Positions 1 through 64,000 of a stretch of DNA of 64,000 bases are shown here, in pieces. This DNA comes from Azolla caroliniana (lineage: Eukaryota; Plantae; Polypodiophyta), in the NCBI GenBank assembly GCA_043228905.1, contig JBHGNT010000022.1, positions 4,402,001-4,466,000 of the forward strand, in the 5' to 3' direction. A model generated the notes under the pieces. It did not search any database. It had not been told where the DNA came from and saw only the letters and a list, made by a program, of their open reading frames with translations. Made by a program: the position numbers and the translations under genes. Within the stretch, counting starts at the first letter, position 1; every line of letters begins with the position of its first letter.

Positions 1-175
1 TTGTCGCTCAAAGGGAATCCGGCTCGAATTTACCGTGCCAAAGACGCCGGAACTAAACAAGTTGGCCGAGAGGATGAACCGGACCATAATGAAGAGGGTC
101 TGGAGTATGTTGGCGCATGCAAAACTACCCAAGATGTTTTGGGCTGAGGCATTGTCGACGGCAACATATGTGATA

Positions 176-770
176 AACAGATCGCCCTCAGTACCCTTGG
201 ACGGAGACACGGCACAAAGAGTTTGGACCGGTAAGGAAGTGTCCTACCGGCATCTGAAGGTATTCGGGTGTCTTGCGTATGTGCATGTAGCTAAGGACCG
301 GATAGGAAAACTAGATTAGAAGACCCGACCATGCATATTCCTCGGTTACGGCAACGATAAGTTCGGCTACCGAGTGTGGGACCTGGTCGACAAGAAGGTA
401 TTCCGGAGTCGAGATATTATCTTCATGGAGGACAAGACGCTCGCCGACTGGGAGTCAGAGAAGAAGATGATGAACAGATCACCCTCAATACCCTTGGACG
501 GAGACACGGCACAAAGAGTCTGGACCGGTAAGGAAGTGTCCTACCGGCATCTGAAGGTATTCGGGTGTCTTGCGTATGTGCATGTAGCTAAGGACCGGAG
601 AGGAAAACTAGATCCGAAGACCCGACCATGCATATTCCTCAGTTATGGTGATAATGAGTTCGGCTACCGAGTGTGGGACCTGGTCGACAAGAAGGTATTC
701 CGGAGTCGAGATATTATCTTCATGGAGGACAAGACGCTCGCCGACTGGGAGTCGGAGAAGAAGATAATGA
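176..770 (+). repeat. In-frame 297-bp tandem duplication in the integrase C-terminal region of A
   Basis: aacagatc occurs at 176 and 473, gtcctaccgg at 241 and 538, and cttcatggag at 421 and 718. The peptide NRSPS...DWESEKK appears twice. Confidence 0.95.
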
Positions 771-2619
771 ACTCCGAGTCGACCGGTAAGGATCGATTCT
801 ATGATGAGCAGACCCAACCGGCAAGAGACTGGTTAGCACTCAAGGAACCAGCCGGTTACGGTGAGGATACCGAACCGGCAGAAGAAGAAGTAGAGGAAGC
901 TGAAACTGGAACCGGCCAAGACCCTGAATCGGATTCGGATGAAGAGCAAATGGAGGAGCCAGTTACCGAAGCCCAAAGACGGAGATATCCTTTCAGAGAG
1001 AGAAGGGCCCCCCGGAGATTTCCAGATGCAGAGCATGTGCTGCTAACCGATGAGGGGGAGCCAGAAAGCTTCGAAGAAGCGAAGGATGACACCCACAACC
1101 GCAAATGGTTAAGTGCCATGCAAGATGAGATGGATTCCCTACATGGGAACCATACGTACGAATTGGTGGAGTTGCCGAAAGGAAAGCGGGCACTCCGCAA
1201 CAAGTGGGTGTACAAGTTGAAACCGAGAGATGCCGGCAACCCCCCGAGATATAAAGCCAGGATCGTGGTGAAGGGGTTCTAGCAGAAGAAGGGCGTGGAC
1301 TTCGACGAGATATTTGCCCCGGTAGTAAAGATGACCTCCATCCGGATGGTGCTGAGTATAGCGGCAAGCATGGACCTCGAGGTAGAGTAGTTGGACGTGA
1401 AGACGACATTCCTTCACGGTGACCTCGAAGAGGAGATCTACATGCAACAATCGGAAGGATTCGTGGAGAAAGGGAAGGAGCAACTAGTTTGTCGGTTGAA
1501 GAAGAGCCTGTACGGACTGAAGCAGGCTCCCCGACAATGGTACCGGAAGTTCGACTCCTTCATGACTGATCAAGGGTACCACAAGACGCAAGTCGATCAC
1601 TATGTGTTTGTGAAGAAGTTCGAAGGAGGTGACTTCCTGATACTCCTTCTCTACGTGGACGACATGTTGATCGTCGGACGGGACCAAGCCAAAATACGGA
1701 TGCTAAAGAAGGCTCTCAACCGGACCTTCTGAATGAAAGACTTGGGTCCGGCAAGACAAATGTTGGGGATACATATCATCCGGAACCGGCCAACGAAGCA
1801 ATTGTGGCTATCACAGGAGAAGTACGTGACAAAGGTGCTTCAGCGGTTCAACATGTCAGATGCGAAACCGGTTGGATCGACACTTCCGGCAAACTGCAGA
1901 TTATCCGGTAAGCAAAACCAGAAGATGAAAGCAGAGAAGGCTGATATGATGCCGTTGGGAGCTTAATGTACGCAATGGTGTGTACCCAACTGGATATAGG
2001 ATACACAGTCGGAGTGGTGAGCCGGTTTATGAGCAATCCTGGCAAGGAGCACTGGAACACGGTCAAATGGATACTCTGGTACTTGAAGGGTACTTCAAAT
2101 ATGTGTCTCCGATTCGGCTCCGGTAAACCTTAACATGACGGTTTTACCGATTCGGACATGTCGGCTGATGTGGATACCAGCCGGTCTACATCCGGGTATG
2201 TAATGACATATCAGGGGGAGTTGTTTCGTAGCAGTCGAGGCTACAGAAGACGGTTGCGTTGTCAACCACGGAGGCGGAGTACATGGCGGCTGTGGAAGCC
2301 GGCAAGGAAATATTATGGATGAAGGACTTCATCTGAGCGCTCGGTATCCGGCAAGATGAATACCGGCTCTATTGCGATAGTCAAAGTGCCATCCACCTTG
2401 CTAAGAATGCGGCCTACCATTCCCGAACGAAGCATATCCAGCGTAGGTATCACTGGATCCAGGAAAGAGTAGATGACCAGGAGTTCGCGCTGACGAAGAT
2501 CCACACGGCCAAGAACGGGTCAGATATGCTGACCAAAGTACTGACACCTGACAAGTTGGATGCATGTCGGAAGTGGGTCGGACTAGTAAGACATCCCATG
2601 CCGGAGTGAAGGTGGAGTT

Positions 2620-3197
2620 TGTTAGGAAACAAGTCCCTCCGGATGGGAAGACCCGGTGAGAACCGGATGATGAGTGCCCAGCAAGCGCCGGATGATGCAG
2701 GCCCGGTGAGGAGTGCTCACCGGATGAAGGGACATATTTGTAAATATGTTTTCTTAGAGTCCATCGGGGCTATATTTGTAAATAGCCGAAAAGTCATATT
2801 AGTATATATATGACTTAGGGCAAACCTAGTATAAAGAAAAAATGTTGTCATTCTTGTTGGCGAAAGATTAGAGCGCAATAGTGTACAGAGAGAGAGAGAG
2901 AGAGAGGAAGAGGTCGTTGCCTCTGTTGTTACCGTCGCCTGTGGCGAAGATCGTGAGCACGAGGTCGTTGCCTCCATGAGCTCTCTATTGTAATCATTGT
3001 GATATAGTGATAGTTTGTAGTCTGTGGGCTGCCGTGGTCTTTCCCTAGTTTGGGTTTTCCACGTAAACATCCTGTGTACTCTTCTCTCCATTGTGTTGTG
3101 CATTCATTCCCGTTTTCTGAGTTTGATTCTAAGCTTGGTTGTGACTGAGCGTTGTTCATCGGGAGCGCGTAGTTCCTGTCACTGTCGCCCCTCAATA
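2620..3197 (+). repeat. 3' LTR of element A
   Basis: Starts TGTT right after the PPT and shares blocks with the O LTR (gggttttccacgtaaacatcctgtgtact). Ends ...cctcaata (decayed CAACA), where minus-strand RNase H coding sequence begins. Confidence 0.8.
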
Positions 3198-5231
3198 TTC
3201 GGCCTCCATACTCGACAGTGCTACTATCAGCAGCTTCTTACTGCTCTATGCGATCACCGCACTTCCTAATGAGAAGGAGTATTCGGATGTGGATCTACGA
3301 TCACTGGCGTTTCTGGCCAAATCGACATTCGTGTAGCCAACCAACTCTTCGGCTATGCCTGCTCGATACAGCAACGCCATGTCTTTCATGCCGCTGACAT
3401 ATCGCAATATCCTTTGCGCGCACTGAAAGTGTTCCGCCATAGGCTGCGACATTAACTAACTGATCATTCCGAACGGGTAGGTGAGGTCCAGCCTGGTGAT
3501 CGTCAAATATATCAGGCTTCCTACAATCTGTTGAAACCGTGTTAGGTCGCATTTCTTTCCCGAATCTTGGCGAAGCTTTGCATTTCTATCCCGAACTTGA
3601 AGAGCATATTCAGTGCGTAATGACGCTGGCTGATCAATATGCCTTCGGGGGCGCGGATCACTTCGATCTCGAGGAAGTAATGAAGGCCTCCAAGATCCTT
3701 CATTTCGATTGATGTCGCAAGCTGAGACTTTACATGGTGGATTTCGTCCAGGTCAGCACCGACGATGACTAAATCATCAACATACAATATAAGGCTAACT
3801 GGTCCATGTTGACCTTGTTGAACGAATAATGAAGAGTCTGACTTGGACGTCGTAAACCCCATTCTACGCAACCGTTGCGTAATCTTTGTGTTCCAGGCTC
3901 ACGGGGCTTGCTTATGTCCGTACAGTGACTTCTTCAGTTGGCAAACTGCCGAAGTGTTTCGTTCGAATAGAAATCCGGGGGGTTGTACCATGTACACCTG
4001 TTCCTCAAGATCACCTTGTAGGAACATGTTCTTTACATCCATCTGATGTAAGTGACACCCCTTTGCCGCAGCTACAATTAGCAGAACATGCACGGTAGTC
4101 ATCTTCGCGACAGGCGCGAAGGTCTCGTTGTAGTCCATGCCATGCTTCTGCGCGTAGCCTTTGGCAACTAAACGGGCCTTGTATCGATTGATTGAGCCTT
4201 CGGTATTGTATTTCACATTATACACCCACCTACATACGATTGGCTTTACACCCTTCAGTGCTTCAACCAAGTCCCAAGTCTCATTATCAGTCAAAGTGCG
4301 CATCTCTTCCTCCATCGTGGCATGCCAGTTCGCGTCTTTCACCACTTCTGCATAGCTCTCCGGCTCACGCACGTCTGCCACTCGTGTCATGTATGCGTAA
4401 TGATGTGCCATGTACTAATTATACCCGTATCTCTTTACGGGATTCTTCAGGCGGGTAGATGGGTGTAATTCGAGATTACCTGATCGCTCAGATCTGACTA
4501 GGCATTGTCGAAATCATACTCCGACATCTTTTTCTTCCCTTTCTCCTTGCCAGTAAACCGTCTCCTCGGTTCTTTATGTGGGGACATCACGGCTAAGTCT
4601 TCACTACTCGTCGTCTCTTCAATAGGTTGGTCATTTCGGCTCAACCCTTCATTCGGCCCACTTAGCCAAAATGAGATCGGACTCTCTCTAAGAGCTCCGA
4701 TTTCCTCACCATGCAGAGGCATTTCAGCCTCGTTGACTTCTTCTTCAGAATTCGGAATGGAGTCATGAGGTACTTGAGGAGAAGGCAAGTACCACGAAGT
4801 GGACTCGTCAAACACGACATCGCAACTTACACGTACTTCCTTTGTTTGGGGGTGATAACACTTATACCCCTTCTGCTCATCTGGATAGCCGACTAAGATG
4901 CAGTTTTCAGCTTCGGTGTCCAACTTCCTCCTCTTTTCCTTCGGCACATGCACATAGGCAATGCTACCGAAAATCCTCAAGTGTGCCAAGTTCGGCTTCT
5001 TCCCAGAATACAATTCATGTGGCGACACTCCTCCATTAGCAGAAGTCCGATTCTGCAGGTAGACAGTCGTCCCCGTGGCTTCAGCCCAATAGAATTTCGG
5101 CATATGCTTCTATTCAAGCATTGCCCTGGCCGCTTCTTCGATTGTCTGATTCTTCTGCTCGGCCACGCCGTTCTACTGCGGTGTGTATCTACACGAGAAT
5201 TCGCGTCTAATTCTCTCCTTCTGTAGATAAC
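3198..5231 (-). pseudogene. Ty1/copia element B fragment (integrase-RT-part of RNase H), host of element A
   Basis: Minus-strand ORFs MPKFYWAEA..., [23 protein letters not shown] and YTNVDLA. It is cut at 'ALSSMEAE' by the LTR of A. Confidence 0.9.
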
Positions 5232-7979
5232 TTACAACGTGCGGAAGCAACAGAAAACCAAACGTAGGAAAAACACAGGTTTAATGAAAAGATTGGACTC
5301 ACACAGTACGCGGGAGAGAGAGGGAGAGAGAGTCAATACACACAATTCTTTCAAAAAATAATACTCAGTCTGTACATAGGATGTGCTAAGTGAGCACTTT
5401 TATAAAAGTCCATACGGACTGACAGAAGTATTGATGCGTACTTCAATGCTCATAACTGAGCTCTACACTAACTCCCAAAATATATTCCACATAGGAATAT
5501 ATTTCCAACTGCCTCGTGGTTTACGCACCGCTATGGCTTCTTGTTGTGCACTGGTTTACACACCCGATTTACGCATCGATCCGGGCTAACCAATCGGTCC
5601 CAACCGATCTGGTTCTCGGCTTGCATAGCCGATCTGGTTCTCGGCTTGCATAGCCGATCTGGTTCTCGGCTTGCATAGCCGATCCGGCCAATGTTGAGCT
5701 TGTATCTCAACACTCCCCCTCAAGCTCAACTTGAGGCTCTTCTGGTTCTTCCGGATCACCACTCTGGTTTCTTTTGGCTTCATGCCTCGCTCGTGCTCCC
5801 CATCCTGTTCTAGTCGACGCGTGTGCTCGTGCGACCCTTCTCAGCTCCCTTGTTGTCGCGGTGTTGGCGCATGTTCGGCTGCCCTTTCTTCCTCTTGGCC
5901 CTCGGTTGATTCAGCATCTCCGAATCAAACATTTGAACCGAATCAGCTTCCTCTGATCGGTTTTCGCTCTCGTCCGAGTTGGCTTCATCTCCCCCATGCT
6001 TGGCTGGCTTCAGCTCTTTCTTTCAGCTGCTTCCCTTACATCCGCTTTCGAAGTCCTTCGCGGCTCCGCCCTGGGCTTCTTCAGCTGACCCGAAATCAAA
6101 TTCTTCATTCGATTCGGTGTCACAGTCTCTTCCGTACCTTTCCTGCTCCCTTCTGTGGTCTTCCGGGACTTCTCTCCCCCTCTATGAAACAGCCGAGATG
6201 CGTGAATTGAACTTGCATACCTTGGTCGACGATCAATCCAACCAACAGAAGGTTATTGGTTATTGTTGGGACGTGCAACACGTTCATGAGCTTCCCTTTC
6301 TGCCCGACGTGGCTGAGGGGAACTTCACCGACATGTTCAATGGTATGCGGAGTGTCGTCTCCGGGTTTGACCACTCCTTGTTTTTCCGGCCTCTCCAAGT
6401 ACGAGAACCATTCCTTGTGACTTGTCATATGATTTGATGCTCCAGAATCAACATACCTCACCTCGCTTGATTTTGAGGTGTTCACGGCCATCGAATTGGT
6501 CTTGTGCTTCATTACGAAGGCAGGGCCCAATCTGTTTCCGGCTCGTTCGGAGCCCTCAGCATATTGCGACTTTTGACGCCTTCCTATGTCTCTCCCGTTT
6601 GGTTCGGCTTTATCCAAATCAGCTTGTTTCTTCCAGCACTCACTCTCCCTATGGCCTTTCTTCCCACAGTACCAACATTCTATTGCAACCTTATCTTGCC
6701 AGCATCCGGCGCCACCATGACTCCCCCTGCTTCCGGAGGGTTCAGAATTGCTTCTGGCATTTCGATTATGCCGTACGTTCTGCTCTTTTTGGCCACCTCC
6801 ATTACGCGCCAATCCGCTTCGTCCACCACGACCATGGGGCATATTTTCCTCCGTGGTACAACATCTTGCCGTCAGCGTGCATACTCATTGACACACCTAT
6901 GTGATTTACCTCTACGAGCAACATTGAATGAAGCTCGAAGAACGTAGGAGTGTTCTCCCTCGTATAGACCGCTGTTCGGAACACCCCAAACTTTGACGCT
7001 AGCCCACCAAGACAAACCTGCACCATTTCATCTTCCTCGACATTCACGTTGACAGAGGCAAGAGAATCACACATTTCCTTGATTCGGGCTGTGTAATCGG
7101 CCACAGACAGATCTTTCTACCGAACATTGCTGAGCTCTTGTCTGAGCTGCAGCTTCCTGGCCATTGTGCTAGCGGCAAAAATCTTCTTTAGATTCACCCA
7201 CACGTCCTTTAGCGTCTTGGCATCCCAAATATAGCTCAATAGCTAGTCGATCACACAGGACGCAAAGCAGTAGAGAACTCTGCTTGCCGCTTGTTCCAAA
7301 GTAGAAAAATCCCTGTGTGTCGATTCGGGCGTTGTATCATTAGTTCCTTCAACATAACTCCAGTAGCCATGACCAAGCAAGTACTGGTGCATCTTGTACG
7401 ACCAAGATGCATAGTTGCTCCTATCGAGCTTCTCAATCAGTAGCGACCTTCCCATTCCTCTGTCCATGTTGTTGTCTTATCTTTTCCGAAACAATTCAAC
7501 TATTTCTCTGTTGCAAGCTTTTCTGTCAGCTGCAGAGGACTTCAACCCTCGTGGTCTGATACCATGTAAAAGAATACGTGTGCGGAAGCATATGCGAAAC
7601 ATAGAGTACACAGTTTGGAGAACGACAGTTTGGTAAAACACAGAAAACACAGAGATGGAGAGAGAGAGAGAGAGAGAGAGAGCAAACAACTCAGTTCTAT
7701 TTCAAAATAATGACACTTTGTACATACTTAGTGCTCAATGAGCACCTTTTATACAAGCCCTGACTATCGGGCTGACACAAGTACTGACAGTACTTGACTG
7801 CTCATAAATGAGCCTACTACACTAACTCCCAAAATTATTCCTTACGAGGAATACCATACTAACGGCCTTTCAGTTTACGTACTGATACGGCCACGTTATG
7901 CGTACTATTTTACGCACCCAGTCTACGCACTGGGTTACACACCGTGTTACGCACACAATGTTGAGCTTGTCACTCAACA
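5222..7979 (-). mobile_element. Internally deleted, probably chimeric Ty1/copia element C (LTR-PBS-gag-protease // 3' region-PPT-LTR)
   Basis: 5' LTR 7565-7979 and tRNA-iMet-type PBS 7553-7564. Gag MDRGMGRSL..EKLDRSNYASW, CCHC knuckle CWYCGKKGHRESEC and protease YVDSGAS are present. After FIE (~6182) the sequence jumps to the post-pol region. PPT 5713-5724; 3' LTR ~5222/5232-5712. Confidence 0.85.
5604..5687. repeat. 25-bp tandem repeat (3+ copies) in the U3 of C's 3' LTR
   Basis: ccgatctggttctcggcttgcatag starts at 5604, 5629 and 5654, with a partial copy at 5679. Confidence 0.95.
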
Positions 7980-8360
7980 ATAATTAGCTACATTAGTTAG
8001 TTCCAACAACTAATTATAAATTGATAATTAGAAGCTAGTTACACCATTAACATTTAATTATAACTAATTAGCTACCAATAGCTAATAAGAAAATACATTA
8101 GTTCCTCTTAACTACATTAGTTAGTAGTCATCGCTAATTAGGTACTAAAAGGTAGTAACGAAAATATTCTACTCATTACCTACAAGTTAAAGTAGCTAAT
8201 AGCTAGAGGTAATATGTTTGTAACTATAACTAGTTACACAACATCAACTTTCATTCATGGCTAATTAGCTACATAAGTTAAATGACATCACTAGTTACAT
8301 GACGTCAGCTTTCATTCATAGCTAATTAGCTACAAAAGTTTCATAATTAAATTATCACCT
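7980..8360. repeat. AT-rich tract with repeated (c)taattagcta motif, probably a decayed LTR piece
   Basis: Several taattagcta / tagttaca copies. The same motif recurs in the LTR of element G (16870-16980). Confidence 0.5.
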
Positions 8361-9227
8361 ATTGGACACTTTACAATTATTAAACGGTTTTTCTTTTATA
8401 TAGATTGATTGATTTATTAGGTTAAGTGAATGCATCCAACACTCAAAATTCAACTACGAACATTAGAGTGTCTTAAACCATTTTTTGTGACCGATTCACA
8501 TGTTGTTGCATTTACCATGCACAAATGGGTTGTGGTACTTGGGATAGAGGTTGTAATAGAGACAAATTGTCTTTGAATCCTTGGGACGATATCGGGTTGT
8601 GTAATGCTCTCATGAAAATGGATATGCATGTGCTACTCGAGCGGTTCACGGGGGTCTTACACCAAGGAGGATGTAAGGACTTGGAAGGTGCGGTTATAAG
8701 TAGACTCAAATGCTAATGGGAGTTAAAGGTTCTCTAGAGTCGAATGATCCCAGAACTTAAAAGATGCCTAGAGTCAAAGGGGGCCAAGAGTCGAAGGGAG
8801 GGAGCCTAGAGTCAAAGGGAACCCACTGTCGAAGGGAGTCTAGATTTGAAGGGAATCAAAAGTCAAAGGTTCTACCAGACTAGGATTTGAGGAAGCTAAG
8901 GTAGCGAATGAAGAGGGCATGTAAGACTTGTTGGGCTAAAATTCCCAGTCTACCCATTGTATTCTTAGTGCGAACACTTCCTTAAACTTAGGGCATAGTT
9001 AACTTAGCTATAAATATGAGGAACTCTATTTTGTATCATAAGTTCGGTGAGATTGGTAATGCAACAGTCTTCTTGAGCTCTAAACGTTTTCTGTGTAACT
9101 GTCTGTCATCTTCCTCCATTATCTTGTTGTTGTGATTGAACAGTGCACCATACCTTCATTTGTGACTTGTCTGACAACTCCATATACAAGTTCCTTCTTG
9201 CTTTTCTGCACTAGTCAGTAACAACAC

Positions 9228-9531
9228 TGTTGAGCGGCAAGCTCAACCGGAGCCTAATCGAATGAATAAGCCTAAGCTGGTAAACAAGATGAATCGGTAT
9301 GCCGGTGAGCAACCGAGCTGGTATGCCGGATCCAATCCGTAATCGAAAGCCTAGTATAGGTTAGACTACTAGGCAGTTATAGTCTCGTAGTTAGTGTCAG
9401 ATGCTCGTGTGAGCATTGAAGTACACCGTACTTCTAACAGTCCCATGTGGACTTGTATAAATAGCGTTGATGAGTGCGTTGTAGATATAGAGCACAGAGT
9501 ATTCATATAATTTTGGAAAATAGTGTGTCCT

Positions 9532-9576
<45 letters not shown>

Positions 9577-12500
9577 CGCTCTCTCTCTCTCTCCCGTGTA
9601 CTCTCTCTCTCTCTTTGTGTATTGTTCTTTCTAACACTTCCGCAAGCAATCTTTAACATGGTATCAGAGCGCGTGGGTTGAGAACCTCTGTTGCTGACAT
9701 CTACGCTTGTGAAGGAAACCCTAACAGATCGAAAAACAGACACAAAAGGAGAAATGGACAGAGGTATGGCTACGTCGCTCCCGGTGGAGAAGCTCAACAA
9801 AACCAACTACGCATCTTGGTCCTACAAGATGCACCAGTACCTGCTTGGGCATGGGTATTGGAGTTATGTCGACGGAGTGAACGACTCAGCACCGGAGACG
9901 ACACACAAGGACTTCCCAGTGTGGGAACAGGTGGCAAGCAGGGTGATGTACTGCTTCACGTCCAGTGTCGGTGACCAGCTGCTCAGCCATATCCGTGACG
10001 CCAAGACACCGAAGGATGCTTGGGGAAACTTGAAAAAGGTCCTCGTCGCAAGCACCACTGCCTAGAAGCTGCAACTTAGACAGGAGTTGAGCAATGTTCG
10101 ACAGAAGAACATGTCGGTGGTAGATTACACAACCTGGATCAAAGGGATCTGTGACTCACTTGCCTCTATTAACGTCACCGTAGAGGAAGATGAGATGGTG
10201 CAGGTCTGTCTTGGAGGCCTGGCGTCCAAGTTAGGAGCTTTCCAGACTGCGGTTTGTACAAGGGAGAATACACCCTCATTTTTCGACTTACAGCCGATGC
10301 TCCATGTAGAGGAGAACCACGCCGGTGCATCTACTAGTGCATCCCCAGACAGCCGGATGCTGTACACGGGAGCGGATCGGTCCCGTGGGCGTGGTGGATG
10401 AGGCAGGTTCGCACGCAATGGAGGCGGCCGGCAAGAGCAGGAACGAAGGTACAGTGAGCGTGCCGACAACAGTTCCGGGACTTCCACAAGCAGGGGGAGT
10501 CAAGGTGGTGTCGGAGGCCGGCAAGACAAATCCACTACGGAATGCTAGTACTGTGGCAAAAAGGGCCACAGGGAAAGCGAGTGTTGGAGAAAGCGTGCCG
10601 ATTCGGACAAATCCGGATCCGGCAAGACCGGTAAGGAAGGCCGGCAAAGCTCGCACTACGCAAACGGATTGGGAGGATCCAAGAACGGTAAGGGGCTAGC
10701 CTTGGTGATGAAGCATAAGGCAAACTCAATGAAGAAGACCACTTCCAAATCGGAGGAAGTGTGGTACGTTGACTCCGGCGCATCGAACCACATGACGAGC
10801 CACGAGGAGTGGTTATCCTTTTTGGAGAAGCCGGATCAACCGGGAGTTGTCGAAACCGGAGACGACACTCCCCACCCGATCATACACGTCGGAGAAGTCC
10901 CTTTGAGCCACGTCGGACAGAGGGGGAAGCTGATGAATGTATTACATGTTCCGACGATCACGAAGAACCTGGTGTCAGTCGGACAGATCGTCGACCAGGG
11001 GATGTAGGTGCGGTTTACGCACCTCGGGTGCTTCATTGAGGATGAGGGTGAAGTTATTGCACAAGGGCGTAGAGATGGGAGGATGTTTATCCTGAACACC
11101 AATGACGTCAGCACCGCACTGTTCGCCAAAGGATAGAAGGTCGAGTCGGATATCGACATGTGGCACAAGCGGATCGGCCACGTCAACTACCGGAGGCTTC
11201 AAGACCTGCAAACGGAACAAGTCATTTTCGGTTTGCCGAAGTTTAGTGGCTGGAGAGCCCAGATTTGTGAAGCCTGCCAACTCGGGAAGCAACACCGGCT
11301 TCCATTCCCCACCGAAAGAAATCGAAGCCGTAACAAGCTCAATCTTATCCATTCGGATGTGTGGGGACTGCCTCAAATTGTTAGCATTGGTGGGAGTCGA
11401 TATTTCGTCTCCTTCATCGACGACTACACGCGGCATACGTGGATCTCCCTCATTGAGCGGAAGAGCGAAGTCTTCGAGTGTTTCCAGAGCCTCCAGAAGA
11501 TGGTGGAACGAGAATCAGAGAGGAAGATCAAATGCCTATGGTCGGATGGCGGAAAAGAGTACTTTTTCGGGCAATTCAACAGCTATCTGCAACAAAAAGG
11601 AATTCGGCGAGAATTCAACTGCAGATACACACTGCAACAGAACGGTGTGGTTGAAAGGAAGAATCGGTCGCTGATTGACGCGGCTAGGGAAATGCTGGAG
11701 GAAAAGAGCATGCCCAAGTTCTACTGGGCAGAGGTGGTCCAAACGGCCGTTTACATCCAGAACCGGATTGGGGACAAGGTGTCAGCTCACGAGCTGTATT
11801 TCGGGCGCAAGCCGAATTTGAGACACCTCCGGATATTCGGTAGCATAGCCTATGTACATGTGCCGGATGAGAAGCGGAGAAAGTTGGATGCAAAATTGGA
11901 AAAATGCATCTTAGTCAGCTATGCTCAAGTGCAAAAGGGGTATAAGTGTTATAACCCCCGGACGAAGCAGGTCCGAGTCAGCCGAGATGTCGAGTTTGAT
12001 GAATCGGCATCGTGGTATTCCTTACCAACTCCGACTTCCGATCCCGACCCGATGTCGGAGGATGGGACTAGTGAGCCCAAACCAGCCCAGGTAGAGAAAG
12101 ATGAAGTCGGGACTCAAGATGAGAGTCCGGAATCGTTCCGGTTAAGCGGACCGAATGAGAGACTAGATCAGTCCAACCAGTCGGATGATGAGACGGCGAG
12201 TAGTGGAGACTCTGTCGTGCTCTCCCCGCACAAGGAACCGAGGAGACGGTTCACACGCAAAGAGAAAGGGAAGCAGAAGATGCCGGAATTTGAGACCGGC
12301 AATGATGAGTCAGATCGGTGTGTATCTGACTTCGGCAAGGACATAGGCAGATCTTCAAGAATGAAGACCGAACCGGCCAAGAAGGGTCTCATACCGGGTA
12401 ACGGTGAGTTACCCCGGTCCACCCGCCAGAAGGATCCCGTTAAACGGTATGGGTATAACGAGTACATGGCGCATCATTATGCGTACAAGACCAAGGTCGC

Positions 12501-15155
12501 AGAAGTGCGTGAGCCGGAGAGCTACGCAGAAGCGGCAAAGGACGCAAATTGGCGTGCCGCTATGGAGGAAGAAATGCGGGGACTGGATGCCAACGGAACT
12601 TGGGACCTGGTTGACCCTCCCCGTAACTATAAACCGATCAGATGCAAGTGGGTGTACAAGGTAAAGTACGATGCCGACGGTACAGTTAACCGGTACAAAG
12701 CCCGGTTAGTGGTGAAGGGATATGCGCAGACCCACGGAATCAACTACGACGAGACCTTCGCTCCTGTAGCGAAGATGACGACGATTCATGTGGTACTGGC
12801 GGTTGCTGTGGCGTGGGGGTGGCATCTTCATTAGATGGATGTGAAGAATGCCTTCCTTCAAGGAGATCTTCAAGAAGAAGTCTTTATGACTCAGCCCCCG
12901 GATTTCAGTCGGAGGTGAACAAGTCGGTGGTATGCTGACTGAGGAAGTCGTTGTACGGCTTGAAGCAAGCCCCCCGTGCTTGGAATGCTAAGATCACGCA
13001 CGGGTTGCGAAAGATGGGGTTTGTTGCCTCTAAGTCGGACTCTTCCCTGTTCTTCCGTCAAGGCTCAAACGGTCCGGTATGTATCTTACTCTATGTTGAT
13101 GATTTAGTCATCACTGGCCCAGGTCTTCCGGAAATCAACCGCGTCAAGTCCCAGTTGTCGGACGCATTCGATATGAAGGACTTGGGGGACCTTCATTATT
13201 TTTTGGGGATCGAGGTGATCCACACCCCCAACGGCATATTGCTTTCTCAATGCCATTATGTGTTGAATATACTGAACAAGTTCGGCATGACGGAATGGCG
13301 ACCTGTCTCCACACCCCTGGACCGGAATCAGAAGATCCGTCCCAACTCCGGACCATCCTGCGATGAGAAACGGTTCCGAAAAATAGTCGGAAGCCTAATC
13401 TACTTCACCATTACCCAACCCGACATTAGCTATCCGGTCGGAGTGGTAAGCCAATTCATGCAGAAGCCGACCGTCGAGCACCTTTAGTGCGCGCAACGAA
13501 TACTGAGGTATGTAAGCGGCACTAAGGACCGGGGGCTCTTATACCGGCAAGGTATAACCAAAGAGCTTGTCGGCTACACGGATGCCGACTGGGCTGGCGA
13601 TGCAACGGATCGTCGCCCAACTTCCGGCTTTATGTTTTCTCTTGGGAGCGGGGTTGTTGCGTGGAGCAACAAAAATCAGCCAACAGTGGCTCTATCCATC
13701 ACTGAGGTTCAATACCTGCGAAGCCATTTGGCTTCAGCGACTACTGCAAGACCTGCGGATTGAGGTACCGACCCCAATCCTGATCTACTGCGATAACCTC
13801 AGCAGCAAGCAGCTCGCCAAGAACCCTGTGTTCCATGCTCGCACAAAGCACATAGAAGTGCATTATCACTTCGTGCGTGAGCGGGTCCTGAGCGGTGAAG
13901 TTGAACTACGGTATGTTCACACGGATCGGCAAGTTGCCAACATCTTCACCAAGCCGCTTGGGTCGGACAAGTTGCAGCACTTACCGAAATGCTTGGTGTT
14001 CTGAATCCCGACGTGCCACACTTGAGGGGGAGACGCAAGGGCAACGACACTACCGAAACAGGCAAAGGCAAAAAAACTGTTGAACCCGTAGGTAAGAGAA
14101 GAACCGGTAGAGGTGGAGACAAGAAGAAAAATGAAGCCAAGTCGACGAAGGAAGTCGGCACATCCGAACAGGCCGGAGTGAGCAGCTGTGAAGAAGAAGT
14201 GTACACTCAGGAAGAGAAGTGCATGCTATGCGGAGGTCATCACGATCGTAATGGCCATGATGCGGAGTCGAATGAAGAATTCGACTTCGGTGAACCGGCT
14301 GAAGAAGCCAAGGGAAACACGAAGAAGGCCAAGACCCGGACGTGGTCCGATGTGGTGAGAGGCCTGAAGCCGAAAATCGAATCGGAGGATACCGATTCGG
14401 ACAAGAGCTGGAATGAGTCGGAGACAGCCGATTCGGATCAATAGACGGATCCGGATGAGTCGGATCAACGAGAGGCTAAGGAGACACGGACGCAGCGGAA
14501 ATCGATGCCATCGCGGAGAAACCGACGGATCGGCAAACGCCGGAGTCATAACAGTGAAGGAGCTGAGATGGGCCTATTGAGCAGACTTGCCGAACATCGA
14601 GGTGTGCAGAACCAAAGGGGTCGCGGCAAATGGGACCAGACCGGACAAGGAGCGTGAGCAAGGCGAAGCGACGCCAGGAGAAGTCGGTTGGAAGAACCGG
14701 CTGCCACAGAGGTTGACACTACGACCCTACCTCAAGTTGATCTTGAGGGGGAGTGTTGAGCGGCAAGCTCAACCGGAGCCGGATCGGCTGAATAAGCCTG
14801 AGCCAGTAAGCGAGATGAATCGGTATGCCGGTGAGCAACCGAGCCGGTAAGCAGTAAGGACCGGTGAGCTGGGGAGCCGGTATGCCGGATCCAATCCGTA
14901 ACCGGAAGCCTAGTATAGGTTAGACTACTAGGCAGTTATAATCTCGTAGTTAGTGTCAGATGCTCGTGTGAGAATTGAAGTACACCGTACTTCTAACAGT
15001 CCCGTGTGGACTTGTATAAATAGCGTTGATGAGTGCGTTGTAGATACAGAGCACAGAGTATTCATATAATTTTGGAAAATAGTGTGTCCTGCTCTCTCTC
15101 TCTCTCTCTCTTTGTGTATTGTTCTTTCTAACGTTTCCGCAAGAAATCTTTAACA
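9228..15155 (+). mobile_element. Full-length degenerate Ty1/copia element D
   Basis: LTRs 9228-9658 and 14754-15155 (TG...CA), PBS tggtatcagagc 9659-9670, PPT ttgagggggag before 14754, and imperfect TSD aacac/aagac. Domain order is gag-PR-INT-RT-RH. Confidence 0.96.
9754..14444 (+). pseudogene. gag-pol polyprotein of D with C-terminal extension; several stops and frameshifts
   Basis: ATG at 9754 (MDRGMATSLPVEKL), then WYVDSGAS, WHKRIGH, FIDDYTR, LYVDDL and ARTKHIEVHYHF. In-frame TAG/TGA at e.g. 10063, 10399, 11005, 12832 and 13485. Confidence 0.92.
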
Positions 15156-16810
15156 AAGACATATAGTGTTACCAAGACACACACAACGTCAACAAAGTGG
15201 TATCTGCAAGCCAACCTCGATGGTGGGAGACGAATGACGTTCTCTAGACAAAATAGCAAGATCAACCATTGGGATACATCTGATCATGCTCATCGAAACT
15301 CATCCTAATTCGGCAATTATTTAATTTAAGATGAGAAAGATGGATCCGAAAACCTCCCACATCAACACGTTCAGTCGGGTGTTGACCGAACTGTAAAAGA
15401 AAGTATGTGGAAGCTATAATAGATCACAACCGGCTCAATCGGATAGAAACAGAGAACATAGACAAACAATGGAGATACATAGAGGGTGTGTGTGAGAGAG
15501 AGAATAAAACTCTTTTCAAAAGGCTCTGTAAAACTCTGTACATATAATGTCCTCTGTGAGCACTTTTATACAAGTTCTTAAAGGTTTGACAAATACTTTA
15601 ATGCTTGTACCTAGCGACTGCCACTAACTCCTAAAAATATGCCTATGTAAGGCTAGGATTGTAGGCAGAGATCCAGCTCTTCGTGCTAGATATCAATTTG
15701 AACACCGATCCGGCTCTTCGTTTCGAATTACGATCTGGCTCTTGCTTATTCAGCCTATCCGGATCATGTTGAGCTTGTCTGCTCAACACTCCCCCTAAAT
15801 AAAGCTGAAATTGAGGTTGTATCATGGTGTCTGACTTTGTCTGCCCTTGCTTTTGGCTTCTCCTAGCATCTTCACGCCTCACTTGTGCTCCTTGACCGGT
15901 CCAGTTCCGCGTTCCTTGACCCCTCTGGTCCAACACTGTTGGACCCTTTCTGTTTTGCGCTCCTCAACCCTTATGGTCGGTTTGTTTGCTCTCTAGGATC
16001 TTCTTAGCTTTTCCGGTGTTTGGGCACTCATGCCCCTTAACCCGTCGGTCCTTCCATCTCGTCCAGATCACTCTTTTCTTCTGAATCAATTGTATTCGAT
16101 TTGTCTACTTCAAGGCCGTTAACCACGTCTTTGTCCTGGACTTCCTACCCTTTTGGGCTCTACCTCCCCCTTGTTTGGTCAGTTTCAACTTAGCCTTGAT
16201 CCTTTGGTCGTTCTCCCTGTATCCGTCCTCGCCTTCTTCAGCCATCTCGAAGTCGAATTCTTCATCTGATTCGTATTTCTGGATTTCTTCTTCTTCTTCT
16301 TCTTCTCTGCCACTCCTTTCCCCCCTCAAGGTTGGCATATGGAGGTGCTGCAAACCAAGCGCTCCTGAGAATTGCCACAACTTGTCCAAGGCAAGGGGTT
16401 TGTTGAAGTTATCAGCAATTTGCCAATCCGTCGGAACATACACAAGTTCCACTTCATTGGAAATGATAGTGCACCTCAATGCGCTTGGTCCGGGTGTGGA
16501 AAAAGGGGTTTTTTGCCAATTGAATGTAGCTGAGGTTGTCACAATAGATCGTTGTCAGATACGACACCTCCATCTACAGATCCTTTAGTAGCTTCTTGAG
16601 CCATATAGCTTCGCATGTCGCGACAACCGTTCCTCGATATTCGACCTCCGTGCTTGACAATGCAATTGTCGGCTACTTCTTACTGCTCCAGGCGATTGCG
16701 ACGCTCCCAAGTGAAAACACAAAGCCTGATGTAGACCTACGATCACCTACATTCCCAGGCCAATCAACGTCCGTGTAGCCGACTAATTGTTCGGCAACAG
16801 CGGTCCGATA

Positions 16811-19800
16811 TGTTGAGAAGCAAGCTCAACAAACGTATGTGATGCTTATTGAAAAATAAGCTATAGTAGTTATTAGCTAATTAGCTACTAGTGGACATAA
16901 AGGTGAAACTGTTATTTAGCTATGCACATCTATTTAGCTACAGACAGCTAATTAGCTACTGGCAACTAATTAGCTGCATATATAAGTCTCTTATAACTTA
17001 GGTAAAAAGTAAGTAGTAAGCAGTAAGTGAGAGTAGTGCAAAGAGTAGAAAGAACAGAAAACAGAAAATAGACGAGATCAAGTTGAGCTCTATGTGTAAT
17101 GAAGTAGAAGCCTTTGGACTATGCAAAGGTAAGTCTCCTTCCCCTTCCCCTTTCTGTCTTGAGCACTAAACGATCCAGCACATCACGATACATTGTGCAC
17201 ACAGAAGAGCCGTAGGGCCTTCGTAACATGGTATCAGAGCAGAGTTGCTCATAAAGAATATTAGAACAAGTACAGAGATCTGAGAAGTTTGTTTCTGGTT
17301 GCTGATCGGAATCAGAGAGAGTTGTCTATGAAGTTAACCCTAATTGAAAGAGAAAATGGTTGTAGAGAAACCAAGCCAAATAGTCACAAAAAAGATGGAT
17401 AAAAACAATTTCCAGACATGGAAATTCATAATGACAAACATTCTTATGGGGAAAGGATACTGGGATTATATTGAAGGAGACCTAGAAGAGGCTCGAGAGA
17501 TCCCAGAAGAAAATGCAACTGTTGCATAGATTAAAGAATTTAAGTAATGGAATCAATGGGCAAAAAAGGTATTGCATTGGTTCTCACTTAGCATCTTAGA
17601 TTCGATGCTTGGACACATACAAGATGTTATGCTTCCAAAAGAAGCTTGGGACAGTTTGGTAAAACTGTTTGTAGTGAATACAAAGGCTAGAAAGCTTCAG
17701 TTGAAGACTGAGCTAAATACTTTGGAAAAAGGTAAGATGTCAGTGAATGAGTACGCTCTGAAAATAAAGAGCATATGTGAATCACTTGCTTCTATCAATG
17801 TGAAGGTATTAGATGATGATAAGGTGGAAATATGCTTAAGAGGTTTAGGACCTCAATATAAAAGCTTCAAAACATCTATTCTCACAAGGGATAGCATCCC
17901 TAGTTTTCCAGATTTGGTTTCAATGCTTGTAGTGGAAGAAAGAAATCAGATGGAAGATGTAAACAAAGGAAAATCTAAGACTAACGGGCAAGCCCTCTAC
18001 AATAGTGCTAGAAGAGGCCAAGGAAGAGGTCATTGAAGATCTGGTTCAGCTAGAACCAACAATAGTTATCAAGGAAGAGGACAACAAGTTACAAGTGGAA
18101 GAAACAACATCAGAGGTAGGGGCAGCAATCGAGGTAGAGGTAAGCAAACCTATTTGAATGATGGTGGCTACTGGTATTGTGGAAAACTAGACCATACACA
18201 AGCTGAATGCTATAAAAAGCAAAATGATGTAAAAAGAGGAAAGAGACAGTAAAATAACTATGCTTCAACTAGTGAAGACTATGATAAAGATGGTGCATTT
18301 GTGATGCAACATGAAACAGCAACAATGGTTGAAAGTTCACAGAGATGCAATGAAGAGTTTATGTGGTATGTAGATTCTGGGGCATCTAATCATATGACAG
18401 GACATAAAAACTGGTTTGAAAATTTAAGGGAACCAGAGATTCCTGGTTATGTACATACAAGTGATAATACTACTCACCAAATAGAGCATGTTGGCGATAT
18501 CCCATTGTGGGAAGAAAAAGGAAAAACGAAGTATATGCTGAATGTTATGCATGTTCCAAACCTTGCAAAAAATCTTATTTCTGTTGGACAAATAGTGGAG
18601 CAAGGAATGCACGTTAAGTTTAAGCAAAGTGGATGCTTTATAGAGAAAAATGGAAAGCTCATTGCAAAAGGAAAACGACAAGGAAGAATGTTTATTTTGG
18701 ATGTGGATATGCCTAAAAAGATTACATCCATGTTTGCAAAAGGAATGAGTGTAATCTCAGATGTGGAAATGTGGCATAAAAGAATCGGTCAGATAAGTAT
18801 GCAATGTAATCTCAGATGTGGAAATATGCTGACGGTTCGGTTAACCGGTACAAGGCCTGGTTCGTGGCGAAGGGATACACGTAGACCCACAGAATCGACT
18901 ACGACAAGACCTTCGCTCCGGTAGCGAAGATGACGACGGTTTGTGTGCTGTTGACAGTTGTTGCGGCAAGGGGGTGGCATCTTCACGAGATGGACGTGAA
19001 GAATGCATTTCTTCAAGGAGATCTTGAAGAAGAGGTCTTTAGGACCCAACCCCTTGGATTCCAATCGGAGATGAACAAGTCGGTGGTATCCCGGCTGAAG
19101 AAGTCACTTTATGGCCTTAAGCAAGCCCCTCAAGCTTGGAATGTGAAGATCACGCACCGGTTGCGAAGATGGGGTTTGCGGCCTCCAAGTCCGACTCGTC
19201 GTTGTTCATCCGGCAAGGTCCAAACGGTCTGGTTTGCATCTTGCTGTATGTTGATGATCTAGTCATCACCAGACCCGGACTCGATGAAATCAGCCTAGTC
19301 AAGTCCCAACTGTCGGACGCATTTGAGATGAGGGACCTGGGGGGACCTTCACTATTTCCTTGGGATCGAGGTGATCCGAATCCCCGACGGCATATTGCTC
19401 TCACAAAGACACTATGTGTTAAGTATGTTGTACAAGTTCAACATGACGGAATGCTGACCGATCTCCACACCCCTGGACCGGAACTAGAAACTCTGTCCCG
19501 ACTTCGGACCGGCCTGCGATGAGAAGTGGTTCCGACAAATCGTCAGAAGCCTTATATATTTGACAATCACCCAGCCTGACATCAGTTATCCGGTCGGTGT
19601 GATCAGCCAATATATGCAGAAGCCGACCGTGGAGCACCTTCTGTGCGCACATCGAATTTTGAGATATGTGAGTGGCATGAAGGACCGGGCACTATTATAC
19701 CGGCATGGTATAACTGAAGAGCTAGTCGGCTACACCGATGCTGACTGGGCTGGGGATGCATTGGATCGCCGATCCACCTCTGGCTATATGTTTTCCCTTG

Positions 19801-21260
19801 GTAGCGCGGTTGATGCGTGGAGCAGCAAAAAGCAGCCAACAATGGCCCTTTCGAGCACTGAGGCTGAATATCGAGGCGCTACCGTTGCCACCTGTGAAAC
19901 CATTTGGCTTTGGCGACTGCTGCAAGACTTGCGGATCGAGCTGTCGACCCGATCTCGATCTACTGCGACAACATTAGCAACATGCAACTCACCAAGAACC
20001 CCGTATTCCATGCTCGCACAAAACACATAGAAGTGCACTACCACTTCGTGCGTGAGCGTGTCCTGAGTGGTGAAGTCGAACTTCGGTATGTTCATAAGGA
20101 TCGGCAAGTTGCCGACATCGTCACCAAACTGCTCGGATTGGACAAGTTGCAGCACTTCACCAAAATGCTTGGCGTTCAACATCTCGACGTGCCACCCTTG
20201 AGGGGGAGAAACGGGCAAGATTACGCCGGTGAGGGAAGAACCGATAAAGGGAGAGACAAGAAGAAGAAAGGAGTTGAGTCAACAAAGTAAGTTGACACAT
20301 CCGAACAAATTGGAAAAAGTGGCAGCGGCGGCAGAGTCAAGAAGGATAGAGCCGACCGAAAGAAGAAGGCCAAGACCCAGACATGGTCCGATGTGGTGAA
20401 GGGCCTAGAACTAGAAGTCGAATCGGGAGTGACTGATTTGGACAGGAGCTGGAACAAATCAGAGATAACCAATTCGGTTCAACAGACGGATTCGGAAGAA
20501 CTGGATCAACTCAAGGCCAAGCGGACGAGAAGGCAGCGGAAGTCGACGCCAACACGAAGGAACTAGTGGGACGACAAGTGTCGAAGTCACAATAACGAGG
20601 GCGTTGAATTGGGCCTGTTGAGCAGACAAGACGACCGAGGAGGTCAAGGTGTGGAGAATCAGAAGGGTCGCTACAAACGGGAGTGAACCGGATGAGGAGC
20701 ACAAGCAAGGCAGAGTGATGCTAGAAGGAGCCGGGTGGAAGGACCGACTGCCATGGAGACTAACACTACGATTCGACCTAAAGTTGAGCTTGAGGGGGAA
20801 GTGTTGAGCGGCAAGCTCAACCGGATCCGGATCGGCTGAATAAGCCTAAGCCGGATCGGCATCCGGAAGGATGAGCTGGATCAGTGAGCCGGTGAGCTGG
20901 GGAGCCGGTTAGTCAGATCCAATAGTAACCGGAAGCCTAGTAGCAGTCTAGACTACTAGGTAGTTAATGTCTCGTAGTTAGTGTCAGTCCTCGTAAGACT
21001 TGTATAAATAGTGTTGTTGAGCACGTTGTTTGTATAGAGAACTATTATTTTTTAATAATAGATTGTTTAACGTTCTGCTCATTCACTGTCTCTCCCGCGT
21101 ACACTCAATGTGTTAATCTCTCTCTCTCTCTATTCTTATCCATCTAAGCCAGTCGTCTAACGCTTCCGCAACTTCGTTTATAGACACATATATGGCTATG
21201 CATTATGCATATATGTCTAAAGTGGTACAAATCCCTGATCCAAATGGTTTTGATGAAGCA
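16811..21260 (+). mobile_element. AT-rich Ty1/copia element G: 5' LTR, PBS, gag, protease, then a short INT-RT linker piece (21183-21260)
   Basis: LTR 16811-17228 and PBS tggtatcagagc 17229-17240. Gag MVVEKPSQIV..., WYVDSGASNHM and WHKRIG follow. After the LTR of H the frame reads YMAMHYAYMSKVVQIPDPNGFDEA in the same AT-rich style. Confidence 0.85.
18826..21182 (+). mobile_element. 3' half of Ty1/copia element H (D family): RT-RH, extension, PPT and 3' LTR, nested in G
   Basis: Begins at ADGSVNRYK and includes LYVDDL and ARTKHIEVHYHF. The LTR 20802-21182 starts tgttgagcggcaagctcaacc, as in D. Confidence 0.88.
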
Positions 21261-22707
21261 AATTCACCAGAGGAATTGAGACGAATTTCCGCTTCGTCAT
21301 TCCGAACCTGAAGAGCATACTTAGCACGTAATGTTGTTGGCTGATCAGTATGCCTTCAGGGGTACAAATCACTTCAATCCCGAGCAAGTAATGAAGGTCC
21401 CCTAAGTCTTTCATGTTGAATGATGTTGCTAGTTGGGACTTTACACGGCTGATTTCCTCTGGGTTGGTTCTGACGATGACCAAATCATCAACATAAAGTA
21501 AAATCCTTACCGGCCCATTCTGACATTGTCGGGTGAAGAGTGAAGAGTTCGACTTGGATGTAGCAAACCCCATCTGACGTAGGTGTTACATGATCTTAGT
21601 GTTCCAGGCACGGGGGGCTTGCTTTAATCTGTAAAGAGAATTCTTTAGTCGGCAGATAACCAACGTATTCAATCCAGACTCAAATCTAGGTGGCTACACC
21701 CTGTATACTTGTTCCTCAAGTTCTCCTTGCAGGAACATGTTCTTCACATCCATCTAGTGCAAATGCCAACCCTTTGCCGTGGCGACCACAAGCAAGACAC
21801 GGACGGTCGTCAACTTCGCGCAGTGTTGCTGCGCATAGCCGTGGACGGTCAATGTCGTGTTGCTGCGCATAGCCCTTAGTCACTAACCGGTGTCGTGAAG
21901 ATTTTCGGCAATGCTGTGAAAATTGTGAGGAACATACAAAATCGAGTGTGGTTCTTCACACACGATATGAAACAATAATAGTAAAGATACTATTTTAAAT
22001 TAGTTTAATATCTTGGTACGAAAAAATGGATGTCAGCAAGAGCTTCTGAATGCATTTTACTACACATGAAACAGACAACTAAGTGTCAAGTTATCTGAGT
22101 GTGAAGTTTGAGAAGAAGAAGAGGAAAACAAAATTGTGAGATATCCCACATTCATAGGACAACATCAGGATTCGAGCATATATAAGTAGAGCCATATCTC
22201 TTTTATATCTATGTATTTATAGCACATAAAGGTTGTGGGTTCTATAAATTAGATGAATGAATGTGGTCAAGTTATTCAAATAGGGTTTTGGACGGATCCG
22301 GACCGGGTGGACAGATGGAACTGGAGTGGACTGGACGGAACCGGATCGGATCGGTCGGGACGTACGGACCGGTCGGACAAATTCATCGGGTCGGTCGGAT
22401 AGGTGGATCATGATGCACTGTTTCTTGAAGATTTCTCAGTGTGAAAGGAACAAAATCGTCTACAGGTTCCATAGCTTCATTGGAGGTCGAAGGTGTAATA
22501 TGCAGTTAAACATTTGTAAATAGAAGACTAAAGCCTTGTAAAATTTTGTGTTTATGGTGTAAGTAAGAATTTGAACCTTGCACCTTCAAGATAGGAGACA
22601 AATTACTTACCACTAAAGCCAGTACTGAGTGCTTTCGAATTTGTATATTTTCTTTTCATATTCAGTATTTTGTAGGAAGCAAACATATAGAAACCATAAG
22701 CACAAAA

Positions 22708-22782
22708 CCATGGTTTTAGCCCATGCTTTTAGCTCGTGGTTTTAGCCCATGGTTTTAGCCCGTGGTTTTAGCCCATGGTTTT
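22708..22782. repeat. 13-bp tandem repeat ccatggttttagc in the LTR of I (also 39827-39903)
   Basis: About five to six degenerate copies are visible in both LTRs, just upstream of cctataaaa. Confidence 0.9.
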
Positions 22783-23089
22783 TGTATGGAGAGACCTATA
22801 AAATCCTATAGTTGGGCTTGTGTAAAGGGGGAAGGGATGTAAGTAAAATAAGAAACTTTTAATGAAAGATCTGAGTTATCCTAATGGTGATGTATCTTGT
22901 CTCGTAAAACTAAAGTCAAGGGTTCAATCTCTATATCTCAATCTCTCTCTCTATCTTTTCATCCATCTATCTATCTTCAATACTTTCTCGCTTACACTAC
23001 TAAAAACATTGAATCCTTCCAATACAGGACCTCGACAGTTCCGCCTCACGATCCGCAGGTAGTGATGGATTTGTCACGACATAATAGAG

Positions 23090-23107
23090 TGGTGAACTTG
23101 ACGTGAA
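23090..23107 (+). promoter_or_regulatory. Primer-binding site, tRNA-Trp type (2 mismatches)
   Basis: tggtgaacttgacgtgaa versus tggtgaacccgacgtgaa in L. The latter is complementary to the plant cytosolic tRNA-Trp 3' end ...TTCACGTCGGGTTCACCA (recalled from memory, not searched). Confidence 0.8.
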
Positions 23108-24786
23108 AGAGGCGGTAGGAAGGATCAAGTCAAGGATCGATCGATACTTGGAGATGGCATCCTCAAGCAATCAAGCAGGAGAGTTTGAAAGGATGATGCT
23201 ACTTGTCGAACAAATGATGAGATCTTGGGACAACGATGCGAGTGTGGAGAAGGCTGTCGACCGTGTCGTGGAGCTCGAGGGTCAATTTGACGAAAGGAAC
23301 ATTACGAAGTTCCTTGATTCATACGGAAGGGAGATGAATCAGAGGGACGTGTCTAAAGCGCGTCAAATCAGAAGTTTCAAGAGAGTGGTCGCCAACAACA
23401 TCCAAAGGCGCGTCATCAAGCTTGAAGAAGACAAAACATGGTCCGAGTTCAAGAAAGCAATATTAGCGGAGTTCGCGATGTAAGATTTGTCGAGGATGAC
23501 TTGACATGCCTTGATTAAGTGGATAGAGAAGAAAAATAAGAAGGTAAGCACGTCGAGGGTGTACGACGAGTTCGACCAGATGTTTAGTCTTCTCCCTACC
23601 ACGGACCAAGTGTTGCTTGATGAGGACAAGACTTTGTACTTCTTGAAAGCTCTAGATATGAAGGATAGACGAGAATTGGGGACTCTCCTCGAAGATGATA
23701 CCCAAGCAAATAGGCTTGTGGCAGATTGGATTGCAGTGAAGTGAGCATGCAAGAGGCTAAACAAGCGTCGTCAATGGGTTGATGACACCAACTTGGCAGG
23801 ATCAACCAGGGAGAAAACGAGACAACCGAAAGTAGCTGAGCAGCCCAAACAAAGGAACCCGAAAGAAAAGAAGATTGATGAGGACATCATCAAAGAATTG
23901 GCGAAAAAGTTCGAGACAGTCACGCTAGCGAACATGAATCGTTGGGGCCTCAAGGGAAAAGAACCCTTTAGATGCGTGTGGTGCGATAGCATGGACCACA
24001 TGAGAAGGGATTGCGCAATCCTTCGAGAAGCCATTCGACAAAATATCATATACATGGATGGCAACATGATCTGCTTAAGTGAGACTAGAAGACCCCTACA
24101 GGCGAATTTCGGAAGGCGGGAGCAAAGTTTTGGTCAACCGTTCTCGAGTATGAGAAGAAGGGAAAGGTCACTTCGAACGAGGTTACAGCTTGCGGACCGA
24201 AGTATGCAAATTATAACTGGATGGTCGGATCAAATGGATGATAACACCATACTCGCGGAAGTGATGTGTGACAACCACGAGGTGTTCATGGATGAAAAGA
24301 GAAAAAGAATGGAATGTTACCGGCCGGCAAGGAGTCCAAAATACGGAGTGAAGGAATTAATTAAGTATGGTTGTAAATAAGCATAGTATGGACGGACGGA
24401 CTAGAAACGGTATGCCGTTCCAGATTCGGACGGATCCCGAATAGGTGCGATAGGCACCGTTTTGTACTACGGACCGGAAACCTATTTAAAGGCCCGGAGC
24501 CCATTGTAATCGCAGCGGATAATTAATAGAGCGTATGGTGTTTATACTTCTGTGTTGATTTCCGTTCTGTACTTACTGTTATATCTTACGCGTGTAATTA
24601 ACAAAAGCGCTCTAATCGTGTAACCTACGTAAGTCGGTGTAATCGTTGAGTCATAATCCTATGCCGTAATCACCCTTTGGTGAAGTGTCTCCGCGACACC
24701 TTGTGTTAGGCCTTGTCCGGTCAGAGAATAACACAGTTTTGGCTACCACGATTCCTGCTTTCTCGCAGCGAACGACGGCTTAATGG

Positions 24787-26110
24787 ATGACGAGACATAC
24801 GCACGACCTGGTTACAGACCGAGCTCGACGCCTCGCCGAACGGCAAAGACGGCGTGAGACTTTCCAGCAAGCAGCGCACGAAATTCGCTCGGATCGTTCG
24901 TTCTCCAACGAGATCCGGAGAGTCGCGGAGGAATCTCTTCGGTTACAGCAAACTCGCGACCAGGACGACGGAAGCGGTCTAAGTAGTCTCCGGGAAACCG
25001 AACGCCTCCTCGAGGCGCTGGCAAGCGGAGAAAACGAGGCAGAAGCCTTTTCAGCCTACGAATCGGATTCCGAAGGGGGATACAGCGTGCACACGAACTA
25101 CCGGAGCAGCAACGATACCCCCGGCGGCCCGGAGGACGACGGGTCAGATACCGTGCCCACTCCAGAACCGGAACCGTTCGACCAGGGCTATCCGGAACCG
25201 CAAACGGAAGCCGTCAACCCACCAACACCGGAAGTGGAAGAAGCAAAGCCACCGACACCAACAAAAGAGCTGGTGAAGGTACCGGAAGAAGAGCCGGTGA
25301 AGGAACCGGAAAAAGAACCGGAAGAGGAACCGGAAAAAGCACCGGCAAAAGAACCGGAAGTGGAACCGGAGAGAAAACCAGAAAGATATCAACAAACGCC
25401 ACTAAACCGCGGCCTAATACTGGACGACGACATGCCGTTCCAATAGTCAAAGTATCGCGATGATCCGGACGCGGAAGCGCATGTTCATGCCTTCGAGCAG
25501 ACATGGGAAGCAAATAACGCGTCCCAGCGACTGACACCGGAGGAAGAAGAACGCTCGAAGATAGCGGAATTCGGGGTCACGTTGGAAGGACCAGCGACAC
25601 GATGGCGGCGGACGCAGGACCCGGCGACCATCACAACCTTTGCAGAATTAAAAGCAAAATTCTTGCATTTTTTCCACAAGGAGGTCGACTAGACGACAAT
25701 GGTGGGCCTGTTTTATACGATCTGACAGGAGGCAGGGGAAAACATTCCCCAATTCGTCATCCGTTTCCAACGAATGCATAGCCAGCTTGCCCGTGCACCC
25801 CCGGAGGAGGAATTACGGACGATATTTTTAAACACACTCCGGGAACCGTTACGCACGGTGTGTACGGTGATCGACTTTCGAGGAAGTACCATTGACCAGG
25901 TCATTGACCGGGTCAGAGAAATGGAAAAGTCAAGCTCATGGCTTACACTGGGAGCACTGCAACGGGCGTTACCCACCGATGAAGATCTCCGGTTCTGGCA
26001 GGCAATTCAATGCACGATCTGCTTGAATGCCGGACACTCGGCAGTGGAGTGCACCATGCGAACCCAGTGTGTGATTTGTCAATCCAAGAGTCATACAACG
26101 GACCGGTGCG
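24787..26110 (+). pseudogene. gag of J: acidic/Pro-rich N-terminus, capsid region and two CCHC knuckles; three in-frame stops and a frameshift
   Basis: One frame is continuous through TAG 25444, TAG 25690 and TGA 25723. It includes DPDAEAHVHAFEQTW, TLEGPATRW, CTICLNAGHSAVEC and CVICQSKSHTTDRC. Confidence 0.85.
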
Positions 26111-29100
26111 ATCGGACCGTTATCGGGAGTCCAACAGACGACACGAGCAATACGACAGAGACCATTCCCCTGGTTACCGAAGGCACCAGGAGGACTACGG
26201 CCGATGTTACGATCCACCACGACAGGACTACCGAAATAAAAATAAGAATAATAAGAAACGTAATTTCAAGAAAGGTGGTCACACTAGGGACCCAGAACAT
26301 GGAACCCCAAGGAGCCAACCGGCACAGAACGCACCACTCACTACGGGACCGACTCCGGCTACCAGCAATGCTGAATCCAACAATACCCGTAAAGAGTACT
26401 GCTACTACTGCAGGCAGGAAGGCCACTACAGTAACCAGTGCCCGGCAAAGAGCTACGATAAACGACCAGCAGTTAATATGGTGGTTCCGGAAGTGGCGGA
26501 TGTACAGCAAGTAACCACACGGTCGAAAGGCATGGCCAAAGAGTGGGAAACACAAGAGGCCATACGAAAACAGGCGACGGAATGGGTGAAGGAAGCCAAT
26601 GAAAGGAACGTCGCGGACGCGGAACGGCAAAAAGCGAATACCATAGGGAGTGCCGGCGGTAGCCACGCAGAAAACGAGACATGGCAAGCACTGCAAGAAT
26701 GTCAGATCACGTTGCCATTAGGAAGACTCTTGCAGCTCATGCCGCGATTTACGGAAGGACTAAAAACGGTCATGACAGACGGTGTAGCCCCACCGGCACC
26801 AGTCCTCTTCTCGAATCCGGAGGAGGGACCGACGGTGGTGGACACTAGTAGTCCGGTGATTACAGCTATTGTCAAAGGGCACGAACTTCCCGGCACAGTA
26901 ATCGATGGAGGTTCCGGGGTGAACGTAATAAGCCTCCGCACGTGTGATGCCTTGGGTATACATGAATGGGAGCCATGTCCGTTCTGGCTACGGATGGCGG
27001 ATACGAGCTCTGCACGGCCAACGGGCTTAATACGGAAATTGGAGGTCACCATAGGAGGTCACACATTTCACATCTCGGCTGTAGTGCTGCAGCTACAGGC
27101 GCAAGGCGCGTACCCACTGTTGCTGGGCAGACCATGGTTGAAAACAGCACACATCAAGCAAAATTGGCGGAAAAATATGATTACCTTCCGGCGCGGAAAA
27201 GCCAAGGTTCGGGTACCGACACAACCACGGACGAGCAACGGTAAGGAATGCACACCGCTGTATGCGGAATGCGTGAACATGCTTGAAGGGTTGGCAGACG
27301 ACGAAGAAGCCGAGTACTTGGAGGAACACCCGAAGATCGTACCACTCTTCGAGATTGACGTAGCTGAAGCCGTAGCGCCATACTTGCCGCAGCGGGACGA
27401 AACCGAACCCGAACCAGACAAAGATGCGATTCGGGAATTACGGCAAGCACAGGAAGCGTTGGAACGGGAAATGGCCATTTCCCAACGGGTAAAAACATCC
27501 CAGCTCGATGAAGTGAACCTAGGAAGCAAGGACGAATCAAAGCCGGTACACATCGCCAAAGAAATGAAGCCGGAAGATAAAGCGGCGATGATCACACTTC
27601 TCACGGAGTTTCGCGACGTATTCGCCTGGTCATACGAAGACATGCGAGGGCTGGACCCTCAATTATATCAGCATCAGATCCACTTAGGCAAGGACGCGAA
27701 ACCAGTGGCGCAAAGACGTTACCGAATGAACCCCAACTACGCCGCCAAAGTGAAGGAGGAAATCGACAAACTCCTAAGAGTGGGCTTCATCCGGCCGGTA
27801 AAGAAAGCGACGTGGCTGAGCCCCATCGTCGTCGTCCCAAAGAAGAACGGTAAAATCCGCGTGTGTGTAGATTACAGGAAACTAAATGCAGCCACAATTA
27901 CGGATGCATTCCCTCTTCCGTTCACGGATGGAGTATTGGATGTCGTCGCTGGCCATGAAGTTTATAGCTTTTTAGACGGGTTCAGCGGATACAATCAAAT
28001 CCGGATGCACCCTGACGACCAGGAGAAGACAACGTTCGTCACCGAATGGGGGGTGTTTGTGGCCGTAGTAATGATGTTCGGACTAAAAATGGCACCAGCA
28101 ACTTTCCAGCGAATCATCATGGAGATCTTCGGCGAATACATTCCAGCCTTCATGCAGGTTTTCCTGGATGACTTTGCAGTCTATAGCCGGGAAAAAGACC
28201 ATTTGCAGCACCTACGGTTATGCCTTGAAAAGTGTAGGTTATACCGGCTAAGCTTAAACCCAGCAAAATGCATCTTTGGGGTTTCAAGTGGAATCTTACT
28301 GGGACACATTGTAAGTAAGGAGGGCATTGCGGTCGACCCGGACAAAGTAAACGCGATACTAGGGGCACCGGCGCCGAAAACGGCCAAAGCACTAAGCCCA
28401 TTCTTAGGACAGATCCGGTGGCACAGCCGGATGCTCCGTCACTTGGCTGACTTGGCTACACCATTACACACCGCGGTACATCGGACACCGTTCCAATGGA
28501 CGGATACGGAGGATAAGGCATACAATGCCCTGAAGGTACTTTTGTCACAAGCACCCGTCGTGCAGCCTCCGGATTGGAGCAAGGAATTTCATGTGTTCGT
28601 TGACGCTTCCGACATCGCTATCGGCAGCGCCTTAATGCAACATACGGAGCCTAAATGGTACCGGCCGGTATATTACGCCAGCCGGAAGCTGTCCCAAGCG
28701 GAGAAGAACTATTCGACGACGGAACGGGAGGCCCTGGGCATGATCTACAGTGTAACAAAGTTTCGTCATTACCTATTGGGAAGGAAGTTCTCCTTTCATG
28801 TAGATCACTCGGCGCTCCTGTACTTAGTGTCCAAGGCGTCCCTGACCGGTAAGTTGGCCCGTTGGACCTTGCTGTTGCAGGAGTTCGAATTCGAGATTTT
28901 CCACCGGCCCGGTATCCAGCATGTCGTAGCAGACTACCTGAGCCGGTTAGAGTCCGGAGAATCAGGCGACGGAGTATCGGATGAATTCCCGGACGCAGAG
29001 TTATTCCGTATCACCCCGGAAACGGCAGCGGACGACACGGTGGCATCAGAAGATAGGTGGCTGACAAACATGCACCAGTTCCTAAGCACGGGCCTGCCAC

Positions 29101-30380
29101 CGGAGGAAATGTACCGGGACGAGAGGAAACGACTGGCGGTGCAGAGCCGCAATTTCTATCTGTTACGGGACACTCTCTACCACAAGGGAGCAGATGGAAT
29201 ATGGAGACGGGCAGTCCGTAGTGACGAGAAACAAGTAATCTTACGGGAAGCACACTGTGGGGTTGCCGGAGGACACTATGCCGGGGAAGCGACGGCAAGG
29301 AAAGTATGGCAGAGCGGCTTATGGTGGCCCACGACGTTAAAAGACGCCGTCAAGTATGCTAAGGAATGTGACCTATGCCAACGAATGGGCCAGCCTACAG
29401 AGCAAGCACGGATGCCACACCAACCGGTACTTCCACTAGAGCCATTCCAGAAGTGGGGGTTGGATTTTGTCGGACCGTTCAAGCCACCGGCAATGAGAAC
29501 GGGTAATCGTTATGTCATCGTGGCAACAGATTATTGCACTAAATGGGTGGAGGCTAAGGCCTTGAGAGACAACACCGCGTCATCCACAGCAAAATTCCTG
29601 TACGAAAACATTTGGTGCCGATATGGATGTCCGATTGAGTTAATCAGCGACCAAGGAGGGCACTTCCTCGGCCAGGTAGTTGAAAGCTTAACAACGTTCT
29701 ATGCCGTGGTCCATAAACGGAGCACACCGTACTACCCACAAGCAAACGGGTTAGCAGAGTCAACCAACAAAACGCTCCAGAACATTCTCCGCAAAATCGT
29801 CAATGAAAACCGGACGGACTGGGATACAAAGCTCCATAGCGCGCTATGGGCGTACCGAACGGCATACAAAACAAGTATCCGGACAACGCCGTTCCGGTTA
29901 GCGTTCGGCTTAGAGGCGGTCATGCTGGTGGAATTTCAGGTACCAAGCTTACGGATCCAACTACGGGAACGGCTGAATGAAAAGGAATCGGAGGAAATGC
30001 GGCTAGCAGCACTATGCGAACTGGAGGAGCAATGGCTTGCCAGCATCCTACACATGGAACTAGAGCAACGACGACGAAAAGCGTTCGTTGACCGTCACCG
30101 GAAAGGTAATGAAAAGATGTTCGAAATCGGAAAGCCGGTGCTAGTATTCCAAACGAGGATGGGCAAGATGCCGGGTAAACTCCGGTTTAGATGGACAAGC
30201 CCGTATTGGCTGACATGGGAATACAACGGGTCCTATCAGTTAGGGACACTTGCCGGTGAAGTGCTAGGCAAGTGGGTCAACGGATTTAGACTAAAGCCCT
30301 ATAAAGGACCGATGCCAAGTGAAGGGACCTACGGATGTGTAAGATCACATACCATCATTAAAAATAAAATAAATAAATAA
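26010..30380 (+). CDS. pol: Pol polyprotein of J (third CCHC knuckle, aspartic protease, RT, RNase H, integrase); open frame
   Basis: Motifs CYYCRQEGHYSNQC, VIDGGSGVN, CVDYRKLN, FLDGFSGYNQI, FLDDF, VDASD..YASRKL..TEREAL, H..GH..C..C, WGLDFVGP and YYPQANGLAESTNK. No chromodomain. The listed start is not a true start, because the frame is normally fused to gag. Confidence 0.95.
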   Translation: MHDLLECRTLGSGVHHANPVCDLSIQESYNGPVRSDRYRESNRRHEQYDRDHSPGYRRHQEDYGRCYDPPRQDYRNKNKNNKKRNFKKGGHTRDPEHGTPRSQPAQNAPLTTGPTPATSNAESNNTRKEYCYYCRQEGHYSNQCPAKSYDKRPAVNMVVPEVADVQQVTTRSKGMAKEWETQEAIRKQATEWVKEANERNVADAERQKANTIGSAGGSHAENETWQALQECQITLPLGRLLQLMPRFTEGLKTVMTDGVAPPAPVLFSNPEEGPTVVDTSSPVITAIVKGHELPGTVIDGGSGVNVISLRTCDALGIHEWEPCPFWLRMADTSSARPTGLIRKLEVTIGGHTFHISAVVLQLQAQGAYPLLLGRPWLKTAHIKQNWRKNMITFRRGKAKVRVPTQPRTSNGKECTPLYAECVNMLEGLADDEEAEYLEEHPKIVPLFEIDVAEAVAPYLPQRDETEPEPDKDAIRELRQAQEALEREMAISQRVKTSQLDEVNLGSKDESKPVHIAKEMKPEDKAAMITLLTEFRDVFAWSYEDMRGLDPQLYQHQIHLGKDAKPVAQRRYRMNPNYAAKVKEEIDKLLRVGFIRPVKKATWLSPIVVVPKKNGKIRVCVDYRKLNAATITDAFPLPFTDGVLDVVAGHEVYSFLDGFSGYNQIRMHPDDQEKTTFVTEWGVFVAVVMMFGLKMAPATFQRIIMEIFGEYIPAFMQVFLDDFAVYSREKDHLQHLRLCLEKCRLYRLSLNPAKCIFGVSSGILLGHIVSKEGIAVDPDKVNAILGAPAPKTAKALSPFLGQIRWHSRMLRHLADLATPLHTAVHRTPFQWTDTEDKAYNALKVLLSQAPVVQPPDWSKEFHVFVDASDIAIGSALMQHTEPKWYRPVYYASRKLSQAEKNYSTTEREALGMIYSVTKFRHYLLGRKFSFHVDHSALLYLVSKASLTGKLARWTLLLQEFEFEIFHRPGIQHVVADYLSRLESGESGDGVSDEFPDAELFRITPETAADDTVASEDRWLTNMHQFLSTGLPPEEMYRDERKRLAVQSRNFYLLRDTLYHKGADGIWRRAVRSDEKQVILREAHCGVAGGHYAGEATARKVWQSGLWWPTTLKDAVKYAKECDLCQRMGQPTEQARMPHQPVLPLEPFQKWGLDFVGPFKPPAMRTGNRYVIVATDYCTKWVEAKALRDNTASSTAKFLYENIWCRYGCPIELISDQGGHFLGQVVESLTTFYAVVHKRSTPYYPQANGLAESTNKTLQNILRKIVNENRTDWDTKLHSALWAYRTAYKTSIRTTPFRLAFGLEAVMLVEFQVPSLRIQLRERLNEKESEEMRLAALCELEEQWLASILHMELEQRRRKAFVDRHRKGNEKMFEIGKPVLVFQTRMGKMPGKLRFRWTSPYWLTWEYNGSYQLGTLAGEVLGKWVNGFRLKPYKGPMPSEGTYGCVRSHTIIKNKINK

Positions 30381-30721
30381 AAAAAAAAAAAAAATCATTA
30401 AAAATCGAGGTATGAACGGACGTGAAAGGAAGGAGCGAAAAGGTACGTAGTGGGCATTTAAGAGCCGCCACATTACTTAATACTAAATTGGTACACGACG
30501 TGCGCATGCTCGAAAAAGGCGCCAAGACGCACAGAGAAAAAGCAGAACGCATGGAGACCTTTTTTTTTCGCGAGCCAAGAAGCACAGAAGCACCAAGGCG
30601 GTGGAAGCTTAGCAAACGCGAACCTGCACTCAGAGAACCCCCACGTTCGGAACTCTCTCTCTCTCACTCTCACTCTCATCACCACTCTACCTCGCCATCT
30701 TTCCTCGACCTCGAAGCAAAC

Positions 30722-33391
30722 ATGGAACCACAAACGCTGTCGAAAGCGGCCAGGAAATGGCTCAGGCAACACGGACTGGAGGGGTTCTTGACCATCATGG
30801 AGGCACCACCGCACAAAGAAGCCGACCGGGTCAACAAGGAGCTCGACACAGAAGTCATCACCGAGGAAGCGATCCATGCGCTAACAGGCCTTCCGGAGGG
30901 AGGTATTTTTCAGATAGATAACCCATCCTCGGAGCAACTCATCCGATATTTCGGTGAGTACTCTCTAGCCGGCAAAGGCTATCGAACGCAGGGCGGCGAA
31001 GATCCGCTATTCAGGGAGATAGCTCGAGTGCTCCATGAGTACGGCCACGTGTACCCCCGACCCCCTGTCATGCCAAAAAATCGGGCAGGGATGATCATAG
31101 CCACCTATGAAGGGATCAAGGTGGATTGGCCGGTGTTGATTGCAGACGGTTTGTGCGCGGCAATCGACACGGTACGAGGAAAGGACGGCAAGGAGGGCCG
31201 GAAGCTGTGGCATGCCGTAGCTCAGTGGATAACATTGCTCGCGCCGCCGGTCAAGACCGTCCAGCCAAAGAAGCGGCCAAGATTATCGGAAGGAAGCACC
31301 TCGAAACCCGCGTCCAAACGACAGCAGCTGCTGGCGTCGAAGGCAACGAAAGGGAAGAAACGGCTCCCAGAACCGGAGGAGGTGTCACCGATCCGACCCG
31401 TTAAGATAACCATACGGCGACCGGGACAGAAGGAACCGGAACCCTTGACGGCACAGATACATGCCGTTACCCAGGAAGAGGAAACGGAGGAGCCTGTAGA
31501 GCACCTCCAACGACGGTCAAGAAGTAGGACCGCCGGGACAGCGGGGGAGCGTTCGGACCTGCAAAAGGAAGAAACGCCCCCAACTCAACCTGAGCAAACC
31601 ACAAGGGAGGAACCGGAACCGGTGCGTATAGAACCGGCCTTGTTGACTTCTATACAAGAAGTCATTCCAACGGCTCCGGAGACGGCGAGAACCGGAACTC
31701 AACAGTCGGCGAGCCCAACCAGCACACCCAGCGGCCAAGGAGTAGAACCAGAACGGCAGATACAAGCACTCAGGCCAGACAATTCCACAGTGAACGAGCC
31801 GACCCGACCAGTACAGCAGCAAGGCACCAGTAGCATGTGGCTACGGTGGGTAGGCGAGCAGATCGCCGGAGCGGTCGAGTACATAGAGGCGGAGGAGAGA
31901 GCGCACCATGAACGGTTGCTCGTCACAACCGTAGATCTAGAGACGGCCCGGTCCAGAATCCGGAGCCTTGAACAAGACTTGGACAGGGTCACAAGGGAAA
32001 TGGCTCAATTGGCTTTGACAACACAAGTCCAAGCACCGGTGACTCCGGGCAATGTACAGAATAAAGCGTCAGATCAACATGTACATAGCAATCAGACCCC
32101 GGCAACGGAAACCGTTCCGGAGAGAAATGCGGCACAAGCCCAAGAGCTTGCGGACTTAAAGGATGAGCTAGCTGCCCAAGAAGCGCTGAGGAGCCGCGAA
32201 AGAGAGTTGAAGACGGCAGCGGAGGCAGAACTCAAAAAGACTGCTGAGAATCTACGCCGGGCCGAGGAGAGCTTACGAAAAGGCCACCAAGTGTACGACC
32301 GGCTCAAGGAGGAAAAGGAGAAAATGCTGCAAGAGAATGACAGGCTCCGGAGAAACGCCGAAACAGAAGTAGAGCGCCTGAAAGAGGAACTCCGGCAGCT
32401 AAAGGACCGGGAGGACCGGAACCATCGCCAGATCAACGGCAAGCTCAAACAAAAAACGGAGGAATTTGAGCACTTGCACCAGGAGTATAAACGGTTGCAA
32501 ACGGAGCACAAGGAACGGACGGATGAGCTTCGGCAAGCAGTTGATCGGACCGCAACGGCATACGCTAATGAACAAGCGGAAACCAGAAGATGGTTGGAAG
32601 AGGCGGAGAAGGTTCAGACAGAGCTCCTCAGGCAACAACAGGCGGAAAGAGAAAGAGCGGCGGAGGTACTACAGAGGCTGCAGACAACATATCAAGGGCA
32701 GCTGACGCGCTACAGAGAGCAGGCGGAGGATACGGCTAATCTCATCAAGCAGTTGAAGGAGGAACGACAAGTTGTGGAAAGTAGAGCGCAAATGGGAGCA
32801 AGTCGCATCCAGGATATCATGCGGGCCTGGTTGAAACAGACTAAGAGCTTGATCGACAACGGTTCCGTCAAATGGTGGACCAAGTGGGCCCCGAACGCGG
32901 CGGAACTCCAATTGCTCCGGGCCGACGTAGAGAACCGGCGGAAGGAGGGAGATGATTGCTATATGCTGACTTCCGAAGACTTCACAGGCATAAGAGATGA
33001 GCTGGCCGAAGACTTTCAAGCCTTGGCAGAGGACCAACTAGGGCAAGTTCGGCAACTTGTAGCTCAGCTGGACGACGACAGGCATGAGGCGCAGATCCAG
33101 TTTGAAAGCTACGAGAGGTCGCGGATCCGGGAAGAGAAAGCACGAGAACCGGTTACGGTCAACCTCAGTGATGAGGAACCGTTACTGGAAGGAGACCGGA
33201 CCGGAAGCAGTCAAACGGGGATGCCAGAGTCAGAGAAACAAACGGAGCAGCCGCCTATAGAGCAACCAGAGCAGTCTCAGTCCCAACCGCAACCACAGCA
33301 GCAGCAGCAAGCACAGCCGCAACAACCACAACCGGAAGAACACTTGGAAACTCTGGAACAAAGTATTTTGGACAATTTGGGTGAACAATGA
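30722..33391 (+). CDS. Extra ORF of J (~889 aa from ATG 30722; frame open from 30422): globular N-domain, basic NLS-like segment, disordered linker, long coiled coil, Q/P tail
   Basis: An uninterrupted frame between pol and the 3' LTR. It contains IHALTGLPEGG and GIKVDWPVLIAD, then PKKRPR..KRQQ..KGKKR, and a long E/R/K/L/Q heptad-like region. Confidence 0.85.
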   Translation: MEPQTLSKAARKWLRQHGLEGFLTIMEAPPHKEADRVNKELDTEVITEEAIHALTGLPEGGIFQIDNPSSEQLIRYFGEYSLAGKGYRTQGGEDPLFREIARVLHEYGHVYPRPPVMPKNRAGMIIATYEGIKVDWPVLIADGLCAAIDTVRGKDGKEGRKLWHAVAQWITLLAPPVKTVQPKKRPRLSEGSTSKPASKRQQLLASKATKGKKRLPEPEEVSPIRPVKITIRRPGQKEPEPLTAQIHAVTQEEETEEPVEHLQRRSRSRTAGTAGERSDLQKEETPPTQPEQTTREEPEPVRIEPALLTSIQEVIPTAPETARTGTQQSASPTSTPSGQGVEPERQIQALRPDNSTVNEPTRPVQQQGTSSMWLRWVGEQIAGAVEYIEAEERAHHERLLVTTVDLETARSRIRSLEQDLDRVTREMAQLALTTQVQAPVTPGNVQNKASDQHVHSNQTPATETVPERNAAQAQELADLKDELAAQEALRSRERELKTAAEAELKKTAENLRRAEESLRKGHQVYDRLKEEKEKMLQENDRLRRNAETEVERLKEELRQLKDREDRNHRQINGKLKQKTEEFEHLHQEYKRLQTEHKERTDELRQAVDRTATAYANEQAETRRWLEEAEKVQTELLRQQQAERERAAEVLQRLQTTYQGQLTRYREQAEDTANLIKQLKEERQVVESRAQMGASRIQDIMRAWLKQTKSLIDNGSVKWWTKWAPNAAELQLLRADVENRRKEGDDCYMLTSEDFTGIRDELAEDFQALAEDQLGQVRQLVAQLDDDRHEAQIQFESYERSRIREEKAREPVTVNLSDEEPLLEGDRTGSSQTGMPESEKQTEQPPIEQPEQSQSQPQPQQQQQAQPQQPQPEEHLETLEQSILDNLGEQ

Positions 33392-35645
33392 AGGGGCCGA
33401 GAAGGGTTCGACGTACAAGGTACTGTCCCACGGGCGTGCCATGTGTTACCGGCCGGCAAGGAGTCCAAAATACGGAGTGAAGGAATTAATTAAGTATGGT
33501 TGTAAATAAGCATAGTATGGACGGACGGACTGGAAACGGTATGCCGTTCCAGATCCGGACGGATCCCGAATAGGTGCGATAGGCACCGTTTTGTACTACG
33601 GACCGGAAACCTATTTAAAGGCCCGGAGCCCATTGTAATCGCAGCGGATAATTAATAGAGCGTATGGTGTTTATACTTCTGTGTTGATTTCCGTTCTGTA
33701 CTTACTGTTATATCTTACGCGTGTAATTAACAAAAGCGCTCTAATCGTGTAACCTACGTAAGTCGGTGTAATCGTTGAGTCATAATCCTATGCCGTAATC
33801 ACCCTTTGGTGAAGTGTCTCCGCGACACCTTGTGTTAGGCCTTGTCCGGTCAGAGAATAACATGGAAGGGCAAGAAAACCCATCAAAAAGACATGAAATA
33901 AGGAGCGCGAAAAAGAAAGAAGATGCAGAAACGAGTCGAGATTTACAAATGGAAGAAGGAGTCTCAAACTGGAAAGGGGAGTCGGGCAAACGAGTCAAAC
34001 AAACGGTTCGGTCCGTGAGGGTTGATGTCGAAAACCCTGCTCGAAAGACGAGAACTATGCCTACCTATAAGCTAAGGTCGGACATAGAGCAGACGACAGA
34101 TCTGAAGAAGATTCTCAAGGAACATGTTCTTGATAGCCATGTGCTCGGCATTACAAAGAAGGAGTAAAAATCCATAACGACGGCAAGGGATGACGTCGAT
34201 GAAGATATGTTGGACAACCACTATACTTGACCTCATTAGGCACGAGCGACAACGGAGACGATGGTGAAGATCGTGGAGAAGAAAGAGACTGTGGTAGCCT
34301 TGATTGACCATGGCTTGGAGATCAACCTCATGTCAACCGAGTTCTACAAAAACAGGAGATGGCCAATTAACACAAACCACGGATGGAATATTTGAGTGGC
34401 AACAAAGGCCACAGAGGACTTGTATGGAGCTTGTGCCAATGTTAAAGTCACAATTGGGGATGTGGAGATGGATCAACACTTCTTCGTGCAAGAATCGGCT
34501 TCGCATCCTGTCATCCTAAAATGAGTTGGAAGAGAGAATCTTAAAATGATCAAGCCAGGTAGGAGCTGGGTTTTGGCCGACGGTCTTCGAGTGCGAGAAA
34601 AAAGGAAAAATTGATTCAGAGGATCTAAAACATGTTGATTGGAACATCGACGAGTTACCGGATGGTCAGATGTAGTCGACGATAACACAAGCTTTGCGGA
34701 GGTTGTGTGTGACAACTATGAAGCTCTTGTCGAAGAGAAGAGGAAAAGAACCAGTGAAGAAGATGGGACATTAAAGCGTCCCAACACGAGGAACGCAAGG
34801 AAAGAAGGGCAAGCCCAAGCTACGCCAAGAAAAGAGGTTGGAGAAACAAGCATGATGCCCAGTGGATCGGGCCAACCTGCTCGGATGGAAGTCGATGAAT
34901 CAAAGAAGAAAGGAAAAGAATGAGCAACACCGACTTACAAGCTAAGGAGGGACATAGAACAAACAATTGACTTACAGAAGGTCCTTGAGGAGAAGGTTTT
35001 AGACAGTCATGTCGACCTTACTTTGAGAGAATTGCTTGGGATCGCGAAGAAGGAGTTCCATGATACTATTGTGGACCTTATTAAGTGGAAGCGGCAACAA
35101 TCTGATGAAGAGGAGGTGAAAACAAGTGCCATAACCATGGCAAGATCGGAAGAGGAGGAGGAAGAAGAAGTGGTGGCAGATAGCTATTACTCTCGACCTC
35201 ATTAAGCAAGAGTGACAATGGAGACATCGGTGAAGGTCGGGGAGAAGAAAGAGACCGTGGTAGCCTTGATTGGCCATGGCTCAGAGATCAACCTCATGTC
35301 GACCGAGTTCTACAAGAAAGGAAGATGGCCAATTAACACAAACCACGGATGGAAGATTCGGGTGGCAAGAAAGGCCACAGAGGACTTGTATGGGGCTTGT
35401 CCTAATGTTAAAGTCACGATTGGGGATGTGGAGATGGATCAAAAATTCTTCGTGCAAGAATCGGCTTCACATCATGTCATCCTAGGACAACTGTATATCA
35501 CATCATCCTGGATGGAGACCAAGGTGTTCGATAATGGAGCAGCCTTCGCATTACTCAAGAGTCTTGACAATCAAAGTTCTGTTCAATTCCTAATGGTGTG
35601 ATCTAATCATGAAAGAAATCAAGATAGTCTTGGGGCCGAATCCTC

Positions 35646-35708
35646 AAATTTTTAGAGCGGACTATTGAAGCATGGGGCACAAATAGTCCGAGCAATCACA
35701 AGTCCCCA
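35646..35708 (+). promoter_or_regulatory. Putative -1 programmed ribosomal frameshift signal (slippery heptamer plus pseudoknot) in element I
   Basis: A_AAT_TTT_TAG ends the protease frame, and the -1 frame runs open into the ORF at 35730. Stem cggactatt/aatagtccg; loop tgggg pairs with downstream cccca. Confidence 0.8.
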
Positions 35709-38700
35709 CAAGAAAGTAGAGCGCGTGGATTGCAAGGAGAAGCAACATGTGTCACACCTAGTGGTGCATGTAAACTAGTACTACCCAACAAAAAGGACAA
35801 GCGTCGGATACAACACTTCGAGAAGATGCTTAAAGAAGAAAACATAATAGAAGAAGAAGAATTCGTGACTTATATTATGGAAGAAGCCTCATTTAACGAC
35901 ACCATCGGCGAAATCGAGGAAGTCGTGGACTTGAGCTATCTTCACAATCAACACGTGATTTTGGTTAACTCTATCAACATGTACGCTATCATTGATGAAT
36001 ACCATCAAGGCATCTTGATGGAGGAAGCTGGAGTCAACACAAAATATAAAATGGTGCACAAGAAGATCAAACCAATTGCGGTTCTGCTACAGAAAGATAG
36101 CTGGCAAAAGCTGAAGGAAGTTGCAAAAGATCCAGGTTTAAGGAATCCAAAGACAATTGGTCATGTCTTCATTGACAAGACGAAAGGGAAGTTACGAGTT
36201 GGAAGGGAGTATTTTCTCCTCACTTAAGAGGAGCGAATGTTCCGCAGAATGCTTGAAAGACACGAGAAGGCTTTCACATTTATTCCATAGGAAATCAGAT
36301 GTGTTGATCCAAAGACAGTAGAACCGATGGTGATCTTCACGGTGCCACATGTGCCTTGGAATTTGAAATCGATACCGGTTTCGAAAGCACACCTACCGAA
36401 GTTGATTGAGTTGTTAAAGGAGAAGGTGAATATGGGAATTCTGGAATCGTCGAACGCTCCTTATTCTAATAGGTGGTTCATGGTGCCAAAGAAGAATGGA
36501 TCATTGCGATTCATCGAAGATCTTGAACCCGTCAACAAGGTGACAATTCGGAATGCCGGAATTGGTCCGAGTGTGGATGAATTTGCTGAAGCGTTTGGGG
36601 GCCGGTCCATCTACTCCATTCGTGATCTCTATTGTGGATACAATCAATTCCAGTTGGCGATCGACAGTTGTGACATTACAACCATGAGGACTCCGATCGG
36701 GATTGTACGAATGTGTACCTTACCTAAAGGTGCAATGAACTCGGTGGCTCATATAATGAATGCCATGAACAAGGTCTTGAAGGATTGCATCTCGGGCATC
36801 ACAATGTCATTCTTAGATGATATTCCGATAAAAGGATGTTCGGATGAGGAGAAGGATGAATCTAAAGATAAGGAAGGGTGTAGAAAGTTCGTCGTGGATC
36901 ATATGAAAGATTGCGAGAAGGTGCTCCAAAGGCTCGAAGATGCGAATTTGACATTTTCGGGAGAAAAATCCGCATTCGCGCAACCGGAGATCTTGGTGAT
37001 AGGTCACTTGTGTGGAGCATACGATCGGAAGTCTTCACCTTCCAAGCTGAATGCGATCCATGACATGAAAGAAGAATGTGTAACCTAAACAGAGGTTCGA
37101 AGGTTTCCTGGAGCATGCACGTTTTATCATATCTGGATACCGCACTATGCTCATGTCGCGGAGTCATTATATGGATTGTTAAAGAAACGAATGAAGTTCG
37201 AATGGCGAGACGGGCATAAAAACACAATGTGAAGATTGAAGAAACTACTTCTTGAAGCTCGAGCACTAAGAAAGGCCGACTATACCGAAGGGAAGCCGAT
37301 TTATGTGACTGTAGATACAAGCCCAACCGGAATCCGGTGGGTCATCAACCAAGAAGGAGAAGATGATGCGCGGTATGCCATCCGGTTCGGAGCAAAGGTT
37401 CTCAACGAATGACAACAAGGATACACCCAAGTCAAGCAGGGACTTTGGGGTATTGTGTCTGCAGTGAAGATGGATAAAGACTACCTGATCGGGTCGGAAG
37501 TGATAATCGAGACAGATTGTCTCCCAATCCTTGGGATGATCTCAAGATGTGCGACACCAGATCTAACAATGCTAAGGTGGATTGTCTATATCAAGTCTTT
37601 AAACCCAAAGATCCGCCACATTGCAGGAAAGAAGAACGCCATGGATGACATGCTGTCGAGGGCAAGATTTGAGAATGAAAGTGACTTGGTTTGGGAAGAT
37701 GAAGACGTCACCCTCTACTTCTTCAAGATGGCTCTACTATCACCGGAAGACAAGGGTTGCTAACCCTCTATGCCTTCAACGAGAACGAGTACGAAGGAGA
37801 GTGGTTACTAATCGGCAGATTCTTAAGAACAATGATGGCAGACGCTTCGTTGACGAAGGAGGAGGCTCTACGAATCCAGAAGAAAACTTATCAATACTTC
37901 CTGAAGGGAGGATACCTCTGGCGACACCCAAAGAGAAGGATAGGAATGCCACGTCGAGTGGTGGTGAAGAAAGAAGAGCAAGTGATGCTGATGAAGGAAT
38001 TCCACGAGAGTCTTTGGCCAGGTCATAGAGGAACATGGGCGACGTTCCAAAAATTGAAGGAGAAGTACTAGTGGCCAAGCATGTACAAAGATGTCCTCCA
38101 TTTCGTGTCCACATGCGAAACTTTCCAAGTACATTCTAACATACGTCATTGTGATGAATTACGGTCGACATACCCACTCACCATACACTTCAAATGGATG
38201 GTGGATCTGGTCTCCATGCCAATGGGAGTGGGGCAAATGAACTACTTAGTACTGGCAAGAGAAGATTTGACAAATCAAGTGGAAGGACGGGCCTTGGCAA
38301 ATAAGATGACGTCAACTGTTTGGAAATTTCTACTCGAAGAGGTTGTCTACCGATACGGATGTGTGGGGAAGATAGTGGTCGACCGAGGGGAGTTGGATGC
38401 ACACGAAGCAACGAAGCTCTTCGAATGACTAGGTGTGAAGGTCTCCCTCATGATTGCCTACAATATAGAAGCGAATGGGAAGATCGAGCGAGGACATGGA
38501 CCAATCGTCAAAGCCATCGTACGAGCATGCAACGGTCGAGTCGGGAACTGGCCACGACTATTTCCCTATGCCTTGTGGGCCTATAGAACTACACACAGTT
38601 CAGTGACAGGCTATACGCCAATAGAGCTTATGTATGAACAAAAGCCAGTAATGCCCATCGAAAGGACGATCATCTAATGGGTAGCGATACCATGGGAGAA

Positions 38701-39010
38701 CGAGATGAGCCGAGAAGAATTATTAACGGCACGGATAAGGTAGCTTGAAAGAAGGCCTGAAGATTTAGAAAAAGCACGAAAGATGATGGAGGCAGCTTGA
38801 GTGAAGAACAAGATTCGGTTCGAAAAGACACATCGATTGCATCCCAAGAAGATCGAAGAAGGAGATTGGGTATTGGTCTACGACAACAACCTTGATAATC
38901 AACAAAGGACAACAAGAAAGTTCGCAAGAAGATGGTTCAGACCGTATGTGGTGACAAGTGCCAATGACAATGCCACATACCACCTTGCGGAGCTAGACGG
39001 ATCAGGACGA
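35652..39010 (+). pseudogene. pol (RT-RH-INT) of element I, multiple stops and frameshifts
   Basis: ORF fragments at 35730, 36327, 37455, 37757, 38081, 38435 and 38801 carry RT, RH and INT motifs. Confidence 0.9.
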
Positions 39011-42000
39011 CGTGCAGTTTGGTGGGTGTGGATGTCGTGAAGATTTTCGGCAATGGTGTAAAAATTGCGAGGAACATACAAAATCGAGTGTAGTTCTTCA
39101 CACACGATATGAAACAATAATAGTAAAGATACTATTTTAGATTAGTTTAATTTCTTGGTATGAAAATATGGATGTCATAAAGAGCTTCCGAATGCATTTT
39201 CTACATGTGAAACGAACAACTAAGTGTCAAGTTATGTGAGTGTGAAGTTTGAGAAGAAGAAGAGGAAAACAAAACTGTGAGATATCCCACATAGATATAG
39301 CAATATCAGGACTCCAGAGTACATAAGTAGAGCCATATCTCTTTTATATCTATGTGTTTAGAGTACATAAAGGTTGTGGGTTCTATAACTTAGAGGAATG
39401 GATGTGGCCAAGTTATTCAAATAGGCTTTTGGACGGATGGCACTGGGCAGACGGATGAGACCGGATCGGATCGGTCGGGACGAACGAACGAAAATTCATC
39501 GAGTCGGTCAGATAGGGTGATCACGATGCACGGTGTCTTGAAGATTTCTCAGTGTGAAACGAACAAAATCGTCTATAGGTTCCATCGGTTCATTGGAGGT
39601 CGACTGAAGGTGTAATATGCAGTTAAACATTTATAAATACAAGACTAAAGCCTTGTAAAATTTTGTGTTTATGGGGTGTAAGTAAGAATTTCAACATTGC
39701 ACCTCCAAGATAGGAGACAAATTACTTACCACTAAATCCACTATTCAGTGCTTTAGAATTTGTATATTTTCTTTTCATATTTAGTATTTTGTAGGAAGCA
39801 AACATATAGAAACCGTGGGCACAAAACCATGGTTTTAGCCCAAGGTTTTTAGCCCATGGTTTTAGCTCATGGTTTTAGCCCCTTCGTTTAGCCCATGGTT
39901 TTTGCATGGAGAAACCTATAAAAGCCTATAGTTGGGCTTGTGTAAGGGGGGATGGGATGTAAGTAAAAAAAGAAACTCTTAATCAAAGATTTGAGTTATC
40001 CTAATGGTGATGTATCTTGTCTCGTAAAACTAAAGTCAAGGGTTCAATCTCAATCTCTTTCTCTCTCTTCATCCATCTATCTATCTTCAATACTTTCTCG
40101 CTTACGCTACTAAAAACATTTAATCCTTCTGGTTCAGGACCCCGGCGTTTCCGCCTCACGATTCGCACGTAGTGAAGGATTTTTCACGACACCGGGCATT
40201 GTATCGGTTGACGGAGAAACCGATGTTGTACTTCACCTTGTACACCCATCTGCATCTGATTGACGTTACTCCCTTCAGAACGTCAACCAGATTCCATGTT
40301 TCGTTTTCCATGCATCTCTTCCTCAAAAGCGGCATGCCAATTTGCATCGTTTGCCACTTCTACATAGCTCTCTAGCTCACGGATTTCCGCCACCTTTGTC
40401 ATGTATACATAATGATGCACCATGTAGTCATTATATCCTTATCGAACTACAGGATATGTCTGGTGGAGAGATTGGCGCAATTTCTACTCTACCGATTTGA
40501 TGGTCCTCTTGGCCGACTCCGACCTCTTCTTTGGAGGTCCGTCTTCATGCTTTCGGGAGTTCGATTTGCTCCGATCCAACTCTTCCTTGTCTGTTCCATA
40601 CTCCGGCATCTTCATCTTTCCTTTCTCCTTGCGTGTAAGCTGTCTCCTCGGTTTCCGACGCGGGGACAACACGACCGAGTTTCCACTACTCGCAGGCTCA
40701 TCATCCCGTTGGTCTTTCCGACTCAACTCTTCATTCGGCCCGCTCAGCCGTAATGAGATCAGACTCTCTTCTAGAGCTCTGATTTCTTCTTCGTTCAGAG
40801 GCATTTTGGCCTCATTGACCTCATTCTCAGATATCAAAATGGAGTTGTCGGGGGTTAGAGACGAGGGCAAGTACCATGACGCCGACTCATCCAACACGAC
40901 ATCTCAACTCACCCGAACTTGTTTGGTTCGGGGGTTATAACATTTATAACCCTTCTGCTCATTTGAGTAGTTGATGAGAATGCACTTCTTGCCTTCTCCT
41001 TCGACACATGCACATAGGCAATGCTGCCGAACACCCTCAAGTGTCCCTATTAATAATTAGGTAATTAATTAGGGTTAATTGGTGACTAATTATGTGAGTA
41101 GTTAAGCAGCAAAAGATTATGTGATATGTGTGTGAGAGGAAGATACACTTACGAACAATAATGTAATTGGGGGATGATTAACAAGAGTGTAGCTAAAGAC
41201 CTTTCCTATATAGGAATTAGCATCATCAAAATAAAAAATACCCACAATGAGGTATATATACATCTCATGTGCAAAGGCGCACATGTGTGAGTAGAATATA
41301 GTTACAAACGTGTAAGTCCTATATTAAATGAACATGGGAGTGGAGGATCTACAATGTATCTCACTCAAGTACAAAATCCTATTTAAGGCTTTAAGGTCAA
41401 CATACTAACTAGATTCTATCTAGGTAACTACTAAGTTACGTGTGTTGATTAGCTAACTATCTCTAGTTGAGCTTGATATCTCAACACAGCCTCTCAAGGT
41501 CAAGTGTGAGGAGTCTAATGTTCGCTTTGGATTCCGTCGGCTTTGTCGGCTTCCGTATGGCCTTTGGCTTTCTTCGGCCTTTTCGAGGCAATCTCGGTTC
41601 CTCCCCCTCAAGTCGGTGACAAAGGCTTGTAGTGTGAAATGGGTGAAGGCCGACTGCTTCCATCCATCATGGGGCATGAGCCACTTTTGTAGAGCTCTCG
41701 GGCTATGGTTCGGCCACTACCTTCATCGGGAAGGCATAATGATGGGCCATATACTCGTTGTAGCCGAGCTGAGTGATCGGGTTCTTCTCTCGAGATGAGC
41801 ATCAAAGTTTTTCTCTCTCCGATGTGAGCGCCTTCTTTACTCTGGGTGTCCACATGATGGGTACACCAAACTCACTATCGTTGGGGTGGTTGACTTTGTA
41901 TTCAGGCATCTTCCCTTTGCCTCTGTCTGATTTTGGCCGTGACATGCTTTGGTTGTGTGAAGGCTCGGGTGGTCCACTTAGATCAATGGAGCTTGGATTG

Positions 42001-42962
42001 TCTTTTGGTGAAGGGCTTGGCCGAATATCGTCCTCCGAGGTGACATTCAATTCTTCCTCGGTCAAGTCGGATGGAGCCGAATCAGTCTTACACCAAGATG
42101 CCGAACTGCTCGGGTCAAAGGGTTGAAGCACTTGTATGCCTTCTTCTCGAATGAGTATCCTATGAGGATACATTTCTCCGACTTAGCGTCAGGCATTTGT
42201 TGGTTTTTGTTGGGGATGCGTACATTCGTAATGCTTCAGAACACCTTGAGGTACGAAAGGATCAACTTCCTTCCGAGAAGGAGCTCGTATGGAGTTAGCT
42301 CATGTACTCCATTAGTAGTGCATTGATTCATGAGATAGACAGACGTGGGTCCTGCTTCGGCCCAATAGAAGTTCGGCATGTGCTTCTCATGCATCATGGA
42401 GCGTGCTACCTCGAGTATGTGTGGATTCTTTCTTTCGGCTACTCCATTTTGTTGGGGTGTGTGTCAGCATAAGAATTCTCTCCGAAGGCCTTCACCTTGG
42501 AGGTAGGAGATGAATTCATCGGAGAAGTACTCCTTGCCTCCATTCGATCGTAGGCATCGAATGTGCTGTTTGGTTTCTTTTTCGACTTGGCTTTTGAGCT
42601 TTCGAAAGTGGGAGAGCACTTCACTCTTCTTCTTCATCGAGAAGATCCACGTGTAGCGGGAGTAGTTGTTGTTAGAAATTGGCTCTTTCGAAACCACTTT
42701 GATAAACACAGTGCTCGGCCACAACCGAGGAATAGGATCAACTCACAGAAAACAGGAAATACAAAATGCACGAAGACAATAGAGAGAAGAGTACACAGGA
42801 TGTTTTACGTGGAAAACCCTACATGGGAAAAACCACGGGAGTCCTCAAACTCCAAATATCACTATAAACAGAGATGTACAATGGTGAAGCTACAAGGCAA
42901 CAACCTTGAGCTCACTGTCTTCACCACAGGCGGCGGTAATACACAGAGGCAACGACCTCTTC

Positions 42963-42999
<37 letters not shown>

Positions 43000-43200
43000 C
43001 TGCTCTCTTCACTCTCTTGCACACATAAGAGTGGCAATGCACAATAATCAACAACTTTTCAGCAACCCTAAACAGTTTACCCTAAGTCATATTTATACAC
43101 ATATGACTTTCGGGCTATTTACAAATATAGCCTCGAGGGCCCTTGGCAAACATATTCACAAATATGTCCCCGCATCCGGATCTCTCTCCGGGTACATTCG

Positions 43201-43353
43201 TCATCCGGCTCCGTAGCCGGGGTCTTCATCATCCGGCTCCGTAGCCGGGGTCTTCATCATCCGGCTCCGTAGCCGGGGTCTTCATCATCCGGATCCGAAA
43301 CCGGGTCTTCATCATCCGGTTCCGATACCGGGTCTTCATCATCCGGGTCTTCA
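43201..43353. repeat. 27/28-bp tandem repeats in the U3 of O (also 48047-48171)
   Basis: tcatccggctccgtagccggggtcttca occurs three times in the left LTR and twice in the right LTR, followed by 27-bp variants. Confidence 0.95.
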
Positions 43354-43417
43354 TTCCCGATTCCCGGACATCCGGCCATCCCATCCGAAGGGACCGTAAT
43401 CCCAACAAACTCCCCCT

Positions 43418-46400
43418 TCACTTCGGCATGGGATGTCTTTCCAGTCCGACCCTCTTCCGGCACGCTTCCAACTTGTCGGGTGTGAGCACTTTGGTCAGCA
43501 TATCTGACCCGTTCTCGTCCGTGTGGATCTTCGTCAGCACGAACTCCTGGTCTTCTATCCTTTCCCGGATCCAGTGATATCTTCGTTGGATGTGCTTCGT
43601 CCGGGAGTGATAGGCCGCGTTCTTCGCAAGGTGGATGGCACTCTGACTGTCGCAGTAGAGTCGGTACTCCTCCTGCCGGATACCGAGCTCTCTAATGAAG
43701 TCCTTCATCCATATTATTTCCTTGCCGGCTTCAACAGACGCCATATACTCCGCCTCCGTAGTTGACAACGCAACCGTCTTCTGCAGCCTCGACTGCCACG
43801 AAACAGCTCCCCCTGCATACGTCATCACATACCCTGATGTGGACCGGCTGGTATCTGCATCAACCGACATATCCGAATCGGTAAAGCCGTCGAGTTCGGG
43901 CTTACCGGAGCCGAATCGGAGGCACACGTTTGCCGTGCCCTTCAGGTATCGGAGTATCCACTTGGCCGCGTTCTAGTGCTCTTTGCCGGGATTGCTCATG
44001 TACCGGCTCACCACTCCGACTGCATATCCTATGTCCGGTCTTGTACACACCATTGCGCACATCAAGCTTCCGACGGCAGAGGCATATGGTACTTTCATCA
44101 TGTCCTCCTTCTCAGCCTTTGTCTTGGGACTTTGCTTGCTGGACAACTTGCAGTTTGCCGGGAGGGTTGACCCGACCGGTTTTGCTTCGGACATGTTGAA
44201 CCGGTGAAGCACCTTTGTCACGTACTTCTCCTGTGACAGCCACAACTGCTTCTTCTTCCGGTCCCGGATGATGTGCATCCCTAGTATTTGTCTCCCCGGA
44301 CCCAGGTCCTTCATTGAGAAGGTTCGGTGAAGTGCTTTCTTCAGCATCCGTATCTTGACCTGGTCCCGTCCGACGATCAACATGTCGTCCACGTACAGGA
44401 GGAGTATTAGAAAGTCTCCTCCTTCGAACTTCTTCACAAACACGCAGTGATCGGACTGCGTTTTGTGGTACCCTTCGTCGGTCATGAAAGAGTCGAACTT
44501 CCGGTACCATTGCCGGGGAGCCTGCTTCAGTCCGTAAAGGCTCTTCTTCAACCGGCATACCAGGTGCTCCTTCCCTTTCTTCTCGAATCCTTCCGGTTGC
44601 TGCATGTAGATCTCTTCTTCGAGGTCACCGTGAAGGAATGCCGTCTTCACGTCCATCTGTTCTACCTCGAGGTCCATGTTTGCCGCTATGCTCAGCACCG
44701 TCCGGATGGAGGTCATCTTCACTACCGGGGCAAATATCTCGTCGAAGTCGACGCCCTTCTTCTGCTGGAACCCCTTTACCACGATCCTGGCTTTGTATCT
44801 CGGGGGGTTTCCGGCATCTCCCGGTTTCAGCTTGAACACCCACTTGTTTCGAAGTGCCCGCTTTCCTTTCGGCAACTCCACAAGTTCATATGTGTGGTTC
44901 TCATGCAGGGAATCCATCTCCTCCTGCATGGCACTTAACCACCTACGGCTATGGGTGTCAAGCTTTGCTTCTTCAAAACTCTCCGGCTCCCCCTCGTCGG
45001 TTAGCAACACGTGCTCTGGTTCCGGAAATCTCCGGGGGGCCCTTCTCTCTCTTAGAGGATATCTCCGTTCCGGAGCTTCGGTAACCGGCTCCTCCGTTTC
45101 CTCTTCATCCGAATCCATTTCGGGATCGAGGCCGGTTCCGGTATCAATTTCATCTTCCTCGGCCGGTTCTGTTTCTTCACCGTCTTCGGCCGGATCCTCG
45201 AGTGCTAACCGGTCCCTTGCCGGTCGGGACTGCTCCTCGTAGAGTTGATCCTCACCGGTCGACTTGGAGCTCTTCATCTTCTTCTCCGACTCCCAGTCGG
45301 TGAGTGTCTTGTCCTCCATGAAGATGATATCACGACTCCGGAATATCTTTTTGTCGACCGGGTCCCATACTCGGTAGCCGAACTCGTCATCGCCGTAACC
45401 GAGGAATATGCATGGCCGGGTCTTTGGATCTAGCTTTCCTCTCCGGTTCTTTGCCACATGCACATATGCGAGACACCCGAACACCTTCAGATGCCGGTAG
45501 GATACTTCCACACTCTCTGCGGCGTGTCTCCGTCCAAAGGTACTGAGGGTGATCTGTTTATCACGTATGTCGCCGTCAACATTGCCTCAGCCCAAAACCC
45601 CTTGGGTAATTTCGCATGCGCCAGCATACTCCGGACCCTCTCCATTATGGTCCGGTTCATCCTCTCGGCCAGCCCGTTCAGTTCCGGCGTCTTCGGCACA
45701 GTAAACTCGAGCCGGATTCCCTTCGAGCGACAGTACTCCTCGAACTGCCCCCGGTATTCCCCTCCGTTATCCGCTCGTATCGCTTTCAGCTTCTTGCCGG
45801 ATTCCCTTTCCACTCTCGCATGGAGTTCTTTGAAGACGCACAACACTTGGTCCTTTGTCTTCAACGGTGCCGTCCACAGCTTCCGGCTGTGGTCATCAAT
45901 GAATGTCACGGAGTACTGGGCTCCGCCATGTGACTTCGTTTCTACTTGACACACGTCAGTGTGCACCAACTCCAATGGTGCGCTACGTCTCGTCGGTGGC
46001 CTTGAGTGGAAGGAGGTCCGGTTTTGCTTTCCGGCCAGACAGTCGGTACACTTCCCCAAGTGTACGTGCTTTACCGGTATCAGGTTGTCTTCGGCAAGCC
46101 TCTTCATCCCCTTCTCGCTCATGTGGCACAGTCTCTTGTGCCACAGCTCACCGGCAGTGTCAGCTGCCACGTTCAGCTCCTCCGGACATAGCCGGGAATT
46201 CATCAGGTACAGTGTGTTGACCTTTCGGGCCCGAGCCACTATCAAGCTCCCTTTGCTAAACTTCATGACACCGTTCCGGATGCTACCCGTGTAGCCTTCA
46301 TCGTCTAGCCTCCCGGCCGAAATCAGGTTCAATCGAACCTCCGGAACGTGTCGGACATCCTTCAACAGCATCTTGCATCCGGTTGATGTCATCAGCCACA

Positions 46401-47480
46401 CGTCTCCTATGCCGGCAATCCGGCATGTACCTTCATTTCCCATCCGGACACAGCCGTGCTCACCGGCTGTGTAGGATGAGAAGTATTTCTTCTCCGGGGT
46501 CAGGTGGAACGACGCTCCGGAATCGACCACCCAGGTCATCTCTTCACCGGCAAGGTTCAGCTCCCTCTCTTCGGTAATGAGCATTATCTCTTCTTCACTT
46601 GCCGCGAGTGCCGTCGTTCCTTTCCGGTCCTGCCCTCGCCGATCCGGACCTCTCCGGTCCGTGGCTCCCCGGTATGCACCGTTTCGCTCCGGTGACTTCT
46701 TCGAATTGGTACCGTCGGTTCCGTTGTCTTTTCGGAAATGCCGACAGTTCTTCTGGAAGTGCCCCGGCTTCCCACAGTAGAAGCATGTAGGTCTTCCCCT
46801 CGACTGCGACCGTGTCCCCGACTTCTCCCGTCTTTGCGGACTCCGGTTCCGTTGTCTTCCCCGTTCCGATTCGGTAAGCAGCGCCTTTGAGTCGGAGGCC
46901 GGTTCTTTATCTCTCCGACGCGCTTCTTCATTTAGAATACTTGTCTTTACCGTTAGTAAAGACAAGTTCTCTTCCTTACAGGAGGTGCTGAGAGTAACTA
47001 CCAAGTTCTCCCAGCTCTCCGGAAGGGTACACATCAGCATGATGGCTTGCATTGCGTCATCCAACGGGAACTTGATCGCCGCAAGCTGGTTCACGAATCC
47101 CATGAACGTGCTGACGTGTTCGACCATGCTCTCGCCGTCCCGGTACTTAAGATTCACTATCTTCCTCATCAGGGAGGTCCGGGTCAGAGCATTCTTCCTC
47201 TCATACAGTCCGGACAGCTTCTGCCACATCTCATAGGCGTTCGTATCGTTCGCCACATGTTGCAGAACACTTACATCGACATATTGCCGGATCGTCGCTA
47301 CGGCTTTCCGGTTCAGGAGCTTCCACTCCGACTCTATTCCCCTTTGGGTATCTCGGCATTGTCGATCGGTTCGTACAGGTCTCGGACGATGAGAAGGTCT
47401 TCCATCTTTATCTTCCAGTCGGCGTAGTTCTGTGAGTTCAACACCATCATGCCCGGAGGCCCACTACCGCCGCCTTCCAT
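43418..47480 (-). pseudogene. gag-pol of O; frameshifts near 47340 and 45510 and a TGG>TAG stop at 43973
   Basis: ATG 47480 MEGGGSGPPGMMVLNSQNYADWK, then CFYCGKPGHFQKNC, WVVDSGAS, FIDDHSRK, LYVDDM, FTDSD and TKHIQRRYH. Confidence 0.93.
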
Positions 47481-47804
47481 TTTCTGTGTTACCGTTGCTC
47501 TGATACCACTTTGTTAGAAATTGGCTCTTTCGAAACCACTTTGATAAACACAGTGCTCGGCCACAACCGAGGAATAGGATCAACTCACAGAAAACAGGAA
47601 ATACAAAATGCACGAAGACAATAGAGAGAAGAGTACACAGGATGTTTTACGTGGAAAACCCTACATGGGAAAAACCACGGGAGTCCTCAAACTCCAAATA
47701 TCACTATAAACAGAGATGTACAATGGTGAAGCTACAAGGCAACAACCTTGAGCTCACTGTCTTCACCACAGGCGGCGGTAATACACAGAGGCAACGACCT
47801 CTTC

Positions 47805-47845
<41 letters not shown>

Positions 47846-49749
47846 CTGCTCTCTTCACTCTCTTGCACACATAAGAGTGGCAATGCACAATAATCAACAA
47901 CTTTTCAGCAACCCTAAACAGTTTACCCTAAGTCATATTTATACACATATGACTTTCGGGCTATTTACAAATATAGCCTCTAGGGCCCTTGGCAAACATA
48001 TTCACAAATATGTCCCCGCATCCGGATCTCTCTCCGGGTACATTCGTCATCCGGCTCCGTAGCCGGGGTCTTCATCATCCGGCTCCGTAGTCGGGGTCTT
48101 CATCATCCGGATCCGAAACCGGGTCTTCATCATCCGGTTCCGATACCGGGTCTTCATCATCCGGGTCTTCATTCCCGATTCCCGGACATCCGGCCATCCC
48201 ATCTGGAGGGACCGTAATCCCAACAGTCGTCGATGAAGGTGAGGTAGTATCAGCATCCGTTGATCGTCGAAGTTTGAGCTGGTCCCCATACATACGAATG
48301 TATGAAATCAAGGAGGCCTTTGATTACGTAGCTCTCCTTCGGAAATGGGAGTCGATATTGTTTGCCGCGTTGACATGCTTGGCATACTCGGTCGACTCGT
48401 TTTGACTCAAAGGCTGGAAGTCCTATGATGACTCCCTTTGATTGCTTCGCTCGAAGCCATTGAAGGTTGATGTGGACGATTCTCTTGTTCCACAACTCCA
48501 TGTTTGTCTGAGTTTTGAGACCTTTGACATACATGGTCGATGTCCCCTTGTTCGAATCAAGAATGAAAATTTGACTGTCTCTCTGTCCCTTAGCTATGAG
48601 TCGTCCATCTTTCTCGATGAAGCATCGTTCGTTGTTGAAACTAACATGATGCCTTGTTCCACGATTTGGCTGACTGAGACCAAATTCTTTGTTATTGTGG
48701 GCACGTGCAAGTCATTCTTGATGCAATTGTTCTGGCCGTTGTTGCTGATGTGTCAAATGGGATGTGTGGTGTCGTCTCCCGTCTCTATGTAGCCGGGTCG
48801 ATCCGGAATTCTTAGGTCACGAGACCACTCTTGGTGTGACGTCATATGATGTGAGGCACCAAAGTCAACGAACCACATGTCTTCTGAGTTGGAGGTGCTT
48901 GTGGACTCGGAGGCCGACATAGAGTTGACTTTATGTCTCATTACGAATAGCCCACCATAATCATCTTATTCGGAATTGGAGGCGTAATTTATGAGTTGTC
49001 AGCTTGTCAAAGCCAACTCACTTCTCTTCTTTCGGCACTCCTCTTCGCGGTGGACGATTTCGCCACAATAGTTGCAAGTAGCGGGCCTCGTTTGCCGACC
49101 TTGTTCGGCATGGAATCTCCCCATTCTTCCGAAGGTTCCTCGATGGCTTCCATGTTGTTGTCAAAGGTTTGAGTTCCCTTCATGAGATGGGTTGAATCGA
49201 CCTCTTCTACTACCTCTACCTCATCCTCGGCCACCATCCGAATTCGAGAAGAACATTTTTCCTTCCCACGTCTTGGTCTTGGTTTGGATGTGGTTCTCTT
49301 CAACCAATAGCATTGATTGAAGGTCGAAGAACGAAGGAGGGTTTTCCCTTGCTAAGATTGCCATCCTTAACGAGTCGAATCGGTGTGCGAGGCCACCGAA
49401 GCATACTTGAACCATGTCTTCTTTTTTGACGTTTACATTGATGGAGCCAAGTGAGTCACAAATGCTCTTGATCTTGGCAGTGTAGTCTGACACGTGTATA
49501 TCTTTTCGTTGAATGTTGTTCAACTCTTGCTGGAGTTGAAGCTTGCGGGCGGTCGTGTTGGCGGTGAACATCTTCTTCAAATTCTCCCATGCCTCTTTAG
49601 GCATCCTGGAGTCTCAAATGTGGCTAAGCATGTGATCGTGGACAAATGTTTCAAAGCAATACATTATGTACAGAAATAACGCTCATCCACGACCGAGTCT
49701 TCAACAAGGAATAGAAGAGAACAATCTGAAACCGATACGACACAGGATG

Positions 49750-52700
49750 TGTAAAAAATAGCGTGCGGAAGCAGGTATGAAGACAGAATAGAGGAAGGAA
49801 ACTCAGGTTCAATGGAGAGCTTGGGCTTACACGATATACGCGGGAGAGACAGAGAGAGAAACACAGAAAACTCTATATTCAATAATAATACTCAATCTGT
49901 ACATAAGACGTGCTCAGTGAGCACTTTTATACAAGTCCTGGAAGGACTGACCAAAGTACTGACAATACTTCAATGCTCATCAAGAGCCCCTACACTAACT
50001 CCCAAATATATTCCTCACGGAATATCTTTCCTAACGACCTCCCGGTTTACGCACTCGGCCTAACCGATCGGTCCCAACCGATCCGGTCCTCGGCTTCTTC
50101 AGCCGATCCGGCCGATGTTGAGCTTGTCTCTCAACACTCCCCCTCAAGCTCAACTTGAGGCTCTTCGGGATCTTCACAGCACCGGTTCCTCCTGGCTTCA
50201 CGCCTCGCTCGCGCTCCTCGACCTGTTCGACTCCGCGCGCTTCGACCCTTCCAGTCGGCTTGTCAGCTCATGCGGCCCTTGTAAGCTCTTCTGCTGTTGC
50301 GGTGTTGACGCTTCTTCTGCTGCCTTTTCTTCCGCTTGGGCCTCGGTTGATTCAGCGTGTCTGAATCAAACATCCGAACCGACTCGGCTACGTCCGATCG
50401 GTTTTCGCTCTCCTCCGAGTTGGCTGTCTCCAACTCGTCTTCGGTCTTCTTACTTTCGATGGCATCATCTTCCCCATGCGTGGTTGGCATCGGTTCTCTC
50501 CTTCGGCTGCTCCCCTTCTGTCCGCCTTCGGACTTTTCCGTGGGTCCACCCTCAGCTTCTTCAGCCGATCCGAACTCGAACTCGACAACCGAATCTATCG
50601 ACTCGGACTCGGTGTCACGGTCTCCGCTCCTTTCCTGCTGCCTTGCTTGGTCGTTCGGGACTGTTCTACCCCTCAAGTTCGGCACATCGAGGTGACGCAA
50701 CCCGAGCGCACCTGAGAATTGCTGCAACTTGTCCAGAACAAGAGGCTTGGTGAAGATGTCCGCATTCTGCCGATCCGTTGGAACGTACTAAAGTTCGACT
50801 TCACCGGAAAGGACATGCTCACAGACGAAATGATAGTGCACCTCAATGTGCTTGGTCCGTGCGTGGAAAACAGGGTTTTTCGCGAGCTGGATGCTGCTGA
50901 GGTTGTCGTAGTAGATCGTCGTCGGATCTGACACCTCCACTTGCAGATCCTTAAGCAGTCGCTTCAACCATATGGCTTCGCATGTCGCGATAGCCGCTCC
51001 TCGGTACTCAGCTTCCGTGCTCGACAGTGCAACTATCGGCTGCTTCTTACTGCTCCACGCGATCGCGGCACTCCCGAGGGAGAACGCGTATCCAAACATG
51101 GATCGGCGATCGGCGGCGTTGCCAGCCCAATCAGCATCGGTGTAGCCGACTAACTGCGCGGCCGCACCGGTCCGATATAGTAGTCCCCGGTCCTTACTGC
51201 CGTTGACATACCGAAGTATGTGTTGCGCGCACTGAAGGTGCTCCTCGATAGGTCGCGCCATGAACTGACTGATCACCTCGACCGGGTAACTGAGGTCGGG
51301 TCGGGTGATGGTCAAGTATATGAGGCTTCCGACAATTTGTCGGAACCTTGTCGGGTCGCATACCTTTCCCGTATCGGGACGAAGCTTGACGGTTCTGTCC
51401 AGAGGAGTCGAGATGGACTTACAGTCGGCCATCCCGAGTTTGAAGAGCATACTCAGCACGTAATGACGTTGGCTGATCAATATGCCTTCGGGGGTACGGA
51501 TCACTTCATGTCGAACGATGCCGCAAGCTAGAGCTTCACGCGGTCGATTTCACCTAGGTCGGCGCCGGTGATGACTAAGTCATCAACATACAGTAAAATA
51601 CTAACCGGTCTGAGTCGACCTTTCCGGATGAACAGGGAAGAGTCCGATTTGGACGTGACGAAGCCCATCCAACGCAGTTGTTGCGTGATCTTCGTGTTCC
51701 AGGCATGCGGGGCTTGCTTCAGTCCGTAAAGGGACTTCTTCAGTCGGCATATTGCCGAGGAGTTCGTTCCAGAGTGAAATCCGGGGGGCTGTACCATGTA
51801 CACCTGTTCCTCAAGGTCACCTTGCAGGAACGCATTCTTTACATCCATCTGATGTAAGTGCCACCCCTTGGCCGCGGCTACTACGAGCAAAACACGGACA
51901 GTCGTCATTTTCGCGACCGGCGCAAACGTCTCATCGTAGTCGATGCCGTGTTTCTGCGCGTAGCCCTTTGCCACTAGCCGAGCCTTGTACCGGTTGACCG
52001 AGCCATCGGTGTTGTACTTGACCTTGTACACCCACCTACACCCGATCGGCTTCACACCCTTCGGTGCGTCAACCAAGTCCCAAGTCTCGTTCTCTGCCAA
52101 TGCGTGCATCTCTTCCTCCATCGCGGCGCGCCAATTCGCGTAGCTCTCTGGCTCACGCACTTCCGCTACACGGGTCATGTACACATAATGATGCGCCATG
52201 TACTCGTTGTATCCGAACCGCAAAACAGGATTCTTCTAGCGGGTAGATCGGAGTAATCTCACATTAGCCGATGTCGAGGCCTTCTCGGTCGACGCGGTCT
52301 TCATCTTTAAAGACCTGTCACCGGTTCCCTCGGAGTCGGACTCGCGTCGGTCTGACTCGTTCCTTTCCGTGCCGGAATCCGACACCTTCTTCTCCCTTTC
52401 TCTTTGCGCGTAAGCCGTCTCCTCGGCTTCCTGCGCGGGAACACGGATTGGACTCGGGGTTCGGAGTCGGGGGCTTGTACCAGGACGCAGACTCGTCATC
52501 CACAACGTCGCGGCTAACACACGCTTGTTTGGTGCGAGGGTTATAGCACTTATAACCCTTCTGCTCGTCCGAGTAACCGGCCAAGATGCATTTCTCGGCC
52601 TTTGCGTCCAGCTTCCTCCTTTTCTCCTTCGGTACATGCACATACGCAATGCTACCGAACACCCTCAAGTGTCGCAAGTTCGGCTTTGTTCCGAAATATA

Positions 52701-55191
52701 GCTCGTGCGCTGACACTTTGTCTCCGATCCGGTTCTGGATGTATACCGTGGTCCTTACCGCCTCGGCCCAGTAGAACTTGGGCAAGCTCTTCCCCTCAAG
52801 CATTGCCCGTGCCGCTTCCACAATCAACCGGTTCTTCCTCTCGGCCACGCCGTTCTGCTCTGGCGTGTATCTACAACTGAATTCGCGTTGAATTCCCATT
52901 TGTTGTAGATAACCGTTGAATTGACCGGAAAAGTACTATTTTCCGCCATCTGACCGCAGACACTTGATCTTTCGTCCCGTTTCGGTTTCCACGAACCCTT
53001 TGAGGTCCCGGAAATAGTCGAAGACTTCGCTCTTCCTCTCAATGAGCTAGATCCACGTGTGCCGCATGTGGTCGTCGATGAAGGAGACGAGATATCGGCT
53101 CCTGCCAAGACTAACATTTTGTGCCGGCCCCCACACATCTGAGTGTATAAGGTCGAGCTTGTTCCGGCTCCGGTTTCGCTCGTTGGGGAAAGGAAGTCGA
53201 TGTTGCTTCCCGAGCTGGCAGGCTTCACAAATTTGTGCCTTTCGGCCACTAAATTTGGGCAATCGAAAAACTACCTGTTTCGATTGCAGATCTTGAAGCT
53301 GTTGGTGGTTGACGTGGCCTATCCGCTTGTGCCACAAGTCGATGTCCGACTCGGTCTTTTGTCCCTTCGCGAACATTGCGGTGCCGCCGTCAGTGGAGTC
53401 GAGGATGAACATCCTCCTGTCTCTGCGCCCTTGCGCAATCACCCGGCCTTCTTCCTCAATGAAGCACCCGAGGTGTGTAAACCGAACCTCCATCCCTTGG
53501 TCGACGATCTGTCTGACCGAGACCAAGTTCTTCGTGATTGTCGGAACGTGCAGCACGTTCATGAGTTTCCCTTTCTGCCCGACATGGCTAAGGGGAACTT
53601 CTCCAACATTCGCGATCAGATGCGGAGTGTCGTCTCCTGTTGCGACTACTCCCGGTTGTATCGGTTTTTCAAGGTACGAGAACCACTCCTTATGGCTCGT
53701 CATGTGGTTTGACGCGCCAGAGTCTACGTAACACACCTCGTCCGATCTCGGGGTGCTCTGTTTCATTGAGTTTGCTTAGTGTCTCAACACGAAGGCAGAC
53801 CCTTCTCCGGCTCTCCCGGAGTCTTCGGCGTAGTGCGATTGCTGCCGATTTCCCTTGTCGGTATCTCTGGAGCCATTTCTCTCCGAATCGGCGCGCTTCT
53901 TCCAGCACTCACTTTCCTTGTGGCCTTTCTTGCCACAGTACCAGCACTCCGCGATGGCCTTCCCTTGCCGGTTCTCATCGCTTCGACTCCCCCTGTTTCC
54001 GGAGGGTCCAGAGTTGCTGTCGGCATCACTTCGGTGCCATCTTCCTTGATCTCATCGGCCGCTTCCATTGCGTACCGACTCGCCTCGTCCGCCACGACCG
54101 CGGGGCCTTTCTCCCTCCGTGTACAACATCTTGTTGTCGGTGTGCGTGCTCGTCGACGCACCCGCGTGGTTCTCCTCTACCAGGAGCATCGACTGTAAGT
54201 CGAAAAAGGACAGTGTATTCTCCCGGGTACACACAGCCGTTCGGAACGCTCCGAACTTCGACGCCAAACCTCCGAGACAAATCTGGACCATCTTGTTCTC
54301 CTCGATGTTCACCTCTATGGAGGCGAGGGAGTCGCAGATATCCTTGATCTTCAAGGTATAGTCCGCCACCGACAAGTCGCGTTGTCGTAGGTTGCTCAAC
54401 TCCTGTCGGAGCTGAAGCTTCCTGGCTGTGGTGCTCGCGGCGAAAATCTTCTTCAGATTTTCCCACGCACCCTTCAGCGTCTTTGCATCCCGAACATAGC
54501 TCAGTAGTTGTTCGCCCACACACGACGCGAAGCAGTACAATACCCTGCTCGCTGATTGCTCCCACGACGGGAAGTCTCTGTGTGTTGATTCGGGTGCCGC
54601 GTCATTAGCTCCTTCGACATAACTCCAGTAGCCGTGCCCGAGCAGGTACTGGTGCATCTTGTAAGACCAAGACGCGTAGTTGGTTCTGTCGAGCTTCTCT
54701 GTTGGAAGCGAGCTCGCCATGCCTCTATCCATCGTTCTTCTTGTTCTTCTTTGTTAAGCTGTGTCGGCTGCAGAGAGGTTCTCAACCCTCGCGCTCTGAT
54801 ACCATGTAAAAAATAGCGTGCGGAAGCAGGTATGAAGACAGAACAGAGGAAGGAAACTCAGGTTCAATGGAGAGCTTGGGCTTACACGGTATACGCAGGA
54901 GAGACAGAGAGAGAAACACAGAAAACTCTATATTCAATAATAATACTCAGTCTGTACATAAGACGTGCTCAGTGAGCACTTTTATACAAGTCCTGGAAGG
55001 ACTGACCAAAGTACTGACAGTACTTCAATGCTCATCAAGAGCCCCTACACTAACTCCCAAATATATTCCTCACAGAATATCTTTCCTAATGACCTCCCGG
55101 TTTACGCACTCGGCCTAACTGATCGGTCCCAACCGATCCGGTCCTCGGCTTCTTCAGCCAATCCGGCCGATGTTGAGCTTGTCTCTCAACA
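49750..55191 (-). mobile_element. Full-length degenerate Ty1/copia element K
   Basis: 387-bp LTRs 49750-50136 and 54805-55191 differ by about 9 transitions. PBS 54793-54804, PPT 50137-50148 and TSD ggatg/agatg. Gag ATG at 54732 (MDRGMASSLPTEKL), then PR, INT, RT and RH. Confidence 0.96.
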
Positions 55192-56155
55192 AGATGTTTA
55201 CGTGGAAAACCCTAAACGTGAAAAAACCACGGGAGCCCATGGACTCCAACTATCACTATGAGAGGTGGAATACAAAGTGAGACTCAGAGGCAACGACCTC
55301 GAGCTCTATGTCTTCGCCAATGGCGGTTACAAACAGAAAACTAGTTCTATGTATATATATCTCTCTCTCACTCTATATATACAACAACTCTACAACAACT
55401 CACAATAACCACATACTAAAGTGATTGCCCTAAGTCATATTTATACTTATATGACATTTGGGCTATTTACAAATATAGCCTGCATGGGCTCACCATGAAA
55501 CATATTTACACATATATGTCCTTGGATCTAGTTTGTACCGAATCCATCCGGATTCACTCGATTTGGTTGCCAGGTCTCATCCAGAACCCTTCCAGATCCG
55601 GTTCCTTCATCCGGTTCTCACCCAGATCCCATCCGGAGGGACCGAATTCCCAACAAACTCCCCCTTCACTCTGGCATGGGATTTCTCGTAAATTCGATCT
55701 GTCTTTGGCATGCGTCCAGCTTGTCGGTTGAAAACACCTTGGTCAGCATATCCTATCTGTTCTCCTTCGTGTGCATCTTCATTAGCATTAAGTCTTGACC
55801 TTCTACCTTCTCCCGGAGCCAATGATATCTCCTCTAGATGTGCTTGGTCCAGGAATGGTAGGCCGTATTCTTCGCAAAGTGGATGGCACTTTGATTGTCC
55901 CAGTAGAGCCGGTATTCCTCTTGTCGGATCCCTAGCTCTCCAATGAGGTCCTTCATCCAGATTACTTGTCGGCTTCCACAACTGCCATGTACTCCGCTTC
56001 CGTTGTTGATAGTGCAACGAACTTCTACAACCTCGATTGCCACGATACGGCTCCCCCTGCATAAGTCATAACATATCCGTATCTGCATCAGCCGACATAT
56101 CTGAATCCGTGAATCCTTCTAGTGGGGGTTTACGTACGCCGAATCGGAGGCACAT

Positions 56156-56583
56156 TGTCACAGACACACCAAGCACGGACTAGGATGGAGCACAAATGAC
56201 AAGGCTACGAGGACCTTAAGGAGCTAGGAACGACATAAGAGAATGAAGATAGAGATGAAGAAGGAGAAAATATGGAATGAAACGAGAATACTAGATTGAT
56301 GTGTCAATGACTGGTGTTGTTCACCTTGAATTCCTTCAAGGTGAACTCAACTATTTATACTAAGTGGCATGCATACTTGTTGCACACATGTGATACAATA
56401 GAGCATGTAGGAAGTAGGTACGCATGCATGTGCCAAGTTTTAATAATACAAGGGAGAATTTATGCACATGATGCTAGCTAAAACCTATAATGAGGAAGTA
56501 TATACATGATTATATGCTAGATGTGTGGTTAACACATAACACTCGATTATAACATGGTCATGTCAAGAGTTCGAATCTTGACA
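56156..56583 (-). mobile_element. Solo LTR (428 bp) of a family not otherwise seen in the window
   Basis: TGTCA...TGACA termini and a perfect TSD cacat/cacat. It interrupts M at TSSMC|LRFG. A TATA-like gtataaatag lies on the minus strand. Confidence 0.9.
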
Positions 56584-57317
56584 CACATACTCGAGGTGCC
56601 TTTCAAATATCAGAGTATCCACATGCCCGCGTTCTAGTGCTCTTTTCCGGGATTGCTCATGTACAGACTCACCATTTCGACTACATATCCAATATCCAGT
56701 TGGGTACACACCATTGCGTACATCAAGCTCCTGGATAGCTTGCAGTTTCCCGGGAGTGTCAATCCGACCGGTGTCGTGAAGATTTCCGGCTATAGTGTGA
56801 AACCGGGGTGGAATAGGCAAGTCGGTGGTGTGCAACATGTGCACATGTATACTAGGATATGGTGTATAGAAAGAGAGGGGAAATTTTTGTCCCACATTGT
56901 AAGGTCCCTCCCTCCTTGGGCTATAAAAGGAAGGGAGGGGTCACTTATGAAGGGGTTGCCTATTTTGTGCGAGTAAGGTATACCACTTAGTCTAGGGTTC
57001 TCCCTCTTCCCATTTCGTTTTAGGGTTAGGGTTTCGGTTAGGGTTTTCTTCTTGGGTTTCTCTTTAGGGTTTTCGGATAGTCATTTTGGTGCGGCCATGG
57101 CAGCCACCATTGTTGTAACCATTCGTTGTTTTAATATAACTTGTTGAGCATCTTGCCTCCGCCGATCCCTCCTTCGATGTCGTGGTCTTATTCTTTCCTC
57201 TTCTCCTCTTGAGCTAAGCCTCCATATCATGTCCTATTCTTTCTCCTCCACTCCCTAGTCCAAGACCCCCGTGGTCCCGCCCCTTCTACACGCACGCGCG
57301 TAACAACGCGACATCTT

Positions 57318-57335
57318 TGGTGAACCCGACGTGAA
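57318..57335 (+). promoter_or_regulatory. Primer-binding site complementary to the tRNA-Trp 3' end
   Basis: tggtgaacccgacgtgaa, 4 nt after the 5' LTR end. Confidence 0.85.
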
Positions 57336-57350
57336 GGGTGGCAAGGGAGC

Positions 57351-60300
57351 ATGGAGATGGAAGAAGACTTGGACTTCGAGGAGATGATGGCAAAAATCGG
57401 GATGGAAGCCGGACGGAAGATGGCGAAGCGAGGTGCGGCTCAACAAGCCGTCGAAAGGGTGGTCAATCGAGTCGGCCAATTCAACGGGGACGATGTCCCG
57501 AGGTTCTTGGAAGCGTACGAGGCCGAGATGGCGAAAGGGGGCGTGGACGAGGAGATGCGGCTAGAGTATTTTCCTTGAGTGGCGGCCGCATTGGTGCACA
57601 AGGAGGTCAAGGAGCTACGAGAAGCTCACGAGTCGTGGGTGTCCTTGGAGGTAGCCCTATTGGAAGCGTGCGGATACACGAAACCGGAGTGAGTATGCCG
57701 GCAACCCGATGGGGAGCGGTCGGCAACAACGTGGCCCGCGAGCGGCAGAGAAGAGAGAGCGGCGAGTGAGTACGCACTACTGCCGGAAGAGAGCTCAACG
57801 CAAAACGGTTCGGAGGAGCTCGACCTAGAAGCGCTAATATGAGAGGCATGCGAGCTTGTGAAGGCGAAAATTTGAGCCGAAGAAGGGCTTGTTATGGAGA
57901 CGGGCCGGAGGCGATCGGAGGATGTGGAGGAAGAAGCCTCCCTAGACGTAGAAGACGGGGCCTATACGGAGGCCGGGAGAGCGTACGATGGCGAGATAGG
58001 AGAGGGTGCGGAGCAAGCGACCCTCTTGCCTTGCGGTGAAGGGACCGGTAACTACGGATTCGGGACATGGCGGCCCGAAACATCGAGTGAGGAGCGGACA
58101 AGCGGCGGTGCCGCGACCTTACACACACCGGTCCTAGAGACTCCGGCATCCGGCCCGAGAGCCGGTGTGAGACCTAGAGTGACGGATGGTGGCGGCGGCA
58201 AGGCGGGCAACCGAGACGACGGCATGGGAGAGATGGTGGCAAGCGTAATCGAGGTTTGCGGAATCGAAGATGGGGTAGCTGTGGACAACGACGACCGGAC
58301 GGAAGCGGCTACTGACACAACGAGTGGCGGTGCCGGGTCCTTACCCACACCAGTCCTAGAGGCTCCGGCGGCCGGCCCGAGTGCCGGCGTGAGACCTAGA
58401 GCGACGGGCCGTGGTGGCGACAAGGCGGCCTACCACGGCGACGAAGAGAACGAGGAAGAGATAGCCACGGACCACGACGTCCGAACGAAGGTGGCTACGA
58501 ACATAGCATCGACGAGTAACGATATCGGGACTTTTCCCACACCTATTCTAGAGACTTCGGCAGTCGGCCCCGAGAGCCCACGTGAGACCGGAGAGACAGA
58601 AGGTGGCGGCGGCAAAGCGGACGATCGAAACGACGACGAGGAAGGTCGTAGCGGACGGAGGCAAGACCTCTCGACACCGAGACCGGAGACTACGGCGGTT
58701 GCGCTCGAATGCCAACATAAGACCGGAGAGAAGGGCGGTGGCCGTGAGGAGGTGTGGCCCGGAGCGAACACGTAGGAAAATGAGGACGCGAGGCCCGGAA
58801 CAGGCATATACGAGAGGACCGACGGAGAGGTCGGGAGCGGCAAAGAGGAGAGAGTCGGGAACCGACCCAACCGGAAGATGGACCGGTCGATAATCCGACA
58901 TGACCGGAAGACGACGCGGAAGAACATTGTAGCGGGGTCTGGTCAACCGGGCCTGAACTGAAGAAGAGTTGGCAAGGTCGGATTTGTTCGGACAAACATC
59001 TACCGGCCGGTTACGATTACGGAAGGGAGCCGACCTAACCGGAACTCGATCGGCCGAGACCGATCCGGGCGAAGGCTAAGTTGGCACGGTTGGAGGTCGA
59101 GGCGAACGGGCCACAACACCCGGTGGGAGCCGGTGAGCGCGAGAAGGAAGCTAACCGGGCACGGTGATTACGGCTTGGCAGAAGACCAAGAGCGAGAGGA
59201 GCCCTCCACATCTATCCTTGAGACTTCGGCGGTTGCGGATCAACATAAGACCGGAGACACAACGGGTGGCGGTGAGGAGTCGGAAACCGGAACTGATGAG
59301 GCCACTGGAACGGGTACCCGGTGCGTGAAGACGGACGAGCACGGCCAAGACGGCAAGCCGGAGTCGAAAGGGGCTACGGCAAGAAAGGACGAAGAGACCG
59401 ACGCGGAGGTCGGGTCTACGACGGATGAGGCGCGTAAAACGGAGCATGCACTACGGCCAGCGAAGGGCCAAGAAGTAAGCATGCAACCGGAAGAGCGGCA
59501 ACGAGTGACCGACAACGGTGGACCAGTCGAGCCTTTGAGAGACAAGCACGTGGCGAGAGACGAAGCCGTAAGGTGCCGAGATCGGCGGATGGGTGGCGAG
59601 AGCGAAGGATGGTGCGCGGAGAACAACGGGGTACACACCGGGAAGAGAAAACGCAGCGGCTTCCCGGAGGACATACAAGGCCAAGCAGGCCAAGAGGGCG
59701 CAAGTGGAGGCGAGGCGGTAACGAGAGCCTCGAGGGACACCGACACCGAGGTCGGGATGACGGTACGCTCTACGGCGAGAGAGCACGACGGGCAAAGGAG
59801 AGGCAAGGAACGTGGAATGGGGTCGCCTAAGGGCCAAAGAATGAGCACATATTTGGGGGACAACATCGGCGCACGAGAAGAGCCTATGGAAGGCAAGCGC
59901 GGAGCAGGAAGAGTCGACACGCCGAGGTGTTCGGCATGCGGACACGATAAAACCAAAGGAGGAACATATGCGGCACGAAAAGGGCGGAATCCGGAGTACG
60001 ATCGGAGAGTTCAGGAGCGCACCCGGAGAACATACGAGCCTTTGCGAGGAATGCGCGCGGCGAGAGACGGAGCGGTGAGGTGCCGGTATCAGCGGATGAT
60101 CGACGAGCATGAAAGGCTATGTCTTGAGAACCGGAGGAGGTGCGTGAAGAGCAACGGGCTACGCGCCGGGAAGAGGAAGCACGGCTTCCCGGAAGGCATG
60201 CGAGGCCAAGTGGGCCAAGAGGACGAGAGTCGGGATGAAGCGGTAACGGGAGTCGCAAAGGACATTGACATGGTGGTCGGGATGACGGTACGCTCTATGG

Positions 60301-60770
60301 CGAGAGAGCACGACGAGCAAGGGAGAAGGAAGGAGCGCGTAATGGGGTCACGTAAGGACCGAAGAACGAGCACGCATTCGATGGACGACAACGACGCACG
60401 GAAAGTGCCTACGGAAGCCGAGTGCAGAACGAAGGGAGTCGGTACGAGGTGTTCGGGGCGAGGAGAAGGTCGAGCCGGAGGTGGAACACACGCGATACGC
60501 GAGGAGCGGCACCCAACGAGCAATCGAAGTAATCGGGGGTCTAACCGGAGGACATGCTCGGTGAGCGAAGGAAGGGAGACCGGATCGGCAATGGTGTTCG
60601 GGATGGCCGGTCGAAGAAGAAGGTGCATGCGCCGTACATGGCGGATCGGATGGAGCCGACGGTTCGGGGAAACGCGGTGGACGTGGTGGATCGGATGGAG
60701 TCGGCGGGTCGGGGCCGGCAAGACAGATCGGCGCCAGCAAGGGACCAGCAAGGCGGTTGGGTGTCGGTAA
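57351..60770 (+). pseudogene. Single long frame of L: Gag N-terminal domain plus repetitive disordered extension (~1140 codons, six internal stops)
   Basis: ORFs 57351, 57894 and 59133 share one frame, with stops at 57576, 57690, 57840, 57873, 58773 and 58959. AVERVVNRVGQFNGDDVPRFLEAYEAEM aligns with AVDRVVELEGQFDERNITKFLDSYGREM of I. Confidence 0.72.
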
Positions 60771-63700
60771 GGCGAAAGACCCGGTTGATCACCATCGCCG
60801 AAATCTCTCACCTTTTTCCTTTCTTGGCACATACCGGTGGATGTGCGGTTTGGTGGGGGTGGATGTCGTGAAGATTTCCGGCTATAGTGTGAAACCGGGG
60901 TGGAATAGGCAAGTCGGTGGTGTGCAACATGTGCACATGTATACTAGGATATGGTGTATAGAAAGAGAGGGGAAATTTTTGTCCCACATTGTAAGGTCCC
61001 TCCCTCCTTGGGCTATAAAAGGAAGGAAGGGGTCACTTATGAAGGGGTTGCCTATTTTGTGCGAGTAAGGTATACCACTTAGTCTAGGGTTCTCCCTCTT
61101 CCCATTTCGTTTTACGGTTAGGGTTTCGGTTAGGGTTTTCTTCTTGGGTTTCTCTTTAGGGTTTTCGGATAGTCATTTTGGTGCGGCCATGGCGGCCACC
61201 ATTGTTGTAACCATTCGTTGTTTTAATATAACTTGTTGAGCATCTTGCCTCCGCCGATCCCTCCTTCGATGTCGTGGTCTTATTCTTTCCTCTTCTCCTC
61301 TTGAGCTAAGCCTCCATATCATGTCCTATTCTTTCTCCTCCACTCCCTAGTCCAAGACCCCCGCGGTCCCGCCCCTTCTACACGCACGCGCGTAACAACG
61401 CGACACCGGTTTTGCATCCGACATGTTGAACTGCTGAAGCACCTGTGTCACATACTCTTCTTGTGACAACCACAATAGCTTCTTCTTCCGGTCCCTCATG
61501 ATGTGCATCCCTAAGATTTTTCTTTCCGGACCAAAATCTTTCATGGAGAAGGTCCGGTTCAAGGCCTTCTTCAGCATCCCGATTTTGGTTCCATCCGGTC
61601 CGACAATCAACATGTCATCCACATACAGGAGTATCAGGAAATCGCCTCCATCAATTTCTTCACAAACACGCAGTGATCGGCTTGCATTCTGTGGTACCCT
61701 TGATCGGTCATGAAGGAGTCAAACTTCCGGTACCATTGCCGGGGGGCTTGCTTCAATCCGTATAAGCTCTTCTTCAGCCGGCACACCAGGTGCTCATTCC
61801 CTTTCTTCTCAAATCCTTCCGGTTGATGCATGTAGATCTCTTCCTTGATGTCGCCATGTAGGAATGTCGTCTTGACGTCCAATTACTCTACCTCGAGGTC
61901 CATGCTTGCCACTATGCCCAATACCGTCTGGATGGATTTCATCTTTACTACCGGGGCAAAGATCTCATCGAAATCCACACCTTTCTTCTGCTAGAAACCC
62001 TTCACGACGATCCGAGCCTTGTACCTCGGTGGATTTCTGGCGTCTCCTGGTTTCAGCTTGTATACCCACTTATTCCGGAGTGTTCTCTTTCCTTTTGACA
62101 GCTCCGTCAATTCATATGTGTGGTTCTCATGCAGGGAATCCATCTCGTCCTGCATGGCACAAGTAACCACTTGCGACTGTGGGTGTTTTTCTTTGCTTTC
62201 TTGAAGCTTTCCGACTCCCCCTCATCAGTAAGCAACACGTGCTCGGTATCCGGGAATCTCCGAGGGCTCTTCTCTCTCGGAGAGGATATCTCTAACCTTG
62301 GTTTTTGGCAACCGGTTCCTCCGTCTGTTCCTCATCCTCATCTGATTCAGGATCTTGTCTGTAGTGTCTTCTTCTTCTTCTTTGGTCGGTTCGGTTTCTT
62401 GTCCGAATTCAACCGGTTCGTCGAGTGTCATCTGGTTACCGGCTAACATTTGGTTTCCAACTGGGTAAATCCTTGTGTCCTCAAACTTTTTCTTCGTCGA
62501 TTGATCTGGAGTCCATCATCTTCTTCTCCGACTCCCATTCGGCAATGGTCTTGTCTTCCATGAAGACTATGTCCCGACTCCGGAACACCTTCTTGTCAAC
62601 GAGATCCCACACCCGGTACCTGAACTCATCATTGTTGTATCCAAGGAATATACATGGCTTGGACTTCGGATCTAGCTTTGCTCTAGTCCTTTGCAACATG
62701 CACATATGCGAGACAGCCAAACACCTTCAGATGCCGGTAAGACACATCTTTACTAGCCCATACTTTCTACGGTGAGTCTCCTTCCAAGGGTGCTAAGGGT
62801 GATCTTTTTATCACATAGGTCTTCATCATTAGTGCCTCAGCCCAAAACGTCTTAGCTAACTTGGCATGTTCATCCGTTGAGCCAGCCCGTTCAATTCCAA
62901 CGTCTTCGGCATGGTGAATTCGAGCCGGATTCCCTTCGATCGGCAGTACTCCTCGAACTGCCCCTGGTATTATCCTCCATTATCTGCTCGAATCGCCTTT
63001 AGCTTCCGACCGGTTTCCCTTTCCACTCTCGCGTGTAGTTCCTTGAAGATAGATAACACCTGATCCTTCATCTTTAGCAGAGAGACCCACAACTTCCGGC
63101 TGTGGTCGTCTATGAACATCACGAAGTACTGCAATCCGGCATGTGACTTTGTGTCCACATGACACACATCGGTATGCACCAGCTCCAGTGGTGCATTCCA
63201 TCTCATCGGTGGTCTTGACCGGAAGGAGGTTCAGTTTTGCTTGTCAACCAAGCAGTCGGTGCACTTCTCAAGTTGCACGTCTTTTACCTCTGGAATGAGG
63301 TTATCTTCGGCAAGTCTTCTCATCCTCTTCTGACTCATGTGACACAACTCACCGGTAGTGTCGGATGCTACGTTCGCTTCTTCTCGGCATATCTAGGCAT
63401 GCATCAGATAGAACGTGTTGATCTTCTGGGCTCGAGCCACGATCATGCTTCCTTTGGTGAATTTCATGACTCCGTTCCGGATTCTACCTGTGTAGCCTTC
63501 ATCATCTAGCCGACCGGCTGATATCAGGTTCAACCGAACCTCCGGAACGTGTCAGACTTCTTTCAACAGCACTTTGCATGCAGTTGATGTCGTCAACAAC
63601 ACATCTCCTATGTCGACAATTTGGCATGTACCTTCATTACCCATCCAGACACAACCGTGATCTCTGGCTATGTAGGATGAGAAGCATTTTCGGTTCGGTG

Positions 63701-64000
63701 TCAAATGGAACGATGCTACGGAATTGACAACCCACGTTGTCACATCGCCAACAAGGGTTAGCTCATTCTCCTCAGTGATGAGCAACAGTTCTTCTTCACT
63801 TGTCATGATCGCCGACATTCCTTTCCGATCCCAGCATAGTGCCGATTTTCTCCCTGAGCACATGAGCTTTACTTTCTTAATTGAAGTTGTTATATAGGTA
63901 AATGTTGATGAAGCACCGGATGTATGTCGTTGTCTTCATGTGCATCACCTCCCATGTCGTGGCATCGATCTTGTCCGGTTTCTTGTCCCCGAACTGTACT

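What the first reader, a model, noticed from the sequence alone, without database searches (positions are those of the whole stretch)
21887..61409. Two independent tRNA-Trp-primed gypsy-type insertions both target CCGG with a 4-bp TSD
Seen: element I is flanked by taaCCGG|TG...CA|CCGGgca and element L by cgaCCGG|TG...CA|CCGGttt. Removing one CCGG copy restores each host frame (RYNARLV and MSDAKPVG). Every other resolvable insertion here has a 5-bp TSD of unrelated sequence. Known: plant LTR elements usually make 5-bp TSDs with weak sequence preference, while 4-bp palindromic targets are typical of some animal gypsy elements. Inference: the integrase of this lineage is sequence-specific for CCGG, a CG/CHG methylation site that is very common in the neighbouring retroelements. 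This could be a chromodomain-free way of targeting other TEs. The sample is only two insertions.
Basis: partly seen in the sequence, partly recalled or inferred. Interest (0 to 1): 0.85.

Follow-up and report, generated by a model that had tools for sequence, protein, structure and literature searches.

The report
CG-targeting plant retrotransposons, not CCGG-specific
The two jumping genes really do sit in duplicated CCGG sites, but 78 insertion flanks of related copies show a broader four-base target with CG in the middle (ACGT most often), which matches the preference already published for the moss Phygy retrotransposons, to which these likely belong.

Summary
Element I (21891-40191) and element L (56772-61405) are each flanked by a 4-bp CCGG duplication, share LTR start, polypurine tract and primer site, and interrupt copia RT genes. 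The other four LTR elements resolved here have 5-bp duplications.

Strict CCGG specificity fails. Of 78 distinct left flanks of related LTRs from metagenome contigs, 59 are NCGN (background 3.7%), 17 carry TG or CA in place of CG, 2 are other; CCGG is 5 of 78, ACGT 18 of 78. Sequencing runs holding element L's family also show ACGT as the commonest flank, although CCGG-like flanks are frequent there. The motif is V-CG-B. CCGG is the commonest NCGN word in this window, so two of two has about a 4-5% chance.

This is described: Neumann 2019 lists Phygy with a 4-bp NCGN duplication, tRNA-Trp primer, 7.7-10 kb and no extra domain. Element I fits the size, duplication and domain features; the Trp identity is recalled and placement against REXdb was not testable. 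Modest additions: the V-CG-B refinement, a young non-autonomous partner (L), and relatives in liverwort and ferns. Whether the integrase reads methylated CG is open.

The parts
21887..21890 (.). Left target site duplication of element I (CCGG)
21891..23081 (+). 5' LTR of element I (TGTCGTGA...TCACGACA)
   Evidence: 87.6% to the 3' LTR
23090..23107 (+). Primer binding site of element I, 8 nt after the LTR, 2 mismatches to the L site
23229..24116 (+). gag remnant of element I, with stops
   Evidence: tblastn with Riccia polyprotein P0351, 31% identity
24315..33862 (+). Unrelated young gypsy element nested in I, 5-bp duplication TGGAA
34060..35751 (+). Protease region of element I, partly duplicated (about 966-bp offset)
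35628..37760 (+). RT and RNase H frame of element I, 5 stops
37757..39010 (+). Integrase of element I (H2C2 zinc finger and core; no chromodomain hit), 5 stops, 3' end short compared with intact relative P0003
39018..39032 (+). Polypurine tract of element I, shared with L
   Evidence: 87% over 55 nt spanning the tract and LTR start
39033..40191 (+). 3' LTR of element I
40192..40195 (.). Right target site duplication of element I (CCGG)
56768..56771 (.). Left target site duplication of element L (CCGG)
56772..57313 (+). 5' LTR of element L (542 bp)
   Evidence: 99.3% to the 3' LTR
57318..57335 (+). Primer binding site of L (TGGTGAACCCGACGTGAA), exact complement of an 18-nt CCA-ending plant small RNA filed as miR894; tRNA-Trp identity recalled
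57435..57623 (+). gag remnant of L, 32% identical to the gag of I; no pol in L (non-autonomous)
60849..60863 (+). Polypurine tract of L
60864..61405 (+). 3' LTR of element L
61406..61409 (.). Right target site duplication of L (CCGG)
   Evidence: junction also held by a contig of run X1 (record 8)
21700..21890 (-). Host copia RT, downstream side of insertion I (the other side runs on from 40192)
56560..56771 (-). Host copia RT, downstream side of insertion L (the other side runs on from 61406)

Best explanation
Elements I and L are a decayed pol-bearing and a young non-autonomous member of one chromodomain-free gypsy lineage, likely Phygy or its close kin, whose copies sit in 4-bp duplications with a central CG (V-CG-B, ACGT commonest), so the two CCGG sites are two draws from a broader preference in CCGG-rich DNA. 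Mechanism, inferred: the integrase cuts with a 4-bp stagger, which puts one dinucleotide step at the centre of a sharply bent target. It selects CG there by bending plus base contacts, and avoids T at position 1 and A at position 4. L is likely copied and inserted in trans by intact relatives of I, since it shares LTR ends, primer site and polypurine tract. TG and CA cores are mostly later decay of methylated CG.
For: (78 distinct flanks, found with a pattern that starts at the LTR's first base): NCGN 59 of 78 vs 3.7% background (p 2e-67). Of the 19 others, 17 have TG or CA (14% expected, p 7e-13) and none TA. Among the 76 CG/TG/CA cores, position 1 is A42 G17 C14 T3 and position 4 is T42 G21 C13 A0. 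I-like (45) and L-like (33) starts both show it. Right flanks: 11 of 13 NCGN. Single-LTR pairs ACGT/ACGT, ACGG/ATGG, ATGT/ACGT, CCGG/CCGT. Runs holding L's family: loose ends behind the LTR end have a consensus starting ACGT (80 contigs in X1, 68 in X5). Integrase-end, RT and gag hits tie several loci to I's lineage. Phygy row: 186 elements, 4 bp (100%) NCGN, tRNA-Trp 81%, 7656-9968 bp, no extra domain; I without its nested element is 8748 bp. YR-step rule for short staggers: PMC4422553 abstract.
Against: No labelled Phygy sequence could be compared, and no Physcomitrium protein was named. The 78 flanks come from contigs only 69-85% identical to the window, so from related organisms, and from short-read assemblies; 4 of 8 single-LTR pairs do not match. 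In the window's likely own species CCGG-like flanks are frequent: 55 contigs in X1 and 38 in X5 align through all four CCGG letters (biased towards that flank, and a first-letter mismatch may be tolerated). Two CCGG of two is still a 4-5% event under the fitted preference.
Confidence: 0.8

Rival explanations
1. The I/L integrase in this species is specific for CCGG, like Ginger1 transposases.
For: Two of two in the window; many contigs align through CCGG after the LTR end; Ginger1 shows that a gypsy-like integrase can give CCGG 75% (PMC2836005).
Against: 5 of 78 in relatives (95% interval 2.8-14%). In runs X1 and X5 the consensus of non-T flanks starts ACGT. 23 of 78 (X1) and 22 of 60 (X5) listed contigs that align past the LTR end stop before the fourth letter, with T commonest next.
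Confidence: 0.04
2. The integrase prefers methylated CG (same V-CG-B motif), which steers copies into silenced transposon DNA without a chromodomain.
For: Near-fixed CG core with no TA core; both window insertions lie in copia RT genes; no chromodomain hit; Phygy was often nested in Tcn1 in Physcomitrella (PMC6911290 passage).
Against: No methylation data were examined. The window is almost all retroelement, so nesting is expected. Decayed cores show methylation at some time, not at insertion. Retroviral local preferences were largely independent of chromatin.
Confidence: 0.12
3. The lineage is a sister group of Phygy, or another non-chromovirus with 4-bp duplications, that shares the CG preference but would be classed apart.
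For: Named relatives are Riccia, Adiantum and Ceratopteris, not Physcomitrium; Phygy was defined as species-specific; TatI also has 4 bp and tRNA-Trp.
Against: TatI needs an archaeal RNase H, with no such Pfam hit in I or six relatives; Selgy uses tRNA-Ala and is about 5 kb; only Phygy is listed with NCGN; Phygy is also reported in the liverwort Apopellia.
Confidence: 0.15

Closest known systems
Phygy, non-chromovirus Ty3/gypsy lineage (Neumann et al. 2019, PMC6317226; saw abstract, passages, sections 8, 13, 15 and the lineage table, Additional file 5)
   Same: 4-bp duplication with central CG, about 8.7 kb, no chromodomain, no aRH, no extra ORF, same primer class (Trp by recall)
   Different: Here the motif narrows to V-CG-B, a 4.6-kb non-autonomous partner exists, and relatives reach liverwort and ferns; no direct sequence comparison was possible
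Ginger1 DNA transposons (PMC2836005; saw passages)
   Same: Gypsy-like integrase, 4-bp duplication with central CG (CCGG 75%, CCGT/ACGG 24%), TGT termini
   Different: Animal DNA transposons with inverted repeats, no LTR or RT; much narrower target than V-CG-B
TatI and Selgy lineages (Neumann 2019 table)
   Same: 4-bp duplications in non-seed plants; TatI is tRNA-Trp primed
   Different: TatI carries aRH (no hit here); Selgy is tRNA-Ala primed and about 5 kb; neither is listed with NCGN
Prototype foamy virus integrase (PMC4422553; saw abstract and outline)
   Same: Works like it: short stagger, flexible pyrimidine-purine step at the centre of the target
   Different: Weak, broad preference there; here nearly only CG. 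That PFV makes a 4-bp duplication is recalled

Membership tests
Phygy | Clusters with Phygy references in RT-RH-INT trees | not testable with these tools
   REXdb supplement files too large to read. One search shows only that I forms a deep, supported clade with Riccia, Adiantum and unnamed relatives, apart from the chromodomain-bearing and animal rows
Phygy | 4-bp duplication | tested here: met
   2 of 2 in the window; 4 of 8 single-LTR pairs match at 3 or 4 of 4 letters
Phygy | NCGN target | tested here: met
   59 of 78 NCGN, 17 TG/CA cores; 11 of 13 right flanks
Phygy | tRNA-Trp primer binding site | tested here: inconclusive
   Conserved site in I, L and 10 places in the loci, complementary to a CCA-ending plant small RNA; Trp identity is recalled; a search for the tRNA gene found none
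Phygy | Size 7.7-10 kb, polyprotein fills the interior, no extra ORF | tested here: met
   8748 bp without the nested element, including a duplication of about 1 kb
Phygy | No chromodomain and no archaeal RNase H | tested here: met
   Pfam on I and six relatives: RT, RNase H, H2C2, rve only
Tat / TatI | Additional archaeal RNase H | tested here: not met
   No second RNase H family at E 0.01
Chromovirus | Chromodomain after integrase | tested here: not met
   C-terminus of intact relative P0003 ends in a short acidic tail
Selgy | tRNA-Ala primer, about 5 kb | tested here: not met
   I is 8.7 kb against 4.4-6.7 kb; primer class differs by recall
Ginger1 | Inverted-repeat DNA transposon without RT | tested here: not met
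   LTRs, RT and RNase H present

The most novel reading that the evidence does not exclude
A gypsy lineage spread across non-seed plants has an integrase that reads methylated CG directly at the centre of a V-CG-B site, giving chromodomain-free targeting of silenced transposon DNA.
Probability: 0.12. Interest if true: 0.7.

Novelty: new member of a known kind. Interest (0 to 1): 0.25.

Why it matters
As found, it confirms and sharpens the one strong target preference known among plant LTR retrotransposons (NCGN to V-CG-B), shows it in organisms other than Physcomitrella's reference genome as far as sequence divergence suggests, and gives a clean system for asking how a plant integrase picks CG. 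If methylated CG were the signal, it would be a new route for transposons to find safe, silenced DNA; nothing here shows that.

Tried and rejected
No whole genome is held, so the genome-wide table was replaced by a metagenome scan and contig laying.

The viral-contig scan for the LTR start (45 loci) was not analysed; such hits are expected by chance for a 16-mer.

Rows dropped before the count of 78: of 121 matches, 14 failed the LTR-likeness filter (by eye at least L001, L059, L093 and L120 are true members; the two with host flanks read ATGT and CCAT), 28 were preceded by the polypurine tract, and L037 was removed by eye as a chance hit (flank AAGG).

cannot give a CCGG fraction: it is biased towards flanks that match the reference and mixes in primer-side contigs.

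No Physcomitrium-labelled relative came up. The Atlas search with a Riccia homologue gave generic gypsy clusters. RLG2 cells in the PMC7466625 supplement were cut at 400 letters and showed no match to the LTR start or primer site. A Ylt1 link (recalled) was not confirmed by passages of PMC2864245 or PMC5014426. Searches for the primer tRNA gene failed. No wider motif beyond the four bases stood out at positions -12 to -5 (by eye). A plain flexible-step model is disfavoured: TA cores are 0 of 19. Earlier scan findings: none. Literature searches for CCGG with gypsy, NCGN (20 of 93 listed, none relevant) and CpG insertion preference in moss found no paper on the V-CG-B refinement; subscription papers and REXdb's per-element table were not visible and may hold it.

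Full report
Observation. Element I spans 21891-40191 with LTRs 87.6% identical, element L spans 56772-61405 with LTRs 99.3% identical, and each is flanked by CCGG on both sides with a differing fifth base. The copia RT frames on the minus strand meet in register across one CCGG in both cases. The four other resolvable LTR elements have 5-bp duplications, three with one mismatch. LTR divergence is 0.096 for I and 0.007 for L, so the events are independent.

Anatomy. Element I holds gag, a partly duplicated protease region, RT, RNase H and integrase, all with stops. An unrelated 9.5-kb gypsy element is nested in it; without that, I is 8748 bp. Pfam finds no chromodomain and no second RNase H in I or six relatives. 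Element L has only a gag remnant 32% identical to that of I and no pol, but shares the LTR start, polypurine tract and primer site. It is therefore read as non-autonomous (inference). RT-RNase H relatives reach 85% identity in unnamed metagenome contigs and about 60% in Riccia and Adiantum; integrase relatives include Ceratopteris. They form one deep, supported clade apart from the other gypsy rows (25 selected rows). The host is likely a non-seed plant; it was not identified.

Testing the target. No genome is held. Of these 107 passed an LTR-likeness filter, 28 were preceded by the polypurine tract, and one (L037) was removed by eye, leaving 78 distinct host flanks. The pattern begins at the LTR's first base, so it does not select for the flank. 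NCGN makes 59 of 78 against 3.7% background; 17 of the other 19 have TG or CA at the centre and none TA. The commonest words are ACGT 18, ACGG 8, GCGT 6, ACGC 6, and CCGG, GCGG, ACAT and ATGT 5 each. T is rare at position 1 (3 of 76) and A absent at position 4 (0 of 76), giving V-CG-B. Right flanks agree (11 of 13 NCGN), and four of eight single-LTR pairs match at three or four letters, two of them by a CG-to-TG change on one side; the other four do not match, perhaps from collapsed assembly. These contigs are 69-85% identical to window elements, so they come from related organisms.

The window's likely own species. Ten runs hold 30-44% of the sampled words around L, and one contig of X1 spans L's right junction without a difference. 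Contigs leaving the LTR end with a first letter other than T number 80 in X1 and 68 in X5, and their consensus starts ACGT; 28 contigs entering the LTR start in X5 have a consensus ending ACGT, a group that excludes flanks ending in G. Laid on the CCGG junction, 55 contigs in X1 and 38 in X5 align through four flank letters, while 23 and 22 stop after three with T commonest next. That call favours CCGG-like flanks and gives no fraction. CCGG is thus common there but not exclusive.

Why two CCGG here. The window has 513 CCGG against 238 expected from base composition; CCG and CGG are enriched and CAG and CTG depleted. CCGG is 13.9% of NCGN words, the largest share. Weighting by the relatives' preference gives CCGG 19-22% per insertion, 4-5% for two of two, and 17% for any identical pair.

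Mechanism. Shown: 4-bp duplication, CG core, outer-base bias, no chromodomain hit. Inferred: a 4-bp stagger bends the target at one central step, where pyrimidine-purine steps are favoured in retroviral integrases, more so with short duplications (PMC4422553, abstract). The lack of TA cores argues for base reading of CG on top of bending. TG and CA cores likely reflect decay of methylated CG after insertion. Whether methylation guides insertion is untested.

Comparison with what is known. Neumann et al. 2019 (PMC6317226; passages, sections 8, 13, 15 and Additional file 5) name Phygy as the one plant lineage with a target preference, NCGN: 186 elements, all 4 bp, 81% tRNA-Trp, 7656-9968 bp, no extra domain. 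Jedlicka et al. (PMC6911290, passages) report GC-rich centres in 4-bp duplications and 4 bp as the commonest length for Phygy. Phygy is also named in the liverwort Apopellia (PMC12885004, passages). A near-strict CCGG target is known for Ginger1 DNA transposons (PMC2836005, passages). Element I meets the four Phygy features that could be tested firmly; the primer identity rests on recall, and phylogenetic membership could not be tested because the reference files were too large to read.

Verdict. Real and well supported as a CG-centred 4-bp target, but broader than CCGG and already described in kind. New member of a known kind; interest 0.25.

Noticed in passing
window 57318-57335: The primer site of L is the exact complement of TTCACGTCGGGTTCACCA, an abundant 18-nt CCA-ending small RNA filed as miR894 and mapped to gypsy elements in Cryptomeria (PMC5846777 passages); likely a 3' tRNA fragment that could silence this lineage.
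   Followed up: partly
window 24315-33862: Young gypsy element nested in I (LTRs 419 bp, 99.5% identical) with a long open pol frame and a 991-aa extra ORF at 30416-33391 that has no Pfam hit; lineage not placed.
   Followed up: no
window 57876-60770: Interior of L is GC-rich, with long stop-free frames (299 and 602 aa, no Pfam hit) and internal repeats (58112/58526, 59528/60035); origin unknown.
   Followed up: no
window 1-64000: CAG and CTG are depleted (790 vs 1084, 640 vs 984) while CCG and CGG are enriched (1137 vs 868, 1407 vs 965) and CpG is near expectation (0.95); fits strong CWG and weak CCG methylation decay (inference).
   Followed up: partly
window 34181-35484: Internal duplication with about 966-bp offset in the protease region of element I.
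   Followed up: no
L109 (flank before the LTR start): The flank reads as the end of another LTR of the same lineage followed by ACGT, so two copies lie four bases apart; a possible tandem or adjacent insertion.
   Followed up: no
L025, L044, L057, L063: Polypurine tract, LTR and primer site occur in a row; probably collapsed LTRs of short-read assemblies, but tandem elements or circles are not excluded.
   Followed up: no
window 23082-23089 and 57314-57317; L004-L073: The gap between LTR end and primer site varies from about 2 to 8 nt across the lineage, longer than the 0-5 nt window used by Neumann 2019.
   Followed up: no

What the first reader, a model, noticed from the sequence alone, without database searches (positions are those of the whole stretch)
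30380..33391. Intact ~890-aa accessory gene carried downstream of pol in young gypsy element J
Seen: a sense ORF with no stops lies between pol and the 3' LTR. It is preceded by an A-run (30360-30395) and a CT-rich patch (~30650-30700) that could be an internal promoter or leader. The protein has a ~180-aa globular N-terminus, basic NLS-like clusters, a disordered linker and a coiled coil of about 400 aa. No signal peptide or transmembrane segment is evident, so it is not Env-like. Known: Athila/Tat/Ogre elements carry extra ORFs, some with plant-mobile-domain or SMC-like hits. Inference: the 'I.ALTGLP..G' and 'VDW' motifs recall those domains. It is a candidate nuclear anti-silencing or targeting factor of unknown function.
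Basis: partly seen in the sequence, partly recalled or inferred. Interest (0 to 1): 0.78.

Follow-up and report, generated by a model that had tools for sequence, protein, structure and literature searches.

The report
VANC-like third gene in Gypsy retrotransposons
A large group of plant jumping genes carries a third gene, kept by natural selection, whose front part is predicted to fold like VANC21, a protein that other plant transposons use to remove host silencing marks, so it likely binds DNA and helps these elements switch themselves on (untested).

Summary
Confirmed. An 889-codon sense ORF (30722-33391) lies between integrase and the 3' LTR of a 9.5-kb Gypsy element. It is a real gene. 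It is under purifying selection between subfamilies (dN/dS 0.10 N-domain, 0.19 coiled coil, 0.04 pol). It sits at the same place in at least six related families of this genome and co-descends with integrase, but diverges much faster (35-50% versus 67-94% identity).

Best reading: a nuclear DNA/chromatin-binding accessory factor, likely anti-silencing (about 50%). Against it: no VANC-type motif arrays, and copies show CG/CHG methylation damage. This copy's gag is broken.

The scan reported a VANC-fold retrotransposon gene before, in another genome. It also reported this clade's tRNA-like replacement of the polypurine tract many times.

The parts
24310..24314 (.). Target-site duplication TGGAA (second copy 33863-33867)
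   Evidence: sequence
24315..24733 (+). 5' LTR, 419 bp, TG...CA
   Evidence: 2 differences from the 3' LTR
24740..24750 (+). Primer binding site, tRNA-Arg type (assignment of this variant recalled, not tested)
24784..30380 (+). gag-pol, a single frame in relatives; here gag has three stops and a deletion, and the pol 3' end is deleted; zinc knuckle, RT, RNase H, integrase; no chromodomain or extra RNase H hit
30360..30721 (+). Spacer: A-run, weak TATA-like site near 30455, in-frame ATG at 30551, subfamily-specific CT insert 30655-30678
   Evidence: function not shown
30722..33391 (+). Third ORF, 889 aa
   Evidence: dN/dS 0.26 (0.22-0.32) overall between subfamilies
30722..31276 (+). N-terminal helical domain (aa 1-185), predicted VANC21-like fold
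   Evidence: dN/dS 0.10
31268..31441 (+). Basic clusters, candidate nuclear localisation signals (aa 183-240)
   Evidence: basic clusters after the domain in all 4 families examined
31442..31816 (+). Proline/acidic linker (aa 241-365), close to neutral at the amino-acid level
   Evidence: dN/dS 0.69 (0.45-1.07)
32129..32821 (+). Predicted coiled coil (aa 470-700)
   Evidence: heptad signal; dN/dS 0.19 (0.13-0.27)
32822..33166 (+). Conserved C-terminal helical block with a W-x(3)-AAEL...ENR(R/K)K motif (aa 701-815)
   Evidence: (hit in 39 of 40 loci); dN/dS 0.22
33356..33388 (+). Short acidic-hydrophobic tail motif (ILD-type) at the very C-terminus, candidate host-protein docking motif
   Evidence: seen by eye
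33404..33441 (+). tRNA-Arg(TCT) 3'-end-like sequence ending in CCA, 2 nt before the 3' LTR, in place of a polypurine tract
33444..33862 (+). 3' LTR

Best explanation
This is a selected third gene of a plant Gypsy retrotransposon clade whose protein is predicted to share the fold of the transposon anti-silencing factor VANC21 and likely works as a nuclear DNA/chromatin-binding factor that helps the element escape host silencing. Shown: the gene is real, ancestral to the clade, inherited with integrase, fast-evolving and free of membrane segments. Predicted: the N-domain has the VANC21 fold (DUF1985/plant-mobile-domain type by the literature), and a long coiled coil follows. Inferred: the basic clusters import it to the nucleus; the N-domain binds the family's own DNA; the coiled coil oligomerises; the conserved C-terminal block and acidic tail recruit host chromatin factors. 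It would act in trans, in limited cell types or time windows, since most copies carry methylation damage.
Confidence: 0.5

Rival explanations
1. Same fold, but a targeting or import role: the protein would tether the integration complex to chosen chromatin or carry it into the nucleus, in place of the chromodomain that this clade lacks.
For: No chromodomain hit in pol. Strict co-inheritance with integrase. Basic clusters. No target-motif arrays, which a tether would not need.
Against: The N-domain diverges far faster than integrase, more than a fixed integrase partner would suggest. Hits are spread over all large contigs; insertion preference was not measured.
Confidence: 0.2
2. The VANC21 resemblance is a coincidental helical arrangement. 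The protein is an independent accessory factor (for example an RNA/particle scaffold, a movement helper or a transcription activator) of the Athila ORF-1 type.
For: Modest Z, no sequence link, no Foldseek hit. Weak language-model leads point to clusters with ATHILA (73% of members) and Transposase_32 (87%) at score 0.84, below the tool's 0.9 mark. Athila ORF-1 has the same 3' sense position (PMC6317226 supplement MOESM4).
Confidence: 0.22
3. Env-like protein for cell-to-cell spread.
For: Position and orientation match plant env-like ORFs (PMC7264820). Pyrimidine-rich acceptor-like sites precede the start in families C, D, E and F.
Against: No hydrophobic segment: maximum 19-residue hydropathy 0.87-1.31 in five proteins of four families. 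No acceptor-like site in subfamilies A and B by the same rule.
Confidence: 0.05
4. Neutral passenger or recently captured host gene.
For: Most copies are broken (15 of 20 sisters). A single host copy could hide among thousands of element hits.
Against: dN/dS far below 1 with dS about 1.2-1.3. Present across the whole clade with a congruent tree. No named homologue.
Confidence: 0.03

Closest known systems
VANC21 of VANDAL21 (Arabidopsis MuDR; PDB 9LNK; PMC5735166, PMC13547354)
   Same: Predicted fold of the N-domain; transposon-encoded accessory gene; globular domain plus predicted coiled coil; fast divergence between families.
   Different: Here the gene is in an LTR retrotransposon, not a DNA transposon; no DUF1985/DUF287 sequence hit; no tandem motif arrays; no function shown. 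VANCs are described as dicot-specific.
PMD-A plant mobile domain ORFs of Gypsy elements (Ogre; PF10536; PMC5418596, PMC6317226)
   Same: Gypsy-encoded extra ORF near the 3' end; same fold family by the published VANC-MAIN link (not compared directly here).
   Different: Ogre PMD ORFs are mostly antisense (431 of 434, MOESM4) in elements with an extra RNase H. This ORF is sense, has no PMD hit, its domain is about half the 347-position profile, and pol shows no extra RNase H.
Athila ORF-1 (PF03078) / Transposase_32 (PF20167) extra ORFs
   Same: [quoted passage not shown]
   Different: No Pfam match; no membrane segment; primer site is tRNA-Arg type rather than the tRNA-Asp typical of Athila (MOESM5); no polypurine tract.
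Retand/Grande antisense ORFs (Transposase_28, SMC-like hits; PMC7264820, PMC11963269)
   Same: Extra ORF with coiled coil; nuclear localisation is reported for Grande gene23.
   Different: Antisense, Tat lineage, different Pfam family.

Membership tests
VANC anti-silencing proteins | DUF1985/DUF287 sequence match | tested here: not met
   No hit for the protein or 114 aligned relatives
VANC anti-silencing proteins | VANC21 fold | tested here: inconclusive
VANC anti-silencing proteins | Encoded by a VANDAL/MuDR DNA transposon | tested here: not met
   Encoded by a Gypsy LTR element
VANC anti-silencing proteins | Short target motifs repeated in the element's non-coding DNA | tested here: not met
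   No enrichment in family A; weak in others (best 3 of 60 shuffles, family F). Sparse or degenerate sites are not excluded
VANC anti-silencing proteins | Sequence-specific DNA binding and demethylation in trans | not testable with these tools
   Needs binding assays and methylomes
Plant mobile domain (PMD-A, PF10536) | Pfam PMD match | tested here: not met
Plant mobile domain (PMD-A, PF10536) | PMD fold | tested here: inconclusive
   Only indirect, through VANC21 and the published VANC-MAIN similarity; no PMD model was compared
Athila ORF-1 / Transposase_32 | Pfam PF03078 or PF20167 match | tested here: not met
   feature-level lead of 0.84 only
Athila ORF-1 / Transposase_32 | Sense position between pol and 3' LTR | tested here: met
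Env-like ORFs | Transmembrane segment | tested here: not met
Athila lineage (REXdb non-chromovirus|OTA|Athila) | No chromodomain, no additional RNase H, 5-bp TSD | tested here: met
Athila lineage (REXdb non-chromovirus|OTA|Athila) | Primer site for tRNA-Asp/Asn (84% of members) | tested here: not met
   Arg-type sites (MOESM5)
Athila lineage (REXdb non-chromovirus|OTA|Athila) | Placement in RT/RH/INT phylogeny | not testable with these tools
   REXdb reference sequences (MOESM3) too large to read

The most novel reading that the evidence does not exclude
An LTR-retrotransposon clade carries its own VANC-type, family-specific anti-silencing protein. The VANC/plant-mobile-domain fold would then be an ancient Gypsy accessory domain, probably older than flowering plants, from which host MAIN/MAIL genes and DNA-transposon VANCs were later drawn, and which may also underlie Athila ORF-1-type genes.
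Probability: 0.3. Interest if true: 0.85.

Novelty: new variant of a known kind. Interest (0 to 1): 0.63.

Why it matters
The function of extra ORFs in plant LTR retrotransposons is an open question (PMC7264820; PMC12844716 asks whether such ORFs shape the elements' methylation). In the papers read here, protein-based anti-silencing is shown only for VANDAL DNA transposons. A VANC-fold gene kept across a whole, very abundant Gypsy clade (about 4,500 first-look candidates in a 523-Mb genome, not a copy count) gives a concrete, testable function for such ORFs. It bears on whether the plant mobile domain arose in Gypsy elements or in host genes (two scenarios in PMC5418596; host-to-VANC capture proposed in PMC13547354). 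Several diverged families in one genome also offer a natural test of protein-target co-evolution.

Tried and rejected

Genome searches for DUF1985, Transposase_32 and PMD found nothing, but their controls did not ring, so absence is not shown and no profile-profile comparison could be built. The metagenome scan for the distant clade's DNA context gave 44 pattern matches, none confirmed, so whether that clade sits in Gypsy elements, and in which organisms, is unknown.

Expression: no RNA holder listed. Only contigs could be laid; no canonical splice joint was listed, and depth was not used. The homodimer prediction for residues 470-815 gave no verdict.

CpG observed/expected did not separate this element from its neighbours. 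The target-motif search was negative. The CT patch as a conserved promoter was rejected. TATA-like sites were seen in 6 of 8 spacers with a loose pattern and no null model, so they are not counted as evidence.

The VANC21 structure paper (Tanaka 2026) and Sasaki 2022 were not held, so DNA-contact residues could not be mapped. No paper describing this family, or a VANC-fold ORF in an LTR element, appeared in searches. Subscription papers, bioRxiv supplements and REXdb MOESM1/MOESM3 were not seen and could hold related ORFs.

Full report
Observation. The frame 30416-33391 has no stop; from ATG 30722 it encodes 889 aa. It lies in sense between pol and the 3' LTR of an element spanning 24315-33862, with 419-bp LTRs that differ at 2 positions and a TGGAA target-site duplication. 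Pol gives Pfam hits for RT, RNase H and integrase, and none for a chromodomain or an extra RNase H. The window's copy is damaged: three stops in gag and deletions of about 176 bp in gag and about 137 bp at the pol end relative to sisters. The host is a 523-Mb genome, by inference a land plant; other notes of the scan guess fern or moss, which I did not test.

A real gene. The N-domain finds 150 of 150 scored matches at 92-100% identity among 4,617 first-look candidates. Of 20 fetched sisters, 5 keep the ORF open and none keeps gag-pol whole. An older subfamily B (about 75% nucleotide identity in pol, about 68% in the ORF) has the gene at the same place. I aligned 20 A and 17 B copies for the ORF (4 of 41 dropped for coverage) and 18 A and 14 B for pol. 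Counting only variants shared by 3 or more copies, with kappa 4, dN/dS between subfamilies is 0.10 (0.06-0.15) for residues 1-185, 0.30 for the basic region, 0.69 (0.45-1.07) for the linker, 0.44 for the first helix, 0.19 (0.13-0.27) for the coiled coil, 0.22 for the C-terminal block and 0.04 for pol RH-INT. Caveats: dS is 1.2-1.3 in the best-conserved regions, near saturation, and copies were picked by likeness to the N-domain.

A clade-wide gene. Searches with distant relatives led to further families in the same genome. Pol sequence lies upstream of the domain in 75 of 80 fetched loci, and the conserved C-terminal block follows in 39 of 40 loci. Several copies of family D have identical LTRs with both frames open. 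Trees of integrase and of the N-domain (29 of 31 rows; 2 dropped as too short) give the same clades and differ only at one weakly supported deep fork. Between the more distant families, identity is 67-94% for integrase and 35-50% for the N-domain; within two close pairs it is 93/77 and 90/69. The gene is therefore ancestral to the clade, inherited vertically and fast-evolving. Library searches found 194 representatives and 250 proteins; those with sources shown are unnamed or 'hypothetical' ENA/JGI entries. One large group at about 25% identity has no close match in this genome (best 28-36%); its DNA context could not be obtained.

Anatomy. Residues 1-185 form a helical domain. Basic clusters follow in all four families examined, then a variable linker, a coiled coil (heptad signal about 505-714), a conserved C-terminal block and a short acidic-hydrophobic tail. 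Hydropathy never exceeds 1.31 in five proteins, so an Env role is unlikely. The CT patch is a subfamily-A insert. An upstream in-frame ATG (30551) is possible for A and B, but other families start at the position of ATG 30722. How the gene is expressed is unresolved.

What is known. VANC21 binds a nine-base motif arrayed in non-coding tandem repeats and demethylates its family in trans (PMC5735166, passages). VANC is structurally homologous to MAIN and is modelled to oligomerise through a coiled coil, as is the Athila domain (PMC13547354, passages). PMD-C resembles DUF1985 (10.1101/2024.09.27.615353, passages). PMD-A clades are Gypsy-encoded in angiosperms (PMC5418596, passages). Extra ORFs are common and heterogeneous; PMD occurs in 57% of Ogre elements, mostly antisense, and Athila ORF-1 is sense (PMC6317226, passages and supplements MOESM4 and MOESM5). 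Their functions are unknown (PMC7264820, parts 1-2 of 3). I saw passages only of PMC11728184, PMC11963269, PMC12859917 and PMC12844716, and the abstract and outline of 10.64898/2026.03.20.713144. A Gypsy extra ORF of the PMD/VANC fold family is thus a known kind; this sense-oriented family without sequence-level similarity is a new variant. It is not a member of VANC or PMD-A by the sequence tests.

Mechanism. Most likely the protein enters the nucleus, binds its family's DNA or chromatin through the VANC-like domain, oligomerises through the coiled coil, recruits host factors through its conserved C-terminus and eases silencing in trans (all inferred; 0.5). Private mutations at CG and CHG sites run at 0.012-0.014 per site per copy, against 0.0013-0.0014 at A/T sites. 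The host therefore methylates this family; there is something to counter, but copies are not kept unmethylated. The VANC hallmark of motif arrays is absent. That leaves room for an integration-targeting role (0.2) or an unrelated accessory function (0.22).

Earlier notes of the scan. Three notes describe a VANC21-fold gene inside the LTRs of a retrotransposon in another genome; I reached the VANC21 hit before seeing them and did not test whether that gene is homologous. No note was returned for this sequence. Many notes describe the missing polypurine tract of this clade, which I had seen independently.

Verdict. It is a new variant of a known kind, interest 0.63.

Noticed in passing
window 33404-33443; L031-L120; L122-L125: No polypurine tract. 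A sense copy of the tRNA-Arg(TCT) 3' end with a hairpin insert, ending in CCA 2 nt before the 3' LTR, was matched in 53 of 81 sequences scanned (misses not examined, some lack a 3' LTR). Three loci carry an uninterrupted 3' half of the host tRNA plus CCA directly before this family's LTR (L123-L125), which fits tRNA priming of the plus strand. Already reported by many notes of this scan.
   Followed up: partly
L115 (G000:C8:18137250-18147200): Element of family F with 98% identical LTRs about 6.1 kb apart that keeps the third gene but shows no RT, RNase H or integrase match: a possible non-autonomous derivative carrying only the accessory gene.
   Followed up: no
window 56772-61405: A young LTR element (542-bp LTRs, 99.3% identical) with a GC-rich, internally repeated interior and a 602-codon open stretch (58962-60770) that shows no obvious gag-pol by eye.
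   Followed up: no
window 22900-24314 and 33863-39000: The element is inserted into an older, degraded Gypsy of a different type; the window is a dense nest of Copia and Gypsy elements.
   Followed up: no
whole window: Most elements show little CpG depletion (observed/expected 0.8-1.4), although young copies mutate strongly at CG and CHG sites.
   Followed up: partly
window 25263-25384: A 12-bp tandem repeat encoding a Pro/Glu/Lys stretch in the gag N-terminal region.
   Followed up: no
G000:C6:12500077-12500646 and G000:C12:15281181-15281750: Two hits have open frames of 1,512 and 1,762 codons over the N-domain, possibly pol-ORF3 fusions by deletion.
   Followed up: no

Follow-up and report, generated by a model that had tools for sequence, protein, structure and literature searches.

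How does a plant LTR retrotransposon make its polymerase when the Gag-protease frame closes on a stop codon and RT follows in the −1 frame? Most plant LTR elements are described as having a single ORF or as being spliced. A sequence-only reading of element I, which lies in the 64,000-nt stretch of Azolla caroliniana DNA analysed here (the window), had proposed a −1 frameshift with an H-type pseudoknot placed after the protease.

Element I in the window is a dead copy

The window copy comprises the following features.

21887–21890, + strand: left target site duplication CCGG, NCGN type
21891–23081, + strand: 5′ LTR, 87.6% identical to 39033–40191
23090–23106, + strand: primer binding site of the tRNA-Trp type, with two mismatches in this copy
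23082–24314, + strand: 5′ portion of the internal region, presumably a decayed gag, split by the nested element
24315–33862, + strand: younger gypsy element nested in and interrupting element I (LTRs 99.5% identical, TGGAA duplication)
34181–34518, + strand: partial internal duplicate of the protease region, 84–89% identical to 35147–35484
35209–35652, + strand: aspartic protease, end of ORF1 (Gag-PR frame), with a stop at 35599 in this copy
35628–38990 (end approximate), + strand: ORF2 in the −1 frame, with linker, RT (RVT_1 in the window), RNase H and integrase
39033–40191, + strand: 3′ LTR
40192–40195, + strand: right target site duplication CCGG

The gag label of 23082–24314 was given from its position and a weak Retrotrans_gag match in an intact copy. 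The nested gypsy element at 24315–33862 lies outside the frameshift signal. A protease family profile matched Ty3 protease (E = 0.0035), and of 26 relatives, 14 gave a Pfam Asp_protease_2 match at E ≤ 0.01. ORF2 of the window copy carries several stops; the full domain set was seen in an intact copy. Because the protease frame is closed by a stop 47 nt upstream of the heptamer and the RT frame by another at 36225, the window copy is dead and unable to use its own frameshift site, which consists of the following parts.

35646–35652, + strand: slippery heptamer AAATTTT (A_AAU_UUU; G_GAU_UUU in the family)
35653–35655, + strand: ORF1 stop TAG, adjoining the heptamer
35658–35666, + strand: 5′ strand of stem 1, CGGACTATT, with a conserved core at 35659–35666
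35673–35677, + strand: 5′ strand of stem 2, TGGGG, within the loop of stem 1
35682–35690, + strand: 3′ strand of stem 1, AATAGTCCG
35704–35708, + strand: 3′ strand of stem 2, CCCCA

The combination of heptamer and 9-bp stem occurs once in the window when both strands are searched, and block-shuffled windows gave 0.05 such matches per + strand. Nested-only folding, in which the knot is not scored, recovered stem 1 with z-scores of −2.95 (35655–35712) and of −1.3 and −1.8 in longer windows. Both stem motifs of the sequence-only reading are present where it had placed them, and so is A_AAU_UUU at 35646–35652; as the family site, however, this heptamer fails, since not one of the 29 genome copies closest to the window copy carries AAATTTT. 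Of the 495 differences between the window copy and an intact copy, 222 are G>A or C>T, so the canonical appearance of its heptamer most likely stems from decay, and we rejected A_AAU_UUU as the working site, being a private variant in a dead copy. The proposed 5-nt spacer and 9-bp stem likewise exist in the window, whereas the conserved stem begins after 6 nt, because no more than 11 of 28 relatives can form the outer C–G pair. The −1 frame is indeed open, from 35628 to 36227, but position 35730, previously taken as the beginning of the pre-RT ORF, is a TTG rather than a start codon, and this frame has its first ATG at 35826. In the window copy the gap between stem 2 and the 3′ strand of stem 1 is 4 nt, wider than the 0–1 nt of textbook H-type knots. 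No Rfam family was matched (best E = 1.2), and no relative was found in a viral contig collection.

Site, stop and frame offset are conserved across the family

We assessed the signal in samples that included the 29 genome copies nearest to the window copy; 58 metagenome loci with both domains, retained from 80 after 22 without an upstream protease match were dropped; and 28 non-redundant relatives used for stem, stop and linker counts. The nearest genome copies carry GGATTTT (25), AGATTTT (3) or GTATTTT (1) in place of the window heptamer. RT lies in the −1 frame relative to the protease in 55 of the 58 metagenome loci, and in none of these loci, all with readable DNA, do protease and RT share one open frame. 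A slippery-type heptamer stands at the end of the protease in 57/58 (GGATTTT 47, GGATTTC 5, others 5), its U-rich part being partly selected by a search pattern that required a U-run. Locus L117 lacks a heptamer, and locus L130 is frame-broken. G_GAU_UUU departs from the strict X_XXY_YYZ pattern by one P-site mismatch; strict forms occur in L102 and L109. The heptamer begins with a G at a synonymous third codon position; 27 of 28 relatives retain this G, while the nine preceding bases vary freely.

A stop directly follows the heptamer in 23 of the 28 relatives and varies among TAG, TAA and TGA. Beyond the site, the first 55 codons of the −1 frame are free of stops in 27/28, compared with 1/28 and 0/28 for the other frames; despite this open frame, conservation of the linker peptide is poor. 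Of 20 long-ORF genome copies, 5 keep both ORFs fully open, and the site-plus-stem pattern matched the genome 2,950 times (reversed control, 0).

Protease and RT do occur in one chain in 25 of 120 homologous proteins among the matches listed, all of them Riccia gene models. These models omit differing stretches at the protease–RT junction, and we read them, known here solely as protein models, as predicted introns that bridge the frameshift. Frameshifting would thus account for gene finders inventing introns at this junction.

A co-varying H-type pseudoknot is predicted downstream of the site

Aligned without gaps and anchored on the heptamer only, stem 1 was 92% paired across the 28 relatives, versus 26–45% in 12 other registers. 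Pairing with own partners exceeded pairing with swapped partners for stem 1 and for stem 2 (16.0 versus 13.5), and 0 of 10,000 permutations reached it in either case, although these permutation values overstate independence, as the relatives are mutually related and most come from one assembly series. In a MAFFT alignment of 34 sequences, two-sided changes were present in seven of the eight stem 1 pairs, with a covariation of 0.526 as against 0.254 when shuffled and 0.06–0.17 when slid. Stem 2 has 4–8 bp in all 28 relatives, but only 13 of them have a stem 2 that individually outscores its shuffled versions (p ≤ 0.05). The spacer measures 6 nt in 15 of 25 scored relatives and 5 nt in 8, within the 5–9 nt typical of the 3′ structure of a −1 frameshift signal. 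The downstream structure is predicted to be an H-type pseudoknot. The alignment of family copies thus bore out the proposed signal: conservation extends to the frame offset, the place of the heptamer, the stop and the two stems, and compensatory changes are present.

A −1 slip very probably gives access to Pol

Frame offset, site, stop and covariation, together with an ORF2 that is open and under constraint, support, at the family level, the earlier proposal that Gag-PR is the abundant product and that RT-RNase H-integrase is made by recoding. On this sequence evidence, the family very probably makes RT-RNase H-integrase by a −1 slip at G_GAU_UUU, aided by the predicted pseudoknot. Most ribosomes would halt at the stop and release Gag-PR; a minority, held up by the knot 6 nt downstream, would slip back by one base, with Asp tRNA re-pairing from GAU to GGA and Phe tRNA from UUU to UUU, and would go on for about 1,160 more codons. 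Because the −1 frame and the stems are conserved and a conserved splice acceptor or start is lacking, Gag-PR ends at the site and RT-RNase H-integrase is most likely reached through the −1 shift. In-frame readthrough of the stop was rejected, as the protease and RT frames differ.

Ogre-like splicing that takes out the stop and fuses protease to RT in frame would explain why Riccia gene models connect the two parts, and linker codons 20–60 are weakly constrained (dN/dS 0.27–0.95). We nonetheless consider it very unlikely: the ORFs are not separated but overlap, no AG 3′ of the site is conserved in 70% of 30 elements, which leaves no conserved acceptor, and the linker remains free of stops in the −1 frame in nearly all relatives. 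The Riccia joints, moreover, fall at varying places, and an intron leaves the heptamer and stems unexplained. Contigs from four sequencing runs, probably derived from DNA and hence silent on splicing or expression, contain no GT-AG joint across the junction.

Separate translation of ORF2, through reinitiation after the stop, initiation at an internal site or a subgenomic RNA, with the stems serving this or packaging, is favoured by the presence of some ATG in ORF2 ahead of RT in every relative. The first such ATG, however, has no conserved position, falling anywhere between codons 3 and 111, whereas ORF2 is open all the way back to the heptamer, which is itself kept at synonymous positions. 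In retroelements Pol normally enters the particle via Gag, a route that Pol made without Gag would lose, and we regard independent translation as highly improbable. That the frame break is mere decay and the stems chance, as the decayed window copy and its atypical heptamer might suggest, is next to impossible and is refuted by young copies that retain the break with both ORFs open, by the prevalence of the offset among metagenome loci and by the occurrence of the break, with compensatory changes, in relatives down to 44% protease identity.

One living branch has probably converted the signal to a −2 slip

Unexpectedly, and out of sight of the sequence-only reading, a branch nested among the −1 elements carries AG_GUU_UUU as its site, has a spacer shortened by one base and keeps the same stems. 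It forms one clade with a support of 100/100 (L124, being short, was omitted from the tree). Among 30 RT-selected genome copies, 27 have RT in the −2/+1 frame; the derived branch combines an RG_GUU_UUU site with an ORF in the −2 frame. Most genome copies have a stop in the −1 frame; in all 29 RT-selected copies that hold the junction it comes right after the site. The branch is recently active, as 11 of 20 copies examined have LTRs of 99% identity or more, and its Pol is under purifying selection (L089 versus L095: dN/dS 0.056 at dS 1.1, dS being saturated in several pairs).

AG_GUU_UUU is the PRRSV −2/−1 site (accessible text of PMC7618472). A −2 slip is optimal at spacers 1–2 nt shorter (PMC3458567; accessible text of PMC7618472), a rule that derives from engineered U6A constructs (PMC3458567). 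An A-to-U change in the site together with loss of one spacer base would place Pol in the −2 frame, and the same knot probably drives a −2 slip at AG_GUU_UUU, judging from the sequences.

An alternative is that Pol of this branch is reached by a +1 slip or another route. The +1 and −2 slips lead to the identical frame, and copies with UUU_UAC (L095 and 4 of 19 junction-selected genome copies read) permit perfect +1 re-pairing. The commonest and youngest copies, however, read UUU_GAC, at which a +1 slip gives a G–G wobble mismatch, whereas a −2 slip re-pairs the A-site perfectly. Identity with a known −2 site, the spacer shortened by one base with the knot retained, and the gap-free alignment of −1- and −2-type ORF2 peptides from the site onward also speak against it, and we hold this alternative to be unlikely, if a serious one. 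A −2 slip remains our preferred reading. On balance, the whole chain, from a post-protease, pseudoknot-driven −1 signal to its conversion in one living branch, through a single substitution and the deletion of one spacer base, into an RNA-structure-only −2 slip for Pol, seems reasonably likely, the branch representing a single evolutionary event.

If true, an essential polymerase would here be made by a natural −2 slip that relies on RNA structure only, and evolution would have put the mRNA-tension model of slip direction to the test. The matched natural −1 and −2 cassettes, sharing one knot, would make the −2 spacer rule directly testable, and, for work on plant ribosomes, the family would offer dozens of frameshift cassettes that are natural and co-vary.

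Element I has Phygy traits

Element I has the traits of a Phygy-like Ty3/gypsy non-chromovirus, an assignment based on the following structural traits. The 4-bp target duplication is CCGG in the window and NCGN in family copies with both ends readable; the primer binding site corresponds to the 3′ terminus of host tRNA-Trp genes at 6/6 loci checked; and −1-type copies with both ends read measure 7.76–8.42 kb. Pfam detected RT, RNase H and integrase only, with no chromodomain, extra RNase H or extra ORF, and the 3′ LTR follows within about 80 nt of ORF2. According to the accessible text of the Neumann et al. 2019 survey (PMC6317226), Phygy shares the NCGN duplication, the tRNA-Trp primer site and a size range (7,656–9,968 bp) that includes element I, and likewise has no chromodomain, extra RNase H or extra ORF. 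Its coding layout is listed there as ND, an entry that an alpharetrovirus-like Gag-PR / RT-RH-IN design would fill. The family is large and likely comes from mosses, and its relatives extend to liverwort gene models, unlike Phygy as surveyed.

Comparison with known recoding systems

Our search of literature listings and abstracts, which covered sources other than subscription journals and bioRxiv supplements, returned no description of the −1 or the −2 frameshift proposed for this family. The accessible text of PMC7466625 makes no mention of frames, and that of PMC12786077 and PMC5580714 contains no plant pseudoknot case. In its accessible part, a 2016 review (PMC5009743), summarising a 2003 survey (Gao et al. 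2003), lists only +1-frame plant cases, and it names phage Mu, arteriviruses and Trichomonas virus 1 as natural −2 cases.

Among plant elements, Ogre and Retand (Tat) likewise break between GAG-PROT and RT, but Ogre has a spacer or intron at the break and Retand an in-frame stop, unlike the element I family; Selgy and Tcn1 have overlapping ORFs as here, but the overlap precedes the protease (all from the accessible text of PMC6317226). The −1 heptamer G_GAU_UUU itself is found in an umbravirus, pea enation mosaic virus, where it works in plant cells and a nearby stop matters for efficiency; this RNA virus differs in that the stop comes 3 nt later and the 3′ stimulator is another (PMC5009743, accessible part).

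Alpharetroviruses (RSV/ASLV) place the protease within Gag and reach RT and integrase by a −1 slip with a pseudoknot, as here (accessible text of PMC12789967 and PMC5009743). For the derived branch, the arterivirus nsp2TF signal has the same eight bases, AG_GUU_UUU, and the same immediate stop in the −1 frame (PMC7618472 and PMC6675879, accessible parts). Arterivirus slippage depends on nsp1-beta and PCBP bound to a C-rich motif 11–14 nt away (PMC6675879 and PMC5009743, accessible parts), whereas the branch has a conserved RNA knot, its paired stem starting 5 nt downstream, and no C-rich, protein-bound stimulator of that type. The shifted product of the branch is the essential Pol, unlike nsp2TF; the branch thus works like an arterivirus-type −2 signal but is not a member of that class. 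The alpharetroviruses, for their part, are retroviruses of birds and not plant Ty3/gypsy elements, and the RSV/ASLV heptamer, A_AAU_UUA, differs from that of the family.

A conserved slippery-type site separates protease and RT in element I relatives

The sequence-only reading had placed a −1 frameshift after the protease of element I, a Ty3/gypsy copy, and the heptamer, stop and stem motifs that it described were all located correctly.

21891–40191, forward strand: element I, with CCGG duplication and tRNA-Trp primer site
35646–35652, forward strand: slippery site
35658–35666 and 35682–35690, forward strand: arms of stem 1
35673–35677 and 35704–35708, forward strand: arms of stem 2

The combination of a heptamer and, 5–9 nt downstream, a perfect 9-bp stem occurs once in the window versus 0.05 times per shuffled strand. 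The copy itself is dead: stops interrupt both frames (the protease frame 47 nt upstream of the slippery site, the RT frame at 36225), identity between its LTRs is down to 87.6%, and it has taken up an insertion of a younger element. The heptamer sequence A_AAU_UUU is private to the window copy, shared by none of the 29 nearest other copies, and the family sequence is G_GAU_UUU, present in 25 of these 29 and in 19 of 20 copies picked for long RT frames.

Intact family copies are ~8 kb long. Their ORF1 weakly matches Gag, DUF4100 and aspartic protease, and their ORF2 encodes RT, RNase H and integrase; of 20 genome copies with long ORFs, five have both open throughout, with an overlap of ≤28 nt. 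A metagenome scan retained 80 of 163 related loci, 58 of which encoded protease as well as RT. In 55 of these, RT was in the −1 frame relative to protease, and in three, one of them a broken copy, it was in the −2/+1 frame; none of the 58 carried the two in one frame, in agreement with the frame break first proposed. The protease frame ended at a slippery-type heptamer in 57/58 loci, using a search pattern that demanded a U-run. The first G of the heptamer, a synonymous position, was kept in 27 of 28 non-redundant relatives; in this set the nine preceding bases were variable, and a stop of some kind came directly after the heptamer in 23. The site-plus-stem pattern yielded 2,950 genome matches and its reversed control none.

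The end of ORF1 is probably a protease, judging from weak but mutually consistent matches to the Ty3 Gag-Pol protease (E 0.0035) and to Pfam Asp_protease_2 (14 of 26 relatives). In 22 of 26 relatives the triad is D-H-G and in the other four D-S-G, with otherwise strong conservation (alignment A3); the window copy has G-H-G (35260–35285). By structural traits alone, element I matches the Phygy clade as described in PMC6317226, where Neumann et al. (2019) list the Phygy coding layout as not determined; a moss host would follow from this clade.

Past the site, the first 55 codons were stop-free in the −1 frame in 27/28 relatives (other frames, 1/28 and 0/28), despite poor peptide conservation in this linker. 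Codons 60–130 of ORF2 are under purifying selection (dN/dS 0.25–0.48 in five pairs free of saturation) and returned no Pfam match; this N-terminal region, which lies between protease and RT, may be a domain that has yet to be named. ORF2 starts ~130 residues ahead of a conserved TKYKTV motif (window 35800–36050; alignment A4). Neither a splice acceptor conserved among relatives downstream of the site nor a conserved ATG in ORF2 was found. Among the 120 homologous proteins listed of 173, the protease region is absent in 95; it is present in the other 25, all Riccia gene models, whose gaps at the junction vary; we read these gaps as predicted introns.

Two stems are predicted to form a pseudoknot

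With sequences anchored on the heptamer alone, ungapped, stem 1 was 92% paired versus 26–45% in 12 other registers. The stem also withstood a covariation check: in a MAFFT alignment of 34 sequences, 7/8 pairs showed two-sided changes, and the score was 0.526 versus 0.254 shuffled and ≤0.17 slid. Stem 2 spans 4–8 bp, scores 16.0 with its own partner versus 13.5 swapped, and is wholly replaced in sequence in distant relatives (e.g., loci L098, L105 and L109); it was individually significant in 13/28 relatives, and kinship among relatives inflates the stem permutation results. The two stems are predicted to form a pseudoknot.

Pseudoknot-assisted −1 frameshifting is well established. Beside the observed layout, conservation, covariation and selection of the frameshift region stands a mechanism in which most ribosomes translating Gag-PR would stop there, while a fraction would pause at the predicted knot and slip to yield Gag-PR-RT-RH-IN. 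The slipping fraction would set the Gag-to-Pol ratio, as reported for alpharetroviruses (PMC12789967); the protease-before-shift layout is already known from RSV. Our literature search returned no such frameshift described in plant LTR elements, Phygy included, nor a natural switch from −1 to −2 driven by RNA structure.

A derived branch probably uses a −2 slip

Two related loci, L089 and L095, carry CAG GTT TTT followed 3 nt downstream by a stop; both stems are kept, shifted one base towards the site, and ORF2 is in the −2/+1 frame.

L089:2835–2905, L095:2497–2567; also L131–L190: derived-branch junctions, AG_GUU_UUU, spacer one base shorter

The motif occurs 83 times in the genome (control, 0). 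Of 30 copies picked by RT similarity alone, 29 retain the junction, and in all 29 the −1 frame meets a stop immediately past the site; RT is in the −2/+1 frame in 27, and the other two have lost sequence between site and RT by deletion. These elements form one clade (support 100/100), which a midpoint-rooted tree places inside the −1 elements. The branch is recently active in the genome; among 20 copies fetched whole, LTRs are ≥99% identical in 11 and both ORFs open in five. Pol is under purifying selection (L089 versus L095, dN/dS 0.056, dS 1.1).

AG_GUU_UUU is described as the −2/−1 site of PRRSV (PMC7618472), and the optimal spacer for −2 slips is reported to be 1–2 nt shorter than for −1 slips (PMC3458567). 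The branch probably reaches Pol by a −2 slip; a +1 shift or another route is the less likely alternative.

Other features of the window and genome

A G-rich tract with pyrimidines precedes the 3′ LTR (39015–39032 in element I) in both branches, so a tRNA-like replacement of this tract is absent from the family. Downstream of pol, the young gypsy element nested in element I carries a 991-codon open reading frame (30416–33391), with no Pfam match and weak Atlas matches to plant proteins (best 0.78). Another young element (56772–61405; LTRs 99.3% identical) has 299- and 602-codon ORFs with no Pfam matches and is possibly non-autonomous. Matches to the tRNA-Trp 3′-end motif cluster in genome G000 at C8 near 17.80–17.82 Mb (spacing ~1.2 kb) and at C16 near 4.99–5.11 Mb, possibly as tandem tRNA arrays.

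Follow-up and report, generated by a model that had tools for sequence, protein, structure and literature searches.

A young pol-less LTR retrotransposon of Azolla caroliniana with half a Gag capsid and a long open filler frame

Organisation of the locus

We analysed a 64,000-nt stretch of contig JBHGNT010000022.1 of Azolla caroliniana (the window), in which a preliminary description had paired a satellite, element L, with a longer element, I. L is a 4,634-bp LTR retrotransposon, and element I is a copy of H1, one of the autonomous families H1-H5. The features are as follows.

56772-61405 (+): element L
56768-56771 (+): left target-site duplication CCGG, of the NCGN type
56772-57313 (+): 5' LTR, 542 bp; U3 tip of the I-like allele, U5 end of the H3 type
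about 56922-56928: TATA-like box in the 5' LTR
57318-57335 (+): PBS, 18 nt, 4 nt past the LTR, complementary to the 3' end of tRNA-Trp(CCA)
57351-57680 (+): Gag N-terminal helix and capsid N-lobe, about codons 1-110, with a stop at 57576 in this copy
57681-60770 (+): in-frame filler tail of about 1,030 codons, G/A-rich and built of repeats, ending at 60768-60770
57690, 57840, 57873, 58773 and 58959: premature stops in the tail of this copy
58098-58742 (+): repeat block 1, units of 124 and 69 nt, spacings 222, 192, 414 and 135
59521-60446 (+): repeat block 2, spacings 525, 507 and 528
60629-60714 (+): two 41-nt copies (spacing 45) of a W/R-rich end motif
60786-60788: in-frame stop that opens the 3' UTR, at the position of the pol stop
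60785-60863 (+): 3' UTR, with the PPT at about 60852-60863
60864-61405 (+): 3' LTR, 542 bp
61406-61409 (+): right target-site duplication CCGG
21891-40191 (+): element I, Phygy-type, old and broken
21891-23081 and 39033-40191: LTRs of element I
24315-33862: younger gypsy element interrupting element I

Copies, age and absence of pol

L is a young, multi-copy, non-autonomous LTR retrotransposon without pol. Its two LTRs are 99.26% identical (K2P 0.0074), which bears out the recent movement proposed earlier. The genome search suggested in the preliminary description gave 68 matches from 40 scored of 4,480 candidates, and hence a multi-copy family. Both full LTRs are present at 22 of the 33 L loci examined, with K between 0 and 0.024, and 21 of these 22 complete copies are about 4.1-4.8 kb long. 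Exact 4-bp NCGN duplications flank 17 of the 22 copies and 5-bp duplications none; four of the other five deviate by a single C>T or G>A change, and one runs into another interior.

As had been stated, L contains no pol domain detectable by Pfam, blastp or tblastx. Pol is likewise absent upstream of the L-type PPT+LTR 3' junctions (0 of 30 examined, 31 found) and of the variant-tip 3' junctions (0 of 9), and PBS-followed L-type LTRs lead into interiors of L or its sister family M in 15 of 15 cases (from 30 examined, 144 found). Ten long-spaced LTR pairs, considered as candidates for a pol-bearing element with L-type LTRs, turned out to be nested insertions. The sole L-clade LTR pair that holds pol sequence is L196, a chimera found in one copy only, which joins L-clade LTRs to the gag/pol of H3 and breaks inside RT; such a structure could also stem from two deletions in a nested pair. 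That L is a single-copy deletion derivative is ruled out by the multiple copies with full LTRs. Thus L is not single-copy and no L-type element with its own complete pol was found, and on both points the preliminary description stands.

Signals shared with element I and the question of the helper

The first 31 nt of the L LTR are 87% identical to the LTR of element I, as previously noticed, and 94% identical to those of its relatives. However, this I-like tip occurs in only 1 of the 22 complete L copies compared; it is found in 119 LTRs genome-wide. The terminal CGACA, the 18-nt PBS (complementary to a genomic tRNA-Trp gene) and the PPT region are also common to L and I, as described. L also shares its last ~79 nt before the 3' LTR with the stretch after pol in the I family, a similarity that had gone unlisted and that element I itself has lost. 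Over the last 80 nt of the L interior, the identity is 80-82% to H1 and 61-69% to H2-H5.

LTR-end+PBS junctions of the shared type number 5,008 genome-wide (reversed control, 0), and the cis signals are common to at least five autonomous families. With ~5,000 such sites spread over five autonomous families, the shared signals do not link L specifically to I, but mark the whole clade. CCGG does flank both elements, but it is one case of a clade-wide NCGN preference.

The helper families H1-H5 carry a Gag-protease frame followed by an RT-RNase H-integrase frame, with no chromodomain match. Coding sequence fills their interior, with the pol stop about 72 nt from the LTR, and the nearest named relatives of their RT are Riccia and Adiantum proteins (about 55-68% over the full length). 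Element I, whose LTRs differ by a K of about 0.096, serves for comparison and is no candidate helper itself. Among the H1 copies, some have long open pol frames (K 0.01-0.04) and overlap L in age, but H2-H5 have young copies too, and insertion ages single out no one helper. By helper-pair criteria taken from PMC9744471, the activity period and the PBS match between L and the I family, and equally between L and H2-H5. The LTR termini agree in part: the U3 tip is 94% identical to that of the I family, whereas the last 35 nt of the U5 are only 46-51% identical to H1, against 66-86% to H3. The same terminal 22-mer is found at 13 of 34 L, 3 of 27 H3 and 0 of 12 H1 junctions. Among 42 sampled Phygy-type junctions, 22 belong to H3, 2 to H1 and 14-15 to pol-less families. 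Judged by similarity, then, the ends of L match two helper families: the U5 and L196 point to H3, and the 3' UTR and one U3-tip allele to the I family. The proposed helper-parasite pair of L and I is not upheld, because I is old and broken, the signals occur in at least five families, and the U5 and the chimera point to H3.

The Gag protein of L

The N-terminus of L Gag is homologous to that of the I family, as claimed (34% over 94 aa, E 8e-13), and the capsid C-lobe, zinc knuckle and protease are absent; family M and the public protein P0004 keep both lobes. Structural comparison pairs residues 41-110 of the model with the Arc N-lobe (Z 9.9, rmsd 1.6, 66 aligned) and residues 112-218 with the PEG10 C-terminal domain (Z 8.4, rmsd 3.2, 91 aligned), and L aligns only up to about residue 113. 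Pfam assigns none of the L protein, P0004, P0029 and M Gag to a family, and a PDB sequence search with H1 Gag gave nothing relevant. Foldseek returned no hit at E 0.001 or better, its top rows being Arc and Copia capsids, and an Atlas search with residues 1-180 gave only leads below 0.9, mostly Gag-like.

Phylogenetic analysis places L Gag in what appears to be an old pol-less clade outside that of I. This L/M group comprises 17 rows with support 100/100, and a single clade of the L/M group (two-lobe M members) and I-family Gag is marginally rejected (p-AU 0.039). Note that in the 115-aa tree L081, L086 and L113 stand on artefactual branches caused by frame breaks and L108 was dropped, and that the 250-aa tree is a quick tree. 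The dN/dS of the N-lobe is 0.15-0.31 against family M and 0.32-0.51 within L, so that the check for purifying selection proposed earlier gave a positive answer. One variant that lacks Gag but has an in-frame start (L019) occurs only once when judged by its exact junction, and is thus no evidence that Gag is dispensable.

A long frame built of repeats

A single frame of ~1,000-1,150 codons fills the interior of L. It contains 9 in-frame stops, against 33 and 40 in the other two frames, and is uninterrupted over 959-1,101 codons in seven copies; the copy in the window has six premature stops, the most among 26 copies. The term 'Gag-only/LARD-like' leaves out of account the ~1,000-codon open tail and the missing capsid C-lobe. 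In copy L027, the frame has no stop, against 34-35 in the other two frames, despite 28 hypermutable CGA codons. Its stop lies 75 nt from the LTR, compared with 71-73 nt for the pol stops of H1, H2 and H3, distances that may differ from the true 3' UTR length of the RNA.

The filler has a T content of 12%. All spacings in blocks 1 and 2 are multiples of 3; the unit of block 1 is also present in families M and N3, and in block 2 copies differ by the in-frame loss of one unit. The W/R-rich end motif is common to all filler-bearing families and conserved at the nucleotide level; it may serve either in the protein or as a signal in the RNA. In family N3, the filler of L is found behind an I-type Gag. 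The frames of public homologues are intact over 624-1,518 aa, five of eight ending in the PPT or the LTR start, and homologues at about 50% identity are also open. A decayed helper pol or gag was rejected as the origin of the tail: blastp, blastn and tblastx against seven autonomous copies matched the 3' UTR only.

Selection on the open frame

The frame is kept open without constraint on its amino acids. Tail variants common to at least 3 of 26 copies comprise 135 non-synonymous, 54 synonymous and 0 stop changes, and private variants 491, 234 and 23 (L019, without Gag, and L021, without a start match, are left out). Stop gains thus make up 0 of 189 shared but 23 of 748 private changes (Fisher p 0.008; for N/S, p 0.38), whereas 9 and 11 stop gains are shared in the two shifted frames. 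Private changes, at 0.0101 per site, fit post-insertion CpG decay, and six stop gains each common to two copies may be recurrent CGA>TGA changes. Net indels of at least 4 nt are in frame in 25 of 32 cases (p 3e-7; merged count without L098), against 1 of 7 in the LTR, although many of them fall between repeats already in frame and so are not independent events. Two of 10 shared indel events break the frame, and copies of the sister family M have many frame breaks. Three of 26 copies (L006, L008 and L190) carry a 19-nt deletion that shifts the frame; since these copies are not mutual nearest neighbours, the deletion is either recurrent or inherited.

Substitutions at codon positions 1, 2 and 3 number 876, 1135 and 1118 in the tail, compared with 134, 187 and 310 in the N-lobe (14 non-independent pairs). 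Conservative replacements against public homologues make up 18-27% in the tail, compared with 44-67% in Gag/Pol controls. In the end motif, where the search itself favours conserved rows, one Gly codon is kept in 69 of 85 haplotypes, and 10 variants are non-synonymous and 6 synonymous.

Possible explanations

The following course of events would account for these data. L would be transcribed from the TATA box in its LTR, and its RNA co-packaged in helper particles, in which the enzymes of several autonomous relatives would carry out priming, reverse transcription and integration; template switching would produce the swapped ends and chimeras. With an open filler frame, translation would end beside the 3' LTR and the RNA would escape nonsense-mediated decay (NMD). 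According to the available text of PMC5031192, viral RNAs with long 3' UTRs are held in check by NMD in plants, and a virus with a single ORF evades it. We put the chances at about even that L is a Phygy-type parasite copied by several helpers, with a filler frame probably kept open to avoid NMD.

A related scheme centres on the filler as a transferable 3' cassette that makes parasites of autonomous Phygy elements by template switching, replacing pol and part of gag; we hold it to be somewhat less probable than even. Under the same scheme, a neutral, repeat-expanded frame would end at a borrowed pol stop and its RNA would resemble a normal mRNA to decay surveillance, which is conceivable though short of probable. 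It is also possible, again with rather less than an even chance, that the cassette was grafted on at least two spreading Gag lineages (L/M and the I-derived N3), and once each on 5' halves of H3 (L196) and of the H2 type (P0031).

Other explanations give the tail or the helper a different part. The filler may keep the nascent N-lobe on its own RNA via the ribosome over some 1,000 codons, so that the N-lobe enters a helper particle during assembly and draws L RNA in with it (cis preference). Such a tether would explain why the N-lobe is under purifying selection though L alone cannot build a capsid, would need only an open and long tail, and has a parallel in the co-translational particle nucleation described for Ty1 (PMC12786077, in the text available). 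However, the public relatives P0005 and P0006 have no N-lobe yet keep C-lobe and filler, N3 has both lobes and a shorter filler, and a tether would not need a stop at the pol-stop distance from the LTR; we regard it as rather unlikely. It is unlikely, too, that the tail has a function as a disordered stretch of protein, be it a spacer, a condensate former or a capsid poison, whose length and charge count while its sequence does not. L-type proteins do consist of G/E/R/S/T/D/A/P to 69-73%, steadily across homologues, with an acidic first and a basic second half and the recurrent end motif in all filler families; but this composition follows from the T-poor strand, the length ranges from about 600 to 1,500 aa, no third-position excess is seen, and non-synonymous variants are as common as synonymous ones in the end motif.

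The view first proposed, of L as a satellite dedicated to the I (H1) family, agrees with the 3' UTR and the U3-tip allele of L and with the overlapping ages of H1. We nevertheless consider it quite unlikely, because the end of the U5, the 22-mer counts and the chimera favour H3, the joint Gag clade is marginally rejected, H3 far outnumbers H1 among the sampled junctions and H2-H5 are young too. Least probable, and largely refuted, is that the long frame is an unselected by-product of a T-poor strand and in-frame repeats. The low T content, the repeat spacings and the frameshift shared by three copies would suit it, yet the other frames of L027 are full of stops, shared stops are depleted only in the L frame and distant homologues remain open.

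Gag-only LTR parasites are already known; what is unusual here is a frame of a thousand codons that bears a clear mark of selection against stops and frameshifts and none of selection on amino acids, is fused to half a capsid and ends where the helper's own stop lies. Should the decay-avoidance reading be true, L offers a chance to see in nature whether non-autonomous retroelements of plants are limited by RNA surveillance, and long public 'hypothetical proteins' (P0004-P0011 and P0023-P0032) find an explanation. The cassette scheme, if true, would make the filler a coding sequence kept for its translatability and not for its protein. In addition, the mixed LTR ends bear on whether such parasites depend on one helper or on a pool.

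Comparison with known systems

As far as the available text of PMC4350172 describes them, TR-GAGs resemble L in having LTRs, PBS and PPT around one Gag-bearing ORF without protease, RT, RNase H or integrase, and in their many dispersed young copies without a close autonomous partner. L shows the LTR pair, PBS, PPT and TSD, the lack of enzymes and at least two copies. Transcription is a further TR-GAG trait; contigs of three runs cover the stretch, none of them recorded as RNA-derived. TR-GAGs are, however, shorter than 4 kb, and in TR-GAG1 the Gag is 433 aa long and includes a zinc knuckle, internal duplications are lacking and the TSD measures 5 bp, whereas L measures 4.1-4.8 kb and has a 4-bp NCGN TSD. 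Its single ORF is Gag-similar, but only in the N-lobe, and ~1,000 extra codons, some 90% of the ORF, are repeat-built filler that extends to the PPT. L is like LARDs, as summarised in the same source, in being non-autonomous and longer than 4 kb, but its interior is not non-coding, given the open frames in seven copies.

The TSD, the Trp PBS and the domain order without chromodomain agree with Phygy, a non-chromovirus Ty3/gypsy clade for which the accessible part of PMC6317226 gives a 4-bp NCGN TSD in 100%, a tRNA-Trp PBS in 81% and lengths of 7.7-10.0 kb; the I family, at about 7.8 kb, lies within this range. Phygy was defined there from autonomous Physcomitrella elements, whereas L is pol-less; because elements lacking a polyprotein were removed from that survey, it contains no description of pol-less members.

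The sugar beet non-autonomous LTR families (PMC13570524) share with L Gag remnants, short internal duplications and template-switch chimeras, and their mobilisation is argued to be decentralised and not tied to one partner. They are, however, angiosperm families, and the accessible text neither uses the term 'open reading frame' nor reports selection on a frame. A literature search, made largely without subscription papers, found no description of a filler-frame element.

Sabrina-type pol-less gypsy families, in the part of their description available, are long-lived and linked to their helper only via the PBS, the LTR termini and a few motifs, as is L, and host switching by LTR exchange has been proposed there (for RLC_Angela). 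Unlike L, Sabrina_SA and WHAM retain their Gag-protease intact, and the proteins encoded by Sabrina variants are short; no long neutral frame is reported in that part, and one helper fits five criteria, against two helper families for L. On present sequence comparisons, L is best read as a TR-GAG/Sabrina-like parasite whose filler frame likely serves to avoid NMD.

The L element and its family

Family L is named after a pol-less LTR element, located in the window as follows.

56772-61405, plus strand: L, an LTR pair with CCGG on both flanks
57318-57335: PBS of L, an 18-nt complement of the 3' end of a tRNA-Trp gene

The LTRs of L (542 bp) are 99.26% identical, with 4 differences and a K2P of 0.0074, in agreement with the recent move proposed in the preliminary description. 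The signals described there as common to L and element I, a Phygy-type copy at 21891-40191, are all confirmed: the first 31 nt of the LTR, the terminal CGACA, the PBS, the PPT region and the flanking CCGG. The same holds for the homologous Gag N-terminus (34% identity to the I-family Gag over 94 residues, E 8e-13) and for the lack of pol, no domain of which was found in L by Pfam, blastp or tblastx. L is very probably non-autonomous.

L is a multi-copy element rather than a single-copy one: its interior gives 68 matches from the best 40 of 4,480 candidates, and an exact 22-mer of its LTR occurs 144 times. Both full LTRs are present in 22 of the 33 L loci examined, with an LTR divergence (K) of 0 to 0.024. 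An exact 4-bp NCGN duplication flanks 17 of these 22 complete copies; in four others a single C>T or G>A change separates the two sides, and the last runs into another interior. A 5-bp target duplication was found in none of the 22. The Phygy clade is characterized by a 4-bp NCGN TSD and a tRNA-Trp PBS, according to PMC6317226; by this sequence signature L is classified as Phygy-type, and the CCGG match between L and I would therefore reflect a clade-wide integrase preference. Among named RTs, those nearest to this clade are from a liverwort and a fern.

A tRNA-Trp gene matching the PBS is present in the genome (35 pattern matches, with ARAGORN applied to one of these). Matches also occur in tandem arrays with a spacing of ~0.9-1.2 kb (G000:C8 17796786-17823392; C5 10108756-10110539; C300 30338-32121), and at locus L121 a tRNA-His is located on the opposite strand at a distance of 165 bp.

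In the window, L sits in a Copia-type element (55189-56771 and 61406-64000, minus strand) that is 77% identical to 44175-46630, the frame of which has RVT_2. Elsewhere, L copies often lie within other Phygy-type elements or host them (L197/L198, L205, L214/L215, L220/L221, L239 and L241/L242), which would be expected from a high density of NCGN targets in the CpG-rich interiors of such elements.

Search for pol behind L-type LTRs

Pol-bearing elements with L-type LTRs were searched for at PPT+LTR junctions. For the common LTR type, 30 of 31 junctions were fetched, and none of the 30 has pol upstream; all have L sequence. For the 119 LTRs with an I-like tip, 30 were fetched, of which nine form PPT+LTR junctions, again with L sequence and no pol upstream in any of the nine. 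Of 30 L-type LTRs fetched, 15 have a PBS after them, and every one of the 15 opens into an interior of L or of M, another pol-less family. The sole exception is a chimera in which L-clade LTRs surround H3 gag, protease and the first part of RT, followed by the filler tail, the repeat-built stretch described below.

G000:C3 about 5106558-5112424, minus strand: L196, chimera, LTR K 0.053, switch inside RT

This chimera is single-copy among 40 scored. Apart from it, no L-type element with its own pol was found. Ten L-type LTR pairs 7-16 kb apart were considered as pol-bearing elements and rejected, all being nested insertions.

Candidate helpers

The preliminary description took L and the I family to be a parasite and its helper. 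The junction of LTR end and PBS occurs 5,008 times (control, 0). Of these, the first 42 on contig C1 were assigned to families; they sample one contig end by position and do not estimate genome-wide shares. They comprise 22 of H3, two of H1 (the family of I), two of H4 and one of H5, all autonomous Phygy-type families, together with 13 of the pol-less L/M, one of the pol-less N3 and one unassigned. Family H2 was found through the RT search rather than through this sample. The names H1-H5, L, M and N3 were coined for this analysis.

The Gags of L and M form one clade (17 rows, support 100/100, branch 0.93). In a quick tree on two-lobe M members, a forced union of this clade with either H1 (p-AU 0.039) or H2 (0.041) is marginally rejected, and the best tree joins it to H3 with weak support (36). 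The ends of L are mixed. H1 is matched at 80-82% identity by the last 80 nt of the interior (other families, 61-69%) and at 94% by the first 31 nt of the window's copy. The final 35 nt of the LTR instead favour H3 (66-86%; H1, 46-51%), and in the other 21 complete copies listed the second half of the tip resembles H3. One terminal 22-mer recurs without change in 13 of 34 L, 3 of 27 H3 and 0 of 12 H1 junctions, and three L junctions end like the commonest H3 allele.

Element I itself has an LTR K of ~0.096, stops, frameshifts and a nested insertion, which exclude it as the element that mobilized a copy with K 0.007. Copies with K ~0.01 or less are found in each of the five autonomous families (H1-H5), and age therefore does not single out a helper. 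The proposed pairing is thus not upheld: judging from these sequences, the helper of L is not specifically I, and the ends of L are mixed between H1 and H3. The pol-less family nearest to I is not L but N3 (L106 and public proteins P0023, P0029, P0030 and P0032), whose Gag is the sister of I's own Gag (support 98/87).

Element I lacks the end of integrase and the 3' UTR, and its protease region is internally duplicated (34226-35484; 293 bp, 89%). The young gypsy nested in it (24315-33862; LTRs 99.5% identical) has a 1,465-aa pol frame followed by a second frame of 991 aa without a Pfam hit, and appears to have a CCA-ending stretch before its 3' LTR in place of a purine tract. Helpers including L032 and L040 have Gag-protease and pol in two overlapping frames, an arrangement that suggests programmed frameshifting. 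In the same helpers, FLDD is the active-site motif of RT.

The half capsid and the filler tail

The L frame starts at 57351 and, in the window's copy, contains six premature stops and ends at 60768; in seven other copies it is uninterrupted for 959-1,101 codons. In a structure model of the H1 Gag (mean pLDDT 84, 11 sequences), residues 41-110 match the Arc N-lobe (Z 9.9, rmsd 1.6, 66 aligned) and residues 112-218 the PEG10 C-terminal domain (Z 8.4, rmsd 3.2, 91 aligned); Foldseek alone gave no hits for this model under E 0.001. The alignment of L with Gag ends at about residue 113, and M retains both lobes. On this model, L keeps the capsid N-lobe and lacks the C-lobe. The term "Gag-only" therefore fits in that a Gag N-lobe is present and pol is not, but the C-lobe is gone and a long filler frame follows.

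This filler is a G/A-rich tail made of repeats, all eight listed spacings of which are multiples of 3. The stop at locus L027, 75 nt from the LTR (pol stops in H1, H2 and H3, 71-73 nt), falls within a stretch common to L and the H1 3' UTR. Sequence comparison indicates that the filler is common to several Gag lineages. Its repeat unit (73-81% nucleotide identity) and W/R-rich end motif lie behind an I-type two-lobe Gag in the N3 members listed above. P0031 has the end motif behind an H2-type Gag-protease, and L196 has the tail behind H3 sequence. In P0005 and P0006 the N-lobe is lost rather than the C-lobe.

Probable selection on the frame

Tail variants found in at least 3 of 26 L copies comprise 135 non-synonymous, 54 synonymous and no nonsense changes, and private ones 491, 234 and 23, respectively; shared and private variants differ in stops (p 0.008) but not in N/S (p 0.38). 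The two shifted frames contain 9 and 11 shared stop gains. Private changes amount to 0.0101 per site, against ~0.010 predicted by our own arithmetic for post-insertion decay from the LTR CpG rate (7.2% vs 0.64% elsewhere) and the interior CpG density. Of 32 net indels of at least 4 nt, 25 preserve the frame (p 3e-7); the LTR figure is 1 of 7. The frame is also open, over 624-1,518 aa, in eight public homologues (30-57% identity), which may be collapsed-repeat assemblies; in five of these it terminates within the PPT or where the LTR begins.

In comparisons with 14 elements of greater divergence, made as pairs that have one reference in common and are not independent, tail substitutions at codon positions 1/2/3 number 876/1135/1118, and those in the N-lobe 134/187/310. 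The preliminary description had proposed dN/dS as a check on L Gag: the N-lobe gives 0.15-0.51 (Gag/Pol controls, 0.09-0.37), but the tail gives 0.56-1.27 (shifted frames, 0.37-1.14), with no protein constraint. Conservative replacements in the tail relative to the public homologues are 18-27% (controls, 44-67%). Contrary to selection on the frame are a 19-nt frameshift in three L copies, six stop gains each found in a pair of copies, and two out-of-frame events among 10 shared indels. On balance, these sequence patterns make it very probable that selection acts on the open frame of the tail and not on its protein.

Proposed mechanism

L would be transcribed from its own LTR and translated through to the stop near the PPT. 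Particles of autonomous Phygy-type elements would co-package its RNA, tRNA-Trp would prime it, and helper enzymes would copy it and insert the product at NCGN sites. Template switching between co-packaged RNAs could yield swapped LTR tips and tails grafted onto new 5' halves. A stop directly after the N-lobe would leave a 3' UTR of >3 kb. The tail may alternatively act as a tether or as a disordered protein. Decay avoidance is our first choice for the open frame because plant NMD is reported (PMC5031192) to limit viral RNAs whose 3' UTRs are long, and a single-ORF virus to escape it. The whole statement, a helper-borrowing, pol-less L with its frame kept open, likely against NMD, seems to us evenly balanced between right and wrong.

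Comparison with known systems

L would work like TR-GAG (PMC4350172). However, L is too long for that class and its Gag is incomplete, and it is therefore not filed there. Nor is L a LARD, as had been suggested, because its interior codes. Among the sources consulted, the closest system is Wilma/Sabrina/WHAM (PMC9744471); in sugar beet, a case has been made for pooled mobilization with chimeras (PMC13570524). In the literature searched, no element of this sort was found to be described with a neutral kilo-codon filler frame; as far as that literature shows, L would be known in kind, as one of the pol-less parasites, and this frame would be its new part.
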